This document shows, one piece after another, positions 1 through 64,000 of a DNA stretch of 64,000 bases. Numbering within the stretch: position 1 is the first letter of the stretch; each line of letters starts with the position of its first letter. Origin of the DNA: Elusimicrobiota bacterium (GTDB lineage: Bacteria > Elusimicrobiota > Elusimicrobia > UBA1565 > JACRDR01); the NCBI GenBank assembly GCA_041694815.1, contig JBGFSC010000007.1, positions 1 to 64,000 of the forward strand, read 5' to 3'. Made by a program: the position numbers and the translations under genes. The notes beneath the pieces were generated by a model. That model had not been told where the DNA came from, did not search any database, and saw only the letters and a list, made by a program, of their open reading frames with translations.

Positions 1-264
1 AAGAAACCTTGCTTGAGCGAGCCTCGCTTTTCGATCTGCTCCACCTCAACCCCAAAAGGCTCGACCGCCTCAGGCGTCAAGACCTCCAGCTATGCCTCCA
101 ACTTTAACCGGACAGGAGTGAGTCAAGGTGGGTACTGGATCTCCGCCATTCGGCTTATCCCTTCTGGAATTTCCATTCCAGTCTGGAACTCACGGGATGC
201 AGGCCAACGCCACCAACGCCAGCAGGCCCTGGAAGGCCTGCGCAAATTAGGATACGCCCAATAA
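1..264 (+). CDS. 3' end of a gene running in from the left edge; C-terminal LRxLGY motif
   Basis: Frame is open from position 1 to the stop at 264. It ends ...ALEGLRKLGYAQ, resembling the LRxLGY tail of sulfatase/phosphodiesterase-like proteins. Confidence 0.4.
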   Translation, partial: KKPCLSEPRFSICSTSTPKGSTASGVKTSSYASNFNRTGVSQGGYWISAIRLIPSGISIPVWNSRDAGQRHQRQQALEGLRKLGYAQ

Positions 265-810
265 AGAGTTGCGTCCTAAAAGAAACCTCAATGCTGCTCC
301 TCGTTTGCCGCTCAAAATTGCGGTAAGGCTGACGTCCCCCGGTTTTCCATGCCATCGCCGTCGGCGCTACTTCGTCGAAGGAGAAAGCCTGGAAGTCGCT
401 GGCCCGTTAACGGCGGTCAGAAGCTTACGAAATTAACTTAGGATCGATGCCCGTAAAAGGCCTAGAATGGGAGCACAAACGCTGGATCCTCGAAGAGCGG
501 CACGAACGGAAGGCGCGCGCAATTATCGAGCACACCGTGGTAAGGATGGATACCGATCGGCAGCGGCCCGCCGCCGGATAAAGCGGCGTGGCGAGCCGAT
601 CATCTCTCGTTGAGCAAAAGCTAGTACTTTAGTAGCATGAGAGCAATCAGAGATCTCGGCAATGACCCCAATGTATCGAATTGTCTCGCGCGCGCATATC
701 TATCGCCTTATATTTGGCGTCGCGGTGGCGCCGGGCCTATTTGCCTTAAGGTCCCATCCAAAAAAAATAAAAAAGGAATTGCAAACTGTCCTGTAAGACG
801 ACGCGCCTGA

Positions 811-2367
811 ATGCCCATGATTTCATGGTTCATCCGGATACAAAAGTTTGTTTTGATCTCGGCCGGTTTTTTCCCGTTCAGAGCCATTTATCGTGGCTTC
901 TACATTGTTGGAGCCTTCGCCTTCTACTACAGTGCTCGTATCCTCTTTCCTGCGATACAAAGGATAGACCTGCGGCGCGGCGCGGCAAACTCACCCCTCA
1001 TCCCGGGAAGCAGTGACGTAGATCTCGGCATACTCTTTCACGCAAAAGATACGGAGGAAGAAATTCGCTTTCTCCGCGAATTCTGGATATTTTACCGCAA
1101 ATTCAAGTGCACGCTTCCATTCCTCGGCGAGGTCCAGCTTCTCAACGTCAAAGAGGCAAAGCATGTACAATGGCGGCCAACCGATCCCCCCCCCTCCGAA
1201 GAGCCTTACCGGCGTCGGTGGGAATGCGCGCACGAAGCCCTGTCTGCATGCTTTTTCCTTCTCGAGCAGACTTATTTCGATGCCGACCCCGCTTCTCATC
1301 CGGAGTACGGATATAAGGTCGCGAAGGGCTGCCTAGATGTATTGCGCTATTCAGAAGCCGTTCGTTCGGAGGGAGCACCATTGAGCCGTAAAGAATATTT
1401 ACGACAAATGGAAGACTCAAGACTGAAATCCGGTTTCAAACACCCTTTGACGATCGACAAGGATTTCGCGCTCGAGACCTGCTGCCGAGCCCTTCGTATC
1501 CTAGACTCCGCATGCGCGCGTTTCATCGACGCCGTGAAGGCTCAGAAGCATCCCGCGGAAATACAATCGTCGATCGAGACTTGGGATTACCGCTTACCGA
1601 ATTCCGAATCCTTCGCGTGGCGCTCCCGGCTCAAGACACTCGAGGAAGGACGCTTCCCAACCGTCTCCGGATTTTATTCCGACAGCCTCTTTCGATGGCT
1701 AGTGATCGCGCACGTCGAGGAACCCCTAGGACTTTCCCGCCTCTTCGAACAATTAGATTCCTGGCATCGAGGCGATCCACACTTCAAGGCGCCGCCTCTA
1801 TTGCTGTCGCGGAACATGTTTCAGGTCTTGGCATGGACCTGCTATCTAGACAGCCCTTTTTTTTACTTCTCGTTAAGCCCCGATTTAAATCCTCTTGGCC
1901 TTCGCGTCCGCAGGCGCGGCAATCTTCCACTGCTCTCCTCGAGACGCAATGAATATCGGGTTCAATGGAAAGTATCCACCACCGATTTCGATCCTCCTCC
2001 TACTGTATTCCTGCGTTATGGAGCCAGACATGCCGTAGCCAATCTTACCCGTGCGTTGAGGCTCTTTGGACAAGACCATTGGGCCGGCGACAACACATAT
2101 CGCGTCTGCTTGCTGTACGGCCGCCTCCTGAGCCTTCACCTTTATTTGGAGCACGGCGTCGTCACAGATCCAGACGATCTGGAAAGCCTGCTACCGGTTT
2201 TCGAACGGTACGACTCCGCGCTGTTCGCAAAGGTCGAGCCGTCGTTATTCGAGACCTTGAAGACGCCTGCTGATGACTGGAACTCATTGGATTCCAGCCA
2301 CTGCTTCTATCGACATTATCCCAATTTCACGCTCTTGATAGGAGGACTCCTACGCCATGTCCCTTAA
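811..2367 (+). CDS. Hypothetical protein with N-terminal nucleotidyltransferase-like motif
   Basis: 518-aa ORF; RRGAANSPLIPGSSDVDLGILF resembles the pol-beta NTase G-S-x-D-x-D signature; overlaps the next gene. Confidence 0.5.
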   Translation: MPMISWFIRIQKFVLISAGFFPFRAIYRGFYIVGAFAFYYSARILFPAIQRIDLRRGAANSPLIPGSSDVDLGILFHAKDTEEEIRFLREFWIFYRKFKCTLPFLGEVQLLNVKEAKHVQWRPTDPPPSEEPYRRRWECAHEALSACFFLLEQTYFDADPASHPEYGYKVAKGCLDVLRYSEAVRSEGAPLSRKEYLRQMEDSRLKSGFKHPLTIDKDFALETCCRALRILDSACARFIDAVKAQKHPAEIQSSIETWDYRLPNSESFAWRSRLKTLEEGRFPTVSGFYSDSLFRWLVIAHVEEPLGLSRLFEQLDSWHRGDPHFKAPPLLLSRNMFQVLAWTCYLDSPFFYFSLSPDLNPLGLRVRRRGNLPLLSSRRNEYRVQWKVSTTDFDPPPTVFLRYGARHAVANLTRALRLFGQDHWAGDNTYRVCLLYGRLLSLHLYLEHGVVTDPDDLESLLPVFERYDSALFAKVEPSLFETLKTPADDWNSLDSSHCFYRHYPNFTLLIGGLLRHVP

Positions 2368-3481
2368 ACGACTCTCTTTACTGCGCCTTGCCGCCACCAC
2401 AATACTCCTCTTGCAGCCGCCTAATTACCTTTTCGCCTTACCGCAACGCCCCAGCCCAAAAGCCATCTATCGGGTGGAGCGGGTCATTGAGAAGCTCTCT
2501 ACTATCCGGGACATGGAGAATCGTGCGCAAAAATGGGAATACGGCACCGTCGCCGTTGAGGACGGCCGCTTCCTTCAGATCATGACCCAGGCATTGCGGG
2601 CCCAGAATGTCCTCGAAATAGGAACAGGGATCGGATTCTCATCACTTTATATAGGCCTTGGCCTGCTCCGAACGGGAGGTCGGCTGACAACGATTGAAAT
2701 CAGCCCGCGTCTGGCGCGCATGGCGCGCGAGAACGTTAAGGCTGCAGGCCTGCAAGGCGTTATCACCGTCATCGATGGTGACGCGCTTAAGGTAATTCCC
2801 ACTCTCCGGACTCGGTTCGACCTCGTCTTTTCGGACGCGTTGAAAATGGATAACGTGCTATATTTCGACCTCTTCATGCCTTTGGTCAATGAGGGTGGGA
2901 TCATCATGGCCCATGACACCAATGTCGGAGGCTCCCAGGCAAAGAAGATGCGGGACTACATCGACATGCTGAAGGTGCATCCATGCCTGGATTCGGTCCT
3001 CACTGGAGATGAGACCTTCCCTCACCCTATTGGCATCAGCGGCCCTGGTATTGCCGTCAGTTACAAACGCTGCAGCGACCTCGACGGGACACCATGGAAC
3101 TGGACCTTTGCAAAATCGTCGTCCTACGCACAGCTCCGCTCATCTGAAGAGAGCGGCCTGGCCTACGAGATGCTCGAGGAATACGAGGATGACTTTGGCA
3201 ACAGCCGTCTGCTCTTGCTGGTGAACGAACGAGCCTCCAAAAAGGAAATCATCCAATTATGTAAGGCGCTTTTACAAAAGTATTCGCATCAGGATGACTT
3301 TACGATCCATATCTATAACAAGAGGGAAGCATTTGAGAAACGAGACGTTCTGAGGCACCCTCCCAATAAATATTTTAAGCATCTAATCGCCAGAGTCTGG
3401 CGACACCGGAACGCCCAAAACGACGAGATTCAGTATTTCCCAGATGGACTATATCTTCTCTTGCCCAAAAAGAAAATATAA
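2357..3481 (+). CDS. Class I SAM-dependent O-methyltransferase (CCoAOMT/YrrM-like) with N-terminal signal-like peptide and C-terminal extra domain
   Basis: VLEIGTGIGFS, LTTIE, GDAL, FDLVFSDA, GGII.AHD motifs. Confidence 0.85.
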   Translation: MSLKRLSLLRLAATTILLLQPPNYLFALPQRPSPKAIYRVERVIEKLSTIRDMENRAQKWEYGTVAVEDGRFLQIMTQALRAQNVLEIGTGIGFSSLYIGLGLLRTGGRLTTIEISPRLARMARENVKAAGLQGVITVIDGDALKVIPTLRTRFDLVFSDALKMDNVLYFDLFMPLVNEGGIIMAHDTNVGGSQAKKMRDYIDMLKVHPCLDSVLTGDETFPHPIGISGPGIAVSYKRCSDLDGTPWNWTFAKSSSYAQLRSSEESGLAYEMLEEYEDDFGNSRLLLLVNERASKKEIIQLCKALLQKYSHQDDFTIHIYNKREAFEKRDVLRHPPNKYFKHLIARVWRHRNAQNDEIQYFPDGLYLLLPKKKI

Positions 3482-3506
3482 GGCTCCACCTATGTCTAAC
3501 TCCGGA

Positions 3507-4598
3507 CTACTTTGCAGCCACCCGCTTATCGATCAGCAACAATAACGCTTCCGGGAAATACCGAATCTCATCGAATTTTGCATTTCGAAATCGGGAAACC
3601 TCCGCGATCAAATGGCTGAAATACCGTTCCTTAGGATAAGTAAAAACATCTCGGTTGCGATAAGCTTCGGTATCGTCGTAAATATGAACCGTAAAGTCGA
3701 TCTGGTGGTCGTATTTCTGGATTAGAGCTTTGCATAGCGCAATTACTTCTTTCTTTCGAGTCCCTGGTTTCACGTAAAGATAGGGGCGCGAGTTTCCGAA
3801 AGAATCCCTGCATTCCCCGAGGCTTTCGTATTTTACTGTAGAGGACTCATAATTGCTGGGTGCCGCGTGAACGACGGATCTCGCAAGGCTACGGCTCCAT
3901 GGTTTTCCGTCTAGGCCGCTGCAGCGCTTGTAACTGACGGCAAGCCCCTGACCTCCGATGCCGTGGGGAAAGGTAGCATCCGCCACTAAGACGCTATCTA
4001 GGCAGGGATGGGCCTTGAGCATATCCAGAAAATCACGCATCTTACAGGCCTCAAATCCTCCGGGATTCACGTCATGATGCACGATGAGGCCGCCTTCCCT
4101 CACTAAGGGCAGAAAAAGATCAAAATAGTGAAGGTTATCTTCTTTTAGCGCGTCAGAAAATACGACGTCGAACTTCTGCTTAAGCGTTGGAAGCACGGCC
4201 AAGGCGTCGCCCTCGATCAGGGTAACGATATCCTCAACCCCCGCATTTTCAAAGTTCCTTCGGGCCATGCGGACTCTCTTAGAATCGATTTCGATTGTGG
4301 TCAGTCGCCCTCCAGTTTGGCGGAGGCCGAGGGTAAAATGGAGCGACGAGAATCCAAGGCCTGTGCCGATTTCCAGCACGTTCTTTGCCTTAGACGCCTG
4401 GACTAAGATTTGAAGGAACTTGCCGTCTTCGGGCGACACCAAGCCGTATTGCATTTGAGCAGGAGTTGCGTGCATAGGCCCAAGCATTTCAATAACATCT
4501 CGAATTTTGGCGGTCGCCGAATTGTATGTCGGGTCTACCGATGGAGTTTGAGCGGCTGCCCCGTAAAGGGCAAATAGAAAACAAATCTTAAAAAGCAT
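3507..4598 (-). CDS. O-methyltransferase, convergent paralog of 2357..3481
   Basis: VLEIGTGLGFS, FDVVFSDALK; end-to-end similarity to 2357..3481 (LKxHPCLDSVL, AVSYKRCS, DFTxHIY). Confidence 0.85.
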   Translation of the reverse strand: MLFKICFLFALYGAAAQTPSVDPTYNSATAKIRDVIEMLGPMHATPAQMQYGLVSPEDGKFLQILVQASKAKNVLEIGTGLGFSSLHFTLGLRQTGGRLTTIEIDSKRVRMARRNFENAGVEDIVTLIEGDALAVLPTLKQKFDVVFSDALKEDNLHYFDLFLPLVREGGLIVHHDVNPGGFEACKMRDFLDMLKAHPCLDSVLVADATFPHGIGGQGLAVSYKRCSGLDGKPWSRSLARSVVHAAPSNYESSTVKYESLGECRDSFGNSRPYLYVKPGTRKKEVIALCKALIQKYDHQIDFTVHIYDDTEAYRNRDVFTYPKERYFSHLIAEVSRFRNAKFDEIRYFPEALLLLIDKRVAAK

Positions 4599-4655
4599 CT
4601 CCTTAGACCCGATCTAAGAGCCGATGGCTTTCACAGAAGCACTTGTCATGGCGTT

Positions 4656-5385
4656 TCATGCATCGTAATCGCGCTGCGACGGGAAAAGGAAGCCGTTCAA
4701 GCATTGCGGGTTGCAGAATCCAGTCATCTCCTGGTCCCGGAGCCGGCGCCGGTATTCCTGCATGCCGGGACCGTTCCAGATCGCCTTGAGTGGCTGCCGC
4801 ATGAGATTGCCGGCAGGGATCGGACATAAACACTCCGGATGGATGTCACCGTTAAAATCCATGCGGACGATGAATTTTTTCCACGGCTTCGCGCACCCAA
4901 TGGAGGGACTGCAGGAGCCGTTCAAAACGCGCCGGACGGCATATCTTTTCGAAGGTCTCCGGGATTACGGAATCGATAGACCAGGCTATAGACGCATCGG
5001 CCTCCGCCAGGACATCCGCCCAATACTCGTCGATCAACACACCGGCGGTGGTTATCTGTTGCTCAAGCCGGGAATACCGGCTTCCGGCCAATAGAAGCTT
5101 CTGGAAATACGGCGCCAGAAACACCTCTCCCCCTTGCCAATTGATGCGCTGTAGATAAGGAAATAGTTCAGCGATCTCCCATGCCTTTTCCTCCGGCAAG
5201 ATCTTATTCGATACTTCTCGGGAACAATGGATGCAATGGAGGTTGCACTCGGTCGTCAGGATCGCCATGAGCTCGATCGGCCAAGACTCCAGAACAATCT
5301 TTCGCGCCTCGAATTCCCGTTGGTTGACTTCGAGATTGCGTTCCAAACACGAGGGATAGTCTAATAATGCGGCTACCTGTGGCAT
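4656..5385 (-). pseudogene. Radical SAM/SPASM gene split over two frames with the central part missing
   Basis: ATG at 5385 (MPQVAALL) gives CNLHCIHC and GGE, then stops at 4852. The SPASM-like tail (GDIHPECLC...WNGPGMQEYRR...C.P.C) is in another frame ending at 4656. Confidence 0.65.
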
Positions 5386-5387
5386 GT

Positions 5388-6587
5388 CTATACGATTTCC
5401 CCACAGACGGGGATGCCGCCTTGCCAACGCTCCCACTCTTGCTGGCTCATTCTGTTTTCTCGACCCAAGAGGCAGTTCATGCCGCACCAGTCGGTAGCAC
5501 CGCGAGCTATCTTTTCGCGGAAGCCTCGCATCATCGAGGAGTTCCAGAACGCCATCAGGTCGAAGTTCTCGCCAAAACGCATTTCGGGGATGCAGCCGCA
5601 GGCGACCGAAACGCCTCCGGGGTGGATATAGAGCCTTCTCCAGGGCAGCACGCAATGAAGCCGGTCGATCGGGCGGACGGGATCCTGGCATTGCTGGGAG
5701 CCGAAAGCAGGACCATCTAAGCTCTGCGGCTGTACCTGATGCGATTCCACGCGCATGTGGCTTTCCCTTAATTCCGCGGCCAAATACGGCTCTTTTTCAA
5801 TGACTTCTCCAGGCGTCGTCAAGCAAGGCCAATTACATGCCAGTCCATTCGCCTCGCAGAGGCGATTGACCCGGGGAACCTCCTCTATGAGGCGCTGCAG
5901 CAATCGATTATTTTCCGGCGCATAGAGGTTTTCGCCGTGGACGTCAGGAATATAGTCGAATGCCTTCATCATTTTGAAATTGATCCGCGCAAAGCGATGC
6001 CTCTTGGCGAAATCGACGATGAGGTCTACCTCGTGGACGTTCGATTTCATCAAGACAACGTTCAACTGATGGCGGGGAAGCTTTCCAAACCGATCCAGTG
6101 CCTCGTTTAAACCGTCCAGGTTCCTGATCAATTGCGGCCACGCGGAACCCTCGCGAATCCGCTCATAAGTCGCCTGGGTGCCCCCGTCGACAGAAATGGA
6201 TAAGGAGATATCGCTCTGAGCGATGAGCCGGGACCAGTCGTCGTTGAACAGAAGTCCGTTCGTCGTGATGACCTGGCGCAACTCCGCGTAATCCGCGGCC
6301 CGACGAACTAGTTCGAAGAACTTCCTATGGACGAAGGCCTCGCCTCCCTCCCACTCTATGACTCTCAGATACGGATAAAAGGCCGGAATTTGCTCCAAGA
6401 CATGGTCCGGCACGTCCTGCAGGCGCTGATTTCTGAAAGGACACATAATGCAATGAACGTTACAGCGGCCGGTCAGCACGACAAGCATCATGTCTGGGAA
6501 GCATTCCAGGGACGTTTTCCTAGAAAGGATCTCTTCCTTTTGCAAGAGCGCGTTTCTGCGCAGGCGAGCATCCAAGGACGCTTCCAT
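5388..6587 (-). CDS. Radical SAM protein with SPASM/twitch domain
   Basis: CNVHCIMC, GGE, TNG, SVDG, C-terminal CVLPW...ACGC...C.MNC. Confidence 0.92.
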   Translation of the reverse strand: MEASLDARLRRNALLQKEEILSRKTSLECFPDMMLVVLTGRCNVHCIMCPFRNQRLQDVPDHVLEQIPAFYPYLRVIEWEGGEAFVHRKFFELVRRAADYAELRQVITTNGLLFNDDWSRLIAQSDISLSISVDGGTQATYERIREGSAWPQLIRNLDGLNEALDRFGKLPRHQLNVVLMKSNVHEVDLIVDFAKRHRFARINFKMMKAFDYIPDVHGENLYAPENNRLLQRLIEEVPRVNRLCEANGLACNWPCLTTPGEVIEKEPYLAAELRESHMRVESHQVQPQSLDGPAFGSQQCQDPVRPIDRLHCVLPWRRLYIHPGGVSVACGCIPEMRFGENFDLMAFWNSSMMRGFREKIARGATDWCGMNCLLGRENRMSQQEWERWQGGIPVCGEIV

Positions 6588-6590
6588 GAA

Positions 6591-7664
6591 TTATCCCATA
6601 TAAGCGGCAGGCGTATAGCCGTTGAGGCAATGCTTGGAACAGACACGCTCGGAGCGTTTATTCCCTAGGGCTCGCCGGTATTCCTGCATCCCCGGGCCGT
6701 TCCACACCGACCAGAGATCTTGAGCAGGCGCATGGCCCGCACCCTCGGAGCAGAGACAGTCGGGAAAGATCAAGCCTCCCCGGATAGCGTCGACGCATAG
6801 AGACTCCCAGGGCCTGCGGCAGACCCGTTCCTGGCTCGATCCGCCTCTAGTTCCCTTATAAAGCCGGTTTTCGTCCAGGTCGGTATCTGCATGCAGCATA
6901 TGCTCAAAGATGATTTCTACCTGTATTCCACTCGTTGTGGCCTTTTCTAAAAGAAGCGAATATTGGGATTTTAAAACGCCTAAAACCTCATGATCCCTGC
7001 ACAAGTCGATCTTCTCTTCGGGCGCCAACTCGCCATGGATGAGACCGAAACTGACTTGCGAAAAGCCAAATGCGGCCGCCAAATCAATAAAATCGGCCAA
7101 TTGATGATAATTGGACTTCATCACGCACACCGCCATACTCAGCGGGGCGCTGCAGCGGCGCTCTTGGCGGGCCCGGCTCAGACGTTCTAGATTGCGTAGT
7201 AGATGGGAAAATCGCGCTCCCTGACGGATATATTCGTATTCTTTCTCCTTGGCGCCGTCTATTGATATCTTGATCGAGACAGGATGGCGGGTCAATATCT
7301 CTACCCACTCTTCTGTCAAAAAAAGCCCATTCGTCTGGACAGTCTGCTCAAGGTCGCTGAACGCCGCCGCTCGCTCTATCATCTCGCGGAAATGCGGCAC
7401 CATAAAGACCTCGCCACCCTGCCAAAAGAGGTCCTCGGCATAGGGAAGGAACCGGTCTAGTTCCCTGGCTAGCCACAAGGAAGAGAGCGTAAATTTCTCG
7501 GGAACGTCCCGTAATTCGCACATGATGCAGTTGATATTGCAGGCGTTGGTAACGATAAATCGCAAATAGCGAGGAAAGGACATCAATACCAGCCTCTTTT
7601 CACGAAACTCCAGCTCGTTGAGGCGACGGTTCTCCTCTCGAATTCTATTGGAGGTCGGTATCAT
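6591..7664 (-). CDS. Radical SAM protein with SPASM/twitch domain
   Basis: CNINCIMC, GGE, TNG, SIDG, CRRPW...PDCLC...WNG...CSKHC. Confidence 0.92.
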   Translation of the reverse strand: MIPTSNRIREENRRLNELEFREKRLVLMSFPRYLRFIVTNACNINCIMCELRDVPEKFTLSSLWLARELDRFLPYAEDLFWQGGEVFMVPHFREMIERAAAFSDLEQTVQTNGLFLTEEWVEILTRHPVSIKISIDGAKEKEYEYIRQGARFSHLLRNLERLSRARQERRCSAPLSMAVCVMKSNYHQLADFIDLAAAFGFSQVSFGLIHGELAPEEKIDLCRDHEVLGVLKSQYSLLLEKATTSGIQVEIIFEHMLHADTDLDENRLYKGTRGGSSQERVCRRPWESLCVDAIRGGLIFPDCLCSEGAGHAPAQDLWSVWNGPGMQEYRRALGNKRSERVCSKHCLNGYTPAAYMG

Positions 7665-9256
7665 GCTCGTGAAACCGGCGCCTGCTTAATTTCAGCCAAC
7701 CGCTTGAGGACATACTCGTTCTGCGGGTCTTCCGCAAGGTAGCGGCCGTAATGCTCGATCGCCTTATCTAGCTGTCCAATGCCGTCGTGGTAACGTCCGA
7801 GGCTAAACTGCGTATACGCCTCTACGGACATCTCCAACCCGTCGCCGACGTTCATGCCCAACGACAAGGCGAGCTGCCGGAAGGCCCGGTAGCGCTCCAA
7901 TCGCACCGGATACGTGTTAGTCTTGTCGGCGGATTCCCAATAGAGCGCATGCGGCCCAGGCACGACGCCCCATGCCCGCGGATCCTCTAATAGCCGCCCT
8001 TCCAGGTTCGTGAAGGTGAAACTAGGATAAACATGATGGATATAAGGATGCATTTCTCGGATGAAATCCAGCGTCGCCCGGAAATCGTCCTCGGTTTCTC
8101 CGGGATGTCCGAACATAAAGTTTCCACGGGTCATCAGGCCGGCCCGGTCGATATTTTTAAGCACCGCCTTCATCTGCTCCACCGTCTGGCCTTTCTCCAT
8201 GATGTCGAGGACGCGCTGGGACCCGGACTCAAGACCGATGATCAGCATCCGGCAGCCGGCCTCATATAAGCGGCGGCAGGCGTCCTCCGTCATTTCCGGA
8301 CGGATGATGGCGTTGCATTCGCGCCACGAAAGCCGTGGCCCCGAATCCGAGATCAAAAGGTCGCAGAGGCGCATTAGCTTCTTCATATCGCCGTTGATGA
8401 GAAGGTCGTAAAACTTGATTTCACTGTCTGAGTGCCGCAGGCTCGGCAAGACCTTGCGCTGGTGCTGGATCTCGGCGTAAATCCGCTCTCCGCTCATCTG
8501 CCTAAAGCCCGGCCAGGCCGTCCTATGACCGCAAAAGCTGCAGCGCCGCACACAGCCCCGATTGGTCATCATCACCAGGTCGTGCGGCTTGGCATGATCG
8601 CTGCCGTAGAGCTCCATGTCGAAGGACGAAAAATCCGCGAACGGCAATTCATCTAAGTCCACCGGCGGGCGTGCCCCTGTATACACCGGCTCCCCCTCCG
8701 CATCTCGGATGTACATTCCACGACATCCCTCAAGAGAGGCTCCTTGGCGCAGGCGATCCAGGAGGTCGGCCAAGGTGTGCTCCCCATCGCCCGCGATGAC
8801 CGCGTCCACCTGAGGCTTGCGAATAACCACATCCGCCCAGTTCGGCAGCGTATTGAATATCTGCCCCCCAAAGACCACCACGACGTCGGCGCGGACGGCC
8901 TTGAGCCACCCGGCGACGATCAGGCTGGAAGGGATTGAACTCGAATTGACGGAAAAGCCAACGACGGGACGCTCGTGTCTACAGATGCGCTCGAGGTATT
9001 GGGCGAAGATCCACGCCTTCTCCTGTTTCAGGAACTCCGATGCCAACGCGTCGTGGTCCCATACCGTTTCGATCGCATCCGACCAGCCGTTGCTTCCCGG
9101 GCGGTGGTGGCGGTGGTAGAGCGCAATGTTGATGTCCATGATCTCCGACTCAAAACCCTGCTGCGCCAGATACGCGGAGAGCTGTGCCAACGCCATAGAC
9201 GGCTCGCGCGCCCAAAGGGGCATTTGTATCAGAAACACCTTGGGTCGGACGCTCAT
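7661..9256 (-). CDS. Cobalamin-binding radical SAM protein with C-terminal TPR-like helix pair
   Basis: B12-binding N-terminus (VGFS, VVFGG, GDGE); RGCVRRCSFC; GLESGS; GHPGETEDDF. Start placed at the ATGA overlap at 9256. Confidence 0.92.
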   Translation of the reverse strand: MSVRPKVFLIQMPLWAREPSMALAQLSAYLAQQGFESEIMDINIALYHRHHRPGSNGWSDAIETVWDHDALASEFLKQEKAWIFAQYLERICRHERPVVGFSVNSSSIPSSLIVAGWLKAVRADVVVVFGGQIFNTLPNWADVVIRKPQVDAVIAGDGEHTLADLLDRLRQGASLEGCRGMYIRDAEGEPVYTGARPPVDLDELPFADFSSFDMELYGSDHAKPHDLVMMTNRGCVRRCSFCGHRTAWPGFRQMSGERIYAEIQHQRKVLPSLRHSDSEIKFYDLLINGDMKKLMRLCDLLISDSGPRLSWRECNAIIRPEMTEDACRRLYEAGCRMLIIGLESGSQRVLDIMEKGQTVEQMKAVLKNIDRAGLMTRGNFMFGHPGETEDDFRATLDFIREMHPYIHHVYPSFTFTNLEGRLLEDPRAWGVVPGPHALYWESADKTNTYPVRLERYRAFRQLALSLGMNVGDGLEMSVEAYTQFSLGRYHDGIGQLDKAIEHYGRYLAEDPQNEYVLKRLAEIKQAPVSRA

Positions 9257-10086
9257 GCTACGTTGCGCACCAGCCACTGGGATTCGAACGGGCACCATTC
9301 CTGCGCGCATGTCCTCGGCTCCGGCCAAAGCGAGAAATCCTCGGCGAAGAAGTCTCCCAGCTGGCGGTCCTCGTAACGCGTGCAGCGGTCGACCTTCCCG
9401 TCGCCTCTAATGTGGGCGTAGCGCTGCCCCGCATGGCACAGTTTTCCGGCCGGGCTCAGCGCCTTTAATTGATACTCGAGCTTTTTATCCACCGACGACT
9501 TGTTCGGCGACAGCTCCTCGATGCGGGCCTTCTCCTCCTCGCTGTTGGCTAAGCGCCCATCCACCATTAAGGGAAGAGGGACAAGGACCAACCCATCGCG
9601 TTCCATGCGGTCCCGGTACCGTTCAAAGCGTCCCATCTGGGCGGGATCAGCCACGAAGTAGACCGAACGCTTAGGCGGCCAGCGCTGGGGGAGGTAATCT
9701 CGCGCGTAGACGGCCTTCGGAAGAAACTCCTCGAAGGACACCTGCGTCGGATGGAAGGTGGCCGAGACCCTGAAATGCTCGGGGTCTAGGCTTGGGATCA
9801 GGCGCTCTACCTCCCATGATAGATTCGTGCAGAGGTCCACGGTGTGCATCGACACGACAGCCTTAACGAGATCGTAAAAGCCGGGGAAAATGGATGGCTC
9901 CCCGCCCGACATGTATATATAACACCGGCCATGCTTCCGATAGATTCGCTCCCAGGCCGTGATCCACTCTGAGACCGGACGATGCCTGAGTACCGGAGGA
10001 AGGACGCAGTACGGGCAATGATAATTGCAAGCATAGGTCAAATCAAGGCCGAAGTGGGCGGCGAAACGCAGGTCCTCAGCTCCCAT
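9253..10086 (-). CDS. Radical SAM protein, short paralogous family
   Basis: CNYHCPYC, GGEP, TNLS, TFHP, C-terminal CHAG...RC...C...C. Confidence 0.9.
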   Translation of the reverse strand: MGAEDLRFAAHFGLDLTYACNYHCPYCVLPPVLRHRPVSEWITAWERIYRKHGRCYIYMSGGEPSIFPGFYDLVKAVVSMHTVDLCTNLSWEVERLIPSLDPEHFRVSATFHPTQVSFEEFLPKAVYARDYLPQRWPPKRSVYFVADPAQMGRFERYRDRMERDGLVLVPLPLMVDGRLANSEEEKARIEELSPNKSSVDKKLEYQLKALSPAGKLCHAGQRYAHIRGDGKVDRCTRYEDRQLGDFFAEDFSLWPEPRTCAQEWCPFESQWLVRNVA

Positions 10087-11881
10087 GCTCCTCTTCCAAC
10101 CATTGCCTGATCTGCGCGTTGTTCTCAGCGTACATCGCCGTGCAATGCCGGCAGAACGGCATCATGGTTCCTTCAAGCATGCTCTTCCGGTATTCTTCCG
10201 CGTCCCCCTCGACCCATGCCTGGCGGAAAGGGACGTCGCGCAGGTTGATCCGAGACTGGTGCGTCTCCTCGGCGTAACAACAGGGCACCAGATGGCCTGC
10301 GGGCGTTACGGCCGCCTGATGCCAGGGATAATAACAGGGAACGCGTCCCACTGCGGCCGCGTCATTCGCCCGGTATACTGAGCTCGGATTGATTGCGGAA
10401 GCGTAGAGGGATTGGAGCACGGCGCGATTTCTCAGGCGGACGTCGTTGATCTTAGCCAATTCTTCTGGCATGAAGGGAATACGGCAAATACGAGAGATGA
10501 ATCGGGCCATGCCGTCGAGTTCCTGCGCGCTGAACGTTTCCGCTAAGAAAAGGTCGGAGGACCGTATTAAGCGGTTGAAGGCCTCAATAACGCGTTCTTC
10601 TTCCGGTGAACCCCGAGATCGATCGCCTAGAGACTCAGACAAGGTATCGTTGAATCTCCCGGGTTTGCGCACAAGCTCTAGAAGCTTCCGCAGATCGAAG
10701 TCGCCCTTCGAAAAGAATGGAAAAGTCGTATCATGGCGCTGAAAATCGCCTTTGCGGATGAACAGCTCGAAATTCTGCCGAATCCCATGCCGGTTAGCCC
10801 GCTCGATGAATCCGGGAAGCAGCTCTTGGAGCCGCGTGAGATCAGCCTCTTCCATCAACAACGCCTTGGCTCCGTCGTGCCGATGGCTATGACGGGTCTC
10901 ATAAGGATAGAGCGCCTGAAGGATTTTCCGGTTGATGAGCCCGACACGATCGACCTCGATAGGCCTGCCACCCGAAAGGTCGGCGCGCAAGGCCTCCACC
11001 CGTTCGCGCGTCGCCGAGTCGAGGATAAGGGCCGCGGTATCGACCCGTTCGCATAAATCCGGAGAATATTGAAGAGCGCGGAATGCGCTTATGACGAACT
11101 CTTCCCGCATCGCGTCGAGTCGGTCGCGGCCCACGCCCGCGCTGCTCTCTAAAGCTTCCATGACAAGTCGATTGGACGGCGAGTCCGCTTTCAACGTCTC
11201 TTTTAACGCGCCCAGGTCGAGATCGCCGCGATCAAAATTGGCGGGCCAGCGAAGGCTCATCGTATCCAGCTCGATCAGGCTCACCCCATGGCGCGCGGCT
11301 AGATCGATATATTGGCCCAATTGGCGGTAATTTTTCTTCGTCAGAACGCAATGGAATCCAAGCTGCGGATTTTCCGGCGCCGACTTTATCGCGCGGAAAC
11401 GCTCCAAGGCTTCGATGATGCGTGAGAAAACCCCTCGCTTCGCGCGAAGCTCGTCCTGCACGGCCGCATCGGCGCCGTCCAAACTGAAGTTGATCTGATC
11501 CCAGCGGCACGAGGCGAATAATCGGCAAAACCCCTCGTCCATATGCGTGCCGTTGGTGACCAAGGTGCCGCAAGCGCCATAGGACTTGATCAGAGGGATG
11601 ATTTCGAAGAGCAGGCTTCGCCGCAGCAGCGGCTCGCCTCCTCCCTTGATAATAACGGACTTGGTGCCCATCTCCAGCGCGTCGCGCACCATTTGGACAT
11701 ATTTTCCGTTCGGTATTTCGCGATGCTCGGCGTAGAAGGCCTTAAGCTCGTCCTGGCGCCTGCAGAAGATGCAATTGAGATCGCACGCCATCGTCGGGTT
11801 CAGCTGCAGGGTATAGGGCGCCTGGGGACGGCCTCCTTCGATCCACTCCTCTAGGCGCCGTACCAGCTCCTGATTTTTCAT
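10076..11881 (-). CDS. Radical SAM/SPASM protein with two copies of an inserted ~110-aa domain
   Basis: CDLNCIFC, GGGEP, TNG, CYYPW...PCC...CRHC. Start placed at MKNQELV (11881). Confidence 0.9.
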   Translation of the reverse strand: MKNQELVRRLEEWIEGGRPQAPYTLQLNPTMACDLNCIFCRRQDELKAFYAEHREIPNGKYVQMVRDALEMGTKSVIIKGGGEPLLRRSLLFEIIPLIKSYGACGTLVTNGTHMDEGFCRLFASCRWDQINFSLDGADAAVQDELRAKRGVFSRIIEALERFRAIKSAPENPQLGFHCVLTKKNYRQLGQYIDLAARHGVSLIELDTMSLRWPANFDRGDLDLGALKETLKADSPSNRLVMEALESSAGVGRDRLDAMREEFVISAFRALQYSPDLCERVDTAALILDSATRERVEALRADLSGGRPIEVDRVGLINRKILQALYPYETRHSHRHDGAKALLMEEADLTRLQELLPGFIERANRHGIRQNFELFIRKGDFQRHDTTFPFFSKGDFDLRKLLELVRKPGRFNDTLSESLGDRSRGSPEEERVIEAFNRLIRSSDLFLAETFSAQELDGMARFISRICRIPFMPEELAKINDVRLRNRAVLQSLYASAINPSSVYRANDAAAVGRVPCYYPWHQAAVTPAGHLVPCCYAEETHQSRINLRDVPFRQAWVEGDAEEYRKSMLEGTMMPFCRHCTAMYAENNAQIRQWLEEEHGS

Positions 11882-11888
11882 AACGCGG

Positions 11889-12800
11889 TCAGGCGTTCTG
11901 GAAACGCTCCGCCTGGTCCACCAGGAATCGGTACTCCCATTCACAGTGATCGGATCTGCAGAGTTTGGGTGAATCCCACAACCGGAGTTCGTCGTTGATG
12001 AAATGCCCCAGCGGCTCCCAATCCTTGCCGGAATACTCGACGCAGCGGTATACCCGGCCGTCGTCTTCGATGCGGACATGCTGGTAACCCGTGCGGCAGA
12101 GACGACCCTTCGGTGATTCGCCGGCTAGCATCTGTTGGACGAATTCTTTATGAGGGACGTTCTCCCTACTGCCCTCTATATTCACGGTCGCCCCGGCAAT
12201 GAGGGCTTTTTCAGCATCGCTGTAGGCTCCCGGATACTGCCGGCCGTTATAGAAGCCTTGGAACGGGTTGACGACGAACGTCAAACCGTGTTGAGCGAAC
12301 TCTTCCCTGAAGCGTGGAATTCGTCCCAACAGATCCGGATAGGCGACGAGACGATGGATAAAATCGAAACCGCGCTGGCGGATCAGTAAGGCCTTTTCGA
12401 GGAACGGCCGCGTTTCCGTACAATGGGGATGGAAGCTTGTCTCGAAGCGCACGCGCCTGGGGCTGACTCGGCCAAGAAAGCCATCGAGTTCTTCGTTGGA
12501 CCAGGAAAGGTTCGTGTCGAAGGCGATCCAAAACATGCGGCTCAGCTCTTCCACGAGTTCTGCGAAACGCGGATAAAGAGTAGGTTCTCCGCCAGTGAGG
12601 ATGATGTCGCCTTCACCATATTTTTCGTACATGCGCCGCCAGGCGGTGAGCCATTGCTCGGGGCCATAATAATAGCCTACCTTACGCCGGTCCATCGGCA
12701 CCTGGCCATAGACGCAGTACGGGCAGCGATAGTTGCAGCGGCCCATTACCATCCAGAAATAATTGACCCGCCTGGCCGCCGGCCAAGATTTTTTATCCAT
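11889..12800 (-). CDS. Radical SAM protein, short paralogous family
   Basis: CNYRCPYC, GGEP, TNLS, SFHP, VAYP, CRTG...RC...CRSDHC. Confidence 0.9.
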   Translation of the reverse strand: MDKKSWPAARRVNYFWMVMGRCNYRCPYCVYGQVPMDRRKVGYYYGPEQWLTAWRRMYEKYGEGDIILTGGEPTLYPRFAELVEELSRMFWIAFDTNLSWSNEELDGFLGRVSPRRVRFETSFHPHCTETRPFLEKALLIRQRGFDFIHRLVAYPDLLGRIPRFREEFAQHGLTFVVNPFQGFYNGRQYPGAYSDAEKALIAGATVNIEGSRENVPHKEFVQQMLAGESPKGRLCRTGYQHVRIEDDGRVYRCVEYSGKDWEPLGHFINDELRLWDSPKLCRSDHCEWEYRFLVDQAERFQNA

Positions 12801-13476
12801 TGTTCAGCGGCACCTTTTGCTTTATGGAGGACAGGTATAGGCCGAGGTCGATAGCTAGCCGCACAAAACGCTCCCTCCTATCCTCGCGAATGGCAGCGGT
12901 GTTGGCGCCGTCCTTGGTATGCCAATCCGTATACCAGTGGGTACCCTCTTTGGGGGTTACGACAACCCCGAAGCGGTCGCGCTCATTGTAGACGGGGGCA
13001 TAGCTGTTGATCCACATGCTGGCCATGCTTCCGACCGCATCGATGTAGGGCGCGTTACGCGCTAAAAAATCAAGAGTATCCTGAAAATATTCCTCGGTCT
13101 CCCCTGGGAAACCTACGATGAAATTGACGCAGGTGCCGATGCCCGCCGTTTTTAGGTCTTTAAAAATCCTTTCGGCATCCCCAATTTTAAATTTTTTTCC
13201 CATGGCATCGAGAACCGGTTGCGACGCACTTTCTAGGCCGAAGTTCACCGCACAGCACCCTGCACGGCGCAACTCAGTAATCACGTCGGGAATCATTCCG
13301 TGGTCTAAGCAGTGTTCCTTTACATGGGACGGAGAAGTCCGAAATAAATCCCAGTTTAAGTCTACAACCTTAACATCATAACCAGCGGCCTTTATGGCAG
13401 CATCAACGTGACCGAGGCCGATATCGGGAGGATACGGCAAGGTCACACACGGCAAACGGAGCAGGCATATCTTCAT
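12793..13476 (-). pseudogene. B12-radical SAM homolog with a large in-frame internal deletion (no CxxxCxxC)
   Basis: The first ~55 aa of a B12-binding domain run directly into the C-terminal barrel half (GLESAS, GFPGETEEYF); 227 aa versus 460-550 aa for most siblings. Confidence 0.65.
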
Positions 13477-13478
13477 CT

Positions 13479-14624
13479 CTAAGACACCGCGGGCGCCTTC
13501 CAGCGCGACTCCCATCGGGACTCCTCGCCGACGATCATGCAGCGGTCGCAAGGGCAAGGTTCGTAATCGCACATGGCCGGTTCCTCCAGAAGCTTGAAAT
13601 TATCGTCCAAGAACAAGTTGCCAAGATACACCGTCTCCTTGAAGAGGGGAGAGGGCCTATCATCGCGAAGTTGCGCGCAACAACGGAAGGCGTCCCCATT
13701 GGCTCTGACCTTGGCATATTTCTGCCCCTGCCGGCAGAGAACCGGCTTTCTCGGCGACTCCGCGGTAAAGCACGCGCTCGTTTCAGATGCCACTCCAGCC
13801 ACCTCTGTGGAGGCGCGGAGGGCTTTGCCGACCGCCACGGCATCCCATTCGACCGGCTGCGAGGATTTTTCCCAAGGGCTCGACCGCCACTGCACGGGTG
13901 CGGAGGCGATGGGAGCCTCACCCTTCGCCTTGCGGTCCGCGTCGATCTTATTAAGCAGCTTACCGGCGCCGCTCTCGTTGGGACTGCCTCCCCATGAGAA
14001 ACGGGCGGCGCTCAAGCGGCTGTCCGCCCGGTCGTTGGCGAAGGAACGGTTGATGATCTCTTTCTGCTGCTCGGTATAGCCCGCCGGATAGGGCGTCTCC
14101 TTCTTATAAATGCCGGTGAACGGGTCCACGTAAAACTCAAAGCCGGCCTCATTGACGCGCCGCTTATATTCCGGCATTCCATCGAGCTGGTCGGGATAGG
14201 CCACGAAATTGACGAAAAGGTTGGGAATCCCCTTTTCCTTCAAGTACACGCATTTCGAAAGGAATTTTTCGAATTCAGAGAATTGGGGGTGGTAGGAGGC
14301 GCCAATGAACATGCGCTTTAAATCTACCATTGAAACGAACTTCTCAACGTCGAAGGACAAGTTCGTCACCATTGTTACGGTATGCCGACTTAGCATCATC
14401 TTTATGAAGTCGTAAAAATTCGGGTATGTGCTACATTCACCCCCAGCTATCTGTATATGGCAGGGGCCGTAAATCGCGTGCATACGTTCCCAAATGGCCG
14501 TCAAGCGCTCTAGGCCGGGAAATACGTTCATCGGATATTGATTCTCCCAACCACTCGAGGTATAAAAGCAATATGAACAGCGGTAATTGCATGTATAAAC
14601 GAGCTCCCAATCGAAAAAGACCAT
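13479..14624 (-). CDS. Radical SAM protein, short family with extended Cys-rich C-terminus
   Basis: CNYRCSYC, TNLS, SYHP, CRQG...RCC...CDYEPCPCDRC; GGAGG RBS upstream of ATG 14624. Confidence 0.9.
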   Translation of the reverse strand: MVFFDWELVYTCNYRCSYCFYTSSGWENQYPMNVFPGLERLTAIWERMHAIYGPCHIQIAGGECSTYPNFYDFIKMMLSRHTVTMVTNLSFDVEKFVSMVDLKRMFIGASYHPQFSEFEKFLSKCVYLKEKGIPNLFVNFVAYPDQLDGMPEYKRRVNEAGFEFYVDPFTGIYKKETPYPAGYTEQQKEIINRSFANDRADSRLSAARFSWGGSPNESGAGKLLNKIDADRKAKGEAPIASAPVQWRSSPWEKSSQPVEWDAVAVGKALRASTEVAGVASETSACFTAESPRKPVLCRQGQKYAKVRANGDAFRCCAQLRDDRPSPLFKETVYLGNLFLDDNFKLLEEPAMCDYEPCPCDRCMIVGEESRWESRWKAPAVS

Positions 14625-14626
14625 AA

Positions 14627-15310
14627 TCACACCTCCAATAAACGAGGGGCCACCGCCGGCAATTCCCGCTCCTTGCTCCGTGGAAGTAAAAACTCCGCGG
14701 CATAACCGCGCTCCAGACACGCCCGCACGAAACGCCCCGCCTCTGACCTTAAGCCGCACACAGACCCGAAATGGATCGGGACGACCAGCGGGAATTTTGG
14801 CCCCATTGCTTCCAAGGCCGCAATTCCTTGCGCCGCGTTCATATTATAAACGGAGTCGATCGGGAAAAAAGCGACGTCGGTGATGAGCCCAGCCATCGCC
14901 TCATGTAAACATGTATCACCGGCGTGATAGATGCGGCGTCCATTCACTTCGACTAAATATCCGAGCCACCCCTTCTCCTTCGGATGATAGGGTGAATCGG
15001 GCGAATATGCCGCCAGTGCATGAACCGTCACGCCCGATACCTTTTCGGTCTGATCCGGAGCCATCGGAATCTGGTTGTATTTAAACTTTGACACGCAGTC
15101 CGGAGGCCCAACGATGATCGTCTCGGGTCTCGCTATTTTGGCGACATCGGTGGGAGAACAATGGTCGAAATGGGCATGCGTTATCAAGATCAAATCTGCC
15201 TTAGGGAGATCTTCGTCCATGTTAAACGGATCGATGTAGATCTTCTGCGGCCCATCAATCAAAAGGCTCGAATGCCCCAGCCACAGCAAGTCCTCTAATA
15301 AAGAATTCAT
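14627..15310 (-). CDS. MBL-fold metallo-hydrolase (UPF0173/UlaG-like)
   Basis: WLGHS, IDP, THAHFDH, YHAGDT, PIHFG. Confidence 0.9.
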   Translation of the reverse strand: MNSLLEDLLWLGHSSLLIDGPQKIYIDPFNMDEDLPKADLILITHAHFDHCSPTDVAKIARPETIIVGPPDCVSKFKYNQIPMAPDQTEKVSGVTVHALAAYSPDSPYHPKEKGWLGYLVEVNGRRIYHAGDTCLHEAMAGLITDVAFFPIDSVYNMNAAQGIAALEAMGPKFPLVVPIHFGSVCGLRSEAGRFVRACLERGYAAEFLLPRSKERELPAVAPRLLEV

Positions 15311-16212
15311 CGCGAGACCCCCGCTGACCCATGTCGATCCATCATTTCGTCCGTCAGCCATCGATATTCCCACTCGCAAAAATCGGACCGGCAAAGCCTA
15401 GGGGCCTGCCATAAGGAAAACCGCTCATCAAAAAAATTACCCAAAGACTCCCATTGTCGCCGAGCGTATGGCTCGCATCGATAGACGTTGCCGTCGTCTT
15501 CGATTCGTATGTGGAGATAACCGCTGCGGCACAGTCTCCCCTTGGGTGAATCGGGACGCAGCATACGTTTAACATAGGCCTTGTGAGGTGAGTCGGCCGC
15601 GCCGTCGTCCAGATGGGCCGCGCACCGCTCGATAAGCCGGCGCTCGGCATCCGTATAGGCTTCCGGGTAGCGGCGACCGTCGTAGGTGCCCTGAAAGGGA
15701 TTCACAATGAAGGTCAGTCCGCTTGATTGGAACAACTCTCGATAACGCGGTACTTGAGCCAACAACGGCGGGTAAGCGACCACCCGATTGATGTAGCCAA
15801 AACCCGATTCTGCGATCAATCGCGCTTTTTTGATATACGTTTCCGGATCCGTCGAATCCGGATGAAAGCTGAGTTCGAAGCGTACCGCATTCGGACTGAC
15901 CCGGCGCAAAAACTCTGCTAATGCCTCTTCCGTCCACGAGAGGTTCGTATCGAACGCAACGTAAAACCAGGCGCTGAGGCGCTCAACCATGCCGGCAAAA
16001 TTTGGGAATACGGTTGGCTCGCCGCCCGTAATGAATATGCTCCCGGAGCCGTATTTCTCATGGGCACGCTCCCAGGCCGCCAGCCACTGGTTGGCCCCGT
16101 AACGCAGCTCGTCCTTGCGTCGATCGTCGAACTCCCCCATACCGTAAACGCAGTAAGGGCAGCGGTAATTGCATCGTCCCAGCAGGATCCAAAAGTATTC
16201 TATCTCACGCAT
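15307..16212 (-). CDS. Radical SAM protein, short paralogous family (close paralog of 11889..12800)
   Basis: CNYRCPYC, GGEP, DTNLS, SFHP, CRSG...RC...CRSDFCEWE. Confidence 0.9.
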   Translation of the reverse strand: MREIEYFWILLGRCNYRCPYCVYGMGEFDDRRKDELRYGANQWLAAWERAHEKYGSGSIFITGGEPTVFPNFAGMVERLSAWFYVAFDTNLSWTEEALAEFLRRVSPNAVRFELSFHPDSTDPETYIKKARLIAESGFGYINRVVAYPPLLAQVPRYRELFQSSGLTFIVNPFQGTYDGRRYPEAYTDAERRLIERCAAHLDDGAADSPHKAYVKRMLRPDSPKGRLCRSGYLHIRIEDDGNVYRCEPYARRQWESLGNFFDERFSLWQAPRLCRSDFCEWEYRWLTDEMMDRHGSAGVSR

Positions 16213-17278
16213 TGGGCGCCTTGACCGGGAACTTCGGATGATTGGCGGACTGCCATAAAAGCTCGACCTTTTCCTCATACTTGCCTGCCACCATGGGCTT
16301 CCAGCAGCTGCAGCTCATCACGGTACATGGCTCGGGCCCCTCGTAGAGGCGGAGATTGGGGTCGGTAATATGCCCCAAGATCGAGACGCCCGTGTGGCAG
16401 CAACGGCGCACCGTTCCGTCCGAGTATATCTTGGCGTACATCTCCCCCATATGGCAGGGAACTCCCATGAAGTTTTTTTCGTCGGGCTTCGCCTTGGCGT
16501 AATCCTGCCATTGCCTATTGAGCGTCTGGCCGAGCATATCGGGAGACTTTTCCACCTGCATGCCCAATAACGCTTTTTCCTCGTCCGTGTAGGCGCCGGG
16601 GTAGCGCTTTCCCTCATAGACACCATTAAACGGGATGATCTTAAAGAGAATCTGATTCTTCTCAAACATCACCCGCGCCTCCTCAACACGGTTGAGCATG
16701 GGCGGATATGCGACCAAGGAGGCGGAAATAAGCTGATTTCCCTTTTCACGCAGGACAAGCAGCTTCTCCATGAACGCCTGAGGATCCGTATGTTCTAGAT
16801 GTAGGCTGCCTGAGATTGCGATGCCCTCCGAGGGAACCTTCTTGATCCACTCGTGCACGTCGAAGCTCAGGTTCGTCGTCACGTCGACGGTATGCATCCG
16901 CAGAATCATCCCCACGAGATCGATGTAGTTCGGGTAAATCGTCGGTTCGCCGCCGGCGAAGCGCACCTGGCAGCAGCCGTAAAGTTTGAATATTCGCTCC
17001 CAAATCTTCTGCCATTCGATGATCTCAAGGATGAGATATGGCGCGCTCTCATTATGCACTACGCAATAGCTGCAGCGATAATTGCAGGGCTGCAATATCT
17101 CCCAATTCCAATGGACCTTATAGGGAGCGGACCGCCGAGGAAATAACGGCCTATACTCATCTTCCTTGTGCGCGATCGCAGAATCCAAGACGCCGTGCGC
17201 GGCCATATCGCCGTCCGGGACCATCACATGGTGTTTACCGGAGCCGCAACCGCTGCAGCCCGTCTCGCATGCACCCAT
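16205..17278 (-). CDS. Radical SAM protein, short family, with Cys/His-rich N-terminal extension
   Basis: CNYRCSYC, GGEP, TNLS, CHMG...RCC...CTVMSCSC; N-terminus MGACETGCSGCGSGKHH; AGGAGGAG upstream. Confidence 0.9.
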   Translation of the reverse strand: MGACETGCSGCGSGKHHVMVPDGDMAAHGVLDSAIAHKEDEYRPLFPRRSAPYKVHWNWEILQPCNYRCSYCVVHNESAPYLILEIIEWQKIWERIFKLYGCCQVRFAGGEPTIYPNYIDLVGMILRMHTVDVTTNLSFDVHEWIKKVPSEGIAISGSLHLEHTDPQAFMEKLLVLREKGNQLISASLVAYPPMLNRVEEARVMFEKNQILFKIIPFNGVYEGKRYPGAYTDEEKALLGMQVEKSPDMLGQTLNRQWQDYAKAKPDEKNFMGVPCHMGEMYAKIYSDGTVRRCCHTGVSILGHITDPNLRLYEGPEPCTVMSCSCWKPMVAGKYEEKVELLWQSANHPKFPVKAPNA

Positions 17279-17286
17279 TACTCCTC

Positions 17287-18678
17287 CTAACTCCCAACGA
17301 GAGTCTGGCTCGTTTTCAGGTTCACAGAATACGAGCTATCGATAACCTCTAAGCCAATCTCTAACGCCCATTCTTTCAATCGCTCGGCCCGACGGCGACC
17401 CAGACCTTCATCGATGGCGCCGAAAAGCTCCGGACGCCTGTACAGCAGGCTGGGATCCTCCGCCATCGCCGGCGAGACACAAATGCCATCGATCGACGAT
17501 CCATTTTTCTCTACGAAGTCCAAGGTGTCTTGAAAATCAGCTTCCGTTTCTCCAGGAAAGCCGGGAATGAAGGAGGCGATGCAGCGGATGCCAGCGGCAT
17601 TCGTATCTCGCAAAACGTTTTCTGCGTCGCTAAGCGCGAAAGGCTTGTTCATCGCCCGCAGCACTCGCTGGGAGCCGCTCTCAATACCGTATACGACCTC
17701 GCGGCAGCCGGATCGATGCCAGAGCGCGAAAAGCCCCGAATCCATTTCAGGCTTGATCGCGGCGTTAATGTTCCAGGTGATGCCGCGGTCCGCGACGCCA
17801 TATTCCAGCAGCATCTCACTGAAGCGAGATAGGCTGGCGGCGTTTCCGTTGGCCATGATATCGTAAAAGCGTAAATGCTTGCCTCTCCGATTTTGTCCGA
17901 GAACCATATTGACATCTTGAAAAATGCGGTCGCCACTCTTAAAGGAGAATTTCGCCCAGTATCCTCGGGAACCGCAGAAATGACAGCTCCAGGGACAGCC
18001 TCGGCTTGCGGAGATGGGCACCTGGATCGGATTGGCGTAGCTTTCCCACGAGAGGCCGGAGAAATCGAGTAGCGGAGAAATATCTAGGTCGAAGGTATAC
18101 GGCACTGGACGACCGCCTCGCACGATCCCCTCTTTGGATTTGACGTACATCCCCGGTAATGGTATCCAATGGCCCGATGCCACGAACAAGCCGAGCATCT
18201 TTGGAAAGATGTCTTCGCCAACACCCGAGACGACTATATCGACGGCTGGGTGCCGAATAAAGATATCCACCTGCGCTGGATCCGTAAATAGCGGACCGCC
18301 GACCACAACGGTGGATAGAGGGCTCCGTTTTTTTATGCGCCGGGCCGTCTCTAACGTCGCCCATTGGGAACCAACGGCGGCGGTAAAGGCGATGACATGG
18401 GGATCCTTTTTTAGCATCTGCTCCACATGCCTTTCGATCTGCCCTTCCGCGTTTTCGAAAAAGGAATTTACCCACGCTGAATCGTTCCAGAGAGCCAGCT
18501 TGTTCCATCCCCAATACTCCTTTTCCTTCAGGGAGGCCTGCCGCCACAGGGCGACGTTAAGGTCGTAGGGCAGAGGCTCAAGGCCACAATGCGTGACACA
18601 GCCTGCCATTTGTGCGAGGCCCAGTGGCGGGTCTTCGACGCCCCATACAGGGCACTGGATCAACGCGACGCGTATCAT
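17287..18678 (-). CDS. Cobalamin-binding radical SAM protein
   Basis: PPLGLA, VVVGGP, SRGCPWSCHFC, GIESGS, GFPGETEADF. Start at the ATGA overlap. Confidence 0.92.
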   Translation of the reverse strand: MIRVALIQCPVWGVEDPPLGLAQMAGCVTHCGLEPLPYDLNVALWRQASLKEKEYWGWNKLALWNDSAWVNSFFENAEGQIERHVEQMLKKDPHVIAFTAAVGSQWATLETARRIKKRSPLSTVVVGGPLFTDPAQVDIFIRHPAVDIVVSGVGEDIFPKMLGLFVASGHWIPLPGMYVKSKEGIVRGGRPVPYTFDLDISPLLDFSGLSWESYANPIQVPISASRGCPWSCHFCGSRGYWAKFSFKSGDRIFQDVNMVLGQNRRGKHLRFYDIMANGNAASLSRFSEMLLEYGVADRGITWNINAAIKPEMDSGLFALWHRSGCREVVYGIESGSQRVLRAMNKPFALSDAENVLRDTNAAGIRCIASFIPGFPGETEADFQDTLDFVEKNGSSIDGICVSPAMAEDPSLLYRRPELFGAIDEGLGRRRAERLKEWALEIGLEVIDSSYSVNLKTSQTLVGS

Positions 18679-19628
18679 GAGCTGCGCTCCGCCGCCGGCT
18701 CCAAACGCATCACCGGGCTTAGGGCTTTCCGCAATTTCCAGTTCTCGAGCAGGAAGGCGTATTCGCCGCAGCTGCAATACTCATAGGGGCATGCCTCCGG
18801 GACTGGATGCAACTGAAACTCGGGATCGAAGAGATTTCCCAGAGGCCTTTGTCCGAAATCCTGTCCGCAGCGGTAGACATCTCCGTTCGCCTTGATATTG
18901 CCGTACACATGCCCTGCCGCGCAGGGCTTGCCTTTCGTACGTCTGCGTTCCAACCGATACTCGAATTCCTCCGGCAATAGTATAGTCTCACCTAATAGGG
19001 CCTTTTCCTCGACAGTATAGGCGGCCGGGTAGTCCTTACCCTCATAGCGACCCTGGAAAACCAAGGTCGTAAAAGGAACCTTGGGAAGATACCGGCTCTG
19101 ATCCTCGAAGAATTCGCGCCACTCGCGGATCTTAGAAAAGAAAGGCGGCCAGGCGACGATGCTGACATGCGGCTCGAAGTTCCGGTCGCGCAGAAAGTTT
19201 ATTTTTTCTACGAATTCTTCCCAGTGTGCGAATTGCGGGTGGTAGCTACCTGCAACATGCAACCGATCAGGTTGGATACCATCCACAAGCCGGCCTAATT
19301 CCTCCATGGAATTGGACAAGTTAGTAGTAATCGATACGCGATGCCACTGCGTCAAGCCGCGGAAGAGTTCTATGGCGGACGGGTAGCGCATCGGCTCCCC
19401 TCCGATGACGTCGATGCGCACGGAGCCATATCGGTCGTAGATGCGCTTCCAGCATTCGAGCCATTTTTCAGGCGGCAAGATCAGATGCTTCTTGGCAAAC
19501 TCGGCCCAACTATTGTCCATCTCGTACCAGCAATAGGAGCAGCGATAATTACAGGCATACCAAAGATCCCACGTGAAGGAGATGCCGTCCCACTCTTCGT
19601 TAAGCCACCACCGACCCCTTTCGCTCAC
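18675..19628 (-). CDS. Radical SAM protein, short paralogous family
   Basis: CNYRCSYC, GGEP, TNLS, SYHP, CAAG...RC...CPYEYCSC. Confidence 0.9.
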   Translation of the reverse strand: MSERGRWWLNEEWDGISFTWDLWYACNYRCSYCWYEMDNSWAEFAKKHLILPPEKWLECWKRIYDRYGSVRIDVIGGEPMRYPSAIELFRGLTQWHRVSITTNLSNSMEELGRLVDGIQPDRLHVAGSYHPQFAHWEEFVEKINFLRDRNFEPHVSIVAWPPFFSKIREWREFFEDQSRYLPKVPFTTLVFQGRYEGKDYPAAYTVEEKALLGETILLPEEFEYRLERRRTKGKPCAAGHVYGNIKANGDVYRCGQDFGQRPLGNLFDPEFQLHPVPEACPYEYCSCGEYAFLLENWKLRKALSPVMRLEPAAERSS

Positions 19629-22282
19629 AATAAAGCCTCCTCGCGCAGTTTCCGCGAGAATAGGGGTTCGATGCTCATGAGCACATTTTTAGCTAGCAGG
19701 AGACAGCCTTCCGCGTTGGGCAATAGATTCTCGTAATATCCCGACGAATGTTCTCCAAAAACGTGCCGATGGTCGATGAGTGGCAAGCGAAGCTCGGCGG
19801 CGGCCGTGACGATCGCCTCGTTTAGCCAATGGGGTTCGGGATAGGTCTGAAGAAACAGCGATATTTCCTTCCGCCGGCAACGTTCGGCGATAGCCTCGAC
19901 GTCGTGGCGGAAAACCCGCCGATACAGGGGGAAATCGCGATAGTCTGGGACGCCATGTTCGGCGAATCGGCGATAGGCGTCGTCACCAGGCCTGATTTGG
20001 TGGAGCCGCCGAGCCAGCCGTCTCGCGCGACGCAGCTTTCCCATCCGATAATACGCAGTAAAGAGATGATACGCGACCTCCTCGTTGGTCGGATCGAAAT
20101 GAAAAGCCATCTCCAAGTGCGGCAGCGCCAGGGACGGCTTATTCATGAAATTTAAGTAGAGATAGCCCAGCGCGTGACGGAGCCGTCCATCATTCTTACT
20201 GCCGCGTGCTAGCAATTCTTCTAGGTACTGGATGGATTCCGGGAAATTCTTCTCCGCATTGAGCCGGGCGACGCGGCGAAGAACCTGAGAAATCCGGTCG
20301 GACTCCCGCGAAGGCGGCCCAACGGCGCTCCCGATGTTCCGATTGAACAAGGCGTCGGAAAGTCTCGACAAGAAGGACGGCGGGCGGTTAAAGAACAACG
20401 GATAATTACTCGCCGTAAAATTGGAGTTGTTGTTGTGTCCGATCCATAAAAGAACCATATCCGGGCGGTGGGCTTCCAGGTTTCTCTCGAAATCCCTAGC
20501 GGCCATGGAACTGTTGCACTGCGGATCGGCCGCATTGATGACCAGAATTTCGCGAGCCAGCCTGCCGTAACGCTCATAAAGCAGTTGCTTGAGGCGCTTC
20601 GGATAGGCATCCCCGCCTGCGACCCCGCCTCCCGCCGTGAAGGCGTCGCCAAGACAGAGAATACGAAGGGGCTCCTCATTCTCCGATTGAAGACTCTCCG
20701 CGGAAACACCGCGTGCGGCCAGCGATACGGCACACGCGTCGCGCTTTCTGCGCACCTCCTGGTTCTCAGGGTCGTATCGAAGGTACCTCTCATACTGCTT
20801 CAAGCTATGCCGATCGTCGCCCTTATATTCATAATACTGGGCTAGCCAGTAACTCTGGAATGCGTCGATCGGAACTTGATAGCCGTATTCGACCTCGACG
20901 CCCAGTGATTCGGCCAGATCGCAAAATCGACGATAGCGCTCTAAGCGAACCGGATAGGTATTGCGACCATCCTGCGATTCCCAGAAGATATCGCTCCCAT
21001 CCCCCCTAGAGAGGACGCCGTACTTCTCCCGCTGAATGCCGATGGGACTCGCGGGCTCCATCAGGGTGAAAGTATAGCTTGGGTAAACCTTAGGAAGATA
21101 CGGATGCACTCGCTTAAGAAACTCAAGGGTTCCCTCGAAATCCCTTTCGGTCTCCCCTGGAAAACCGAACATGAAATTCCCCTTAACGACTATCCCGGCC
21201 CGGGCCAGGTTCTGGAGCACCGCCTCCGTCGTGACGATGCTTTGCTCCTTCTTCATAAGATCGAGCACGTGCTGGGATCCGGACTCGATACCAATCTGGA
21301 CGTGGTTGCAGCCTGCACTCTTCATTTTACGGCAAAGCGCTTCGCTCATCTCCGGACGGATGATGCAGTTGCAATACTCCCAAGGATGGCGATAAACCGA
21401 ATCGTCGCCGAGGATGCGGTCGCAAAGGCGCTCCAAGGCTCTCATGTCCCCATTGATGAGCAGGTCGTAAAAATAGAGGCCGCGCACGTTCGGGATTATT
21501 CGCTCTTGATGCTTGATTTCGGCAAAAATGCGATCCCCGCTCATGGTTCTGTAGCCGGCCCAAGGCGTGCGGTACCCGCAAAACAGGCAACTGCGCACGC
21601 AGCCGCGGCTCGCCATAAACAGGATGAGGTTGCTGTCGTAGTTCTCGTAGGCTTCCAGGTCGAAGAGGCGGTAGTCGGCGAAGGGCAGCGCGTCTAACTC
21701 CACCGGCCTGCGGGCCGGTGTGAATCGTGCTAAGCCCTTGTCCGGGTAGCACAGTCCGGAGCAGCCTTCGACATCCCGGCCCTCCTTCCAGCACTGCAGC
21801 AGTTCCGCGAAGGAGTATTCTCCATCGCTAAAGATGACGGCATCCACCGCTCCAGACTTCACTGCCGTGACCGCTTCGTCCCGGCGGACTGTAAAATGTT
21901 GGCCGCCAAAGGCTACGCGGGTCCCAGGGCTCGCATCCTTGATTCTCCGAGCCAGGTAGAGGCTGGATTCCATGGAGCAACAGTTGACCGAGAATCCCAC
22001 AGCCGCCTCGCCGACCGCCGAGATCCGGCGCAGGTACTGAGAGGTCACGAACTCCCGGTTCGCCTCGAAGAATTTGGCGACCCAGTCAGGCTGCGTCCAG
22101 GCGGAGGAGAAACCGGCCTCCCAGGCGTACCGGTAGGATTCCCCCCGCCTTCGGTATAGGTCGACGTTCATGTCGAAGGCCTCAACCTCGTGTCCGGCCT
22201 GGGCAAGATAGGCGCCCAGTTGCGCGATGCCAATGGGCGGCGACAGCCCCCAGAGTGGCGCTTGGACCAGAAAGACCTTCAT
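19625..22282 (-). CDS. Cobalamin-binding radical SAM fused to TPRs and a degenerate SGNH/GDSL domain
   Basis: SRGCVRSCLFC, GIESGS, GFPGETE; C-terminal ILCLGDAFTAG, VINAA, PDMVLLWIGHNN, LPNAEG with a TPR insertion. Confidence 0.9.
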   Translation of the reverse strand: MKVFLVQAPLWGLSPPIGIAQLGAYLAQAGHEVEAFDMNVDLYRRRGESYRYAWEAGFSSAWTQPDWVAKFFEANREFVTSQYLRRISAVGEAAVGFSVNCCSMESSLYLARRIKDASPGTRVAFGGQHFTVRRDEAVTAVKSGAVDAVIFSDGEYSFAELLQCWKEGRDVEGCSGLCYPDKGLARFTPARRPVELDALPFADYRLFDLEAYENYDSNLILFMASRGCVRSCLFCGYRTPWAGYRTMSGDRIFAEIKHQERIIPNVRGLYFYDLLINGDMRALERLCDRILGDDSVYRHPWEYCNCIIRPEMSEALCRKMKSAGCNHVQIGIESGSQHVLDLMKKEQSIVTTEAVLQNLARAGIVVKGNFMFGFPGETERDFEGTLEFLKRVHPYLPKVYPSYTFTLMEPASPIGIQREKYGVLSRGDGSDIFWESQDGRNTYPVRLERYRRFCDLAESLGVEVEYGYQVPIDAFQSYWLAQYYEYKGDDRHSLKQYERYLRYDPENQEVRRKRDACAVSLAARGVSAESLQSENEEPLRILCLGDAFTAGGGVAGGDAYPKRLKQLLYERYGRLAREILVINAADPQCNSSMAARDFERNLEAHRPDMVLLWIGHNNNSNFTASNYPLFFNRPPSFLSRLSDALFNRNIGSAVGPPSRESDRISQVLRRVARLNAEKNFPESIQYLEELLARGSKNDGRLRHALGYLYLNFMNKPSLALPHLEMAFHFDPTNEEVAYHLFTAYYRMGKLRRARRLARRLHQIRPGDDAYRRFAEHGVPDYRDFPLYRRVFRHDVEAIAERCRRKEISLFLQTYPEPHWLNEAIVTAAAELRLPLIDHRHVFGEHSSGYYENLLPNAEGCLLLAKNVLMSIEPLFSRKLREEALL

Positions 22283-23436
22283 AGATTCGGAGCGCTCCAG
22301 CGCTTGACCCAGCGCGTCTCCTGGCCCAGCACCATGCACCGGTCGCAGGGACAGGGATCGTAGTCACACCAGGCCGGCTCGTCTAAGAGCTTGAGGCCGT
22401 CGTCGAAGAACAAATTCCCCAAATAGACTTTCTCGCGGAACAGATGCCACGGCATGTCGTCGCGCAGCTGCGCGCAGCAGCGGAAGGTGTCTCCGTTCGC
22501 GTAGGTCTTGGCGTATTTCTGCCCCATCCGGCAGAGCACCGGCTCGCGCCTGGGCCGCTCCTCCGCCGAAGGCGCCAGATCAGCCCAAGGAAATGGCGAC
22601 CAATTCCCCGGCTTCTTCTCAAGCAGCGGACCCTCTCCGCGCGCCTGCCGTTCCGCCTCGATCTTGCGTAGCTGGTTTTCGGTGCCGCTGCGCATGGTAC
22701 TCCCCTTCCAAGCGAAGCGAACCCGGCTGAGCTCGGTATCGATGCCAGGCTCGGTCAAGGCCTCGTCGATAAGGCGCTTCTCCTCCTCGGTGTAGCCGTC
22801 CGGATAGACGGCGGTCTTCCGATAGACTCCCTGGAACGGCTGGATGTAGCACTGCAGGCCCGCCCTGTGGAACTCACGCTTGACGCGCGCCATCCCGGCC
22901 AGCTGATTAGGGTAGGCCACGTAGTTGATGAAGATTTGCGCGATGCCGTTGGCCTGCAGGAAGGTACATTTCTCCAGAAAGGGTTCGAGCCTCGAGAACT
23001 GGGGATGGAACGAGGCGGATATCCGGATGCGCCGGAGATCCAGGATCGACGCAAAGCGCCGGACGTCGAAGCTCAAGTTGGTGTCGAGCGTGACGGTGTG
23101 AAGGCCGACGAGGATACCCATGAGGTCGTAGAAGCGCGGGTAGCTGGAGCACTCGCCGCCGCTGAGCTCGATATGGCAGGAGCCGTAGAGAGCGCGCAGG
23201 CGGGTCCAGACCTCGGCGAGGCGCTTGAGGCCGGGATAAGCGTTCATCGAGTAGTGGCTCTCCCACCCAACCGCCGTATAGTTGCAGTAGCTGCAGCGGT
23301 AATTGCAGGTGTAGACGAGCTCCCAGTTCCAAAAGACAGGCATCTTGCCCGCGTCGAAGAGGGCCTCGGCGCCCTGGGACTGGCCCTGAAGCAGCTCGTT
23401 GCCCAAGCTCGTCGCGGTCGACATTACGCGGAGCAC
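22279..23436 (-). CDS. Radical SAM protein, close paralog of 13479..14624
   Basis: WELVYTCNYRCSYC, TNLSFDV, CRMG...RCCAQLRDD...CDYDPCPCDRC. Exact start uncertain. Confidence 0.9.
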   Translation of the reverse strand: MLRVMSTATSLGNELLQGQSQGAEALFDAGKMPVFWNWELVYTCNYRCSYCNYTAVGWESHYSMNAYPGLKRLAEVWTRLRALYGSCHIELSGGECSSYPRFYDLMGILVGLHTVTLDTNLSFDVRRFASILDLRRIRISASFHPQFSRLEPFLEKCTFLQANGIAQIFINYVAYPNQLAGMARVKREFHRAGLQCYIQPFQGVYRKTAVYPDGYTEEEKRLIDEALTEPGIDTELSRVRFAWKGSTMRSGTENQLRKIEAERQARGEGPLLEKKPGNWSPFPWADLAPSAEERPRREPVLCRMGQKYAKTYANGDTFRCCAQLRDDMPWHLFREKVYLGNLFFDDGLKLLDEPAWCDYDPCPCDRCMVLGQETRWVKRWSAPNL

Positions 23437-24809
23437 TCCGCCGCGTGCCGTGCCTTCGCATCGGCATACCCGATCACGCTGATTCCCGCCTCCGCCGCGC
23501 AGCGCACGACCTCCCGGACCCGCGCCTTACGCACCGAGTCGTCGTTGGAGCCGTCCTTGGATTTCCAGAGATGCCCCATGGGTCCCAATGCGATGTCGAA
23601 CTCCTCGGCGTGCCGCTCGATGTAATTGTTGTTGCCCACCCACAACTCGCTCGGTGGGCCGATATGCGAGATGTGCCGCCGGTTACGCACGAGGAACTCC
23701 TTGGTCAAGCGCAGATCGTCCTCCGTCTCCCCGGGAAATCCCACAATCACGTTAAGGTTCACCTCGACGCCGGCATCAAAACAGTCCCGGAGCATCTGTT
23801 CGGCATGCTCGACGATATATCCCTTCTTCATGCGGCGCAGTATCTTGGGTGAGCCGCTCTCGAAACCGATGTCGAGTCGCTTGAGGCCTGCACGGGCGAG
23901 CTTCTGAAGCAGGGCGCGCCCGTTATCGGGTCGAAATACCGCGGCGCCGCCCCAGGTTACCCGCACGTCCTCGACAATGAGGAGGTCGGCCAGGCGCTCG
24001 ATTTCCTTGAGGTTGAGATTCAGCGCCGCGACGTCGATCTCGAAATGCCTCGTCCTCGGATGCCGCGCCAATTGCCAGCGCATTTCGTCGAATATACTCC
24101 TGGCGCTCCGGTGCCGGTACGTCTTCCAGCTCTCGTAGATGTTGCAGAAGACGCATCGGCGCACGCATCCTCGATTGAAGGACAGCGGCAGTGTTTCGCG
24201 CATGAAATACGCGTCTAGATCGAAATGGGAGAAGTCCGGAAACGGCAACGAGTCGAGATATCGGATTTCTTCGCGGTCTCCGCCGCTTTTGGCTAAGCCG
24301 CAGCTCTTGACCACCGCGCCGTCAACGAGGGGAAGCTCATCCTCTCCCTCGGCGCCAGTCAGCAGGCAGGCCAGCGTCTCCTCGCCCTCCCCAGGGATCA
24401 CGGCGTCGACGCAGTCCATCCGGATGAGCTCGGCCGCCTCGAAGCCCGCCTGGGGGCCTCCCAAAATGATCCACGGACTGGGCCCTCTACTGCGAATCCG
24501 TTCGGCCAACAGCAGGACGGAAGAACGGGTCGTGACCCACGTCGAAAAGGCGACGGCGCTCGGAGCGTCCCGCAGGATATCGTCAACCCACGACTCGAAT
24601 AGCTCGGGGCGCTCATGGGCAAGCTGCGGCGCAAACTCCCAATGTCCCCAAACGCTCTCTTGGTCCGCAAAAGGCAGATCCTTGGTGACATTGAGATCGA
24701 TTACCCGAACGGAGTGCCCGCGCGCCTGCAGGTACGCGGCAATGTAGCCGACGCCGATGAGCGGACAGCGGCGGATCAGCATAGGCGGCACGACTAGGAC
24801 CACCTTCAT
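23424..24809 (-). CDS. Cobalamin-binding radical SAM protein
   Basis: ILGGP, GEGE, RGCVRRCVFC, GFESGS, GFPGETEDD. Confidence 0.92.
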   Translation of the reverse strand: MKVVLVVPPMLIRRCPLIGVGYIAAYLQARGHSVRVIDLNVTKDLPFADQESVWGHWEFAPQLAHERPELFESWVDDILRDAPSAVAFSTWVTTRSSVLLLAERIRSRGPSPWIILGGPQAGFEAAELIRMDCVDAVIPGEGEETLACLLTGAEGEDELPLVDGAVVKSCGLAKSGGDREEIRYLDSLPFPDFSHFDLDAYFMRETLPLSFNRGCVRRCVFCNIYESWKTYRHRSARSIFDEMRWQLARHPRTRHFEIDVAALNLNLKEIERLADLLIVEDVRVTWGGAAVFRPDNGRALLQKLARAGLKRLDIGFESGSPKILRRMKKGYIVEHAEQMLRDCFDAGVEVNLNVIVGFPGETEDDLRLTKEFLVRNRRHISHIGPPSELWVGNNNYIERHAEEFDIALGPMGHLWKSKDGSNDDSVRKARVREVVRCAAEAGISVIGYADAKARHAAECSA

Positions 24810-24812
24810 AAG

Positions 24813-25499
24813 TTAAGGCCCGAGCATCGGCTCCACCGTCGGTGCCGCCTCAAATGGCGCCATAGCCGGACGGTCCATGACCGCAGCAGCGATTCCCTTT
24901 TTCCCGCACTCTTCCAAAAAACGGATGGCGTCCTGACCCCCACCGCAGACCGTTCCATAATGTATTGGAACCGCTAGGCGTGGCCGCAGTCTCTCCGCCG
25001 CGGCAGCCGCTCCACCGCCCCCCAGGCTGTAGAGGTTGTCAACGGGAAGAAACGCGACGTCGGGAGCTAAACCGTTCATCTCATCAATCGGATCGGTGTC
25101 GCCAGCATGGTAGAACCTGGATCCCTCGATGACTGCCAGAAAGCCTAGCCAACCCTTATCACGGGGATGATATGGCTTTTTTTGATTGTAGGCGGGGAGG
25201 GCCTGCACCTCGACCCCCAGGATACGCTTGCGCTCCCCTGGAGCCATGGGGAGCTGATTGAGGCGGAACTTTGAAACGCACTCCCTCGGCCCAGCCACGA
25301 TCGTCTGGGATGTCGAGAGGCTTTCCACGTCTTCGATAGAACAGTGATCATAATGGGGGTGGGTGAGGAATATGATGTCGGCTTTCGGCAGGGAATCGGG
25401 AGCGTTGAACGGGTCGAAATAGATGTTGAGGGAACCCCGGAGCCAAAGTCCCGAATGGCCCAGCCACGCAACGCGATTCGAGAGCTCCGCGGCGTTCAT
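24813..25499 (-). CDS. MBL-fold metallo-hydrolase, paralog of 14627..15310
   Basis: WLGHS, THPHYDH, YHAGDT, PIHYG. Confidence 0.9.
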   Translation of the reverse strand: MNAAELSNRVAWLGHSGLWLRGSLNIYFDPFNAPDSLPKADIIFLTHPHYDHCSIEDVESLSTSQTIVAGPRECVSKFRLNQLPMAPGERKRILGVEVQALPAYNQKKPYHPRDKGWLGFLAVIEGSRFYHAGDTDPIDEMNGLAPDVAFLPVDNLYSLGGGGAAAAAERLRPRLAVPIHYGTVCGGGQDAIRFLEECGKKGIAAAVMDRPAMAPFEAAPTVEPMLGP

Positions 25500-26422
25500 A
25501 CGACGCGCACCTCGCCCCGCCGATTGAGCGCCTCGATGTCAGACTCCTCCCAAGCCGATTGGAACTCCTTGCAGCGGCAATAGTCGACAAGGCAGGCCAT
25601 GCCCTTCGGGAAGAGCTCGAAACCCGGGTCGAAAATGCTCCCAATGGACTGCTCTTCGCGTCCCAACTGTCCGCACCGATATACGCGCCCGTCGGCCTGC
25701 ACCACAGCGTAACGCTGCCCCGCACCACAGACCTTGCCGTTGATAGGGATCGGGTCGAGCCCCACCGTCTCAGGACCGATATCCGTGCCGATGACATTCT
25801 TGATCCAGCGCTTCTCATCCTCGGTATAGGCCTGTGGATATTGCTTATCCTTGTAGCGCCCCCAAAAAATCGCCATGTTCATGTAAATGCCGCTGTCGAG
25901 GAAACGTTGCTTAATCTCTCCCATCTTTTCCATTTGGGGCGGGTAGGCGAGGTAACAAACGTTTGCGGTAAATCCTGCTCGTCGCAGTCGGAGCACGTTC
26001 TCCAGGAACGGCTCTAGCTCGCCCTGCAAGGGATGAAACGTGCAATCGAGCTCCGCCTGCTGCGGGTCGATGCGCTGGGTAAACTCCTCGATAGCCTCCC
26101 TCTGCGAGCAGTTGGACGTGATTTGCACATCGTGGATCTTGGAGACGGCGGCGACAACGTCGACAAAGCGTGGGTAGGTAAAGGGCTCGCCGGCCGTAAT
26201 CCGCAGCTGGCAGCGCCCGTATTTGGTGCATATCCGGTTCCAAACCTCGACCCATTCCTCGGCCGTCTTGTAGTTGCTCTTTTTGGCCAACTCCGTCCAG
26301 CCCGCTTCCGTGTAAAAGCAATATGGGCAACGATAATTGCATGAATAATGCATGTCCCAGGCAAAAACAACGCGCCGGCGTGGCAACTTTGATGACATGT
26401 TCATTTCGCTCATGGCAACCAC
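25496..26422 (-). CDS. Radical SAM protein, short paralogous family
   Basis: CNYRCPYC, AGEP, TFHP, LAYP, CGAG...RC...CLVDYCRC. Start may be 26413. Confidence 0.9.
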   Translation of the reverse strand: MVAMSEMNMSSKLPRRRVVFAWDMHYSCNYRCPYCFYTEAGWTELAKKSNYKTAEEWVEVWNRICTKYGRCQLRITAGEPFTYPRFVDVVAAVSKIHDVQITSNCSQREAIEEFTQRIDPQQAELDCTFHPLQGELEPFLENVLRLRRAGFTANVCYLAYPPQMEKMGEIKQRFLDSGIYMNMAIFWGRYKDKQYPQAYTEDEKRWIKNVIGTDIGPETVGLDPIPINGKVCGAGQRYAVVQADGRVYRCGQLGREEQSIGSIFDPGFELFPKGMACLVDYCRCKEFQSAWEESDIEALNRRGEVRVV

Positions 26423-27258
26423 GCACCCGCTTTTTCCGGCGGTTTTTCATCCGGAATGACTTTCCATTCATCGCAGGGGCAGAAGGTGACATCGCACGGC
26501 ATCGGCTCCGGCAGAAGTGAGAAACCCGGATCAAAAAAGTCCCCGATGAGCTGCCGATCCCCGATCTGCCCGCAGCGGGCCACCTTCCCCGTGGGCAAAA
26601 GTAACGCCGATTGATAGCCGGCCTTGCACAGCATGCCATCATGACGCTTGTGCTCCATCCAGTCCTCGCGCATCCCCAATAGCTCCCGTTGCTCGGCGGT
26701 ATACTGGGACGGATACGAACAACCCTTATACTCGCCGATGAACGGGATGACCTTCAGGCTCTCTCCGATCGCCTGAAACCGCTCGATAATGCCCGCCAGA
26801 TCCTTTAAGAACGGTGGCCAGGCAACGAAATTAATGCATCCGATCGTCACGCGGGCCTTCCTCAGGAATCGGACCGTCTCGATGAACTTTTCCAGGTCAT
26901 GATATTGGGGATGAAAACTGACCGATAAAGATACCTTTTCAGGATCGATCCGTTCGACGAATTCCCCGAGGGATAAGGAGGTATTGGTCGTAATATTGAT
27001 ATGCCAATGCATCTTTGATATCCGGTGGATCAGCTCTACGAAGTTGGGGTACGCGAAAGGCTCCCCCCCGTTAATCGTCAGGTAACAGCGGCCGTACTTA
27101 TCGTAAATCCGGCTCCAATGGGAGACCCACTCATCGACGGTTTGATAGACGTTGCGCCGACCATATTCCGCCCAATGCTGGTCGAAAAAACAATAGGTGC
27201 AGCGGTAGTTGCAGCTCCAATGGATATTCCACGTGAAGCGAACCTGTTGGCTAGGCAA
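26410..27258 (-). CDS. Radical SAM protein, short paralogous family
   Basis: CNYRCTYC, GGEP, SFHP, CKAG...RC...CDVTFCPC. Confidence 0.9.
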   Translation of the reverse strand: MPSQQVRFTWNIHWSCNYRCTYCFFDQHWAEYGRRNVYQTVDEWVSHWSRIYDKYGRCYLTINGGEPFAYPNFVELIHRISKMHWHINITTNTSLSLGEFVERIDPEKVSLSVSFHPQYHDLEKFIETVRFLRKARVTIGCINFVAWPPFLKDLAGIIERFQAIGESLKVIPFIGEYKGCSYPSQYTAEQRELLGMREDWMEHKRHDGMLCKAGYQSALLLPTGKVARCGQIGDRQLIGDFFDPGFSLLPEPMPCDVTFCPCDEWKVIPDEKPPEKAGAWLP

Positions 27259-28168
27259 TCAACGCCCCCGCGTTACGAAATCTTTCGGCCTCGTCGACCA
27301 GCCAGCGATAGGCGCAGCCGCAAGAGGAAGACCGGCATTCCTTAGGTGAATCAGTGAGATCAAAGCTCTGATCGATGAAGCTCCCCATCGGCTCCCAACG
27401 ACGCACTCCGTACTCCTGGCACCGATAGATCAAACCATTCGGCATGAGGCAGGCATATTTCTGGCCGGAACGACATAAGCGACCCTTCGGCGATACGGCA
27501 TGCTCGTTGAGGAGGTGATCCACCAGCTCGACCTGCTTACTGCGGATGCTGTCGCGCGCTTCCCGTTGGGCTGCGCCAGCGATAGCCGCCTTCTCCTCGA
27601 TGGAATATCCCTCTGGATACTCGATCCCGTTCCACCGGCCATTAAATGGAGTCAAAACGAAAGGCAGATCCTTTGACTTAAAAACCTTTCTGTATTCCTC
27701 AAGGCGTCCCAGGGACGGTGGATAGGCCACGAAACGACAATTAACGACAAATCCCCTCTCCTTTAAGCAAGCGGCCTTGGCGACGAAGGTTCCCGCTTCC
27801 ATCTCGGAAGGATGAAAACTCGTTTCCACACGCAGCCGGGACGGCTGAACTTCAGCCATGAAGCGCTGTAAGGTCGCCATCGGCCAGGAAAGATTCGTAT
27901 CAAAAATGACATGGTGCGTCCGGGACAACTCCCGCAGCATCGAGATAAAGCCGCGATACAGCGTCGGTTCGCCGCTGCCTGAAATGTAGATTACGGCAGG
28001 ACCGTAGCGCTGGCCGAACCGCTGCCATGCCTTAAGCCATAGCTCATACGGATAGACCTTTTCCGTTCGGACCAACTCTTCGCGAAGACCAAAGGAATAC
28101 GAGCAGTAGGGACAGTCGAAATTGCACCGAGAGTTAAGATACCACAGAATCTCGACCGCAGGGCTCAT
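27251..28168 (-). CDS. Radical SAM protein, short paralogous family
   Basis: CNFDCPYC, SGEP, DTNLS, SFHP, VAYP, CRSG...RC...CRSSSCGC. Start at the ATGA overlap. Confidence 0.9.
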   Translation of the reverse strand: MSPAVEILWYLNSRCNFDCPYCSYSFGLREELVRTEKVYPYELWLKAWQRFGQRYGPAVIYISGSGEPTLYRGFISMLRELSRTHHVIFDTNLSWPMATLQRFMAEVQPSRLRVETSFHPSEMEAGTFVAKAACLKERGFVVNCRFVAYPPSLGRLEEYRKVFKSKDLPFVLTPFNGRWNGIEYPEGYSIEEKAAIAGAAQREARDSIRSKQVELVDHLLNEHAVSPKGRLCRSGQKYACLMPNGLIYRCQEYGVRRWEPMGSFIDQSFDLTDSPKECRSSSCGCAYRWLVDEAERFRNAGALIA

Positions 28169-29301
28169 GGCTTTCTCAACGCCTCGTTGTACTCCTTGAC
28201 GATTTGCGCGGGGTCCTTGTGGCGGTGGATGACGTGGGCCTTCCAATCGTTGATGCCCACCGGATTGTGCCGCGGGCAGGTTTGCAGGCAGCCCGTACCG
28301 TCGCGCAGGGCCTTACGGATGGCGCGGTAATGCGGACCGTTCCATATCTCCTGAAAGGTCTTCTCCAATAACGACTCATTGAAATTACCATAAACGTCGC
28401 ACGGCAGGATATGGCCGTCGACATTGAACATCGTCTGGTACCATGGCTCGTGGCAGCAGCTCGGCTTTTCGTAGGCCGTCGGATTCTGGCCGAACTTGTG
28501 CGGGAGCTGGACGTCGATGCCGACCTCCGCGGCTACCTTCCGGGACTCCTCGACGTAACGGTTGGCCAGTTCTTGCTTAAAAAAGAGGGAGAGGTATTTC
28601 TGCTGCGACTCGTAGATATAGAAGTAGCCGGCCAGCACCCGGTCGGCGCCCAGCTCTTTGGCAAAGCGGATAAAATCCGGGAGCTGCTCAACGTTCAAGG
28701 TCGTCATGACGAACATGAAATAAACCTTGGGGTTTCCAGTCTTCTTGCGCAGTTCCATAAGATAGCGGATGTTTTCCAGCACCCGGTCGAAGGCGTTGTA
28801 GCGCATCATCCGCTTATGGCCTTCCTCGTCGCTGGCGTGCAGCGAGAGTTGCAGAACGTATTTGCTCCCTCCCGCGGCGATCAGTTCGCAAAGTCGGGGC
28901 TTCAAGTGCGACGCGTTGGTCGCGATGTATTTGTCGACATGCGGGAACTCGCGATTGAAATATTGAAGGATACGCTCGGAGTCCGGCAGGCCCAGAAACT
29001 CCCCGGAGCCTGTCAGGATCACCTGCTGCGCGCGTCGCAAGATCGGCGTCATCTGCGCGCCGTGCTTGTCAAGGTAGTCGTCGAGCCTGAATAAGGGATA
29101 GTCGTAGCCTTTCGAACAGAAGATGCAGTCGGCGTTGCAGACGGCATTAATCTGGATAAAAACGTTCCGCGGCGTGCTCGATAGGATCAGCCGGCGCTCG
29201 TTCCACTCGCGCTCGTTAAGCTCGAGGTTTTCTTTCTGCAGCCTCTCTAGGGCCTGCCGCCGGAGGGCCGACAGCGGGAGAGAGGCCGCTGGGACGGTCA
29301 T
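28165..29301 (-). CDS. Radical SAM protein with SPASM/twitch domain
   Basis: CNADCIFC, GSGE, CHEPW...LPC...IWNG...CLQTC. Start at the ATGA overlap. Confidence 0.9.
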   Translation of the reverse strand: MTVPAASLPLSALRRQALERLQKENLELNEREWNERRLILSSTPRNVFIQINAVCNADCIFCSKGYDYPLFRLDDYLDKHGAQMTPILRRAQQVILTGSGEFLGLPDSERILQYFNREFPHVDKYIATNASHLKPRLCELIAAGGSKYVLQLSLHASDEEGHKRMMRYNAFDRVLENIRYLMELRKKTGNPKVYFMFVMTTLNVEQLPDFIRFAKELGADRVLAGYFYIYESQQKYLSLFFKQELANRYVEESRKVAAEVGIDVQLPHKFGQNPTAYEKPSCCHEPWYQTMFNVDGHILPCDVYGNFNESLLEKTFQEIWNGPHYRAIRKALRDGTGCLQTCPRHNPVGINDWKAHVIHRHKDPAQIVKEYNEALRKP

Positions 29302-31253
29302 CTCCGGCACTGAGGCGCCTCCTTCCGATGCTCCCCGCGGGCGATTTCCGCCTCGGCCAAATCCAGGATCAGAGCGACCCGGTCGCGCAGGGCCTCCATC
29401 CGTTCGCGCGGCGGAAGCTCCTTTTCGATCCAGACGAGCTTGAACTCCGAATCCCGTGCATGGAGGCCGGCTCGGCGCTCCTCCGGCATGCGCTGCAGGA
29501 AAGCGCGGGCGCGGCTCAAGCAGCCGCAGATCAAGCGCCACCGCTCCGTGCGTTCGGGCGCCTCCGGCAGCCCGCCGTTATTTAAATGCGGCACGGCCCA
29601 GGGGATCAGCTCGGCGGCCACGCCCGGGTCCTCGACCAACAGGCGATTGGCCTTCTCGACGGCCCTCTGAGCAAGGCACAAAGCCTCCAGCAGCGGGCGG
29701 TAGGACGACAATTGCGCCCGCATGGGTTGGTGATAGAGATCGCCCTCGAGATACTTAAGAAAGTTCTCGATGGCAGCGACGTGATCGCATTGGAACTGCT
29801 TGAACTGCGCGAGATTCGCCCATTGATCCTGGTCCAAGTTCCCGTTGACCCCCTTGTAAGCATCGATGCCCAACGCGATGGCGGCCTCCCGGAAACGGCG
29901 GTATCGGTCGAGTCGGACCTCGTAATCGTTCTTGCCGTCCGCAGATTTCCAGTAGAGGTTATGGAATCGGCCCGCGGGCATCGGCGCGATGCCCATTTCA
30001 GCCGAATGATCGGTCAGGTAGCTGTGCTCCTCGAGGCTCGTGAATGTCGCGCTCGCGTAGGCGCGGTCCAGCCACGCGGCATTTCGCCTGATAAAATCGA
30101 GCGTCTGCTGGAAGTCCTCCTCGGTCTCGCCGGGATAGCCGAACATGAAATTGCCCGTAACCGTAATGCCGGCCTCGTGGGTGTCTCGTAATACCCGGTC
30201 GGCCACTTCCAAACGGAAAGGCTTGTTCATCGACTCGAGCACCTTCGGGGAGCCGCTCTCAATTCCGTAGATGATGCTGTGCCCGTTGGCCCGGCGCATC
30301 GTCTTAAGCAGCTCGGAGCTCATCTCGGGCCGTATGATGGCGTTGATCTTCCAGCCGATATATTTGTCGGGGTCCCCGATCACCTCCGCCACCTTCTCGC
30401 TGAAGCAACGTAAGGCCCGCACGTCACCGTTGGCAGTGATGTCGTAGAACTCGACATGGTTGTGGCCGGGCAGCACCTTGCGCTGGTGCATGACCTCGGC
30501 GAACATCCGCTCGCCGCTCATATAGGAATACCCGCTCCAGAACTGGGTCGTGCTGCAGAAATGGCACTTCCACACGCAGCCCCGGCTCGCCGCGAATGGA
30601 ATCCGGATGGGATCGGAGTAATATTCCATCGGGAACCCGCTCAAATCGGCAAAGGGAACCCCGTCAAGATCACGGATCGCCGGCGCCATACCGCCGTCGA
30701 TGGCCCGGCCGTCCACGCGGCACGCGATGCCGGCTGCCGGAAGTACCGTGCCCGAAGACTCAACACGCTTGAGTAGCGCGGGAAATACCTCATCCCCGGG
30801 TCCCTGTACGATCGCGTCGATCTCCGGATGCCGGATCCATTCCTTGGCGGCCTGCCCTTTAAAAAAGAATTGCCCGCCCCACACGATGACCCTAGACGGG
30901 TCCTCCTTCTTGATACGGCGCGATAACTCGAGACTCGCCCATTGGGAACCGAGGCAAACGGAAAATCCGATCACCTTCGCGTCACTGCGCAAGATTCGCA
31001 GCATTTCCGTTTCGATCACGGCTTGATTTTCATCAAAGAACTGAGCAACGATCTCGGGTTGGTTCCAGAAATGAAACTGCTCCCATAACCATAAGTTCTC
31101 GTATCGCGCCGTTCGTCGTTTCCACAACAAGATATTAAGATCAAAAATCTCGACCTCGTGGCCGGCCGCCTTGGCGCAGCCGGCGATCTGCGCGAGTCCT
31201 AGCGGCGGATCGACCGTCCACCAGACGGGCGCCTGCACGAGGGCGAGCTTCAC
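29298..31253 (-). CDS. Cobalamin-binding radical SAM protein with C-terminal helical extension
   Basis: DPPLGLA, SRGCVWKCHFC, GIESGS, GYPGETEEDF. Confidence 0.92.
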   Translation of the reverse strand: MKLALVQAPVWWTVDPPLGLAQIAGCAKAAGHEVEIFDLNILLWKRRTARYENLWLWEQFHFWNQPEIVAQFFDENQAVIETEMLRILRSDAKVIGFSVCLGSQWASLELSRRIKKEDPSRVIVWGGQFFFKGQAAKEWIRHPEIDAIVQGPGDEVFPALLKRVESSGTVLPAAGIACRVDGRAIDGGMAPAIRDLDGVPFADLSGFPMEYYSDPIRIPFAASRGCVWKCHFCSTTQFWSGYSYMSGERMFAEVMHQRKVLPGHNHVEFYDITANGDVRALRCFSEKVAEVIGDPDKYIGWKINAIIRPEMSSELLKTMRRANGHSIIYGIESGSPKVLESMNKPFRLEVADRVLRDTHEAGITVTGNFMFGYPGETEEDFQQTLDFIRRNAAWLDRAYASATFTSLEEHSYLTDHSAEMGIAPMPAGRFHNLYWKSADGKNDYEVRLDRYRRFREAAIALGIDAYKGVNGNLDQDQWANLAQFKQFQCDHVAAIENFLKYLEGDLYHQPMRAQLSSYRPLLEALCLAQRAVEKANRLLVEDPGVAAELIPWAVPHLNNGGLPEAPERTERWRLICGCLSRARAFLQRMPEERRAGLHARDSEFKLVWIEKELPPRERMEALRDRVALILDLAEAEIARGEHRKEAPQCRR

Positions 31254-32521
31254 GCGTGCAACTCCTCACGTAAGGAGGTCGCCCGGACGGTCTGCTCCGG
31301 GAACTTGAAATTCGCGTAGCCCACCGCCGTGCAACGCTCGCAGACATGGTCGGAGTCGGGAATCACCGGCCGATCTCCCCGCACGTAGCGGCGCACATGC
31401 CGCCTGGATCGACGGTAGCGCCCGCCGTTCCAGATCGCTGAAAATCCTTTCCGGAACGCGTTACCGAAATCGTCGCCTTGATCCTCGACGCTGCAGCAGG
31501 GCGCGACGGAACCATCCGGGTTGACGGTCATGCCGGCCCAGGGCCACTTGCAGATCGGGCGCTCCGCGGGCGCGCGGTAGGGAATAGCCGCCGCCGCGGG
31601 CGCCGGCTGCCGCAAGGCGCGCCAGGCGCGCTCGAGCGTTTCCGGGCTCAGGGGCGCCAGGGCCGCGAGGCCTAGGAGCTGGCGGGGTTTGAAACGTCGG
31701 GCGCGGTACGCCTTCAATGAGGGAATGGATTGGACCGGGACCGCGCCGTCCGCGGGACCCTCCGCGGGAGCCGCGTAGAGCTGGTATTCCGGAAGGCGGG
31801 AAAGCCAGGAGCGCAGCACGGCGGGCTCGTTGGCCATAAAGGGGGCGACGAAGCTGACGCCGTCCATGCCCAGCTCGGCGGCCAGGCGCCGTGCCTCCTT
31901 CATTTCGTGCTCGTTGTGCTTGAAGACGATGAACTGCCAAATCAGCCTAGGCGTCGGCCGCGAGGCGCGGGTCCGCTTTTGCACGAGCGTTCTGACGTTG
32001 GCAAGCACCCTATCGAAATCGCCGCCGACGCGGTAGCGCTTGTAGGATTCAGGCGTGGCACCGTCGATGGAAACGCTCAAGATGTCCAAGCCAGAGCCGA
32101 TGAGGCCGTCTGCCATCGCTTCGGTGAGGTCGTTGAGGTTGGCGTCGAGTTTGACCTCGATGCCGTAGCGCTTGGCGCAGGAGATCATCCGCGGCAGGTC
32201 CTTGTTGAGCAGCGATTCACCCCAGTTCATGAGGTCCATGTGGATCACGTAGGGGCCGACGCGCTCCAACAGACGCTCGAAATGATCCAGACGCAGCATC
32301 GCCTTGTCGCGCACGCCGCGGCCCGCGCCCGTCGGACAGAAGGGGCATTGGAGCTGGCAGAAATTGGTCGGATCGACCGTCAGCCAATAGGGTTTGCCCA
32401 GGAGCCAGGAATGCCCGCGGGCCAGTTGCGCCTCAACGAGCAGGTAATTGGCCCATTTGCGGTAGGCTCGCGCCCGCCAAAGGCGCTGGGCTACCGGCCA
32501 TTCACCATATGGGCAGAACAC
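31250..32521 (-). CDS. Radical SAM protein with SPASM/twitch domain
   Basis: CQLQCPFC, WGE, SIDG, CKWPW...PCC...IWNG...CERC. Confidence 0.92.
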   Translation of the reverse strand: MFCPYGEWPVAQRLWRARAYRKWANYLLVEAQLARGHSWLLGKPYWLTVDPTNFCQLQCPFCPTGAGRGVRDKAMLRLDHFERLLERVGPYVIHMDLMNWGESLLNKDLPRMISCAKRYGIEVKLDANLNDLTEAMADGLIGSGLDILSVSIDGATPESYKRYRVGGDFDRVLANVRTLVQKRTRASRPTPRLIWQFIVFKHNEHEMKEARRLAAELGMDGVSFVAPFMANEPAVLRSWLSRLPEYQLYAAPAEGPADGAVPVQSIPSLKAYRARRFKPRQLLGLAALAPLSPETLERAWRALRQPAPAAAAIPYRAPAERPICKWPWAGMTVNPDGSVAPCCSVEDQGDDFGNAFRKGFSAIWNGGRYRRSRRHVRRYVRGDRPVIPDSDHVCERCTAVGYANFKFPEQTVRATSLREELHA

Positions 32522-32546
32522 GTCAAAAAGGCTTCGAAGCGATGGC

Positions 32547-33266
32547 TTAATGAGTCTCCTCCACGAAAGACCTGACGCAGGCGGCGTAGGAGCAGCCGGA
32601 CGCCTTCAGGCGCGAATGGTCGTAGGCCCCCGCGCCGAAATTGGAGCAATCCAGGAAACGGCAGTCCGCCGCCCGCGCGAGCGACCACTGCTGCGTCCAG
32701 AGACCCTCGCTCATCCGTGCGAAGGAGGCTCCCGTAATCTCCGCCCGGGCACCCTCCCGCAACAGAAAACCCGTCTCCAAGTCCTCAAGCCTGCTGCCGT
32801 CGCAAGCGATCCTAGATAAGCCCCAAGCGAGCAGGCCTCGCTTGGCATAGGAAAATTGGACATCAGCCAAGAAAGCTCGAGCATCGTCAAAGCACTGGAT
32901 CAAATGCTCCTCGGCCCCCTCCAACGCCGCATGCTCGATCTCAAGGCGTCCGGCGCCAAGCGCCGTGATGCCACCCCAGGGCTGGCCCCGGCGCCCGAAA
33001 CGTATCGGCTTGGCAGGGCTTCCGCGAGCGACCAAGCGGCCTAAAACAACCATATCGCAGCGCGAGCGCAGCGAGGCCTCGATGGGGTAGCCCTCCGGGG
33101 CGCTGCGGAAGATGGAGCAGGACCATCGTGGGGACGGAGCAAAACCCAGCTCGGTTCCAGGAGCCAAGGTCAAGATCACTCCCCTCGGAACGACGAGATC
33201 TCCTGTGATGGCGACCTGGCCCGCAAAGGTCGTATCCAGTCCAAGCTCGCCGCTATACTCCGTCAT
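32547..33266 (-). CDS. Small right-handed parallel beta-helix protein
   Basis: GDLVVPRGVILTLAPGT, GRLVARGSPAKPIRF...WGGI, followed by ~22-aa coils. Confidence 0.75.
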   Translation of the reverse strand: MTEYSGELGLDTTFAGQVAITGDLVVPRGVILTLAPGTELGFAPSPRWSCSIFRSAPEGYPIEASLRSRCDMVVLGRLVARGSPAKPIRFGRRGQPWGGITALGAGRLEIEHAALEGAEEHLIQCFDDARAFLADVQFSYAKRGLLAWGLSRIACDGSRLEDLETGFLLREGARAEITGASFARMSEGLWTQQWSLARAADCRFLDCSNFGAGAYDHSRLKASGCSYAACVRSFVEETH

Positions 33267-34216
33267 AGGGCCCGCTCCTCAGCGCCGTCCATAGGCATGA
33301 ATAGGTCCACACGCCGCGGGTGCACCTTCTGGTAGTGATCCCAGAGATAAGACGCCTCGCCGCAGAAGCATCGGTTTTTGGGGCAGGCCGTGGGGCCCTC
33401 GAGCAGCTCGAACTCCGAATCAAAAAGATTGCCTAGAGGCGCGACATGCCGAACGCTGCTGCCGCAACGGTAAACGTCCCCGTTGGACAGTACCTTGGCA
33501 TACGCGTATCCCGAAGCGCAAGGCTTGCCCAGCGGAGATTCCGGTAGTTCATAGTGGTCCGTCAAGTCGTGGACGTGCCGGGCCAATGATCGCCGCTCGG
33601 AATCCGTATAAGATGCGGGGTAGAGACGATTTTCGAAATGCCCGAAGAACACTTGTATCCAAAGTGGAAATCCGTTACGCCCGAAAAGGGATTGCAAACT
33701 ATCCAATCGGTCCATAAAAGGCGGCCATGCAACAACCGATGCCGAGCACTCAAAGCCCCGTCTCTTGAGCAATCTCAGCTTCTCCAAGAAGGGTTCGGCT
33801 TCCGTATACTGGGGATGGAAGGACGCGCTGAAGCGCAACCGCTCCGCGGGGACGGCGTCAGCCAAGGTTTCGATGCGGGGCCATGGCAAGGACAAATTAG
33901 TAACGACCGTCACGAAGTGCTTGCGCGTTATTCCGGCGAGGAGCTCGTCGACCTTTCGATACAGCAACGGCTCTCCCCCAAGAATAGTCAAATGCACGCT
34001 GCCGTATTGTTGGTACACGCGGTCCCAGCAGGCCCGCCATGCGGAGGGCTCGATCCACTCCTGGAAATCCTCCATTTGCTCCCACGATCCGGTCATTTCC
34101 CAGGGGCAGTATGAGCATCGATAATTACAGGAATACCATAGCTCCCAGACGATCTGGAGGCCGTGCCACTCGTCCCGGACACGCCACTTTGCGGCAAACG
34201 GCTCCTTGATTTCCAT
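33263..34216 (-). CDS. Radical SAM protein, short paralogous family
   Basis: CNYRCSYC, GGEP, TNLS, SFHP, CASG...RC...CPKNRCFC. Confidence 0.9.
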   Translation of the reverse strand: MEIKEPFAAKWRVRDEWHGLQIVWELWYSCNYRCSYCPWEMTGSWEQMEDFQEWIEPSAWRACWDRVYQQYGSVHLTILGGEPLLYRKVDELLAGITRKHFVTVVTNLSLPWPRIETLADAVPAERLRFSASFHPQYTEAEPFLEKLRLLKRRGFECSASVVAWPPFMDRLDSLQSLFGRNGFPLWIQVFFGHFENRLYPASYTDSERRSLARHVHDLTDHYELPESPLGKPCASGYAYAKVLSNGDVYRCGSSVRHVAPLGNLFDSEFELLEGPTACPKNRCFCGEASYLWDHYQKVHPRRVDLFMPMDGAEERAL

Positions 34217-34221
34217 GACGA

Positions 34222-35427
34222 TTATAAGGCTCCAGCCGCCAGCCTCTCGACGTCGCCCGCCTTGAAATAAGGGCCGGGATCGAGACCTCGCCGGAGGATC
34301 TCCTCAAGCAATGCCGCCTGTTGCCGCGGGCGATTCGTCAGGTGACAATAGATATTGTCGACGTTGAAGCCTTTATAGCGAATGCAGCTCCGGCACCAGG
34401 GATGCGGCTCTCCCTGCGCCATGCCGCGGCGCAGCTCGCGATAAAAAGAGTTATTCCAAATGGAATCGAGCTCGTCGCCCTTCTTCAAGTCGCCGACGTG
34501 CTCACCCCAGAAGCAGCACGGGATTACCGATCCTTGCAGCTCGACATAGAGGTGCTGCCACGGGTCGTAGCAGAGCTCGTTCGCGGCGGCGGCCGGGGCG
34601 GCTTGGGCGTTGAAAAGCGGCGGCAGCTGGACCTGGAAAGCCTCCGGCTTGGGCAGACTCGAGGCTCCGCGCTCGAGCGCCTCCGCCGTCTGTTTGGCCT
34701 CCAGGATGCTACGGTTGGCCCGCTCCTGGTCGAAGAAGCAGGACATGCCGATATGCTCCGGGGCGAACATCGTCATGTGGAAGGCCCGCACCTCTTGCAC
34801 CTTCAGGCGCCAGGCCAATTTTAGTAGCTCCGAGAGGTCATCGATATTGCGAGTGGTCAGGACGTCGACGAGCACCAAGTGGAGCTGCCTCCCCAAATCA
34901 TGCCTGTCCCTCAGCTCGGCCAAGTTCTGGATGTTCGCGATCACCTCATTGAAGCCGCCTTCGAGCTGTGTAAGCTCCTCATGTAGCTTCGCATGCGAGG
35001 CATGGACCGATAACTGAATCGCGTATTTCCCCTTCAATATCCGTTCGACGACCGAGGGTCGCAGCGGCGTGGCGTTCGTGGTGAAAATCTTCCAAGTCTC
35101 CGGAATAGTTTCGTTGATGTAATCCAGGAACTCTTCGATGCCGGGCACCCAGAGAATTTCACCGAAACCCGTGAACGTCACCTTCTCGGCGTTCTTGATG
35201 TAACGGCCCATCCGGGCCTCGAAGAAATCCTTGTAAATCTGCAGGCTGAAGCGCGAATAACTGCCCTCGAGGCAGAAAACGCACTTGGCGTTGCAGGCAT
35301 TGTGCGTGCCCAGCGTCACCAGGCGCGGCGTCGAGGCCAGTTCCAGGCGGCGAGCCTGAAACTCTTCGTTATTTAAGCGTACGTTGGCTTCGCGCCCGAT
35401 AGGCTTGGTCTCGATCGAAACGTCCAA
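34222..35427 (-). CDS. Radical SAM protein with SPASM/twitch domain
   Basis: CNAKCVFC, GFGE, CYDPW...PCC...IWN...CRSC. Confidence 0.92.
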   Translation of the reverse strand: MDVSIETKPIGREANVRLNNEEFQARRLELASTPRLVTLGTHNACNAKCVFCLEGSYSRFSLQIYKDFFEARMGRYIKNAEKVTFTGFGEILWVPGIEEFLDYINETIPETWKIFTTNATPLRPSVVERILKGKYAIQLSVHASHAKLHEELTQLEGGFNEVIANIQNLAELRDRHDLGRQLHLVLVDVLTTRNIDDLSELLKLAWRLKVQEVRAFHMTMFAPEHIGMSCFFDQERANRSILEAKQTAEALERGASSLPKPEAFQVQLPPLFNAQAAPAAAANELCYDPWQHLYVELQGSVIPCCFWGEHVGDLKKGDELDSIWNNSFYRELRRGMAQGEPHPWCRSCIRYKGFNVDNIYCHLTNRPRQQAALLEEILRRGLDPGPYFKAGDVERLAAGAL

Positions 35428-37025
35428 CGCGTTCCCTCCCCTCCAAGGATTGCCTCGGCCCTATCCGGCCGACCGAGTGCCCGATAACAGGATGCCAGCG
35501 CCTCTAGCGTAGTCCGATTGACGGACTCCAAACGAAGCGAGCGCCTAAAGCAGAGTATGGCGCGCCGGTAATTCCTTTTGTAGAGATGGTATTCGCCGAG
35601 CAAATACCATTTATCCGGCTTCCGCGCGAGGATACCCGAAGTCTCGGGGATGCGCAGCTGCAACGCCAGCTGGCAGAACTCCTCATAGCGCTTGAAGCGC
35701 TCCGGATAGTCGTTTTCGCCTCCGTTCGATTCCCAATAGAGATGGTGATCCTGACCCGAGATGCCGAACTCCTCAGGCTGGCTGTGGAGCGCCGTATTCT
35801 TGTCGATCACGCAGAAGGACTGACTCGCTAGAATCGTATCGATATAAGGGCGGTTCTTGACCAGGAAACGCATGGTATCCTGAAAATCCTCCCGGCTTTC
35901 CGTCGGCATGCCGAACATGATGTTGACCTGCGTCCCGATGCCCGCCTCGTGGGTCGCCTTGAGCGTCTCATGCGCGTTGCGGTTGGTGAACTTCTTATTG
36001 ATGCGCCATCGCAGTGCCTCGGAACCGCTCTCGATGCCGTAACCCAGCCACACACAGCCGGCCTTGGCCATCTTTTCCATGAGGCCCTTGTTCATGCCGG
36101 GATTGACGATGGCCTGCCCCGCCCAGCGGATTTTGATCCCGTCTTGGATGACGAGCTCGCAGAACTCATTTAAGGCCTTGAGGCTGCCGTTGAGCAGCGA
36201 TCCGATGAAATAAAAGTAATCGACCTGAGGGTAGCGCGCGATCTGAAATTTGACCTCGTCGAACATGCGGCGTCCCGACATCGTGCGGAAGCGACGCCAG
36301 AACTGCCATTCGCTGCAGAAATGACAGGTGCGCACGCAACCCCGACTGTCGAAGATCTCGAGCCGGTGGGGGCTATTGTAGCGCCGGCCGACGATATCCT
36401 CGGAGAAGTCCGAATAGTCCGGGAACGGCAGGGCGTTAATATCCTCGATCAGCGGACGGTCGCCGCAGTCGAGGATGCGGCCGTCCTGGCGCAGGATCAG
36501 GCCGGGAATGGGCCGGATTGCTCCGTGACGCTCGACCTCGTCGAGCAGCGCGCGGAATGTCTCCTCGCCCTCCCCTACCGCCACGGCGTCGACGGCGGGG
36601 TCGGCGGCGAAACGAAGCCCCGCTTGCTCACGCGAGCACTGGGGGCCGCCGAAGACGACTAGCCGCCCGGGATCCTCCCGCTTGATGCGGCGGGCGATCT
36701 CAAGACTGAAGAGGAAGGAGGTAGTGTGCGTCGTAAACCCCACGACCCGCGCGCCGCTGTCGAGGATACGCCGGACGGACCGCGACACCGCAGCCTCATT
36801 TTCGCACGCGAGTTGGCCGACGCGGCTCGGATTCTCCCAGAAGGAATAATAATCCTTATCGAGCCACATGCGCTCGTAGCCCGGCGAGCGGTGGTAGAGG
36901 TCATTATTAAGATCAAAGCAGGCGGCCTCATGCCCAGTCCGACGCAGATAGGCGGCCAGGCAGGCCAAGGAAAACGGAGGGCACTCCCGACCCCAGCCGG
37001 GACATTGGACCAAAGCGGACTTCAT
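35373..37025 (-). CDS. Cobalamin-binding radical SAM protein with C-terminal TPRs
   Basis: VVFGGP, GEGE, SRGCVRTCHFC, GIESGS; TPR-like tail. Confidence 0.92.
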   Translation of the reverse strand: MKSALVQCPGWGRECPPFSLACLAAYLRRTGHEAACFDLNNDLYHRSPGYERMWLDKDYYSFWENPSRVGQLACENEAAVSRSVRRILDSGARVVGFTTHTTSFLFSLEIARRIKREDPGRLVVFGGPQCSREQAGLRFAADPAVDAVAVGEGEETFRALLDEVERHGAIRPIPGLILRQDGRILDCGDRPLIEDINALPFPDYSDFSEDIVGRRYNSPHRLEIFDSRGCVRTCHFCSEWQFWRRFRTMSGRRMFDEVKFQIARYPQVDYFYFIGSLLNGSLKALNEFCELVIQDGIKIRWAGQAIVNPGMNKGLMEKMAKAGCVWLGYGIESGSEALRWRINKKFTNRNAHETLKATHEAGIGTQVNIMFGMPTESREDFQDTMRFLVKNRPYIDTILASQSFCVIDKNTALHSQPEEFGISGQDHHLYWESNGGENDYPERFKRYEEFCQLALQLRIPETSGILARKPDKWYLLGEYHLYKRNYRRAILCFRRSLRLESVNRTTLEALASCYRALGRPDRAEAILGGEGTRWTFRSRPSLSGAKPTYA

Positions 37026-37037
37026 ATATCCGGACCG

Positions 37038-37066
37038 TTTATATCAGGCATTTCTTGTTTAAGCAA
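37038..37066 (-). promoter_or_regulatory. Candidate sigma70 promoter TTGCTT-17-TATAAA (extended TG) for 37025 and downstream genes
   Basis: AT-rich intergenic gap; -35 at 37061-37066, -10 at 37038-37043. Confidence 0.5.
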
Positions 37067-37087
37067 TACATTCTCAAAGAGAATTTT

Positions 37088-37933
37088 TTATTGAATTGCG
37101 CCGAAATCACAAATATCCTGACCGTGTATGGCCGCCTTCTCTTGCAAATCGACATCCATGGCTTCGTTGGCTAAGAAATTGTTGGAAAATAAGTTGATTT
37201 CGCTAGCCCCGGTTCCATATACGCCTATACGATTGTGCCATATCCTACAAGTCCGCACGTCCGCCTTGGCATCCGCGCTAGCACTGATCGCGGTATGATT
37301 TCGCTCCATGTGGGAGCCAACGACGGAAAAAACCGAAGCCTCCATCGCGTTGACCCCGCACTGCGCGCTATCAAAGACCCGACAGGCACCCAAGGAGGCC
37401 CGGGCTAAACCCTTAGCGGCCACCCCCGTGGCGTTATGCTGCAGCAGGCAATCCTCAAGCGAAACCTGCGCCCCCGCTTCGGCCAGGATACCAACGAATC
37501 GCTGCTCTCGTACGGAGCAACGTCGAAGCACAACGGTCGCCCGACCGCAGCAGTGGATCGCGTTTCCTCCACGGTAGAACGAACAGTCTGCAAGGCTCGC
37601 GGACGCCTCCTCATCGATCGTCAATAGATCACCATCTAGCCCCTCGAAGCGAGCATAAGATAGTACCCCTTGCGCGCGTTTGACGAAGCGTACACCCGAC
37701 CATTCGCCCTCGGGGAAGAAAAGGACCTCCTTCCCGGGCAATCCATCGACTCGAAGCACCCCCCTGACTTCGATCCCGGGCAGGCCGCGCTCGCCTCCGC
37801 GAAAAATCGCCTTGGTGCCCCTTGCGACCGTCAAAGTGCTGCCCGCTGGGACGACCACGGGGCCCAGAACTCGGACGATGCCTTCCCATCTCGATCCCAC
37901 CTCGCCGCTGGAGACAACGGTTTCACGAAGCAT
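37088..37933 (-). CDS. Small right-handed parallel beta-helix protein
   Basis: GPVVVPAGSTLTVARGT, RGVLRVDG, WSGV, ~22-aa coils with N/G ladders. Confidence 0.75.
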   Translation of the reverse strand: MLRETVVSSGEVGSRWEGIVRVLGPVVVPAGSTLTVARGTKAIFRGGERGLPGIEVRGVLRVDGLPGKEVLFFPEGEWSGVRFVKRAQGVLSYARFEGLDGDLLTIDEEASASLADCSFYRGGNAIHCCGRATVVLRRCSVREQRFVGILAEAGAQVSLEDCLLQHNATGVAAKGLARASLGACRVFDSAQCGVNAMEASVFSVVGSHMERNHTAISASADAKADVRTCRIWHNRIGVYGTGASEINLFSNNFLANEAMDVDLQEKAAIHGQDICDFGAIQ

Positions 37934-37940
37934 GGTCCTC

Positions 37941-39134
37941 TCAGCCGACGTCCCGATAGGCCTTGCCCCAGGACTTGCCGAAACCGAGCGCCATGCCTCG
38001 GTCCAGGATGGGATTGGCGATGCAGTTTAGCCAGCAATCGCAGCTGCAGGAATCAACATAGCGACGCTCGCGCTCCGCCTCGGCGGAGGTCCAAACGGCA
38101 TCAAAGGACCGCTTCGCCACGCTACCGATGGTCCTATGCTTGTTGACGGGGCAATAGAAAAGATTACCCTCGGGATCGAGCATCGCGTAGCGCTGTCCAG
38201 CCATGCAGTCCTTGAAGAAGCGCTCCTGCTTCCGGGCGTACTTCTTAAGATAGGCCCAATAGAGCAGGCGTGTCCAGAGCCACAGGGACTCGGCGGCCCG
38301 CCCCTCGCGCAAGCGTTCCCAGGCCCGCTCCTTGAGGCATAGGTCCATCAAGATAAGGTCGATCTGCGCCTCCACGGCCTCGAGCTCTTTCTTCTTCCAA
38401 TTGAAGGTTTCGGGCGCCTCAAGACCGCGGTGATTGACCACCAACTGGGCTCCGAACCACAGCCCCATACCGCTGACGAATCGGTAAGCGGGCCAAAGCT
38501 CTTTGTAATTCTTCGGCGTCACGGTCAGGCTGAAGGAGAAATCGACGCCGGGAAATTCCTTGCGCAGCATCTCCACCGAACGGACCAGACCACGAAAGGC
38601 TCCCTTTCGTCCGCGGATCTCATCGTGTTTTTTTTCCAGCCCGTCCAAGGAGGAGCCAAGCCAAACCCGCGCGGCGCCCGCCTCCCGGAAAGCGAGAAGC
38701 CGGCGACGGACGAGCTCGTGGTTCCAGAGATTGGTCAGTACGCCGATGGACGACTTGGGAAAATGGCCCGCAAGGAACCCGACCACATCGACGATTTCGG
38801 GCTTCATCATGGGTTCGCCACCGGTGATGACGACGATCTCGACATCCTTTAACAGCTTGGAGCCCGTGACGAAGCCACGGATCTGATCCAGGCCCATCTC
38901 GCGCGAGACGGAGCCCGGATCCTTGAAGGGCATCTCCCAATGATGGCACATGATGCACTTGAGGTTGCAGCGGTGCGTTAGCTCGATGTGGAGTTCTCGG
39001 ATCGGCTCGCCGTCCTTTCGTCCTCCCAATCGGGCCAAGCCACGTTCGAGCGGCTTCTCAAGCGCGGTGAGCACCTCTTCGAGTCGCCGCTCGGGCGAAG
39101 CCGGAGGCGTGATTTTTTCGTCGGTCACCTGCAT
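37941..39134 (-). CDS. Radical SAM protein with SPASM/twitch domain
   Basis: CNLKCIMC, GGEP, SLDG, CMAG...YC...CSCDCWLNC. Confidence 0.92.
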   Translation of the reverse strand: MQVTDEKITPPASPERRLEEVLTALEKPLERGLARLGGRKDGEPIRELHIELTHRCNLKCIMCHHWEMPFKDPGSVSREMGLDQIRGFVTGSKLLKDVEIVVITGGEPMMKPEIVDVVGFLAGHFPKSSIGVLTNLWNHELVRRRLLAFREAGAARVWLGSSLDGLEKKHDEIRGRKGAFRGLVRSVEMLRKEFPGVDFSFSLTVTPKNYKELWPAYRFVSGMGLWFGAQLVVNHRGLEAPETFNWKKKELEAVEAQIDLILMDLCLKERAWERLREGRAAESLWLWTRLLYWAYLKKYARKQERFFKDCMAGQRYAMLDPEGNLFYCPVNKHRTIGSVAKRSFDAVWTSAEAERERRYVDSCSCDCWLNCIANPILDRGMALGFGKSWGKAYRDVG

Positions 39135-39144
39135 GGAGGCCTAC

Positions 39145-39173
39145 AGTGTATCGGGGGTGCATCATGCTGTCAA
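39145..39173 (-). promoter_or_regulatory. Sigma70-type promoter TTGACA-17-TACACT at the head of the radical SAM array
   Basis: Consensus -35 at 39168-39173, -10 at 39145-39150, 10 nt upstream of ATG 39134. Confidence 0.7.
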
Positions 39174-39209
39174 GCAGAATACAATCGCGCCGCTGCGATG
39201 AATGCCGGG

Positions 39210-40481
39210 TCAGCGCGCCAAGACACTGCGGTAAACGGCGTCGAGTTGATTCGCCCTGCGCGTCCAGGAGTGGGAGGACTCGACGAAGGCCCTGCCGCCG
39301 GACGACAGCCGTTCCCAGAGTGCCTCATCTTCTAGAACTCGAAGCGTCTGCGCCGCGAACGCCCGAGGGGAATCGGCCAGCAGCAACTCCCTGTCGGCAA
39401 CCCCTTGGATCCCCTCGTTGGCGCAGGAGGTCGCCACGACAGGGGTCCCAGCGGCGAAGGCCTCCAAGAGTTTTCCCTTTATCCCCTGGCCGAGTCGGAT
39501 GGGAGCCACCAGCGCCATCGCTCCGGTCTCGTACGGCTTGACGTCCTCCACGGTCCCGGTGACGGCGATGCGCCGGTCCCACTCGGCCAAACGGCGGATC
39601 GGCTCGGTCGGGTAGGAGCCGACGATGGTGAAGCGGACGCTAGGCCGCCGCCTCCATATTAAAGGCAATATCTCCGTGGCGAACCAAAGCACTGCGTCCT
39701 CGTTCGGGTAGTGGGGATAATGGCCCACGTAAACGAGGTTATCAGGCTCGCGGTTTTGCCGGGGCGGCAGCTCCGCGAAATGTTCCAAGTCGACTCCGGT
39801 TGGAACAACGTGGATTTTTTTGGAGTCCGCGTGCCGGCCCAGCCGGCGGGCGTCCGCTTCCGTCAATACGATCATCCCATCCGGGTCGCAGCACACCTTC
39901 CGCGTGAAAAGAATGCGCCGCCACCAGGGGACTAGGCGCCGGAAGCGCCGCCAGCCGCTCATCTCTCGAAAATACGACCTAAACAGCGAAATCGAGCCCA
40001 TGTCATGATGTGTGAAAAGGCAAGGAATCTTGGGGAACTCTGCCTTGATCCAGCGGATATACGGGGCCATCAAGTCGAACTCAACGTGCACCAATTCGAC
40101 GTGCCTGTCCCGGATCAGTTCATAAATTTTCTCGCGCATCGATGACGCGTAAAAGCGCCGCACGTCCTCGGGAACGGCGGTACCATCGAGGCGCTCCATG
40201 CCGGGCTCAGGCTCGTAACTGTGCGCTACCGTATGGATGTCATCGAAAATACCGCGGAGATGGACGTGTTCGAGCCTAATGAACTGCGCCGTGTTGCGGG
40301 CGGCGTCCGCTTCGGGGTCCGAGATACCCGAATACGAGCGCCATGGATTAAAGAAGGTTAGCAGTTCGAACCGATAACGGTCCTTTAGGTATTTGCAGGC
40401 CGTCCACACTCGGCGGGAGCCGGCGTCTACTGGAAAAGGTGCCCAAGGCGTTACCATCAGCACGCGAGGCGATGGACTCAT
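39210..40481 (-). CDS. Glycosyltransferase family 4 (GT-B)
   Basis: VPTGVD, YVG...PNEDAV, GIKGKLLEAFAAGTPVVAT. Confidence 0.9.
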   Translation of the reverse strand: MSPSPRVLMVTPWAPFPVDAGSRRVWTACKYLKDRYRFELLTFFNPWRSYSGISDPEADAARNTAQFIRLEHVHLRGIFDDIHTVAHSYEPEPGMERLDGTAVPEDVRRFYASSMREKIYELIRDRHVELVHVEFDLMAPYIRWIKAEFPKIPCLFTHHDMGSISLFRSYFREMSGWRRFRRLVPWWRRILFTRKVCCDPDGMIVLTEADARRLGRHADSKKIHVVPTGVDLEHFAELPPRQNREPDNLVYVGHYPHYPNEDAVLWFATEILPLIWRRRPSVRFTIVGSYPTEPIRRLAEWDRRIAVTGTVEDVKPYETGAMALVAPIRLGQGIKGKLLEAFAAGTPVVATSCANEGIQGVADRELLLADSPRAFAAQTLRVLEDEALWERLSSGGRAFVESSHSWTRRANQLDAVYRSVLAR

Positions 40482-41812
40482 GTGCCCTGGTGCTGAAGAT
40501 AAAGCTCCCGCGCGATGGACGCTAAATTCCTTTCTTGAAAGTTAGCTGCGCGCAACCACTCGATCGGACTGAGATTCCATTTGTTTAAGAAAGCGCGATG
40601 GAAGTCTTTTCGACCGCCAACGGCGGCCGCGCGCAGCGGTCGAGAGTCCAACATGGCCGCCTCGGCCTGGAAAACATAAAAACCGTTTTGGCGAGCCTTG
40701 ATACATAGATCGATAACTCCGAAAGACCAGCCCAAGGCCGGATCGAACCCGCCCAAGGCATCTGACACGGCCCGCTGTAGCAAGAAACAGTCGTCGTGGA
40801 CCTGGGCGACGGCCCTTGTGGCGCCGCGATGGCGCAGCGCCCAGGCCTCGCCGTGGAAAAGCCAGTCCTTCCAGCGGGCCGGGGCGTTCTTGGCGCGCGA
40901 GGCGCCGACCAAGCCGGCCAAGGGCAGCTGTCGCGCTGATTCGGCGAGCTCGACGAAGGTTCCTGGATGAAGGCGCGCCGAAGGGGTCAGGAACAGCATG
41001 TGGCCGGCACTGCTGCGGCGAAGTTCCGCGTTGATCTGCCGGATAGCCGCCTCCTCGCCGTGGTAACGCAGCCAGCGAATCCCGGGCCAACGCTGGCCCC
41101 ACCGGCCAATTTGAAAGGCCCTTACGCTGTTTGGGACCAAAAAAGAGTTCCTTCGCAGCGGCGGTAGGCAGCGCCTCCATTCCGCGAGGCGGTATTCGGC
41201 CAACCCTGCCGGCGCGAACGCGATAAGTTCGATATCACGGTAAAAGTCCGGGCGCTGTACCCCCAAAAAGAGCGATTGGATCCGCTCCGAAAACGGTGAC
41301 GGCCCGGGCAGAAGCTCGATGGGAACCGCTAGACGGCCGGCGAACGTCTCCAGAGATCGGATGCCCCCTTTATCGGTGGCGAGTATCCAATCGGCAAGGC
41401 TGAGCAGGAATTCGGTCTTGGTGCGCTCACCCTCATTAAGCGGTGCCGGCAGCCATGGCCGATCTAGAACGATCACGTATGGGACATGGCGAGCATAGCT
41501 GTGCAGGGCCTCCAAGCATTGGGCGGCGGTCCGAGCCCCAATCAACACCACGCCCGAGATGAGCTCCTCGCTGATGAGGCGCTTGATCAAGGGGAGCGTA
41601 TCGACCTCCACCGCCTCGATGCCGGTGGACCCCGTGGGGATCCTCGCCCCGCCCGGTGCGGGCGCCCAGAAAATGCGCCATTCGGACGCCACCGCCCGCC
41701 AAAACCGCCCCCCAGGAGCAACAGCCGGATGGGACGAAGGCGGAGAGACGACCAGCAACTCCTTGCGGCGATCCCAAGTGGGCGGACCGCCGTTAAATGG
41801 GTTTGGAGGCAT
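40478..41812 (-). CDS. Degenerate glycosyltransferase-like protein (C-terminal GT2-like half)
   Basis: CFLLQRAVSDALGGFD...DLCIKARQNGF is a typical GT2 C-terminus, but no DxD motif is visible. Start uncertain (41812 or 41836). Confidence 0.55.
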   Translation of the reverse strand: MPPNPFNGGPPTWDRRKELLVVSPPSSHPAVAPGGRFWRAVASEWRIFWAPAPGGARIPTGSTGIEAVEVDTLPLIKRLISEELISGVVLIGARTAAQCLEALHSYARHVPYVIVLDRPWLPAPLNEGERTKTEFLLSLADWILATDKGGIRSLETFAGRLAVPIELLPGPSPFSERIQSLFLGVQRPDFYRDIELIAFAPAGLAEYRLAEWRRCLPPLRRNSFLVPNSVRAFQIGRWGQRWPGIRWLRYHGEEAAIRQINAELRRSSAGHMLFLTPSARLHPGTFVELAESARQLPLAGLVGASRAKNAPARWKDWLFHGEAWALRHRGATRAVAQVHDDCFLLQRAVSDALGGFDPALGWSFGVIDLCIKARQNGFYVFQAEAAMLDSRPLRAAAVGGRKDFHRAFLNKWNLSPIEWLRAANFQERNLASIARELYLQHQGT

Positions 41813-42545
41813 GATCTTGAACGAACTGCTGAACAATCTCCGCAGCCGGTCCGACGCCCTTTAATCTCCCCCCCGAAAGATAGACGCAACGATCGCAGGT
41901 CGACTTTACCTTGTCCATGTCGTGGCTCACCAGAATGATCGTTTTTCCATCGGCCTTGAGCCGTTCGAAAGCCTTCTGGCATTTCAACATGAATCGCATA
42001 TCCCCAACGGCCAGGGTCTCATCGACGAGGATGATGTCCGAATCCGAGTGGAGCGCCGTGGAGAAGAAGACCCGCGCCTGGAAGCCGCTGGAGAGCTCCA
42101 TGAATTCTGCGTAACGATACGGCTCAAGCTCGCCGAACTCGATAATCCGCTCCAGTCGGCGGTCCATCTCGCGCGAGGCGAGTCCCAGCAGCGCGCCGCA
42201 AAAACGAATGTTGTCTTCGACGCTTAGGGCCGCCAAGGAGGCGCTGCTAAGGCTCAAGATGGGCGTCCGCAGCTCGCCGCGGACCTCGACGCTGCCCGTG
42301 GTCGGCGCCATGATCTCGGCCAGGATCATCAGGAGAGTCGTCTTTCCGGAACCGTTCGGACCGATCACGCCCAGGCTCTCGCCGCGATAGACGTCGAAGG
42401 AGACGTCTCGAAGCGCCCAAAGCTCCTTTTGATTACGCATCACTCCGTTGCGGAGGCTTTTGAACAAGGTCTGCTCCGACCGCGAAGTGATATAAAAACG
42501 TTTGCCGACCGACGAGACCTTGACAACGGCTTCTTTCAAGGTCAT
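41793..42545 (-). CDS. wzt: Polysaccharide ABC exporter ATPase (Wzt/TagH-like), no C-terminal carbohydrate-binding domain
   Basis: WALRDVSF, GPNGSGKTT, LSSGFQAR, ILVDETLAVGD..F, LVSHD. Start at the ATGA overlap 42545. Confidence 0.9.
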   Translation of the reverse strand: MTLKEAVVKVSSVGKRFYITSRSEQTLFKSLRNGVMRNQKELWALRDVSFDVYRGESLGVIGPNGSGKTTLLMILAEIMAPTTGSVEVRGELRTPILSLSSASLAALSVEDNIRFCGALLGLASREMDRRLERIIEFGELEPYRYAEFMELSSGFQARVFFSTALHSDSDIILVDETLAVGDMRFMLKCQKAFERLKADGKTIILVSHDMDKVKSTCDRCVYLSGGRLKGVGPAAEIVQQFVQDHASKPI

Positions 42546-43315
42546 AGGTGGTCGACGATCGTGCCTTCCTGCGCCCGGAACCAGCGCAGGCCCGCGGCGC
42601 TCATCAAGACGCCTCCCAGGATGAGCCCGGTCACGATCCACGGCGGCGGCACTTGAGAACGCAATAGGCACGCCCGCATGCCGTCCATGATATGGACGAT
42701 CGGATTGAGCATCAGCCAGAACCGCTTGTTCTCGGCGATCAATTGCAGGGGATAGAAGACCGGTACCGCGAAGAAGCCAACCTGCATCACGATGGCCCAA
42801 ATGCGCTCCATGTCGCGGTATTTCAAGGCTAGGCGCGCCAAGAAGAACGACACGCCCGCGACCCACAAAAGCTCGATGACGATCAGCACCGGCAGATAGA
42901 CCCAAGTCCACGCGGCGCCGATGAAGAAAAGGAGAAAGCCGAGCAGGATCAGCAACTCCAACAGATGTGACCAAAGGATGACGGCGATCGCGGAGAGCAC
43001 GACGATTTCCTTGGGAAACTTAAAATTCTTAAGGATACCCCCTTTCGACTGCAGGCTGCGCAAGGCGTTGGAGGTCGCGTTCGCTACGAAGCCCCATTGC
43101 ACCAGCCCGATGATCAGATAGAAGGCGTAGTTAGGTACGTGTTGCCCCATCCACTTGGTAAACAATTGGTACATTACCGTAAATACCAGGGCGGGATTGA
43201 GCAGGGTCCAGAAGAATCCCAAAAGCGTACCCTGATCGCGCAGCTTGAACTCGCACCGAGTCATTTCCCAGAGTAAGTTGCCGTACGTCGACCCCTTGAA
43301 GTGCGCCGGAATCAT
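42542..43315 (-). CDS. wzm: Polysaccharide ABC exporter permease (Wzm/TagG-like)
   Basis: EFKLRDQGTLLGFFWTLLNP, YRD, PVFYP, LNP; six hydrophobic segments; adjacent to wzt. Confidence 0.9.
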   Translation of the reverse strand: MIPAHFKGSTYGNLLWEMTRCEFKLRDQGTLLGFFWTLLNPALVFTVMYQLFTKWMGQHVPNYAFYLIIGLVQWGFVANATSNALRSLQSKGGILKNFKFPKEIVVLSAIAVILWSHLLELLILLGFLLFFIGAAWTWVYLPVLIVIELLWVAGVSFFLARLALKYRDMERIWAIVMQVGFFAVPVFYPLQLIAENKRFWLMLNPIVHIMDGMRACLLRSQVPPPWIVTGLILGGVLMSAAGLRWFRAQEGTIVDHL

Positions 43316-43364
43316 GACGTTCCAATGATAGTAAGTATTTTAGGGCCGCGACCATCGCGTTGCG

Positions 43365-46300
43365 GTGGCAGACGGGCATAAGTTAGACTTTTTCGCAAAA
43401 GTGCTTCTTCATAGAGTGGAAGGCACCTCGATGAGTTTCCTCCTCGAGGGCGGTGATCTGATCCTAGCGAAACCCGTGTCCGCCAAAAGCCTTCGTTTCG
43501 GGGATTTGGTCGTCGTCAAGGGGCGGCAAGGGCGTGAATTCCCTCGAAAGATCGTCCACCGCTACTTGGGGAAATTCCGCAAAAACGGGCGACTGTTCCT
43601 GATCACACGCGGCGACGCGCAGGTTTTCTTCGACGAGCCCGTCCCGCAAGAACGCCTGCTCGGCAAGGTCTTTATGGTGCGCCGGAGCCATGGGTGGATC
43701 TCCTTGGAAGCCTGGTGGTCCCGTGCGATCCACGTCCCCATCGGGGCTTATTCCTCATTGATCCACGCCGCCGCCGCGGTGGCCGCCGCCGTCTTCCGCG
43801 CCGCGGCGTTGTTCGCCTATCCGCGAGCGTCGGCGGCTGGTTCCGGGCCGCTTTCCTTACTTTTCTCGACGATCGATGCCTGGTTCCGAGGCGCCGAGCT
43901 CATTCTCCGCGGTATCCTCTCCATCCCAGCCGGCCTGCCGCTGCGCCTGCTCGGCGCCGCCGCGCTGCCGCGCCTGGCGCCTCCGGCGGGCCTGAGCGGC
44001 CGCCTCGAAAACGTAACCCTCCGCGGAACGGTTAAGATATCGGGCGATATCGTAATTCCGGCGGGTTCGACGGTCGTCGTCGAGCCCGGTACTCGGCTGA
44101 TCCATGAGGGAGGACTCGGCGTGCCGGAGATCCTGCGACCCACCAAGACCGGCTGGCGGCCCGCGACTCATCGATCCCATCGCAATTGGATCGTTTACGG
44201 CGCGCTGGACCTCCGAGGCGACCCGTCCAAGCCGGTCGAGCTCTCCGGCAAACGACCGGCCCATTTCCTGTTCCTGGGCCGGTCTCGAGGGAGGCTAGAG
44301 AGTATCCAATCCGCTCCAGGGGCTTCGGCATCCGTCAGTTGCTGGGATTGGTCGAAGGTCGTCGTCGCCGGCTCCGAACTTCGCTTGAGCGCCGCCGTCA
44401 GCGCGTTCGAATCGGCCCGACTCACGGTGCGGGACTCGAGTTTCTCCGGTCCTGATACGGCGTTGTGCGCCGATGACCGCGCGGCGCTATTGTTGCTCCG
44501 AACCTCGTTGAGAGGCTTCCATACCCCGCTCTCGATGAGCCTTCGTTCCCGGACGACTCTGACGGAATGCGTGATCTCCGGCGGCGCCTTCGGCCCGCTC
44601 GTCTCCGGCGCAGCCCGGATCGCGCTGCTTCGCTGCCGGCTGACGGCCGTCCAGGGGGCCCCGCTGCGCCTGCTACACCACTCGGAAACCCGCAGCCGAT
44701 CGACGATCTTCGAATCCTGCGGGGCGGGTGTGCAACTACGTGGACAGGCCGCCTGGCGATCGTCGAAGGACCGGCTTACCGGCTTCGATGGCGCAGCCGT
44801 CCAGGCGTCAGACAAGGCGCACTATTTCGCATACCAATCCCTGCTCGAGCAAAACGGCGTTGGACTCGTGGCGGATGGCGCCGCGACGATCGAGGCCGAA
44901 GGCTTGCGGATCTCGCGCTGCGATCAGGGAATTCGAATAGCCGAACTAGCGCACGCGACTCTTAAGGAGACCCGGATTTCCAACTGCGGACACGGCATCT
45001 TGCAGCTTGACCGCTCCACCGTCAAGGTCGCCCACGCCGCCTGCGATGATTGCGGAAGCGGGTGGTCCGCCGAGGGCAGCGCCTCGATCAGCGCCAAAGG
45101 GCTTTCGATATCGAGAGCAAAAGGCCATGGCATGTCGCTCAAGGGGAACGCGGCCTTCCGAGGCGACCTCACCGCGGAGTCCTGCGGGGAGGCGGGCCTC
45201 TTCCTGGCCGGCAACGCCGCTGCCGAGCTCGTCGACGGCCGCCTGGACGGCAACCGCACTGGTTTGCTGGCAATCTCGGGTCGCTCCATCCTCGCTTCAA
45301 CCTCCGCTTTTAACAACCACGAAGTGGGCTGCGATTTTCAAAACGGAGAACACGTCCAGAAGGCGGTCCGGATCGTCGGTTCGCCGATCGGGATAGGCGC
45401 CTACAAGCAGGCGCGGGTCAATCTGGAAGGATGCGAAATCACCGGTTGCGGCACCGGCGCGTTCTTGCAGGATGCCTCCAGCTTGGACGGCCGCGCGCTC
45501 TCATTGACAGGCTGCGGCATTGGCTGCATCGCGGAAGGCGCCGCGCGGTTCGAGGCGGCGGACCTCGAAATCTTCGGAGCCGGATCGCATGGGATTTGGC
45601 TCAAGGATAAGTCCGTCGTCACCGGCAATCTGACGATCGCCTCCTGCGGGGGCCCTGGAATATATCTCACAGGCGAGGAGGCTTCTCTTTTCTTGTCGAA
45701 AGGCATCTTACGGGAGAATCGAGCCGGCTTGATGGCCCTATCAGGCCATTCAAGGCTCTGCGCCGTTCTGCTCGAAAAAAATAGGGAGATCGGCATAAGC
45801 CTACAAGGCGGGCGACACGTGGGTAAGGAGCTTCACATAAATGATTCTCCGATAGGGCTTGGGACCTATCGGCAAGCGCGGACCGACCTTGAGGGATGCG
45901 AGATCGCCAACTGCGCCACCGGCTTCTTCCTGCAAGACGCCTCGATCATGAGCTCCAGCGGACTGTTGATCAAGAACTGCGAGGTCGGCTGCATCGCGGA
46001 AGGCGCCGCGCGGTTCGAGGCGAAACAGGCTGAAATACTCTGTAGCGTGTCGCATGGGATTTGGCTCAAGGATAATTCGCTCTTGACCGGCTTTCTCACG
46101 GTCCGGGATTCGGGAGGCCCGGGCCTCTACCTAACGGGTGACTCCCGGGCCGAACTCTCCGGCGGAGGCTTTTTTAACAACCGAACGGGCATGCTCGCCC
46201 TGGCGGGAAGCTCTAGATTGGCGAACATGGATTTCATCGGCAATCGCGAAATCGCCTTGAGCGTTCACGGAGGCAGGCATTCTCTGCAAAGCGGCTCCCT

Positions 46301-48671
46301 GAGGGATTCTCCATCGGGCTTGGAGACATATGGCGACGGCAGGCTGGAATTCGAACATTGCCGCGTTTCGCGATGCCGGCAGGGCGCGCATTTGCAGGAC
46401 CGGTCCATCCTAAGCACCCTCGAGAGCGCGATCGAAGACTGCGGCATCGGCTGCATTGCGGAAGCCAATTCCTCCATCGAGGCGAACGGCCTAGGCGTGA
46501 CGCGTTCCGCCTCCCATGGCGTTTGGCTGAAAGGATGCGCGCGCTTGGCCGGCATCCTCTCCGCCGCACGTTGCGGCGGTCCTGGCATCTACATCACCGA
46601 CGAAGCGCGCGCAGAGCTGTGCGGGGGCCGACTGCAAGAAAATCGCGCGGGACTGCTAGCAATGTCGGGGACTGCCGTATTGCGCGACGTCTCGCTGGAG
46701 GCGAACCTGGACATCGGCATCAGCCTTCAGGGCGGCCGCCATCGCTTGGAGGCCACGGTGTTGGGGGGGTCTCCGGCCGGCATCGGGATTTATGGCGAGA
46801 CCACCGCCGATCTTACCAATTGCCGCTTGGAGTTGTGCCAACAAGCCATCTCACTTTTCGACCGCGCCGTCATGACTGGACGTAAAATCGTCATCGCCGG
46901 CTGCAATATCGGCTGCGTCTTGGAAAATGAGGCTCGCTGCGAGGCAGAAAGACTGGAAATTTCCGGAGCCCGCCTGCACGGGTTTTGGCTCAAGGGGAAA
47001 TCGCTGCTAACCGGTTCCTTGATCGTCCGAGGTTGCGGCGGGCCGGGCGTTTACCTGACAGAGGAGGCGCGCGCCGAGCTCACCGGAGGCGAATTGACTG
47101 GCAACCGAGTGGGCTTACTGGCCCTCTCGGGAACCTCGCTTCTAAGGAAAGTGAACCTCATAGAAAATCGCGAGATCGCCTTTAGCGCGCAGACAGGCAC
47201 GCACCGCCTCCTAGAGAGTTTACTGAGAGACTCCCCTATCGGGGTGGGGGCGCACGGTCGGGGGCGGGTCGAGCTTGAGGGAACTTCGATCGGCGCCTGC
47301 CACCAAGGAGTGTTGTTGCAGGAGGAGGCCGCACTGAGCGCCAAGAGCGCCACTATAACGGATTGCGAGCTTACCTGCATCGCGGAAGGGAGTACCTCCA
47401 TCGACGCCGAGGGGCTGACCATTACACGCTCGGCTTCTCACGGCGTTTGGCTCAAGGAGCGGGCTTTTCTTTTAGGCCGGATCTCCGTCAGCAGCTGCGG
47501 CGGGCCGGGCGTTTACCTGACAGAGGAGGCGCGCGCCGAGCTCACCGGAGGCGAATTGACTGGCAACCGAGTGGGGCTGGCGGCGCTCTCCTCCGAGTCG
47601 GAGATCCAAGGCGTTGCGATCGTAGGAAACAGAGAGACTGGATGCGGAATAGAAGGCGGCAGCCATCGCCTAACTGGAGTCCGCATTGAAGGCTCGCCCA
47701 CGGCTCTGTCGGTCCATAACCAGGCGCGCGTCGAGCTCGTCGACTGTCGGTTTTCGTCAAGCCGCTACGGCGTGCTCGCGCGGGACAGGGCGTTTTTGAC
47801 GGCTCGCGGCGTCGAGAGCAACGCCTGCGAAGTCGGCTGGTTCCTCGAGGGCGCATCCTCGGTCGCCGCAAGAAGCGCGAAAGCTAGCGACTGTTCGCTC
47901 CACGGCATCTGGCTCACGGATTTCTCCTACTTAAGCGGGACGGCCGAGGTCTCATCCTGCGCAGGAACCGGAATTTATCTTGACAGCGATGCCGTACTGG
48001 AATTGACCGCCGGCCGCGTCCACGGCAATCGCGCGGGAATCGTGGCATTATCGGGAACATCCAAATTAGAGAATCTGGAAGTCTTTAACAACCGAAAGAT
48101 CGGCCTAAGCCTCCAAAACGGCTTCCACCGGCTAGTCTCGGTCTCCGTCCTAGGATCGTCGCTTGGCGTCGGCGTTTATGCGACAACGGAGGCGGAACTG
48201 CTCGATTGCCGCATCGCCGCTGCGGAGGTTGGCATCGCATGCATGGGACGCTCCCATACGCTCTTGGCGCGATGCGCCTTCACCGGGGGCCGGATCGGGC
48301 TCTGGCTGCAGGAGCACGCACACGCCAAGGCATTCCTGTGCAGATTCAGCGGACACGCACCTTACGGGGCACGGATCAGCCATCGTGCGCAGGGAATGAT
48401 CCACGCCAGTTCTTTCATCGATAACCGTGGAATCGCCTTGCTAGCGGAAGAAGGCGGCTGCGCGCGCGTGGACGCCAGCATATTCATCGGCAACCCGACC
48501 GGAATTAAGCTGGCCGACGACAGCCGCGCCTGGATCCGATCGAATCGCATCTTCGATGCGGCCGTCGATAGCGTCTGGTGTCTCCGCGGAAACGCGCGAA
48601 CCTTCACCGGTAACCGAGTGGAAAACTCGCGCCGGATTCATGAGCCGCTATTCTCGAGCTTGCGGAAATAA
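43365..48671 (+). CDS. S24/S26-like peptidase domain fused to a very long parallel beta-helix repeat region (1768 aa)
   Basis: N-terminal VEGTSM...GDLI...GDLVV...IVHR...TRGD...LGKV; hydrophobic linker; more than 1400 aa of 22-aa coils. Confidence 0.8.
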   Translation: MADGHKLDFFAKVLLHRVEGTSMSFLLEGGDLILAKPVSAKSLRFGDLVVVKGRQGREFPRKIVHRYLGKFRKNGRLFLITRGDAQVFFDEPVPQERLLGKVFMVRRSHGWISLEAWWSRAIHVPIGAYSSLIHAAAAVAAAVFRAAALFAYPRASAAGSGPLSLLFSTIDAWFRGAELILRGILSIPAGLPLRLLGAAALPRLAPPAGLSGRLENVTLRGTVKISGDIVIPAGSTVVVEPGTRLIHEGGLGVPEILRPTKTGWRPATHRSHRNWIVYGALDLRGDPSKPVELSGKRPAHFLFLGRSRGRLESIQSAPGASASVSCWDWSKVVVAGSELRLSAAVSAFESARLTVRDSSFSGPDTALCADDRAALLLLRTSLRGFHTPLSMSLRSRTTLTECVISGGAFGPLVSGAARIALLRCRLTAVQGAPLRLLHHSETRSRSTIFESCGAGVQLRGQAAWRSSKDRLTGFDGAAVQASDKAHYFAYQSLLEQNGVGLVADGAATIEAEGLRISRCDQGIRIAELAHATLKETRISNCGHGILQLDRSTVKVAHAACDDCGSGWSAEGSASISAKGLSISRAKGHGMSLKGNAAFRGDLTAESCGEAGLFLAGNAAAELVDGRLDGNRTGLLAISGRSILASTSAFNNHEVGCDFQNGEHVQKAVRIVGSPIGIGAYKQARVNLEGCEITGCGTGAFLQDASSLDGRALSLTGCGIGCIAEGAARFEAADLEIFGAGSHGIWLKDKSVVTGNLTIASCGGPGIYLTGEEASLFLSKGILRENRAGLMALSGHSRLCAVLLEKNREIGISLQGGRHVGKELHINDSPIGLGTYRQARTDLEGCEIANCATGFFLQDASIMSSSGLLIKNCEVGCIAEGAARFEAKQAEILCSVSHGIWLKDNSLLTGFLTVRDSGGPGLYLTGDSRAELSGGGFFNNRTGMLALAGSSRLANMDFIGNREIALSVHGGRHSLQSGSLRDSPSGLETYGDGRLEFEHCRVSRCRQGAHLQDRSILSTLESAIEDCGIGCIAEANSSIEANGLGVTRSASHGVWLKGCARLAGILSAARCGGPGIYITDEARAELCGGRLQENRAGLLAMSGTAVLRDVSLEANLDIGISLQGGRHRLEATVLGGSPAGIGIYGETTADLTNCRLELCQQAISLFDRAVMTGRKIVIAGCNIGCVLENEARCEAERLEISGARLHGFWLKGKSLLTGSLIVRGCGGPGVYLTEEARAELTGGELTGNRVGLLALSGTSLLRKVNLIENREIAFSAQTGTHRLLESLLRDSPIGVGAHGRGRVELEGTSIGACHQGVLLQEEAALSAKSATITDCELTCIAEGSTSIDAEGLTITRSASHGVWLKERAFLLGRISVSSCGGPGVYLTEEARAELTGGELTGNRVGLAALSSESEIQGVAIVGNRETGCGIEGGSHRLTGVRIEGSPTALSVHNQARVELVDCRFSSSRYGVLARDRAFLTARGVESNACEVGWFLEGASSVAARSAKASDCSLHGIWLTDFSYLSGTAEVSSCAGTGIYLDSDAVLELTAGRVHGNRAGIVALSGTSKLENLEVFNNRKIGLSLQNGFHRLVSVSVLGSSLGVGVYATTEAELLDCRIAAAEVGIACMGRSHTLLARCAFTGGRIGLWLQEHAHAKAFLCRFSGHAPYGARISHRAQGMIHASSFIDNRGIALLAEEGGCARVDASIFIGNPTGIKLADDSRAWIRSNRIFDAAVDSVWCLRGNARTFTGNRVENSRRIHEPLFSSLRK
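45126..48150 (+). repeat. About 7 tandem 462-nt (154-aa) super-repeats inside the giant ORF
   Basis: HG(M/I/V/F)(S/W)L motif codons start at 45126, 45588, 46053, 46515, 46977, 47439 and 47901; 47034-47113 is identical to 47496-47575. Confidence 0.85.
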
Positions 48672-48692
48672 TTATTGGTATCATCCACAATA

Positions 48693-49886
48693 ATGGCTAC
48701 GCCCTCAAACGCACTTCCGCTGAAGCACAATGTACGGACCATGATCCGTTTGGGCGCCGATCCCATTGGAACGCTGGAGCGCGCCTACGTCCAAGATGTA
48801 CTCGACGGCCAGCGTCTTTCTTACGGCCCCTTCGTGGGCCGCTTTGAACGGCTTTTCGCGGAGGTGCACGCCTGCCGGTTCGCCGTATTCTGCAATAGCG
48901 GAACCAGCGCGCTGGAGGCCTCGATCCAAGCGCTTCGGGAGCTACATGGATGGCGCGATGGCGACGAGGTCGTCCTTCCGGCAGTGACCTTCGCAGCGAC
49001 CTTGCATGCGGTACTTAACAATCGCCTGCAGCCCGCATTCGTGGATGTCGATCCGCAGACCTTCCACATCGACGCGGCGAGAATCGAAGCAGCGATCGGG
49101 ATGCGTACCCGCGCGATCGTCCCGGTGCATCTCGCGGGCCTACCCTGCGACATGGACCCGATCCTTGAGATCGCGCGACGCCGCGGTCTGCTCATCCTAG
49201 AGGACTCCTGCCAAACGATGTATGCCCGATACCACGACCGGCCCGTTGGCTCATTGGGAGATGTGGGCTGCTTCTCAATGAATGTCGCCCACCATATCGA
49301 TGCCGGCATCGGCGGGATCGCGACCTCCAACCGTCCGGAGCTGGCCGATCTGATCCGCAGCCTGGTCAATTACGGACGCGACTCGAGAGAACTCGCAACC
49401 AACTCGCGACGATCCCGAACGCGCGCCGCCTCCATAGCGCGGCCGGCTCATAATTTTAGGCCCTCGGAACTCGAGGCGGCGATCGCCCTTGCCCAATTAG
49501 AACGTCGGGACGATATCGTGGCCGGTCGGAGACGTTCCGCGGAAACATATGCCGTCGGCCTAGCAGACCTACAAGATCGGCTTCAATTGCCCTCGATTCC
49601 GCCTGATCGCGAACATGCCTTCATGTTCTTTCCTCTGGTACTCAAACAGGGATTGAAGCATCCTCTCTTAAGGTTTCTGCAATCCAAAGGCATCGAAACG
49701 CGTGAGCTAGTCCCTTTGTTAAATCAGCCGATCTGCAAACGCCTCTTTGGCAATCTCGCTAAAGAGTACCCAGTAGCGCGCCGGCTCAACGCCCAGGCCT
49801 TTTGCATCGGCTGCCACCAGGACCTTTTGCGGGAAGACCAGCTCTACGTAGTAGAGCAGCTTCACCTCTATTTTGCGGACCACTAA
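48693..49886 (+). CDS. DegT/DnrJ family PLP enzyme with His in place of the catalytic Lys (ColD/RfbH-like dehydratase)
   Basis: NSGTSAL, GDEV, VPVHLAG, EDSCQ, GCFSMNVAHH..GIGG. Start placed at ATG 48693, downstream of TGgTATCAT. Confidence 0.85.
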   Translation: MATPSNALPLKHNVRTMIRLGADPIGTLERAYVQDVLDGQRLSYGPFVGRFERLFAEVHACRFAVFCNSGTSALEASIQALRELHGWRDGDEVVLPAVTFAATLHAVLNNRLQPAFVDVDPQTFHIDAARIEAAIGMRTRAIVPVHLAGLPCDMDPILEIARRRGLLILEDSCQTMYARYHDRPVGSLGDVGCFSMNVAHHIDAGIGGIATSNRPELADLIRSLVNYGRDSRELATNSRRSRTRAASIARPAHNFRPSELEAAIALAQLERRDDIVAGRRRSAETYAVGLADLQDRLQLPSIPPDREHAFMFFPLVLKQGLKHPLLRFLQSKGIETRELVPLLNQPICKRLFGNLAKEYPVARRLNAQAFCIGCHQDLLREDQLYVVEQLHLYFADH

Positions 49887-49892
49887 CGCCTT

Positions 49893-50882
49893 ATGCGGAT
49901 GTTGATCCTGGGTGGCACCGGATTCCTAGGGAGGCACCTCGTTGAGGCCGCGTCGGCACGCGGTCACCGCATCGTCCTCTTCAACCGCGGAATCACCGCT
50001 CCAAGACTCTTTCCGGAACTCGAGACCTTACGCGGGGACCGCCGGGGACCGCTTTCGCCGCTCGAGCACCGAACGTGGGACGCAGTCGTCGATACCTGCG
50101 GGTATTACCCGTGGGAAGTGGACCGTTGCGTCCGCGCCCTTGCCGCCAAGGTTGGCCACTACCTATTCGTGTCCAGCATAGCGGTCTACGCTGATTTCGG
50201 GAAACATCGAATCACCGAGAACGAACCGACGATCGAGCCGGTGTCTGGAATCGGGGGGTTCTGCGGCGAAGTGACCTTAGACAATTACGGATCCTTGAAG
50301 TCGGAATGTGAACGATCACTGTCGAGCCTACTGCCAGAACGGGCCCTCACCATCCGTCCCGGGGTCATCGTGGGTCCCTGGGATCCCCTGGACCGGCTGG
50401 GTTACTGGGTCCGCAAAGCGCGGGAACCGGAGGGAGCCGCACCGGGCAGGCCGGAACGCGCCATCCAACTCATCGATGTCCGCGATCTCGCGCTATGGAT
50501 GGTCCGGATGCTCGAAGCAGGTCAGACCGGAGTTTTCAACGCGTCGGGCCCCGGGGAACCCCTCACCATGAACCGCATCCTTGAGGCCTGCGCCCGGCGG
50601 CACGCGCAGCGCACTCGGTGGACATGGGTTGCTGATTCCATTTTGGTTGCCAACGGGATCAGACGCCTGCCGCTGTGGATGCCTGAAGACAAGAACAACG
50701 CCGGTTTTTTTAACGTAGATTCGAGCAAGGCCGTCCAAGAAGGCCTTGCCTTTCGCCCTTTCGCGGAAACCGTCGATGCCGTCGCCCGTTGGGCGGAGGG
50801 GTGCCAGGTACCGACGCCTTTCGGCTTGACGCCAGACCAAGAACGGAGCCTCATCGCGACCACGGCTCGCAATGTCGGCTAA
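49893..50882 (+). CDS. NAD-dependent epimerase/dehydratase (atypical SDR, isoflavone-reductase-like)
   Basis: LILGGTGFLG, FNRG, WDAVVDTCGY, YGSLK, RPGVIVGP. Confidence 0.88.
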   Translation: MRMLILGGTGFLGRHLVEAASARGHRIVLFNRGITAPRLFPELETLRGDRRGPLSPLEHRTWDAVVDTCGYYPWEVDRCVRALAAKVGHYLFVSSIAVYADFGKHRITENEPTIEPVSGIGGFCGEVTLDNYGSLKSECERSLSSLLPERALTIRPGVIVGPWDPLDRLGYWVRKAREPEGAAPGRPERAIQLIDVRDLALWMVRMLEAGQTGVFNASGPGEPLTMNRILEACARRHAQRTRWTWVADSILVANGIRRLPLWMPEDKNNAGFFNVDSSKAVQEGLAFRPFAETVDAVARWAEGCQVPTPFGLTPDQERSLIATTARNVG

Positions 50883-50908
50883 CTACTAGTGGGGCGGCAA
50901 AAAAACTA

Positions 50909-50937
50909 TTGACAGGATAAATTCAGTCTATTAGCAT
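50909..50937 (+). promoter_or_regulatory. Sigma70-type promoter TTGACA-17-TAGCAT with an upstream A-tract, driving the precursor peptide
   Basis: -35 at 50909-50914, -10 at 50932-50937, A-run at 50899-50905. Confidence 0.72.
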
Positions 50938-50947
50938 ATGGTGTCCC

Positions 50948-51058
50948 ATGAAAAAGCCGCGTAATAAGGGCAAGAACAAGAAGAGGAAGTGGACCCCGCC
51001 GACCCTGACTCGACACGATCAAATCTACTCCTCTCCCGTCGCGGCGTATCCTAGCTAA
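50948..51058 (+). CDS. Putative RiPP precursor peptide, 36 aa (MKKPRNKGKNKKRKWTPPTLTRHDQIYSSPVAAYPS)
   Basis: Translated by hand (below the ORF-track cutoff). Basic N-terminus plus W-x-x-P-x-L leader motif; lies between a promoter and a PqqD/RRE gene. Confidence 0.8.
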   Translation: MKKPRNKGKNKKRKWTPPTLTRHDQIYSSPVAAYPS

Positions 51059-51072
51059 CAGCCCGACAGCTC

Positions 51073-51357
51073 ATGCCGCCGAAGGATTTCAAGAATAAAT
51101 CCATCCGTCGCAATCCACGCGTGGCATGGAGGATGGTCGGGGAAGAAGCGGTGCTCGTTCACCTGGAAAGGAATTTCTATTTTACCCTCGATGCAGTGGG
51201 CTCCCGGATTTGGCAGAATCTTGACTCCGAAACCTCCTGGGATGGTCTGGCCGCCTGGGCGAAAAAAGAATACGATGGGCCTGAAAAAGCCATCGAATCT
51301 GATTTGAGCCGTTTCATTGATCAAATGGCCAAGGAAAACATCATTCTTGTCGGCTGA
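51073..51357 (+). CDS. PqqD-family RiPP recognition element (stand-alone RRE)
   Basis: 94 aa; VAWRMVGEEAVLV...YFTLDAVGSRIW..LD...EYD...DL..FI..M....II. Confidence 0.92.
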   Translation: MPPKDFKNKSIRRNPRVAWRMVGEEAVLVHLERNFYFTLDAVGSRIWQNLDSETSWDGLAAWAKKEYDGPEKAIESDLSRFIDQMAKENIILVG

Positions 51358-52546
51358 AACGTTGGTCAATCCGCCGACCGTCAGCATCGTGATTCCCTGC
51401 TGGCGGCAATCGGCGAGCCTGTGGCCCAGCCTTAATGCCTGCCTGAAACAAGACTACCCCGCGTTGCGCGAGATCATCGTCGTTCATCGCGACTTCACAA
51501 GCGAAGAAAAGGCGCGGCTGGCCGATTGGCCGGTGGTGTCCCAAGAGGTCCGTAGGCCCGGCCCTGCGGCCGCCCGAAATCTCGGCGTCCGAGCCGCACA
51601 CGGCGAATATATCGCCTTCATCGACAGCGATTGCGTGCCGGAACGCCCTTGGTTGAAGCGGCTCATCCAATCCCTCAACCATCCCTCCATCGTCGGTGCA
51701 GGAGGCAGGGTGCGCTCGGCCGTTCCCAGAACTCCCACACAACATTATTTGAATCGAATGCAGGACGCCGGAGTCTTCTTGAATCAAGAATATTCATTCT
51801 ATGACGAGTTCCCTTTGCCGTTTCTTACCACACAGAATTGCCTCTACTTGCGCCGGGCGCTTCTTGCGGCCGGCCTGCTCGATGAAACCCTCCATTCTGG
51901 AGACGACCAAGACCTGCCGTGGCGGTTGATTTTGGAAGGCTGGCAAATCCGCTATGTGCCGGATGCCGTCGTCTATCATGAGCACCCCCGCAATCTTCGT
52001 AGTCTTCTGCGCCAGCACTTCCGGGCCGGACGAGCGGCGACGGATTTGATGGTCAAGTACGCGGACTTCCCGTTTCATCTCGCCGGAACCTGTCATCGCT
52101 TCTCCGCATACGCCTGGTATCTCCGCAAGGTGTGGTCCGGCTTTGCTCACGATTCCAGGCGCGACAAGGTCTTGACGACATTAAGAGTAACCGCAACCAT
52201 GGCGGGCCGCCTCTATCAGCGCTTGCGCCGGCTCCTGTGGGAACAGTTGCCGCGCCTGCCCCTTCCTGCGGAGGATTACGCATGGGTCCTTCATCGCGGC
52301 GGCAAGATTGTGTTGCAGGGGCTCAGGCGCTCCGAACGGATAGAGCTCAACGAATCCGCCTCCTTTATCTGGCTGGAGCACCTCAGGGGCGCTGATGACA
52401 GGACCGTCGCGCACCGCGTCGCGCAAGAGTTCGATGTCGGGACCGACGCAGCCGAGCAGGCGGTGTCGTCCTTGTTGAGTACGGTGCGCCGATTAAAAGT
52501 GAGAACACCCAAGCGGTCTGGAGAGCCGGCATGCCTCATCCAGTAA
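51317..52546 (+). CDS. GT2 glycosyltransferase with C-terminal PqqD/RRE domain
   Basis: VSIVIP, GPAAARNLG, AFIDSD, GDDQDL..R; C-terminal IELNESASFIW...VAQEFDV...AEQAVSSLL. Exact start uncertain. Confidence 0.88.
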   Translation: MIKWPRKTSFLSAETLVNPPTVSIVIPCWRQSASLWPSLNACLKQDYPALREIIVVHRDFTSEEKARLADWPVVSQEVRRPGPAAARNLGVRAAHGEYIAFIDSDCVPERPWLKRLIQSLNHPSIVGAGGRVRSAVPRTPTQHYLNRMQDAGVFLNQEYSFYDEFPLPFLTTQNCLYLRRALLAAGLLDETLHSGDDQDLPWRLILEGWQIRYVPDAVVYHEHPRNLRSLLRQHFRAGRAATDLMVKYADFPFHLAGTCHRFSAYAWYLRKVWSGFAHDSRRDKVLTTLRVTATMAGRLYQRLRRLLWEQLPRLPLPAEDYAWVLHRGGKIVLQGLRRSERIELNESASFIWLEHLRGADDRTVAHRVAQEFDVGTDAAEQAVSSLLSTVRRLKVRTPKRSGEPACLIQ

Positions 52547-53865
52547 GGCTCGAAAATTCGGCTGTGCTGCGACGCCACCTTCTGCGCCTGGGAGAAGGCG
52601 ACCCAAAAGTCGCCGCCCAAGCGCTTCGCTCCCTGAAAGCCGACCCCGCCATCGCCTGGGAACGTTTTTCCCACACGCCTTCTGAACGACGCGCCACCGA
52701 ACGAAGGCTAGGGGCAGGCTTTCCGGTGACCGTCCGTCGGCTCCTTGAGGACGCCACCCGAGGGTCCGCGGCCCTCCTTTACGACTTGGCGTCCTTGCAC
52801 GGCATACGCCCATGGATCGAACGGGGTATTGAGCGGACGCTCGGGAAGGCGGCACGCGAACGGTTCCGCGCCATCTGCTTCGCTTCCGATCACGCGGCCT
52901 ATCCGTATCAGCTGACTGTTTATCTGACGCATCAATGCAACAGCCGCTGTTCTTATTGCTTCGCGCTGGAAGACATGAAGAACGACCGCAGCTACATCTC
53001 GATGGAAAATTTCCAAAAGATTCTCGATTGGGCAAGGGGCCAGCCTATCTCCTGCCTGAACTTGCTAGGAGGCGAGCCGACCGTGCACCCTCGCTTTTCG
53101 GACTTCATGCGCATGGCCGGACGGCAAAAGCTTCTCGTATACTTCTCGACAAACAACCTATATCCGGAACGAGTGCTGCGGGCCATAGAGTCAGCGCGGG
53201 TCTTCAACATCCAGGTACACGCCATGGAACCGGAACAGTATCATCCCCAGCAGTGGAAAACCTTCCAACGCAATTTGGGGGCCATCTCGACGCGCGGCAT
53301 CCAGGTTTGGCTGCGCTACAATCTATACAGCCTTGATCAAGAGAAGAGATGGCACTTCTTGTTCGAGCTCTGCGAGCGATATCGACTACCCCGGATTAAC
53401 TTTGCCCTGACGTTTCCGGTGGGTGGAGGCGTCAACCGGCATGTCGCCCTCGCCGATTTTAGCCGTTTCGCAAAAATGACGGTGCGCTTCTTGAAGGAGT
53501 GCTCGAGTCGCGATATCGAGCCGGTGATCACAAAGTCCTTCCCTATCTGCTATTTTGAGCCGGAAGACCAAGCCTTCGTCATGGAGCGATGCCGCTTCCA
53601 GAATATCTGTACGGTCCAGCGCGCCGATTACACGTACAACATCATCGTCCGCCCCGATCTCAGCCTCGATCCATGCATAGCACTGAAATGGAAGCAAGGG
53701 AATCTGCTGGACTTTCGCGACCTGACGGCATTGGGTACGTTATTCAGGGATCGGATAGACTCCCTCCAAAAGGCGCCGTTGTTCGACGAATGCGAAACAT
53801 GCCCCATTTATCCACTCAACGTCTGCCAGGGCACGTGTCTCGCCTATAAGGACCTACCCGCCTAA
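52531..53865 (+). CDS. Radical SAM protein with full SPASM domain (candidate peptide maturase)
   Basis: CNSRCSYC, GGEP, C...PC...CETC......CQGTC; ~125-aa N-terminal extension. Confidence 0.9.
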   Translation: MPHPVRLENSAVLRRHLLRLGEGDPKVAAQALRSLKADPAIAWERFSHTPSERRATERRLGAGFPVTVRRLLEDATRGSAALLYDLASLHGIRPWIERGIERTLGKAARERFRAICFASDHAAYPYQLTVYLTHQCNSRCSYCFALEDMKNDRSYISMENFQKILDWARGQPISCLNLLGGEPTVHPRFSDFMRMAGRQKLLVYFSTNNLYPERVLRAIESARVFNIQVHAMEPEQYHPQQWKTFQRNLGAISTRGIQVWLRYNLYSLDQEKRWHFLFELCERYRLPRINFALTFPVGGGVNRHVALADFSRFAKMTVRFLKECSSRDIEPVITKSFPICYFEPEDQAFVMERCRFQNICTVQRADYTYNIIVRPDLSLDPCIALKWKQGNLLDFRDLTALGTLFRDRIDSLQKAPLFDECETCPIYPLNVCQGTCLAYKDLPA

Positions 53866-55419
53866 TCAGGCCACCCTGGTCCGCGCCCCATGCTTTGATC
53901 TTTCGAATAGTTCCAACAATCGAATCAACTCTTGGTCCTGCTCCAACCAATGCGGATGCTCAGCCGAACGATCAGTGATCGTGGGCCGCGGTTCGAATGA
54001 GTATCCTCTTGCGCTCAAAAAAGAGAAAAATTCCTCGTAAATGTCGATAGGCTTGCAATCAACCCTAACCCTAAGACCATCCAATCGTTTCCTCACGCCA
54101 GTGGGGTGGCCGTATAAATACTGCACATACATGCCGAACTTTTTGGCTAGTCCTAACTCCTCCTCGCTCCAACTGGCCGTCCGAATCACCTCGTAGGGCG
54201 GCTTGGGATCATGCTCAATCCCGTACTTTCCCGGAGAGATCGCGAATTCAGACCCAGGCACCACGACAAAAGGATGAATGACCAGGGCATCGGGCTCCAG
54301 GCGCAGCGCATAATCGATGGACTCCCTGAAGCCTTCATAATGATCGCCTGGCAAACCGCAAATGAGCTCCAATATCGCCCGTCCACTCAACGTGCTCCGA
54401 AATCTCCTGAACCGTTCCGCGTATCTCTCCTTATGCAGGACCCTGCCAGAAGCCTCAAGAGCTCCCGCATACACCGTCTGAAGGCCGGCGACGTATACAT
54501 TGGAAGAGAAACAAGAGTCCCGTAGCAATTCCAGCAGCTCCTCATCGAGGTGTTCGGGATTCATGGAGAATGCAATTCCCACCGGGGCCATGCCCGACTC
54601 CTCTCTTGCTCCATTTTCTTCTATGAGGATACGCAACAGCCCTTTCGCGTGAGCCGGGGGCAGCAGGATATCCGCATCGCAGAACGTGACGATTTGGAGT
54701 TGGGGCAACCGAAAAAATATTCCAAAATCCTCCCGCACTTGGTCCAAGCTCCGCAGGCGCAGCCTACGCCCAATCCCGCTGACGTCCCAAGAACAATATC
54801 GGCACACGAATGGACAACCTCGGGACGCCTCATAACGCATTTGGCCCGCCGCAGCAAACCCTCGCAGCTCTTCTCGAAACATGCTCCAACTGAAGCGCAT
54901 TTGCTCCAGATCGGCAACGGGCGGGCGAGGAATGTTCATCACAACCTCGCCATTCGCACGCCAGGCGATTCCCTGCACGGAATGCAACGGCATCCCCTGC
55001 TCGAGGGTTCGAAGCAGGTCGACAAGAGTTATCTCCCCTTCGCCTATGCAGACGAAATCCAAGGCGGGATGACGCCGGAGGATATCGGTCGGTGTGGTCG
55101 TCACTTCCGGACCTCCAACGATGATCCGAACCTCTGGACGCAGCTCCTTGATGGCTTGGCAGAGCGAAAATACCCTCGAAGAATTCCATGCGTAGACCGA
55201 AAAGCCTATAAGATTTGGCTCCTGCGAGAGGATCCATTCGATGATCAATGAATCCTCATCGGTGGAATAAAATCCCTTATAACTGATCTCCTTCTGATCA
55301 AAGCCCGCGCGCTGGACAGCATACCCGACCAGATGCAGTATGGACAGCGGTAGAGGAAAACCTACGTCGTTTCCAACTAGGTTAGATTTGGGTGAAATGC
55401 CGACTAGGCAGGCGCGCAT
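53866..55419 (-). CDS. Cobalamin-binding radical SAM protein
   Basis: IGFSVYAWN, IVGGPE, GEGE, EASRGCPFVCRYC, GLQT, GLPGD. Confidence 0.92.
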   Translation of the reverse strand: MRACLVGISPKSNLVGNDVGFPLPLSILHLVGYAVQRAGFDQKEISYKGFYSTDEDSLIIEWILSQEPNLIGFSVYAWNSSRVFSLCQAIKELRPEVRIIVGGPEVTTTPTDILRRHPALDFVCIGEGEITLVDLLRTLEQGMPLHSVQGIAWRANGEVVMNIPRPPVADLEQMRFSWSMFREELRGFAAAGQMRYEASRGCPFVCRYCSWDVSGIGRRLRLRSLDQVREDFGIFFRLPQLQIVTFCDADILLPPAHAKGLLRILIEENGAREESGMAPVGIAFSMNPEHLDEELLELLRDSCFSSNVYVAGLQTVYAGALEASGRVLHKERYAERFRRFRSTLSGRAILELICGLPGDHYEGFRESIDYALRLEPDALVIHPFVVVPGSEFAISPGKYGIEHDPKPPYEVIRTASWSEEELGLAKKFGMYVQYLYGHPTGVRKRLDGLRVRVDCKPIDIYEEFFSFLSARGYSFEPRPTITDRSAEHPHWLEQDQELIRLLELFERSKHGARTRVA

Positions 55420-55421
55420 GG

Positions 55422-56372
55422 TTAATCGCGTATACGCCTAGCGAATAAGCAGCGCTGCCCTGCGTAGTAAGGGACAACCGCCTGGGATAATCCACCAAGT
55501 CTTACGGCAAGCCCGGCCAAGGCCCCAAACATCGCCGAGATGGATTTCGCGCGGATCGCAAGGTAACCCAGAGGCAAGTATTGGACGTGTCGTTTGACGG
55601 CGAAAACTTCGAAACCTCGTCGCGCAATGAGCGCAGTCAAGGTTTGAGGAGTAAAGTAAAACAGATGCGCTGAGAGAAGAAACCACCACCGTCGGCCAAA
55701 CAGTTTGGCCAACGGGTCCGAAATGTCGGGCCAATTCACAACTAGGAGACCCCCAGGTTTCAACAACCTTGCCGCCTCTTTTACAGCGGAAGCCGGATCC
55801 GAAAGGTGTTCCAGGACGTCCCAAAACGTCACCAAGTCGAAATAAGCGTCCGACCAAGGGGCTGCCTGCAACGTCGCCGCTTCGATGGATACGCCGGTCC
55901 GTTCGCGGGCAAACCGCCGCAACCAAGCGTTCGGCTCGACGCCGCTCGCCTTCCAGCCGTGCTCTTCCGCAATCCTCATAAAAAAGCCGGCCGCCGCGCC
56001 GACATCGAGTGCCCTCCCGGTTGAGGGCAGGTGCGGTTGCATGCTTCTCCAGTATCCGCGAAAGGTCCTCATCCGGCTTGCCATCTGCTCAACGTAGCGA
56101 GCGTCCTCACCTTCCGAATACGCATCAAGAACGGCTCTCGGATGGGGCTGAGGATTAAGATAAACCAGATCGCAGCGGCGACACCGCACTAGGCGTTCGC
56201 TCCCAAGACGGTCGCTAGTAGCCGTAAAGTTAGAATCAGAATTCCCCGAGACCCGAGGCGACGTTTCAAAGACGAACACGGCATCATCGGCGCCGCATAG
56301 ATTGCACGCGACGTGGACGCGATCGGCGCCAGGCCGATTGCTGGCAAATGATTCAACCCGTGCGCAGCTCAT
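55422..56372 (-). CDS. Class I SAM-dependent methyltransferase with N-terminal Zn-ribbon
   Basis: CNLC...CRRC, LDVGAAAG, GVEP, FDLVTFWDVLEH, LKPGG. Confidence 0.9.
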   Translation of the reverse strand: MSCARVESFASNRPGADRVHVACNLCGADDAVFVFETSPRVSGNSDSNFTATSDRLGSERLVRCRRCDLVYLNPQPHPRAVLDAYSEGEDARYVEQMASRMRTFRGYWRSMQPHLPSTGRALDVGAAAGFFMRIAEEHGWKASGVEPNAWLRRFARERTGVSIEAATLQAAPWSDAYFDLVTFWDVLEHLSDPASAVKEAARLLKPGGLLVVNWPDISDPLAKLFGRRWWFLLSAHLFYFTPQTLTALIARRGFEVFAVKRHVQYLPLGYLAIRAKSISAMFGALAGLAVRLGGLSQAVVPYYAGQRCLFARRIRD

Positions 56373-57957
56373 CGATGGGATTCGAATAAAAGAGCCTTGG
56401 GAAGAAAACCCTGGCAGCCGTCGACGCCTTCCACCCTAGGGAACCGTCCCGGAAGCTATTGCGAAACTGCCTAGCAAGGTACCTCGGCCGGGAATAGAAT
56501 TCCCAATAAAAGCGGTTATACCAGCTTTTGAGCACTTGCGGCGTCAGCTCAGGATTAGGATGCGTATAGACGTCGGCGGCACGGTGGACGTTGTAGAGGT
56601 CCCAACGCTCCGGCTTTTTTATCAGGCCCTTACGCTCATACTCCGCGAAGAGCGGCGTGTCCGGAAAGGGCATGCAAACGGTAACTTTTGCGTAATCAGG
56701 CATCAGACGCTTCGCGAATTCAAAAGTGGCGCGCATCGACCGGAATGTCTCCCCTGGCGTGCCGATCATAAAGAAACCGACCACCTCGATGCCGACCGCG
56801 CGAAACATTTCCATAGCCTCGATACTTTGCTCGACATCAAGGTCCTTTTTTATGGAGTCCAGCGCGCCCTGATCGCCGGACTCAAAACCGCACGCAACCT
56901 GATACAAGCCTGCGCGCTTAAAATGCTCCAGGAACCGACGTGAACAACGGTCGGCACGGATGCCGGCGGCAAGATTAAAGTCAAACTTGAGGCCGGCCGC
57001 AAGGACTTTTTCGGCAATTTCCTCCGCGCGTTTAACGCTTGCCAAAAACTGATCATCGACAATGCGCACTTCCTTGATGCCGAAGGCTTTATAATGTACG
57101 AGTTCCGCCAACACGCGATCGGCGCTAAAAACACGGTACTGATCGTACGATGCCGAGCAGAAACTACACTCGGAGGGGCAGCCCCTGCTGGTCTCCAACT
57201 GAATCAGTGGGTGGCTGCGAGCGATCAGGCGCGGATTGCGGTAGCGCCAGAATTCATAGAGCTCCAGATCCTGGAATGGAAGCGCATCAAGCTCATCGCG
57301 GCGCATTTTAGGCCGTGGCGGCGTGAATTCGATCTCAGGCTCGTCCGAAAGGACCGCATCCTTTTGAACGGCATAAGCGCCCTCACCGTTGGCAAGGCGT
57401 GTAATAATCCCATCGACGTCGATCATCATCCGCCGCCGATCATCCTTCCGGTAAGCGATCCCTTTGATCTCGGCTCGTGCCTTCTGCTGGCAGATTTCAC
57501 CGAACGTTTTTTCTCCTTCTCCGATAACGACCACATCGCACATCGAATCGACCAGGCTTTCCACGGGCAGACGCCGGTTGAGGCCACCCGAAGCATGCAC
57601 TCCTCCGTGGATCACGATCGACTCGGGTCCCAACACCCACTTGGCAATGATACCCGCCAACTTGGCCTCATAATAGACCGGTGTCGTAACGGTTAGGCAG
57701 ACGAATTTCGGCTTTTCCTCAATGAGAAATCGGACCAGCCCCTTCCAAGCCATGGCTTGGCGGTTATCACGTATGCCCATATCGAAGATCGCAGTCTTAA
57801 ATCCAGGGATCAGCCTTTTGACGTACGCTGATAGCCAAAGAAAGGCTCCAACCATCTGCACCTGCGTGGCAACGTCAATCTTCGTTCCCGTATAAGCGGT
57901 GAACATGCTGGGTTGCACGATGAATGCCGCCTTCGCTTCGTCTAGCTTAGGGTGCAT
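56353..57957 (-). CDS. Cobalamin-binding radical SAM protein
   Basis: GGVHAS, GEGE, TSRGCPSECSFC, GFESG, GTPGET, PFPDT. Confidence 0.92.
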   Translation of the reverse strand: MHPKLDEAKAAFIVQPSMFTAYTGTKIDVATQVQMVGAFLWLSAYVKRLIPGFKTAIFDMGIRDNRQAMAWKGLVRFLIEEKPKFVCLTVTTPVYYEAKLAGIIAKWVLGPESIVIHGGVHASGGLNRRLPVESLVDSMCDVVVIGEGEKTFGEICQQKARAEIKGIAYRKDDRRRMMIDVDGIITRLANGEGAYAVQKDAVLSDEPEIEFTPPRPKMRRDELDALPFQDLELYEFWRYRNPRLIARSHPLIQLETSRGCPSECSFCSASYDQYRVFSADRVLAELVHYKAFGIKEVRIVDDQFLASVKRAEEIAEKVLAAGLKFDFNLAAGIRADRCSRRFLEHFKRAGLYQVACGFESGDQGALDSIKKDLDVEQSIEAMEMFRAVGIEVVGFFMIGTPGETFRSMRATFEFAKRLMPDYAKVTVCMPFPDTPLFAEYERKGLIKKPERWDLYNVHRAADVYTHPNPELTPQVLKSWYNRFYWEFYSRPRYLARQFRNSFRDGSLGWKASTAARVFFPRLFYSNPIDELRTG

Positions 57958-58006
57958 TGCTAATTATCACTCACGCGATTAAATATGGTAAAAGGCGTCA
58001 GCGCAG

Positions 58007-59539
58007 ATGAGCGGCAAACAAAAATCAGGCCTAGTCCGAGGCGCGACGACAGTCTTCTTCCTCGCAACCGCGGCGCTTCTTTGGCGCGAATTAGGCCGCA
58101 CAGGGCTCATATCGGATGAAGGGCGCTTGGGAGCCTACGCCTCCTACATGCTCTGGGGTGAGCCGGCGCTGGAGCTCCTACAGAATCCTTTCCAGCAGTT
58201 CGCGGGCCGCATACTACTTCAGTATAGCTTTTATGTCGGCCCATGGAACTGTTACGCCGTAGCGCTTATGCTCTGGCTAACCCAGGACAAAGTGCTGGCC
58301 ATCAAGCTGGTCGCGCTCACATGGGGGCTTTTAGGGGTTTGGGCTTGCTACCGACTCTCTTCTGTCTGCTCCTGTAGCAGGAGAACGGGCCTTTTGAGCG
58401 CAGCCGTACTGGTAACAAGTCCTTTTTTCCTTTCCATGTTGAGGGCCGATTTCTTCCTGCCTGCGATTTTCTTCACCGCTTTCGCTTTCGCAATGCTGTT
58501 TAAGGTCGTGCGAACCGGACGTGACAAACACTGGCTTTTATCGCTGGCGCTAGTGGGCATGGGCATTGGCTTCTCCCACCCATTCTTAGCGGCGGCGGCC
58601 TCTTTTCTTTTACTCGCTTGGCGGCATCGCCGGCGTCTACCGATCCTCCGTCCGGGAAAGACGCCGACCTCCCGGCTTGCCTTATCGACGGCGCTGCTCT
58701 CCGTGGGCATATTCCCGCTCGTGCTGGCAAACATGCTCAACGGATGGCAAGCGCTGACATGGGCCTTCGAATTCCTGTTCGTTTCGCTCAACGGAGTCCA
58801 TAACGACGATTATCTGCGGAACCTGGCGCATCGACTGGGCGATCTCGTCAAGGTGTTCGGCTTACCCGGCCTATCTCTTTCTGGATTGGCACTGGCTCTC
58901 TATGCCATCGGCCGACAACGCTCGTCGCCGAATGCCAACACCGCAGGATCGCTTTGGGTCGCGACAGCCCCCATCGTGCTGCTATCTCCGCTCACCTTCT
59001 GTTCCTTAGTCCCCCCTCACTTGGCGTCCCTTTTTCCGATCGTTCTCGCCGCCATCGCCGCGACGCCTTGCGCCATTTCTGCCGCGCACGGCAGGTGGAG
59101 AGCGACCGCTCCCTTGGTCCTTGGGCTTTGGCTCGGCGTCAATGTTTTGAGCCGGGCACGAGGTCGCGGGACAGCGGTTCCAGAAGCACCCCGGCAGATC
59201 CTCGATGTGGCGCGCTGGGCCGATAACCGAACTGGAACCTACTCTACGTTCTCTTTCTCAACCTACTGGCCTTTGATCTACCTTATGAAGAATAGCCAAA
59301 ACATCGATTGTTTTATCGGCAGGCGGTCTGACCCCGTAGCCTTGGAGCGCCACGTCGGCGCTATGATCGACCAATCACACCGACACGGAGCCGTGCTTAT
59401 GACCGGTGATCCCCTTGAAAAGCCGGCTCTCACCGCGATGGCATCGGCGGCGCGGCGGCGCGGAAAAAAGATTGTTCTTGCCGAGCAATTCAGGGCAGGC
59501 GATGGCTCGGTGGTGTATAGGGTCTATGAATTCCGGTGA
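58007..59539 (+). CDS. Multi-pass membrane protein, ArnT/PMT-like (GT-C) glycosyltransferase
   Basis: N-terminal TM followed by SDEG, about 11 hydrophobic segments, soluble C-terminal tail. Confidence 0.6.
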   Translation: MSGKQKSGLVRGATTVFFLATAALLWRELGRTGLISDEGRLGAYASYMLWGEPALELLQNPFQQFAGRILLQYSFYVGPWNCYAVALMLWLTQDKVLAIKLVALTWGLLGVWACYRLSSVCSCSRRTGLLSAAVLVTSPFFLSMLRADFFLPAIFFTAFAFAMLFKVVRTGRDKHWLLSLALVGMGIGFSHPFLAAAASFLLLAWRHRRRLPILRPGKTPTSRLALSTALLSVGIFPLVLANMLNGWQALTWAFEFLFVSLNGVHNDDYLRNLAHRLGDLVKVFGLPGLSLSGLALALYAIGRQRSSPNANTAGSLWVATAPIVLLSPLTFCSLVPPHLASLFPIVLAAIAATPCAISAAHGRWRATAPLVLGLWLGVNVLSRARGRGTAVPEAPRQILDVARWADNRTGTYSTFSFSTYWPLIYLMKNSQNIDCFIGRRSDPVALERHVGAMIDQSHRHGAVLMTGDPLEKPALTAMASAARRRGKKIVLAEQFRAGDGSVVYRVYEFR

Positions 59540-59544
59540 TACCT

Positions 59545-60267
59545 TCAGACGAACCGGTATTTCAGAAGACTCCAAAGCCCAATAAAAAAATCCGCGGCTT
59601 TAATTTTTTTCCCTTCAGCCCTTGACCTAGGATGGTATCCGACCTCCACCTCGATAATCGGCAATCCCCGAAGAATCAGCTTGGCGGTGATCTCATGGTC
59701 TGCCTCGAATCCTAAGGATTGAACGCCCATGCCCCGCACCTGGTCGATCGGATAAAGCTTGTATCCAGTCAACGGGTCGGCGATTCGACGCTGATATAAA
59801 AGCGCGATCCAGGCCGATAGCAGACGGTTGGCCAGCCAGGCACCAATCTCTTGATTAGGGTGCTTTTTCCCCCGTGCAACCCCGCGACTTCCGTAAACTG
59901 CTGCCTCAGGATGGCGCGCCAAGGCCTCCAGCATTCTTGGATAGTCGCAAGGATCGTATTCGAGATCCGCGTCTTGGATCAGAACATAATCGCCGGAGGC
60001 TGCCTCGATGCCACGTTGGACCGCCGCCCCCTTACCTCGGTTGGGCTGCCGTACGCACATTACCCTGCGGTCCGAAGCGGCGATTTGACCCGTCCGGTCC
60101 GTAGAACCGTCGTCTACGACGATGATTTCTGTCGCGATCCCCTTCAAGGCAGCACAGGCCGCGTGGACGCGGTCGATAAGAACGCCGAGCGTCCTTTCTT
60201 CGTTATATGCCGGAATCACGATCGAAAGCGATCCGATCCCGCGACTTACCTTAGCGTCCGTCCGCAC
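59545..60267 (-). CDS. GT2 polyprenol-phosphate glycosyltransferase (DPM1-like)
   Basis: LSIVIPAYNE, VDDGSTD, NRGKG, QDADLEYDP, YGSR, TGYK, EGKKI. Start uncertain. Confidence 0.88.
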   Translation of the reverse strand: MRTDAKVSRGIGSLSIVIPAYNEERTLGVLIDRVHAACAALKGIATEIIVVDDGSTDRTGQIAASDRRVMCVRQPNRGKGAAVQRGIEAASGDYVLIQDADLEYDPCDYPRMLEALARHPEAAVYGSRGVARGKKHPNQEIGAWLANRLLSAWIALLYQRRIADPLTGYKLYPIDQVRGMGVQSLGFEADHEITAKLILRGLPIIEVEVGYHPRSRAEGKKIKAADFFIGLWSLLKYRFV

Positions 60268-61408
60268 GTACCGTCCGCAATGCTTCGCTGACCACATGGC
60301 CTCCCGAATGGAAGTCGGTCCCTCGAGACCAATCCCGCACGATAAAGCCGCCCGCCGGCAACATGTGCCGGAGTCTTCCAAGAGGTATTGCCAACGGATC
60401 GTCTGAGCCTTTCGGAGAGTTGACGAAAAAGGAGTCTACGAGATCAGGAAGAGGTAAGTTCAACGCTCCCTTCCGGTTCATGTAAAAGAGGAATTTATCA
60501 ATTAGGCTCGCGACGGTCTCCCCGGTCAAGTCAGCATCCCTATGGAGGTTTACGATGAAAATCTTTTTAGCCTTCCGGTTCGCAGCAATAGCCTCGGCTA
60601 TACCTTCCGTCAGGTAGGAAGGGAACAAAGAGGAGTGTTGCGTGCCAGGGCCATATAAAATCAGATCGGCGGTCTTTAACGCACGTTCGGCACCCGGATT
60701 CGGGCGAGGTGATCGCTGGCTGGCGGCAAGCACGCGCCGCATACGTTCGCCAGAGAGCCGCTTGATCCCGCACGCGTCGAAGCCTGGTTCCAGCAAGAAA
60801 ATCTCTCGGATCGGCACCTGCGCATGTTCGGATGCGATCGCCGCTTCGTTTACCATGAACGAGCCGCCCTGAGAAAGTCCCACGAGGATGAGATTGGCTC
60901 CATCCGTCACATTGACTACCTTGCCTCGAAGCCCACAATGCTTTCCAAAATCATCAATTGCCGCGTTAAAATTGCGATTACACGCCAGATAACAACCCGC
61001 AAAGATAATGTTTCCCACGGCGCAGTCTCCGAACCGAAAACGCCGGCCCCCTCGCCTTTGCGCTTCGACATAGTTCCAAAAAAATTCACACCAGCGGCTA
61101 AAAATGATCGCGTGCGTAGGTTGCAAAAGAGCTAGCGCAGTTCGAATCCACTCGTGGGCAAGGCGTTCGTCACATCGGCGAGGCAGCCGTGCCCGCAATA
61201 GCTCCCGAAGGACTGCCTCATCGGCCGGCACGAGGCGCGCGACGTTCTTGCGAATATCCGAAGGGCCCAGCATTCCTGGCAAAAATGCCCGCATCCGGCC
61301 AGTGGATCGGCCGTCGTCATAAGCGTTCACCAACAAGGTCAAGGAAACTTGAGGACGCTCCAGCAAGGCGTTAGTAATCGAGTCCGTTCCAGTTCCTCCG
61401 CTGAACAT
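60251..61408 (-). CDS. YvcK/CofD (UPF0052) family protein
   Basis: FSGGTG, AYDDGRSTG, PSDIRK, GNI, ADLILYGPGTQHSSLFP. Start uncertain (see findings). Confidence 0.85.
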   Translation of the reverse strand: MFSGGTGTDSITNALLERPQVSLTLLVNAYDDGRSTGRMRAFLPGMLGPSDIRKNVARLVPADEAVLRELLRARLPRRCDERLAHEWIRTALALLQPTHAIIFSRWCEFFWNYVEAQRRGGRRFRFGDCAVGNIIFAGCYLACNRNFNAAIDDFGKHCGLRGKVVNVTDGANLILVGLSQGGSFMVNEAAIASEHAQVPIREIFLLEPGFDACGIKRLSGERMRRVLAASQRSPRPNPGAERALKTADLILYGPGTQHSSLFPSYLTEGIAEAIAANRKAKKIFIVNLHRDADLTGETVASLIDKFLFYMNRKGALNLPLPDLVDSFFVNSPKGSDDPLAIPLGRLRHMLPAGGFIVRDWSRGTDFHSGGHVVSEALRTVRADGR

Positions 61409-62237
61409 GGCGACCGAGACCCGTCTGGACGGCTTGCTTGGTTCGACGTCGTAAGGCGCGAGCGACCGATTCGGCGTCCTGCGCGGTATTGATACCAACG
61501 GTTTCGATTGGATCATAGACCCGGACCGTGATCAAGGAGCCTGCACCGTCGTCGAAATCGGGAAGATGGGCCAACAGGTTGTGCTCCCTGGTCGTCTTTC
61601 CTTGGGGCGGGCTTTCCAGACTTCCTTGCAGTACTCGAAATAATGCACTGGTCCTGAACAAGAAAAGTCCGCAGTCGTTTTCGCCACGTTCCGGAATCTG
61701 CTCCGATTCCCGCGTTTGCAATACGCGAATGATTCTCCGGGAGGAATCGCGTACGAGATGCACATAGGGGCGATCGCGTAAGACCGCGGGGATCGCCGCA
61801 TTCGCCGAAGCGTTTGCCTCCAGCAGGGTCATGCATGCCGCCACCGTCCGCGGACGAGGAGTGATCTGGTCTCCCCAAAGCACGAGTGTATAGGGAGTCC
61901 GCACCACCTCTCTGCAGAGCGTCACCGCTGGCGCGGTACCGGAGGGGTGATCCTGCACCAATATCCGTGTTCGCCCCCGCATCTCTGCGCTTAACGCGGC
62001 CCTCAAAGGAGAGGTCGCCTCCGGAGAAACTACGAAAACCAAGCGGCTGCAGATGGGCTCCAGGAGATCGATGATCCAGTGTAGAATCGGCCTCCCTAAT
62101 ACCGGATATAGAATCTTGGGACCGCGCGTCCCTAGGCGGGTCCCATTTCCTGCCGCCGGTACAATAGCGGTCCATTGAAGTGCTAATTCGGGTCCGCGCG
62201 CTTGGGGCACGCCATCAATATCATAGACTCGGCGCAT
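61371..62237 (-). CDS. NTP transferase (GlmU N-terminal/MobA-like)
   Basis: IVPAAGNGTRL...PK, Q..PSGTA, WGD, GINT. Confidence 0.85.
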   Translation of the reverse strand: MRRVYDIDGVPQARGPELALQWTAIVPAAGNGTRLGTRGPKILYPVLGRPILHWIIDLLEPICSRLVFVVSPEATSPLRAALSAEMRGRTRILVQDHPSGTAPAVTLCREVVRTPYTLVLWGDQITPRPRTVAACMTLLEANASANAAIPAVLRDRPYVHLVRDSSRRIIRVLQTRESEQIPERGENDCGLFLFRTSALFRVLQGSLESPPQGKTTREHNLLAHLPDFDDGAGSLITVRVYDPIETVGINTAQDAESVARALRRRTKQAVQTGLGRHVQRRNWNGLDY

Positions 62238-62268
62238 GCGGCACGTCTTCCACCATCATCCGTTACAA

Positions 62269-62277
62269 AGTATAGCA
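62269..62277 (-). promoter_or_regulatory. Candidate extended -10 (TGcTATACT) for the NTP transferase operon
   Basis: Intergenic, about 30 nt upstream of ATG 62237. Confidence 0.4.
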
Positions 62278-62297
62278 TACGGGGCTGCCGACGCCTC

Positions 62298-63263
62298 TCA
62301 CCGATCGACACCCGCCGCCTTCAGGCGGCGGATAATGAGGGTTCCCGCGAAGCGGTTGCCAGCGCTGTTCCAGTGGTCGTCGTTAGCGATATAGAATTCC
62401 CTCGCGCTCGATTTCCGGAACTCTGGCAGAAGATCGTAGCAATCCAGTCCGTTTGTCCGACAGAATTTTAAGAAAAGATCCTGGGCGATGCTTTCCTTCA
62501 ATATCTTCGGCCCAAGATGATAGCCTAGACCCGACAAGAAGGGATGGTGCGAACGGTTGACCTGCGCAGTCGCGGGGAAGATATGGACCAGCAGTCGGAC
62601 GTTTCTTTCTTTACACCAGTCGCTGATCCGCAGGATGATCTTCTGGTTTTTTTCCCATGCCGCACGCGACTCATGATCGTTTAGGGCGACATTATTCATG
62701 ATCCATTCCGGCCTGGCGCCGCCCAGCCCCAAAAAGGGATTGGCCGCATGACGGACTTCTGGATGCTCCCTTAATACTCGCTCTTTCGCGTCGGCCAACC
62801 ACCTTCTCTCGCGCCACGCGCGATAGCGCTCCCGAAAGACGCCGGTGATAAAAAGCCTCGTCCCGCCCTCCTCACCCATGGCCGCCTCGAATTCGGCCGG
62901 CATCGTCCGATAACGAGTATCGGTCAAATCGGTGGCAACGGCATAATTCAACAAGACCGTCTGCGGAGCGAAAAGATCTCCGTAGAGGCGCAGCACTTTC
63001 AAATAGTCGACCGGCCGCATGCCACCTTTGGCCAGGTTCAACATAGCGACACCTTGCGCCGAAAAATAGTCTTCCAATAAACGATTGAGCTCGCCCTGGT
63101 CGTTGATGAAGGAGTCGCCCAAAACGAGCACCCGCCTCGGTTGCTTCCGCAAAATGGACGCCCGATAAAAACCACTGGAAACCAGACCCAAACGGCAGCA
63201 CAATTCGGTGATACCGATCGCTACGGCTAATGAAATAAAAACTAGGAGGACTACTTTTTTCAC
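62298..63263 (-). CDS. Membrane-anchored SGNH hydrolase / AlgX-AlgJ-like O-acyltransferase
   Basis: N-terminal TM, VLVLGDSF, NLAKGG, C-terminal DDHWNSAGN. GTG start placed at 63263. Confidence 0.78.
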   Translation of the reverse strand: MKKVVLLVFISLAVAIGITELCCRLGLVSSGFYRASILRKQPRRVLVLGDSFINDQGELNRLLEDYFSAQGVAMLNLAKGGMRPVDYLKVLRLYGDLFAPQTVLLNYAVATDLTDTRYRTMPAEFEAAMGEEGGTRLFITGVFRERYRAWRERRWLADAKERVLREHPEVRHAANPFLGLGGARPEWIMNNVALNDHESRAAWEKNQKIILRISDWCKERNVRLLVHIFPATAQVNRSHHPFLSGLGYHLGPKILKESIAQDLFLKFCRTNGLDCYDLLPEFRKSSAREFYIANDDHWNSAGNRFAGTLIIRRLKAAGVDR

Positions 63264-63360
63264 GAAGGAACCTCGGCGCACCGCGAAAACGCTAGGGTCA
63301 GGCAGTCCTTGAACCTGCGACCACCCAGTTACGACCGAGCCTGGCCCGATTAGACTGATT

Positions 63361-63876
63361 TTACAAATAAATATTAGGCATATCGTCAACGGCCCGCCGC
63401 GCTCGCAGCTGGTTATGCCCGCGGCAGAGAAGGCGGATGTTGCCGGCGTGCCGGGAGGTGCCGCCGAGGGCCCAGGGGATGATGTGGTCGAATTCAAGGC
63501 CTTCGCGCTCGGGGCAGCGGCTGCCGTCGGCCAAGACCTGGACGCATCTGGCGCCGTCACGCAGCCACACCTCGTCCTTGACCCTCTGCGGGATGCGGCG
63601 GCTCGGCTCGGCGAGGGCCCGCTCGACGGGAATGCGCTCCAGGGCTTTTTCCTGCATCGCCCGGCGTTCGGGGTCCCTCTTGGCGAGGAAGAGCTCGAGC
63701 AGCTCGTCCATGAGATCCTCGAAGCCTAGGCGGTAAAATTTGTGCCCGAGAAGCTCTTGGACCCTTCTTAGCTTTTGCAGTAGCCGGGCGTCCGCCGTGA
63801 AACCGAAGCATACGCGCTCGGGCCACAGGGGGCCGACCTCATTTCGTTGGAGGGCCGTTCTTCCGGGCATCCCCAT
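63361..63876 (-). CDS. HNH endonuclease domain protein
   Basis: RRIP..VK.EVW.RDG.RC...RC....LEFDHIIPWALGG....NIRLLCRGHN. Confidence 0.85.
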   Translation of the reverse strand: MGMPGRTALQRNEVGPLWPERVCFGFTADARLLQKLRRVQELLGHKFYRLGFEDLMDELLELFLAKRDPERRAMQEKALERIPVERALAEPSRRIPQRVKDEVWLRDGARCVQVLADGSRCPEREGLEFDHIIPWALGGTSRHAGNIRLLCRGHNQLRARRAVDDMPNIYL

Positions 63877-63906
63877 TAATACGAATGAACGCCGAAAAAG
63901 TTCCGC

Positions 63907-64000
63907 TCATCGGTCGGGTATCGGGTCGTCCAGGACATAAATTGCCCCTGGAAAGGCATGCCGGCTATGATTGCAGACCTGCGCGATCTGCTTGTCCTTC
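63907..64000 (-). CDS. Possible 3' end of a gene entering from the right edge
   Basis: Open frame KDKQIAQVCNHSRHAFPGAIYVLDDPIPDR* ending at 63907; no motif. Confidence 0.3.
   Translation of the reverse strand, partial: KDKQIAQVCNHSRHAFPGAIYVLDDPIPDR

Follow-up and report, generated by a model that had tools for sequence, protein, structure and literature searches.

The window analyzed here, a 64,000-nt stretch of the genome of an uncultured groundwater bacterium affiliated with Elusimicrobiota, harbors an operon-like array of about 34 kb on a single strand, in which 26 of 30 co-directional genes (positions 4656-39134) encode radical SAM (rSAM) proteins. Gene neighborhood and gene fusions suggest that this array is, on balance, an expanded copy of a conserved cell-envelope glycan pathway, in which radical tailoring would precede export. 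This uncharacterized gene set also occurs in smaller versions across several uncultured phyla, where its most likely role is the remodeling of a cell-surface sugar polymer by radical chemistry.

Gene content and organization of the array

Scanning of the minus-strand ORFs (4852-39134) with the Pfam profile PF04055 placed 24 of the 26 rSAM genes above the 29.5-bit cut-off, with only g26 (26.6 bits) and g15 (21.8) below it (Table 1), and a separate search of the entire genome in six frames located 26 of its 50 PF04055 matches within the array span; both confirm the count made in a first-pass annotation. The CX3CX2C motif is present in 25 of the 26 genes and absent from g23. Pfam domains and motifs likewise bear out the proposed split into seven B12-type, eight SPASM/twitch and 11 short genes. 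The first class comprises six ORFs with a B12-binding domain (five above the cut-off, g18 below it) and a C-terminal B12-rSAM fragment; the second, five ORFs with a Pfam SPASM domain and three twitch-like ORFs (g28-g30); and the third, 11 short twitch-like proteins (the S family) with CNYRCxYC and four invariant C-terminal cysteines. Two beta-helix and two MBL-fold proteins make up the four non-rSAM genes, and two rSAM genes are remnants, one B12-type (g23) and one SPASM/twitch-type (g30).

The tight packing described earlier holds for most junctions, 26 of 29 falling between -15 and +25 nt (some starts are uncertain) and 11 being 4-nt overlaps (nine ATGA, two GTGA). However, the promoter reported with it does not stand out: the site at 39173-39145 (TTGACA-17-TACACT) matches 10 of 12 consensus positions, but two such sites were observed in 36500-44000 versus 1.9 expected in shuffles, and the match therefore carries no weight. 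The Pfam scan detected no NRPS/PKS domain within the array, and no conserved small ORF lies inside it, in agreement with the earlier statement that it lacks a scaffold gene or evident precursor. Its G+C content is 53-63%, versus 61-65% for most contigs of the genome.

Table 1. Genes of the array (g01-g30) and its surroundings; profile scores are in bits, and percentages are amino acid identities.
Gene	Position	Strand	Assignment	Evidence
	811..2367	+	Nucleotidyltransferase-like protein, GSSDVDLG motif	No Pfam match; weak ANT/AadA fold matches; G66, S68, D69, D71 invariant
	2357..3481	+	Second O-methyltransferase	Methyltransf_3 79.3; homologs within arrays L009, L021, L076
	3507..4598	-	O-methyltransferase, directly downstream of array	Methyltransf_3 96.8
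g30	4656..5385	-	Remnant of g28/g29-type rSAM	PF04055 46.5; two reading frames: 177-aa N-terminal ORF (4852-5385), frameshifted C-terminal tail (4656-4859)
g29	5388..6587	-	Twitch-like rSAM	PF04055 48.8; N_Twi_rSAM 64.1
g28	6591..7664	-	Twitch-like rSAM	PF04055 53.2; N_Twi_rSAM 70 (cut-off 170)
g27	7661..9256	-	B12-binding rSAM + TPR	PF04055 71.4; PF02310 42.6
g26	9253..10086	-	S-family rSAM	CNYHCPYC; orthologs up to 72%
g25	10076..11881	-	Long SPASM rSAM	PF04055 62.9; SPASM 29.3; orthologs 52-54%, adjoining g26 orthologs
g24	11889..12800	-	S-family rSAM	PF04055 46.5; S-family alignment
g23	12793..13476	-	Remnant, C-terminal part of B12-type rSAM	PF04055 profile positions 88-166 only; PhpK family 76; no B12 domain
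g22	13479..14624	-	S-family rSAM, insert	PF04055 32.7; S-family alignment
g21	14627..15310	-	MBL-fold hydrolase	Lactamase_B_3 66.6; 47% to g13
g20	15307..16278	-	S-family rSAM, start uncertain	PF04055 44.7; 57% to g24
g19	16205..17278	-	S-family rSAM	PF04055 33.3; orthologs up to 78%
g18	17287..18678	-	B12-type rSAM	PF04055 54.5; PF02310 28.8 (cut-off 32.1); ApyD-like 134 (cut-off 750)
g17	18675..19628	-	S-family rSAM	PF04055 36.2; S-family alignment
g16	19625..22282	-	B12-binding rSAM fused to GDSL/SGNH + TPR	PF04055 76.3; PF02310 49.6; Lipase_GDSL_2 40.9; TPR_19 31.3
g15	22279..23424	-	S-family rSAM, internal insert	CNYRCSYC; 52% to g22; ORF scanned with Pfam 22279-23436
g14	23424..24809	-	B12-binding rSAM	PF04055 80.9; PF02310 52.7
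g13	24813..25499	-	MBL-fold hydrolase, HxHxDH intact	Lactamase_B_2 68.6; alignment
g12	25496..26413	-	S-family rSAM	PF04055 37.2; S-family alignment
g11	26410..27258	-	S-family rSAM	PF04055 47.6; predicted model pLDDT 90; 94 homologs, all under generic names only
g10	27251..28168	-	S-family rSAM	PF04055 34.3; S-family alignment
g09	28165..29310	-	SPASM rSAM	PF04055 57.7; SPASM 32.1; orthologs up to 71%
g08	29298..31253	-	B12-binding rSAM	PF04055 66.4; PF02310 41.1
g07	31250..32521	-	SPASM rSAM	PF04055 57; SPASM 46.1
g06	32547..33266	-	Small beta-helix-like protein, conserved WSCSVFRSAPEGYPIE motif	Beta_helix 21.5 (below cut-off); orthologs 36-48%, in three loci
g05	33263..34216	-	S-family short twitch-like rSAM	PF04055 36.2; NF038073 92.6 (cut-off 200); S-family alignment
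g04	34222..35427	-	SPASM rSAM, start uncertain	SPASM 43.5; PF04055 32.2; orthologs 37-71%, at head of conserved core
g03	35373..37025	-	B12-binding rSAM + C-terminal TPR	PF04055 74.5; PF02310 55.1; TPR_2 27.7; PDB match TokK (4e-10); orthologs up to 66%
g02	37088..37933	-	Small right-handed beta-helix (NosD/CASH-like) protein	Beta_helix 48.1; NosD 36.4
g01	37941..39134	-	SPASM rSAM, 397 aa, first gene of array	PF04055 60.6; SPASM 25.5; CNLKCIMC
	39210..40481	-	GT4 glycosyltransferase, directly upstream of array	Glyco_trans_1_4 90.5
	40478..41836	-	452-aa protein, possibly GT-A-like from its sequence	No Pfam/NCBIfam match
	41793..42545	-	Wzt-like ABC ATPase	ABC_tran 68.4; TagH 140.7 (cut-off 320)
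	42542..43315	-	Wzm-like ABC-2 permease	ABC2_membrane 44; Wzm/RfbD 58.4 (cut-off 380)
	43365..48671	+	Divergent giant beta-helix protein, 1768 aa	Beta_helix 284 in 9 stretches; NosD 142.5; S26-peptidase-like N-terminus, hydrophobic stretch, ~200-aa tandem repeats
	51073..53865	+	PqqD-like protein, GT2-PqqD fusion (MftF-like), rSAM	PqqD cluster in 4 loci
	53866..57957	-	Two more B12-type rSAM genes either side of a methyltransferase

Age and conservation of the enzyme set

Paralogs within the array are 22-57% identical, the nearest relative of 10 of the 11 short copies sits in another genome, and g04-g07-g08/g09-g11-g19-g22-g24-g26-g28 are collinear with a core conserved in bins of other Elusimicrobiota, Omnitrophota and Planctomycetota. 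Together, these sequence comparisons support the array as one coherent multi-step pathway, which would not be a pile of recent duplicates. Syntenic arrays, whose search had been proposed in the first-pass annotation, are present even in other phyla, and the uniqueness it implied is not supported: the short family is strongly matched in 9 of 41 relatives and in 21 of the 201 genomes sampled from the phylum, and arrays of 10-20 rSAM genes are found in other genomes. The least credible of the explanations weighed is an assembly artefact or a decaying paralog graveyard; although the genome is a 54-contig bin and two of the 26 rSAM genes are remnants, long near-identical repeats are absent (the longest repeat, at 72%, spans 256 nt), 24 of the rSAM genes have open frames and intact motifs, ordered blocks recur in independent assemblies (g24-g25-g26-g27 in G014; g18-g19...g25-g26 in G004), and orthologs reach 60-78% identity.

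Partners of the conserved core

The core is always accompanied by glycosyltransferases and a giant beta-helix protein bearing a nucleotidyltransferase-like domain, frequently also by a Wzm/Wzt exporter. Precursor peptides, peptide-recognition domains, NRPS/PKS genes and nitrogenase paralogs are not among its companions. The complete genome G083 (1.8 Mb) carries the core as a single compact operon of 21 genes (junctions of -46 to +34 nt) containing a GT2, two SPASM rSAM genes, a GT4, a 411-aa protein, a 3120-aa beta-helix protein that ends in a nucleotidyltransferase-like part, and 15 rSAM genes, flanked by a PLD-type (cardiolipin-synthase-like) gene and LptF/LptG. The GT4 upstream of our array is the corresponding core partner (32.5% full-length identity to the G083 GT4), and the neighboring 452-aa protein matches the 411-aa protein adjoining that GT4 (E 4e-5). 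G156 and L046 share a head in which the beta-helix/nucleotidyltransferase-like protein is followed by g04, g07, g09, g08, g11 and g19 orthologs; G185 has the same head except for the g11 ortholog, placed further downstream, and in L057 the same six orthologs follow a first ORF with a GSSDID motif. Wzm/Wzt come after the core head in G156 and G185, and Wzm/Wzt or glycosyltransferase genes lie in or beside arrays L009, L011, L017, L023, L025, L028, L041, L067, L069, L079 and L085.

Of the long relatives of the short family, 22 were scanned: four are GT2-GT2-GT4-rSAM polypeptides from Omnitrophota, one such fusion occurring as four full-length 1572-aa copies on separate contigs, 14 more fuse short, B12 and/or SPASM rSAM domains, and four carry TPR. 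Some fusions are possibly metagenome gene-calling errors. L009 and L030 carry the nucleotidyltransferase-like domain as a fusion to GT2, other loci as a fusion to the giant beta-helix protein.

Proposed role in envelope glycan tailoring

The first-pass annotation read the array as an assembly line acting on one polymeric substrate. The multi-step part of this reading stands, and a polymeric, glycan-type substrate is plausible because of the core GT4/GT2 genes, Wzm/Wzt and the GT-rSAM fusions. A glycan is further favored by the placement of Wzm, Wzt, the 452-aa protein and GT4 directly upstream on the same strand, with an O-methyltransferase downstream; by the G083 operon, which joins GT2, GT4, beta-helix/nucleotidyltransferase-like and rSAM genes; by the recurrence of the core head with Wzm/Wzt across loci; by the GT2 fusions of the nucleotidyltransferase-like domain; by the age and cross-genome orthology of the paralogs; by the lack of peptide-pathway parts; and by a G+C content and distribution typical of surface-glycan loci. 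Genes for a DegT-type aminotransferase, a GT2, PMT_2 and an AlgX-like protein also lie near the array. Conversely, the reading is weakened because no recognized family of initiating phosphoglycosyltransferase was matched among the window ORFs scanned, because array enzymes miss the cut-offs of characterized families and the B12 genes are nearest to RiPP models, and because TPR domains and a PqqD-like protein would suit a protein or peptide partner.

From the observed gene content, paralog age, cross-genome orthology, conserved order, partners and fusions, we infer both the class of substrate and each step of the chemistry as follows. In the cytoplasm, GT4 and GT2-type glycosyltransferases would assemble a sugar chain or else a sugar linked to a lipid or nucleotide; beta-helix (CASH-type) proteins and the nucleotidyltransferase-like domain may hold or activate the chain. 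Hydrogen atoms would then be abstracted at defined sugar positions by the roughly 24 intact rSAM enzymes, which fall into three old families, with the short twitch and SPASM/twitch families possibly performing epimerization, oxidation, deoxygenation or C-C/C-S coupling, and the B12 family C-methylation. Small groups could be added or removed by O-methyltransferases, the SGNH domain and MBL hydrolases, and Wzm/Wzt would export the product.

Family assignment and alternative substrates

No array enzyme attains the NCBIfam cut-off of any characterized family. Of the named models, NF038073 (STM4011 family radical SAM protein), itself an uncharacterized family, scores best with each of the 11 short proteins. 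Among the ten other than g05, seven match it over nearly its whole length, and g10, g15 and g22 over the first ~160 profile positions only; however, the scores are 42-93 bits versus a cut-off of 200, and the short proteins are therefore not members. Their structural matches include BlsE, DesII, BtrN and SpeY, at 12-22% identity.

The closest solved structures for the array are the RiPP maturases SkfB, SuiB and anSME, and the best models of the B12 genes are RiPP C-methyltransferases (TIGR03975, 125-147 bits versus a cut-off of 282). These matches are consistent with an rSAM battery that cross-links, epimerizes and C-methylates a ribosomal substrate, which might be either the giant beta-helix protein, rich in repeats, that always heads the core or a precursor encoded elsewhere, as are the TPR fusions in g03, g16 and g27 and the PqqD-like protein and GT2-PqqD fusion in the window and three other loci. 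Moreover, the giant protein is the sole large non-enzyme-looking gene conserved with the core, and its repeats (near-identical, 180-200 aa) carry cysteines at regular places. Such protein or peptide modification is nevertheless unlikely. A conserved small ORF was not detected, the gaps of the G083 operon hold no small ORF at all, and the minimal operon has no PqqD; none of the 26 rSAM proteins has room for an N-terminal recognition domain, because the cluster motif of the non-B12 genes is already reached at residue 16-65, and neither a leader peptidase nor a peptidase-type exporter was found. In addition, short-family domains are fused to glycosyltransferases, and the beta-helix protein is arguably part of the machinery because it is fused to a nucleotidyltransferase-like domain that is itself GT2-fused in other loci.

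Tailoring of a membrane lipid or glycolipid by methylation, ring or bridge formation, or head-group rearrangement, as by the rSAM enzymes Tes/Mss, GrsA/B, Hbs, Hgm and Cds (tetraether lipids) or HpnH/J/R (hopanoids), appears improbable. Such modifications are made by the same B12 and SPASM/twitch rSAM classes, and homologs of the lipid-modifying enzymes occur in Planctomycetes and Omnitrophota (10.1101/2023.10.20.563219). Within NCBIfam, HpnJ ranks with the better models for the B12 genes (up to 154 bits against a cut-off of 578), and the genes flanking the G083 operon would fit a lipid, but every score is far under its cut-off, and the core is conserved together with glycosyltransferases, a beta-helix protein of carbohydrate type and Wzm/Wzt.

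Comparison with known systems

No account of such an array was found in print, the nearest being the rSAM suites of groundwater Elusimicrobia, in which as many as 13 rSAM genes lie beside nifHDK paralogs (Meheust et al. 2020, 10.1101/765248). The suites resemble the array in phylum, habitat and many adjacent, uncharacterized rSAM genes, some B12-binding, whereas the array is partnered by glycosyltransferases, beta-helix proteins and Wzm/Wzt; they represent a different locus. Tetrapyrrole-type cofactor biosynthesis, as proposed for the suites adjoining group VI nitrogenase paralogs, shares that phylum and habitat but is very improbable here: the genome (97.8% completeness) has no Oxidored_nitro match, its NifH similarity is limited to a 29-bit P-loop match, four relatives carry the paralogs and the short-family arrays on different contigs, and G004 has an array without nitrogenase paralogs. 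The absence of a NifD/K-like gene and the location of the relatives' paralogs largely refute cofactor synthesis for this genome.

Like the short family, the sugar-tailoring enzymes BtrN, SpeY, DesII and BlsE are small twitch-type rSAM proteins found near glycosyltransferases, and they act on sugar carbons. The aminoglycoside, nucleoside and orthosomycin pathways to which such enzymes belong also include AviX12, HygY and, as a B12 rSAM enzyme of this sugar-tailoring kind, GenK. However, the substrates there are small molecules, modified by one to three rSAM enzymes, whereas 15-26 rSAM genes occur here with polymer-export genes. In proteusin (polytheonamide) maturation, about three rSAM enzymes, including the B12 C-methyltransferases PoyB/C and the epimerase PoyD, act repeatedly on a leader-bearing precursor; the concept of many radical methylations and epimerizations on one polymer is shared, as is the affinity of the B12 genes to RiPP models, but the array has many distinct enzymes and no precursor.

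ABC-dependent glycan pathways (O-antigen Wzm/Wzt, teichoic acid TagGH) similarly place an ABC-2 permease/ATPase pair beside cytoplasmic glycosyltransferases and methyltransferases, although the local transporter scores below NCBIfam cut-offs and no initiating transferase was found among the window ORFs scanned. To our knowledge, no such pathway includes an rSAM battery or a giant beta-helix/nucleotidyltransferase-like protein. NosDFY combines the beta-helix protein NosD with an ABC-2 transporter, and the NosD-type gene of the window also adjoins ABC-2 permease and ATPase genes; however, nos genes are absent, and the local beta-helix protein is giant, repetitive and tied to a nucleotidyltransferase-like domain.

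Composition of the array

The array comprises 30 minus-strand genes (g01 to g30). As the first-pass annotation had claimed, 26 of them are radical SAM (rSAM) genes: all 26 match PF04055, 24 above the gathering score of 29.5 bits, with g26 (26.6 bits) and g15 (21.8 bits) falling below it when the array ORFs were searched with Pfam. The CX3CX2C cluster motif is present in 25 of the 26 and missing from the remnant g23. A six-frame search of the 2.77-Mb, 54-contig genome yielded 50 rSAM matches, 29 in the window and 26 in the array, which thus holds half of the genome's matches yet only 1.2% of its DNA. To our knowledge, no characterised pathway has an rSAM set this large (26 in one run, 24 intact).

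Pfam and NCBIfam reproduce the earlier split into seven B12-type, eight SPASM/twitch and 11 short proteins. The B12-type genes are g03, g08, g14, g16, g18, g27 and g23, the last encoding a C-terminal fragment that lacks both the B12 domain and the cluster motif. PF02310 lies N-terminal to the rSAM domain and exceeds its cut-off in five of the seven (g03, g08, g14, g16 and g27), whereas g18 scores 28.8 against 32.1; with this domain architecture found in five of seven, the genes are putative cobalamin-dependent (class B) rSAM methyltransferases. Their closest PDB relatives are TokK (4e-10) and CysS (4e-6), and every named NCBIfam model scored under its cut-off. Among the SPASM/twitch genes, g01, g04, g07, g09 and g25 match Pfam SPASM above cut-off and g28-g30 give only sub-threshold twitch matches; g30 is disrupted, a change of frame separating its N-terminal 177 residues from its C-terminal tail, which reaches to 4656, the start coordinate of the first-pass annotation. 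The four non-rSAM genes encode small beta-helix proteins (g02 and g06; the neighbours of the small beta-helix gene differ from locus to locus) and MBL-fold hydrolases (g13 and g21) in which the HxHxDH motif is intact. No NRPS or PKS domains were found in the array with Pfam, as previously stated.

The tight packing is borne out, with 4-nt overlaps at 11 of 29 junctions and spacings of -15 to +25 nt at 26 of 29, gene starts being approximate. The promoter-like pattern ahead of the array exists, but it is no commoner than chance expectation. No Rfam family matches within the window. The G+C content of the array (53-63% in 2-kb windows) lies below the 61-65% of most contigs, which, together with a patchy distribution, is compatible with a surface-glycan island.

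Coordinates of features in the window and in two fetched loci
Feature	Sequence	Position	Strand
518-aa nucleotidyltransferase-like protein	window	811-2367	
rSAM array (g30 to g01)	window	4656-39134	-
Promoter-like pattern ahead of the array	window	39173-39145	
GT4	window	39210-40481	-
452-aa protein	window	40478-41836	-
Wzt/Wzm-like pair	window	41793-43315	-
1768-aa giant beta-helix protein	window	43365-48671	+
Arn-like gene set	window	48675-62237	
PqqD-associated genes	window	50948-53865	+
36-aa basic ORF	window	50948-51058	+
3120-aa beta-helix protein of genome G083	L084	10057-19419	-
IS200-like transposase and ORF6N-domain gene in the G156 array	L086	3758-5202	-

The short rSAM family

The 11 short proteins (277-381 aa) share the motifs CNYRCxYC and GGEP and a C-terminal cysteine set, C-X12-G-X4-C followed by CX4CXC, which is invariant in an alignment of 46 short-family sequences and constitutes, as predicted from sequence, a twitch-type auxiliary-cluster signature; it fits the CX9-15GX4C pattern with additional Cys that defines the SPASM/twitch subgroup. 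They have fold matches to SkfB, anSME and BtrN. The family is a member of the SPASM/twitch fold group, a fold that cannot discriminate between peptide and sugar substrates. The best named model is that of the uncharacterised STM4011 family (NF038073), but membership was rejected at 42-92.6 bits against a curated cut-off of 200; the 94 close homologs of g11 carry generic names only. A profile search of 1.84 billion representatives returned 894 short-family matches at E 1e-30 or better. An archaeal bin, in a record titled Pacearchaeota archaeon (L055), contains a tandem run of seven short-family-like genes (25-31% identity).

Three functional assignments were considered and set aside. For anti-phage defence, by viperins or other systems, PADLOC gave only partial N-terminal pVip matches (at most 59 bits) and weak PDC-M51A matches, none of which exceeds the generic rSAM core. 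For sulfatase maturation as the main role, anSME models score at most 38 bits against 349, and the minimal operon of genome G083 contains no sulfatase gene. Third, groundwater Elusimicrobia are described in Meheust 2020 (10.1101/765248) as having rSAM suites beside NifH/D/K group VI paralogs. The present array does not adjoin such paralogs: Oxidored_nitro has no match in the genome, and in four relatives (G014, G020, G027 and G032) the paralogs lie on contigs other than those with arrays, so the suites, as described there, represent a different locus. No published description of this gene cluster was found in a literature search that left most subscription journals outside its reach.

Age, conservation and distribution

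The array paralogs are 22-57% identical, and the longest DNA repeat in the array is 256 nt at 72%; this low identity and the absence of any longer repeat make recent amplification, or misassembly through repeats, an unlikely origin. A quick tree (FastTree) was built from 201 short-family sequences. Besides the 11 copies of the window it contains 190 ORFs of fetched loci, each aligned to one of these copies over at least 220 residues with an E value of 1e-20 or better, after 29 overlapping-locus duplicates were dropped. For all window copies but one, the nearest neighbour is from another genome (10 of 11); the exception, g22, groups with g15, while g05 is almost tied with g17. Orthologs attain 60-78% identity in other Elusimicrobiota bins and 35-58% in Omnitrophota and Planctomycetota.

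Syntenic arrays were sought in related genomes, and a core order recurs in Elusimicrobiota, Omnitrophota and Planctomycetota: many loci present g04, g07, g09/g08, g11, g19, g22, g24 or g20, g12, g26 and g28 in succession, an order that the window array retains with extra paralogs inserted. The short family gave strong matches in 9 of 41 related genomes. In an even sample of the phylum, 21 of 201 genomes have such matches, corresponding to 17 of the 171 of high quality and to 14 of the 76 genera. Species genomes scanned with a pattern yielded loci titled Elusimicrobia, Endomicrobiaceae, Omnitrophota, Planctomycetia and Pacearchaeota, among others. The core, whose order is fixed across these three phyla, is present even in genomes of 1.5-1.9 Mb; it is therefore under selection and is a probable determinant of the cell surface in abundant uncultured anaerobes.

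A transposase and an ORF6N-domain gene interrupt the middle of the array in genome G156, and a triad of short rSAM, MBL and short rSAM genes is recurrent. Eight loci (L009, L015, L016, L021, L059, L074, L076 and L078) encode a conserved protein of about 100-150 aa that resembles the N-terminal half of the array MBL hydrolases but lacks the complete fold.

Glycan context and rSAM fusions

On balance, the array probably, if by no wide margin of confidence, tailors a cell-envelope glycan by radical chemistry in the cytoplasm ahead of Wzm/Wzt export. Wzm, Wzt, the 452-aa protein and GT4 lie upstream of the array on the same strand, an O-methyltransferase gene lies downstream, and the giant beta-helix gene is divergent. 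To the right are a sugar aminotransferase, GT2, GT-C (PMT_2), AlgX-like genes and three further rSAM genes. The exporter and glycosyltransferase assignments exceed Pfam cut-offs (ABC2_membrane 44, ABC_tran 68.4 and GT4 90.5 bits), although the Wzm, Wzt and GT genes of the window do not attain NCBIfam equivalog cut-offs. No initiating polyprenyl-phosphate glycosyl-phosphate transferase was found among 50 window ORFs scanned, and the 452-aa protein has no significant relative among solved structures. The Arn-like set includes a DegT-type aminotransferase gene, an NAD-epimerase-like gene, an ArnC/AglJ-like GT2 gene adjoining that for PMT_2 (GT-C), and a CofD-like gene that overlaps one for a nucleotidyltransferase.

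Gene fusions provide the strongest single argument for joint action of the short family with glycosyltransferases, and of the three rSAM families with one another. Among 22 long proteins whose match to the short-family profile has an E value of 1e-67 or better, four have the composition GT2-GT2-GT4-rSAM (1208-1623 aa), 14 combine short, B12 and/or SPASM rSAM domains in one chain, and four contain TPR repeats. One glycosyltransferase fusion was recovered at full length four times, each time on a separate Omnitrophota contig, the contigs coming from different archives.

In the neighbourhood census, which covers the fetched loci, a subset of carriers, the clearest picture is given by G083, a complete 1.8-Mb genome of the same phylum in which the core is one tight 21-gene operon. 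It begins with GT2, two SPASM rSAM genes and a GT4 32.5% identical to that of the window, continues with a 411-aa protein weakly similar to the 452-aa protein (E 4e-5) and a 3120-aa beta-helix protein with C-terminal homology to the 518-aa protein, and ends with 15 rSAM genes in core order, followed by LptF/LptG. This type of operon head is also found in G156 and L046, and in G185 except for the g11 ortholog; Wzm/Wzt follow the core head in G156 and G185, and L057 starts with an ORF bearing the nucleotidyltransferase-like motif of the other heads. The Lpt/PLD neighbours of the G083 operon would also suit tailoring of a lipid, and lipid-modifying rSAM enzymes are known, according to one report (10.1101/2023.10.20.563219); we regard a lipid substrate as distinctly improbable.

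Precursor peptides, PqqD-like proteins and cobamide supply

The main rival to glycan tailoring, namely that the array modifies a protein or peptide, perhaps the repeat-rich giant beta-helix protein itself, appears unlikely. In its favour, a PqqD-like protein and an MftF-like GT2-PqqD fusion are encoded 12 kb from the array on the opposite strand, and PqqD-like proteins recur near arrays in three other loci (L009, L030 and L071). The best model for the fusion is the mycofactocin glycosyltransferase MftF, at 148 bits against 280. However, none of the 26 array rSAM proteins carries a PqqD-like recognition domain, and the earlier statement that no precursor peptide is evident extends to about 80 loci, which contain no conserved small ORF except those for the PqqD-like and half-MBL proteins. 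Clustering of 3,259 small ORFs from these loci, a procedure that short or unconserved peptides may escape, yielded these two and overlapping-frame noise. Likewise, no precursor ORF lies upstream of PqqD in three of four PqqD loci, and the gaps of the G083 operon contain no small ORF.

In the window, the PqqD-associated genes begin with a promoter-like TTGACA-17-TAGCAT and the 36-aa basic ORF, followed by a 94-aa PqqD-like protein, a GT2 with a C-terminal PqqD domain and an rSAM gene. The 36-aa ORF was rejected as a precursor candidate, having no counterpart in the three other PqqD loci (L009, L030 and L071).

Neither a CobA/BtuR-type adenosyltransferase nor CbiB/CobD was found in the genome (97.8% completeness), yet the window encodes eight intact B12-type rSAM genes; the organism may therefore depend on scavenged cobamides.

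Possible roles of the scaffold-like proteins

If a glycan is the substrate, each old paralog would handle its own position or step on it, with epimerisation, oxidation and C-methylation as candidate steps by analogy with the activities of these enzyme classes elsewhere, and the beta-helix and nucleotidyltransferase-like proteins would hold or activate the chain. In the 518-aa protein the nucleotidyltransferase motif G-S-x-D-x-D is invariant and a language model points tentatively to NTP_transf_2; this type of domain is fused to GT2 in L009 and L030. Its structural model is of moderate quality (pLDDT 71); Foldseek gave no match at E 0.001, and its top rows are uniformly aminoglycoside nucleotidyltransferases at weak E values of 0.05-0.5, a model-based relation that serves here as no more than a lead.

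A pathway that does for a polysaccharide what RiPP maturation does for a peptide is conceivable, though doubtful. A finished or growing sugar chain would be laid in the cytoplasm on the giant beta-helix protein as a scaffold of variable length, and position-specific radical epimerases, oxidases and C-methylases would edit it residue by residue, converting common into rare sugars after polymerisation and before Wzm/Wzt export. The number of beta-helix repeats may set a length. In a bolder variant, the repeat-rich beta-helix protein may itself be the substrate, that is, a radical-modified protein of several thousand residues. In the window protein, an S26-peptidase-like N-terminus and then a hydrophobic stretch precede about six tandem repeats of about 200 aa, and the G083 protein has about nine near-identical tandem repeats of about 180 aa.

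Should the glycan reading be correct, the array would open up a class of radical carbohydrate chemistry on polymers, with C-methylated or epimerised sugars formed post-assembly, and would provide a first role for a family of about 900 representative clusters annotated merely as 'radical SAM protein'. The minimal 21-gene operon of G083 offers a defined expression target.

A second locus of the window's own genome (contig C42; L080 and L081) contains two short-family rSAM genes, several B12 rSAM genes and genes for GDSL-TPR proteins, PMT_2 glycosyltransferases, asparagine synthase, a PhyH-like dioxygenase and a sulfatase. Since the window begins at base 1 of its contig, this locus and the array could adjoin in the genome. 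Sulfatase-family genes also lie near arrays in G014, G004 and G009, as they do on C42 (L071, L074, L075, L079 and L081).

Follow-up and report, generated by a model that had tools for sequence, protein, structure and literature searches.

Genes between positions 50909 and 53865

The window (the whole stretch of 64,000 nucleotides of Elusimicrobiota DNA that was analysed) carries on its forward strand a short unannotated open reading frame followed by three closely packed genes. The ORF, at 50948-51058, has an ATG start and encodes a candidate precursor or scaffold peptide of 36 residues, in which an N-terminus rich in Lys and Arg is followed by a recognition motif (Trp15, Pro18, Leu20, Arg22 and His23) and a C-terminal core of 13-16 residues that includes Tyr27, Ser28, Ser29, Tyr34 and Ser36 and ends in Tyr-Pro-Ser. 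The promoter-like sequence that the first-pass annotation saw before it, TTGACA-17-TAGCAT, is present at 50909-50937 on the same strand with 10 of 12 consensus matches, but it is not significant by count, since two such sites were found in 4 kb compared with 1.4 ± 1.1 in shuffled sequences. This promoter-like site ends 10 nt 5′ of the ATG, and the transcript would therefore be leaderless or nearly so; inspection by eye revealed the same geometry in the peptide genes of two relatives (G214 and G424), where promoter-like hexamers end 7-8 nt 5′ of the ATG.

The first of these genes (51073-51357, forward strand) begins 14 nt past the stop codon of the ORF and encodes a stand-alone PqqD-family RRE, or peptide chaperone, of 94 residues (PF05402, E = 2.3e-15; 57.1 bits against a cut-off of 23.4). 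Its best NCBIfam model is lasso_PqqD_Bac (NF033536), at 40.4 bits under the cut-off of 80, and the nearest solved relative of the PqqD-family profile is the lasso peptide protein TbiB1 (E = 1e-25).

The PqqD gene is overlapped by a gene for a GT2 glycosyltransferase with a C-terminal RRE (51317-52546, forward strand; PF05402 at residues 333-392, 27.7 bits), the start of which may instead lie at 51347, as in the 399-residue database entry P0008. The DSD motif of this enzyme, at D103/D105, was invariant in 18 sequences, and its structure model comprises a GT-A fold at residues 22-247 followed by three strands and three helices in RRE topology at residues 321-392. Fold-search matches of the model were GT2 enzymes, with no glycocin transferase among the best 50 listed, and the best NCBIfam model was MftF (E = 2.8e-43). 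In glycocins a GT2 peptide glycosyltransferase acts on a Cys-containing, disulfide-stapled core; a GT2 is present here, but the core has no Cys, and we rejected this class. Fusions of PF00535 with an RRE, the same architecture as in the window, have already been flagged in silico outside known RiPP classes (PMC7470986, PMC12710340), and the available portions of those papers describe neither a precursor family nor a product for them, unlike the locus analysed here; some of the fusions listed there may belong to the present family.

The third gene (52531-53865, forward strand) overlaps the GT2 gene by 16 nt and encodes a radical SAM enzyme whose N-terminal domain (residues 1-123) is helical and contains no RRE. 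Its CX3CX2C motif is followed by seven invariant cysteines (C340, C360, C382, C421, C424, C432 and C436), which include a CX2CX7CX3C block. SPASM radical SAM enzymes are characterised by a seven-cysteine C-terminal domain for auxiliary clusters, and the enzyme, labelled SPASM in the first-pass annotation, is SPASM-like in these cysteines and in its fold matches to SPASM/twitch enzymes (SuiB, E = 1e-11; SkfB, PqqE and anSME); Pfam SPASM (PF13186) gave no match at E ≤ 0.01. SuiB, the radical SAM/SPASM enzyme that cross-links Lys and Trp in streptide (PDB 5v1q/5v1s), was both the best fold match (TM about 0.5) and the best PDB sequence match (E = 2e-5, identity about 15%); it carries its own N-terminal RRE, whereas the enzyme in the window has an all-helical N-terminal domain and the RRE is a separate protein. 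Only three full-length relatives of this enzyme were found among 5.8 billion proteins. Both the radical SAM and the GT2 enzyme look competent.

A peptide family tied to PqqD genes

The PqqD and GT2-RRE loci of relatives contain short ORFs in which a Lys-rich N-terminus precedes the signature (Y/W)xxPxLx(K/R)H, and the motif and its spacing are common to the window's peptide and 31 related peptides. A profile built from 10 family peptides, including that of the window, found matches at E ≤ 0.05 in 41 of 100 further genomes from the order, and at E ≤ 1e-3 in 42 of 400 others in a sample of the phylum. PqqD was also present in 40 of the 41 peptide-bearing genomes, and 27 of 51 peptide matches, including 15 of the 16 best, lie no more than 10 kb from a PqqD match on the same contig. 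GT2-RRE fusions stand directly beside family peptides in two genomes (G151 and G268), a third (G269) has a family peptide at a distance of 1.3 kb from a radical SAM enzyme related to that of the window, and each of seven Bacteroidales loci with relatives of the window's enzyme has a Tyr-rich peptide with the same motif approximately 1.4 kb upstream. The check suggested by the first-pass annotation, a search for a conserved short ORF upstream of RRE homologues, showed none in the 400 nt before each of 29 PqqD homologues; the peptide genes of relatives usually sit at other places in the locus.

The loci share a short precursor gene with a conserved leader and a variable core. The core of the main subfamily hardly differs between three families of the order; in 15 genomes the final 11 codons specify identical residues except for V/I in two, the third base varies in 8 of the 11 codons, and the subfamily evolves under purifying selection. 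No close orthologue of the window's peptide, of its core or of the three-gene arrangement was found, and none of nine family members tested matched a curated NCBIfam model at its cut-off. A literature search that did not use the peptide sequences themselves found no description of the family. The first-pass annotation had treated a basic run followed by (Y/W)xxPxL as the published leader motif; in the available text of PMC13381572 that motif is [Y/W]xxPx[L/V/I/F/A], and the basic run is a trait of the present family.

Prediction of the peptide-RRE complex, another check proposed at the outset, gave a score of 0.64 for the peptide with the stand-alone PqqD protein and 0.01 for the best of three controls, a mark that 116 of the 157 solved complexes attained, as did 2 of the 215 mismatched pairs. 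In the model, which was built from alignments made in this analysis, peptide residues 12-25 contact PqqD residues 34-46 and 63-90, so that the contact region and the motif coincide; the three runs had at least 95% of contacts in common, and the partner pLDDT was at least 59. The leader motif region is therefore predicted to dock on the PqqD protein, a result that may owe something to similar RRE-leader complexes with solved structures, TbiB1 and TfuB1 among them. These lasso pairs (TbiB1/TbiA and TfuB1/TfuA; PDB 5v1u/5v1v and 6jx3) share the motif [Y/W]xxPx[L/V/I/F/A], and the predicted binding of the window's peptide likewise uses the motif region.

The surrounding genes

The operon had originally been delimited as 50909-53865. 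Its three genes after the ORF are as described, but they are only part of a much larger system that adds DegT, epimerase, beta-helix and B12 radical SAM genes. Directly upstream on the forward strand lie genes for a right-handed beta-helix protein of 1768 residues (43365-48671; Beta_helix, E = 3e-85), a DegT-family sugar aminotransferase (48675-49886; PF01041, E = 1e-87) and an NAD-dependent epimerase/dehydratase-like protein (49893-50882; PF01370 in the N-terminal part only, E = 7e-10), which presumably acts on a sugar nucleotide. The N-terminus of the beta-helix protein is weakly S24-peptidase-like (Peptidase_S24, E = 0.026, below cut-off), and homologues of this protein adjoin the peptide in two relatives (G268 and G400). 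The DegT protein shares 32% identity (E = 3e-41) with the DegT of the canonical cassette of relatives, which has the order PqqD, B12 radical SAM, DegT, peptide, GT4. Downstream, a convergent unit on the reverse strand (53866-57957) abuts the radical SAM gene with a gap of 0 and consists of a B12-binding radical SAM gene (53866-55419), a methyltransferase gene (55422-56372) and a second B12-binding radical SAM gene (56353-57957); its position suggests that it is part of the pathway.

A reverse-strand block at 35373-42974 encodes a B12 radical SAM enzyme, a beta-helix protein, a SPASM radical SAM enzyme, a GT4, a 452-residue protein and a Wzt/TagH-like ABC ATPase, and it probably belongs to the system. 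Orthologues of these genes flank peptide and RRE genes in three relatives: identities of 66%, 52% and 45% were found to genes of G268 that lie less than 7 kb from its peptide, the SPASM enzyme is 47% identical to that of G400, and the B12 enzyme is 36% identical (E = 2e-102) to that of G151. In two other genomes, orthologues of the genes between 35373 and 48671 adjoin the peptide. Further out, an array of additional radical SAM, B12 radical SAM and metallo-beta-lactamase-fold genes (5388-35427, reverse strand) is linked by contiguity and by paralogy with 35373-37025, and possibly belongs to the same cluster. The window contains 27 radical SAM ORFs in total.

A candidate pathway, its alternatives and related systems

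The peptide family adjoins RREs, radical enzymes and glycosyltransferases in many relatives, and the 36-residue peptide is therefore very likely the substrate of a hitherto undescribed pathway of peptide modification. We consider it probable that 50948-51058 is translated and that its small product serves as precursor or scaffold in a modification pathway that depends on RREs. In such a pathway, the (Y/W)xxPxLx(K/R)H motif from Trp15 to His23 would dock as a strand first on the PqqD protein and then on the RRE fused to the GT2. PqqD would hand the peptide to the radical SAM enzyme, which itself has no RRE and which would cross-link or oxidise the short core at the C-terminus, with Tyr27 or Tyr34 as the most likely sites. 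The GT2-RRE would glycosylate the core, the sugar probably being of the amino or deoxy type and produced with the upstream DegT and epimerase-like proteins, and the neighbouring B12 radical SAM enzymes, methyltransferase, GT4, beta-helix protein and ABC exporter would take part in further tailoring and export. We infer these chemical steps, including glycosylation and radical modification, as well as their order and the final product. The previously unannotated 111-nt ORF, a member of a family present in some two fifths of the genomes sampled from a single bacterial order, now provides a testable substrate for three enzymes. It also gives the RRE-glycosyltransferase fusions, which genome-mining papers list without a substrate, a concrete precursor, and ties leader recognition of the lasso/LPP type to radical SAM and sugar chemistry within glycan loci.

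A bolder and doubtful extension of this reading is that the peptide anchors a programme spanning approximately 5.4-58 kb that builds, tailors and exports one heavily modified glycopeptide or peptide-primed glycan, steered by RRE docking. That stretch holds the 27 radical SAM ORFs, several glycosyltransferases, sugar-tailoring enzymes, beta-helix proteins and the Wzt-like exporter. If true, this would amount to a so far undescribed way of assembling glycoconjugates, one that is widespread in this order, and if the radical SAM array shares its product, the pathway would be among the most enzyme-rich peptide or glycopeptide pathways known.

Most of the neighbours are of glycan type (GT4, DegT, Wzt-like ABC), and the enzymes might therefore act on sugar and not on the peptide. 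It is conceivable, if on the whole unlikely, that an RRE-bound real peptide serves mainly as a handle for assembling a sugar-derived product or glycan chain, with DegT, epimerase, GT2/GT4, AprD4-like and B12 radical SAM enzymes doing the work, the radical SAM enzymes acting on the sugar part and the product then being released by cleavage or leaving through the ABC system. For the B12 radical SAM enzyme of the relatives' cassette, which sits beside DegT, peptide and GT4 genes, the best model is that of the sugar diol-dehydratase AprD4, with an E value of 6.7e-60 and a score of 203 bits that falls short of the cut-off of 500, and the relatives' loci bear Wzt/TagH-like ABC genes, ABC-2 genes and many glycosyltransferases. 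The near invariance of the main-subfamily core is also more in keeping with a handle or a cofactor than with an antibiotic. However, the radical SAM enzyme of the window does not resemble AprD4, its fold matches being peptide-modifying SPASM enzymes; Tyr-rich peptides adjoin its relatives; and the literature searched offered no earlier example of a peptide-primed glycan.

Rather improbable is a redox cofactor of PQQ or mycofactocin type, for which the radical SAM enzyme and PqqD would process a Tyr core, a peptidase would release it and the GT2 would decorate it as MftF does. The gene set mirrors MftA/B/C/F, which are peptide, PqqD-type chaperone, radical SAM enzyme and GT2, respectively. MftC is among the radical SAM matches, as MftF is the best model of the GT2 (E = 1.6e-10 for MftC), many family cores end in a C-terminal Tyr, and the core is kept across genera. 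Every curated model nevertheless scored under its cut-off: 148.4 bits against 280 for MftF (TIGR03965), 40.7 against 265 for MftC (TIGR03962), 30.1 against 381 for PqqE (TIGR02109) and 21.5 against 46 for PqqD (TIGR03859). The mycofactocin precursor ends in Val-Tyr, and the PqqA core holds one Glu and one Tyr; the window's core ends in Tyr-Pro-Ser, not Tyr, and has no Glu for a PqqA-type Glu-Tyr link. With the defining core residues absent, both classes were rejected. No MftD-/MftE-like or PqqB/C-like Pfam families were found among the window's ORFs, and the RRE fused to the glycosyltransferase, a further difference from these systems, implies that this enzyme works on a leader-bearing peptide.

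It is very improbable that 50948-51058 is a chance ORF in the untranslated 5′ part of a PqqD operon, with the RREs serving another ligand. Stretches of 36 open codons are not rare, and the codon score of the ORF (+5.2 in frame, -4.2 to -24.2 in the other five frames), though the best of six, falls at the 18th percentile of real genes and is reached by 18% of 6,822 small ORFs. GC3 is 0.72, compared with 0.76 for genes. The ORF has no SD-like tetramer at -15 to -7; one is present in 14 of 20 peptide genes of relatives. By itself the ORF could thus be due to chance, and it is raised above chance by its family membership and position. With a non-circular profile of 31 related peptides from other genomes only, the window's own peptide being left out, it came first among the 67,666 segments of its genome in six frames, at E = 0.12 compared with 1.8 for the runner-up. 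Taken alone, this E value is marginal. The ORF lies exactly beside the only two PF05402 domains above cut-off in that genome, which belong to the two genes directly 3′ of it. The motif and spacing common to the relatives, the predicted interface on that motif and the promoter geometry in G214 and G424 likewise argue against a chance ORF. The ORF is a real gene of a conserved, PqqD-tied family, and the initial reading of a hidden, RRE-recognised precursor is supported.

The chance that the peptide is a lasso precursor, as its leader motif and B1-type PqqD protein might suggest, is negligible: as the first-pass annotation had noted, there is no cyclase nearby (Asn-synthase homologues above 200 bits with PF00733 occur only on contigs C40, C38 and C42), the genome, 97.8% complete, has no match to the B2 protease PF13471, NF033536 stays below its cut-off, and the 16 residues after Leu20 are too few for a leader remainder plus the ring and tail that follow the leader in lasso peptides.

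The locus is thus not a lasso, PQQ or mycofactocin locus, and its closest known kin are the RRE-leader pairs of lasso peptides and of LPPs, the linear polyphosphorylated peptides of Bacillota, in which LppA is the precursor, LppB the RRE and LppS a signal-peptidase-like leader peptidase (Popov et al. 2026, PMC13381572). As given in the available portion of that report, the conserved LPP set comprises a SpI-like peptidase, a stand-alone RRE, a kinase resembling HprK, an NTP transferase and a transporter resembling MsbA. Only the RRE of this set is present in the window, which in this respect departs from the LPP family; the window's ORFs include no HprK-like kinase, NTP_transf_5-type transferase or MsbA-like transporter, its core enzymes are radical SAM enzymes and a GT2-RRE fusion, and it comes from a different phylum. 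The LPP leader motif is reported there as YxxPxVLxHQxIxFETxxS, of which the part after His is absent from the present family. On the same partial account, both systems pair a lasso-type RRE, present as a discrete protein, with a linear peptide that is not a lasso; the leader opens with Y/W-x-x-P and, counted from the aromatic residue, is hydrophobic at +5 and has His at +8, and both systems lie within glycosyltransferase-rich polysaccharide loci. A signal/S24-like peptidase is possibly a further likeness, the window's match being the weak one in the beta-helix protein. Relatives of the radical SAM enzyme sit with an HprK-like kinase (locus L023) or an MsbA-like ABC transporter (locus L022), the latter recognised from translations and not from a family scan.

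Operon architecture and a promoter-like site

The first-pass annotation had read the locus at 50909-53865 (+ strand) as a hidden precursor gene heading a set of tightly packed enzyme genes, and every one of these parts was found in its place. An ORF of 36 codons with an ATG start (50948-51058, +) is followed by a PqqD-family gene (51073-51357, +; PF05402, E = 2.3e-15) that begins 14 nt past the ORF stop. This gene is overlapped by a GT2 glycosyltransferase gene (51317-52546, +) carrying a second PF05402 domain at residues 333-392, which is in turn overlapped by a radical SAM gene (52531-53865, +). The proposed promoter-like site, TTGACA-17-TAGCAT (50909-50937, +), is present 10 nt 5′ of the peptide ATG and agrees with the consensus at 10 of 12 positions, although by count it is not significant, with two sites in 4 kb versus 1.4 ± 1.1 in shuffled sequence. 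Judged by eye, promoter-like hexamers end 7-10 nt 5′ of the ATG of the peptide genes in the window and in two other sampled genomes (G214 and G424), and this closeness suggests that the peptide message is leaderless. An SD-like tetramer was found at -15 to -7 in 14 of 20 relatives of the peptide gene and none at that position before the window's own copy. At the other end of the operon, the radical SAM gene and a convergent B12 radical SAM gene on the - strand abut at 53865/53866 with 0 intergenic bases, which leaves no space for terminators.

The peptide family and its gene neighbourhoods

A check for a short ORF conserved near RRE homologues, as proposed with the original reading, found none within 400 nt 5′ of 29 PqqD homologues, but a peptide family emerged elsewhere in the loci when these were scanned whole for short ORFs whose product is basic at its N-terminus and contains an aromatic-x-x-P-x-hydrophobic motif. 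Family members, Lys-rich and 32-51 residues long, share the motif (Y/W)xxPxLx(K/R)H and carry a short core at the C-terminus; the window peptide and three relatives have Trp in place of Tyr. Of 100 other genomes of the order, 50 encode a stand-alone PqqD homologue. A 10-member peptide profile that included the window's own sequence had matches in 41 of these 100 genomes (E ≤ 0.05), 40 of which also contain PqqD, and in 42 of the 400 other genomes of the phylum sample (E ≤ 1e-3), where the matches were concentrated in the window's order. A PqqD match lay within 10 kb on the same contig for 27 of 51 peptide matches and for 15 of the best 16; the remaining 24 were mostly weak or on other contigs of fragmented assemblies, and some of them may be false. 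In the main subfamily (15 genomes) the final 11 codons specify the same residues, apart from V/I in two genomes, while eight of these codons differ at the third base, and this fixity of residues against varying third bases shows that members of the family are translated and subject to purifying selection. None of nine family peptides tested reached the cut-off of a curated NCBIfam model, and four of them gave only weak sub-threshold matches, to the leader part of a lasso model. The window peptide is thus placed as one divergent member of a lineage-wide family.

The commonest arrangement in relatives comprises genes for PqqD, a B12-type radical SAM enzyme, DegT, the peptide, GT4, a TPR protein and GT2. 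Its canonical part (PqqD, AprD4-like B12 radical SAM, DegT and Lys-rich peptide) was located on four contigs from relatives, at L237 9686-12509, L240 4764-7600, L249 8994-11743 and L239 3586-6402, and the last ten residues of its peptide hardly vary between three families of the order. Three further genomes show other arrangements: G151 has GT2-RRE, peptide and PqqD genes followed by four B12 radical SAM genes interleaved with a GT2 gene; G268 has two GT2-RRE genes and a GT2 gene, then the peptide; and in G400 the PqqD, peptide and GT4 genes are followed by those for an ABC-2 permease and a beta-helix protein, and a SPASM enzyme is encoded 2.4 kb off. In the window, a DegT gene (48675-49886) that is 32% identical to that of the commonest arrangement lies directly upstream of the operon together with an epimerase-like gene (49893-50882). 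Genes at 35373-48671 are 66%, 52% and 45% identical to genes within 7 kb of the peptide in G268, and others in this stretch match the SPASM enzyme of G400 (47%) and a B12 enzyme of G151 (36%, E = 2e-102). Since the counterparts of this stretch adjoin the peptide elsewhere, the functional unit is much larger than 50909-53865, the operon forming just one part of a large conserved cluster. At the N-terminus of the beta-helix protein (43365-48671, +), Pfam gives a sub-threshold S24 match.

Radical SAM genes abound in the window, where 27 ORFs had a Radical_SAM match at E ≤ 1e-4 (24 of 41 plus 3 of 10 ORFs scanned) and one more a weak match. An unbroken array on the - strand (5388-39134) holds 24 Radical_SAM ORFs, seven with a B12-binding domain and six with SPASM, interspersed with two metallo-beta-lactamase-fold genes and two beta-helix proteins; for its B12 enzymes the top-scoring models are those of RiPP C-methyltransferases, none of them reaching cut-off. 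Two paralogous O-methyltransferase (Methyltransf_3) genes of ~370 aa lie on opposite strands at 2357-4598. At 59545-63560 (-) are genes for a GT2, a CofD-like 2-phospho-L-lactate-transferase homologue, a MobA-like nucleotidyltransferase and an AlgX-like SGNH protein, with a PMT_2 (ArnT-like) membrane glycosyltransferase gene opposite at 58007-59539.

Predicted leader docking and the putative modifying enzymes

Prediction of a peptide-RRE complex, also suggested at the outset, placed the motif region on PqqD. With alignments of 60 rows for PqqD and 10 for the peptide, the model scored 0.64 and the best of three controls 0.01; the mark for this score is reached by 116 of 157 solved complexes and by 2 of 215 mismatched pairs. 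Three runs agreed in at least 95% of contacts, with partner pLDDT of at least 59, and the predicted interface joins peptide residues 12-25, which are exactly the motif, to PqqD residues 34-46 and 63-90. The nearest solved relatives of the PqqD family are TbiB1 (E = 1e-25), 9x90, 9x8z, TfuB1 and PqqD, of which 9x90 and 9x8z are PqqD-family chaperone entries; as the nearest are lasso RREs with bound leaders, the pass shows likeness to those complexes and not binding by the window copy.

The GT2 model (mean pLDDT 76.0) has a confident GT-A fold followed by C-terminal three strands and three helices in RRE topology, and its DSD motif is invariant in 18 sequences. Two full-length relatives of the fusion were found in the phylum sample, in G268 and G151. 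RRE-glycosyltransferase fusions are already listed by RRE-Finder and a 2025 update, which in the portions cited here give no precursor for them (PMC7470986, PMC12710340).

The earlier designation of the third enzyme as a SPASM protein is consistent with its cysteines, seven of which, after the CX3CX2C motif, are invariant in eight sequences, and with its fold, the model (mean pLDDT 73.5) matching SuiB, BlsE, SkfB, PqqE and anSME best, although the Pfam SPASM model gave no match. Residues 1-123 are all-helical in the model, and the enzyme therefore lacks an RRE of its own. Six other proteins among 5.8 billion are related to it, only three with the N-terminal domain; no full-length relative was found in the 400 other phylum-sample genomes or in JGI metagenomes, and the only one in named genomes (L022) is 30% identical and in a different context. 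L022 (1-6316) is an Acidobacteriota MAG contig on which, read from translations, the relative comes after a 440-aa protein and ABC transporter genes, and which ends before the point where a precursor could be seen. For the three operon enzymes, close relatives arranged in this way are few or absent.

Among named genomes, the radical SAM enzyme is most closely related to Bacteroidales enzymes, with which it shares 24-28% identity across residues 114-442. Seven of nine such Bacteroidales loci scanned with a profile that takes in the window's own peptide contain a short, Tyr-rich ORF that carries the family's leader motif (E ≤ 0.24), ~1.4 kb upstream; at L023 the neighbours of this peptide include an HprK-like kinase gene and three additional radical SAM genes. 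On the named Bacteroidales contigs L023-L031 (e.g. L023 3076-9952), operons combine 3-4 radical SAM genes with one for an HprK-like kinase and one for a Tyr-rich peptide of ~40 aa; the peptide has the same leader motif, Y-x-K-P, and no NCBIfam family matches it. A relative of the radical SAM enzyme in genome G269 has a family peptide 1.3 kb away. Because its clade is peptide-linked, and given the fold matches, we favour action of the enzyme on the peptide core, probably on Tyr.

The original reading of a hidden precursor beside RRE enzymes is supported, and needs widening to a family and a larger cluster. Sequence and models point to RRE-guided peptide modification, with candidate chemistry. 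The leader would dock through the RRE on PqqD, delivering the core to the radical SAM enzyme; that leader would also be docked by the GT2's own RRE, for transfer of a sugar that DegT and the epimerase would provide, and neighbouring genes may tailor and export the product.

Alternative readings and related systems

The peptide could instead be a scaffold or primer, with the chemistry taking place on a sugar, which we consider rather unlikely. The radical SAM enzyme of the commonest arrangement scores best, below cut-off, against the NCBIfam model of AprD4 (E = 6.7e-60), a sugar diol-dehydratase, and we found no paper pairing AprD4 with PqqD. A preprint on Elusimicrobia (10.1101/765248) concerns, in the part relevant here, radical-SAM-rich neighbourhoods of nitrogenase paralogues and not the present system. 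That the peptide is a cofactor precursor is improbable: all PQQ and mycofactocin models scored far below cut-off and the core is without their residues, which bears out the initial view that the peptide is of neither PqqA nor MftA type.

Still less probable is a chance ORF at 50948-51058. Its codon log-odds are +5.2 in its own frame, all five others being negative, a score at the 18th percentile of real 36-codon windows that is reached by 18% of 6,822 small ORFs, so by itself the codon evidence for a gene is weak. No paralogue was found by tblastn in its own genome or in the relatives' loci searched. Since the first profile had included the window's peptide, it was rebuilt from 31 relatives only, and the window ORF then ranked first among 67,666 six-frame segments of its own genome (E = 0.12, 14.1 bits; next E = 1.8). 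By itself this E-value is marginal; the weight of the result lies in the position of the top segment, which adjoins the genome's only two PF05402 domains above cut-off.

A lasso peptide can be virtually dismissed, as the PF13471 protease and, as first noted, a nearby cyclase are absent, the core has too few residues and the B1 model scored below cut-off. Membership of the lasso, PQQ, mycofactocin and glycocin classes was considered and rejected in each case. Among published systems the LPP family of Bacillota comes closest, in the portion of the account drawn on here (PMC13381572). LPP has a discrete lasso-type RRE and a linear peptide, in whose leader Y-x-x-P is followed by a His at the spacing seen in the window peptide. 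The LPP kinase, NTP transferase, MsbA-like transporter and SpI-like peptidase were not found here, save for the sub-threshold S24 hint. The LPP clusters are described as sitting inside capsule loci (PMC13381572).
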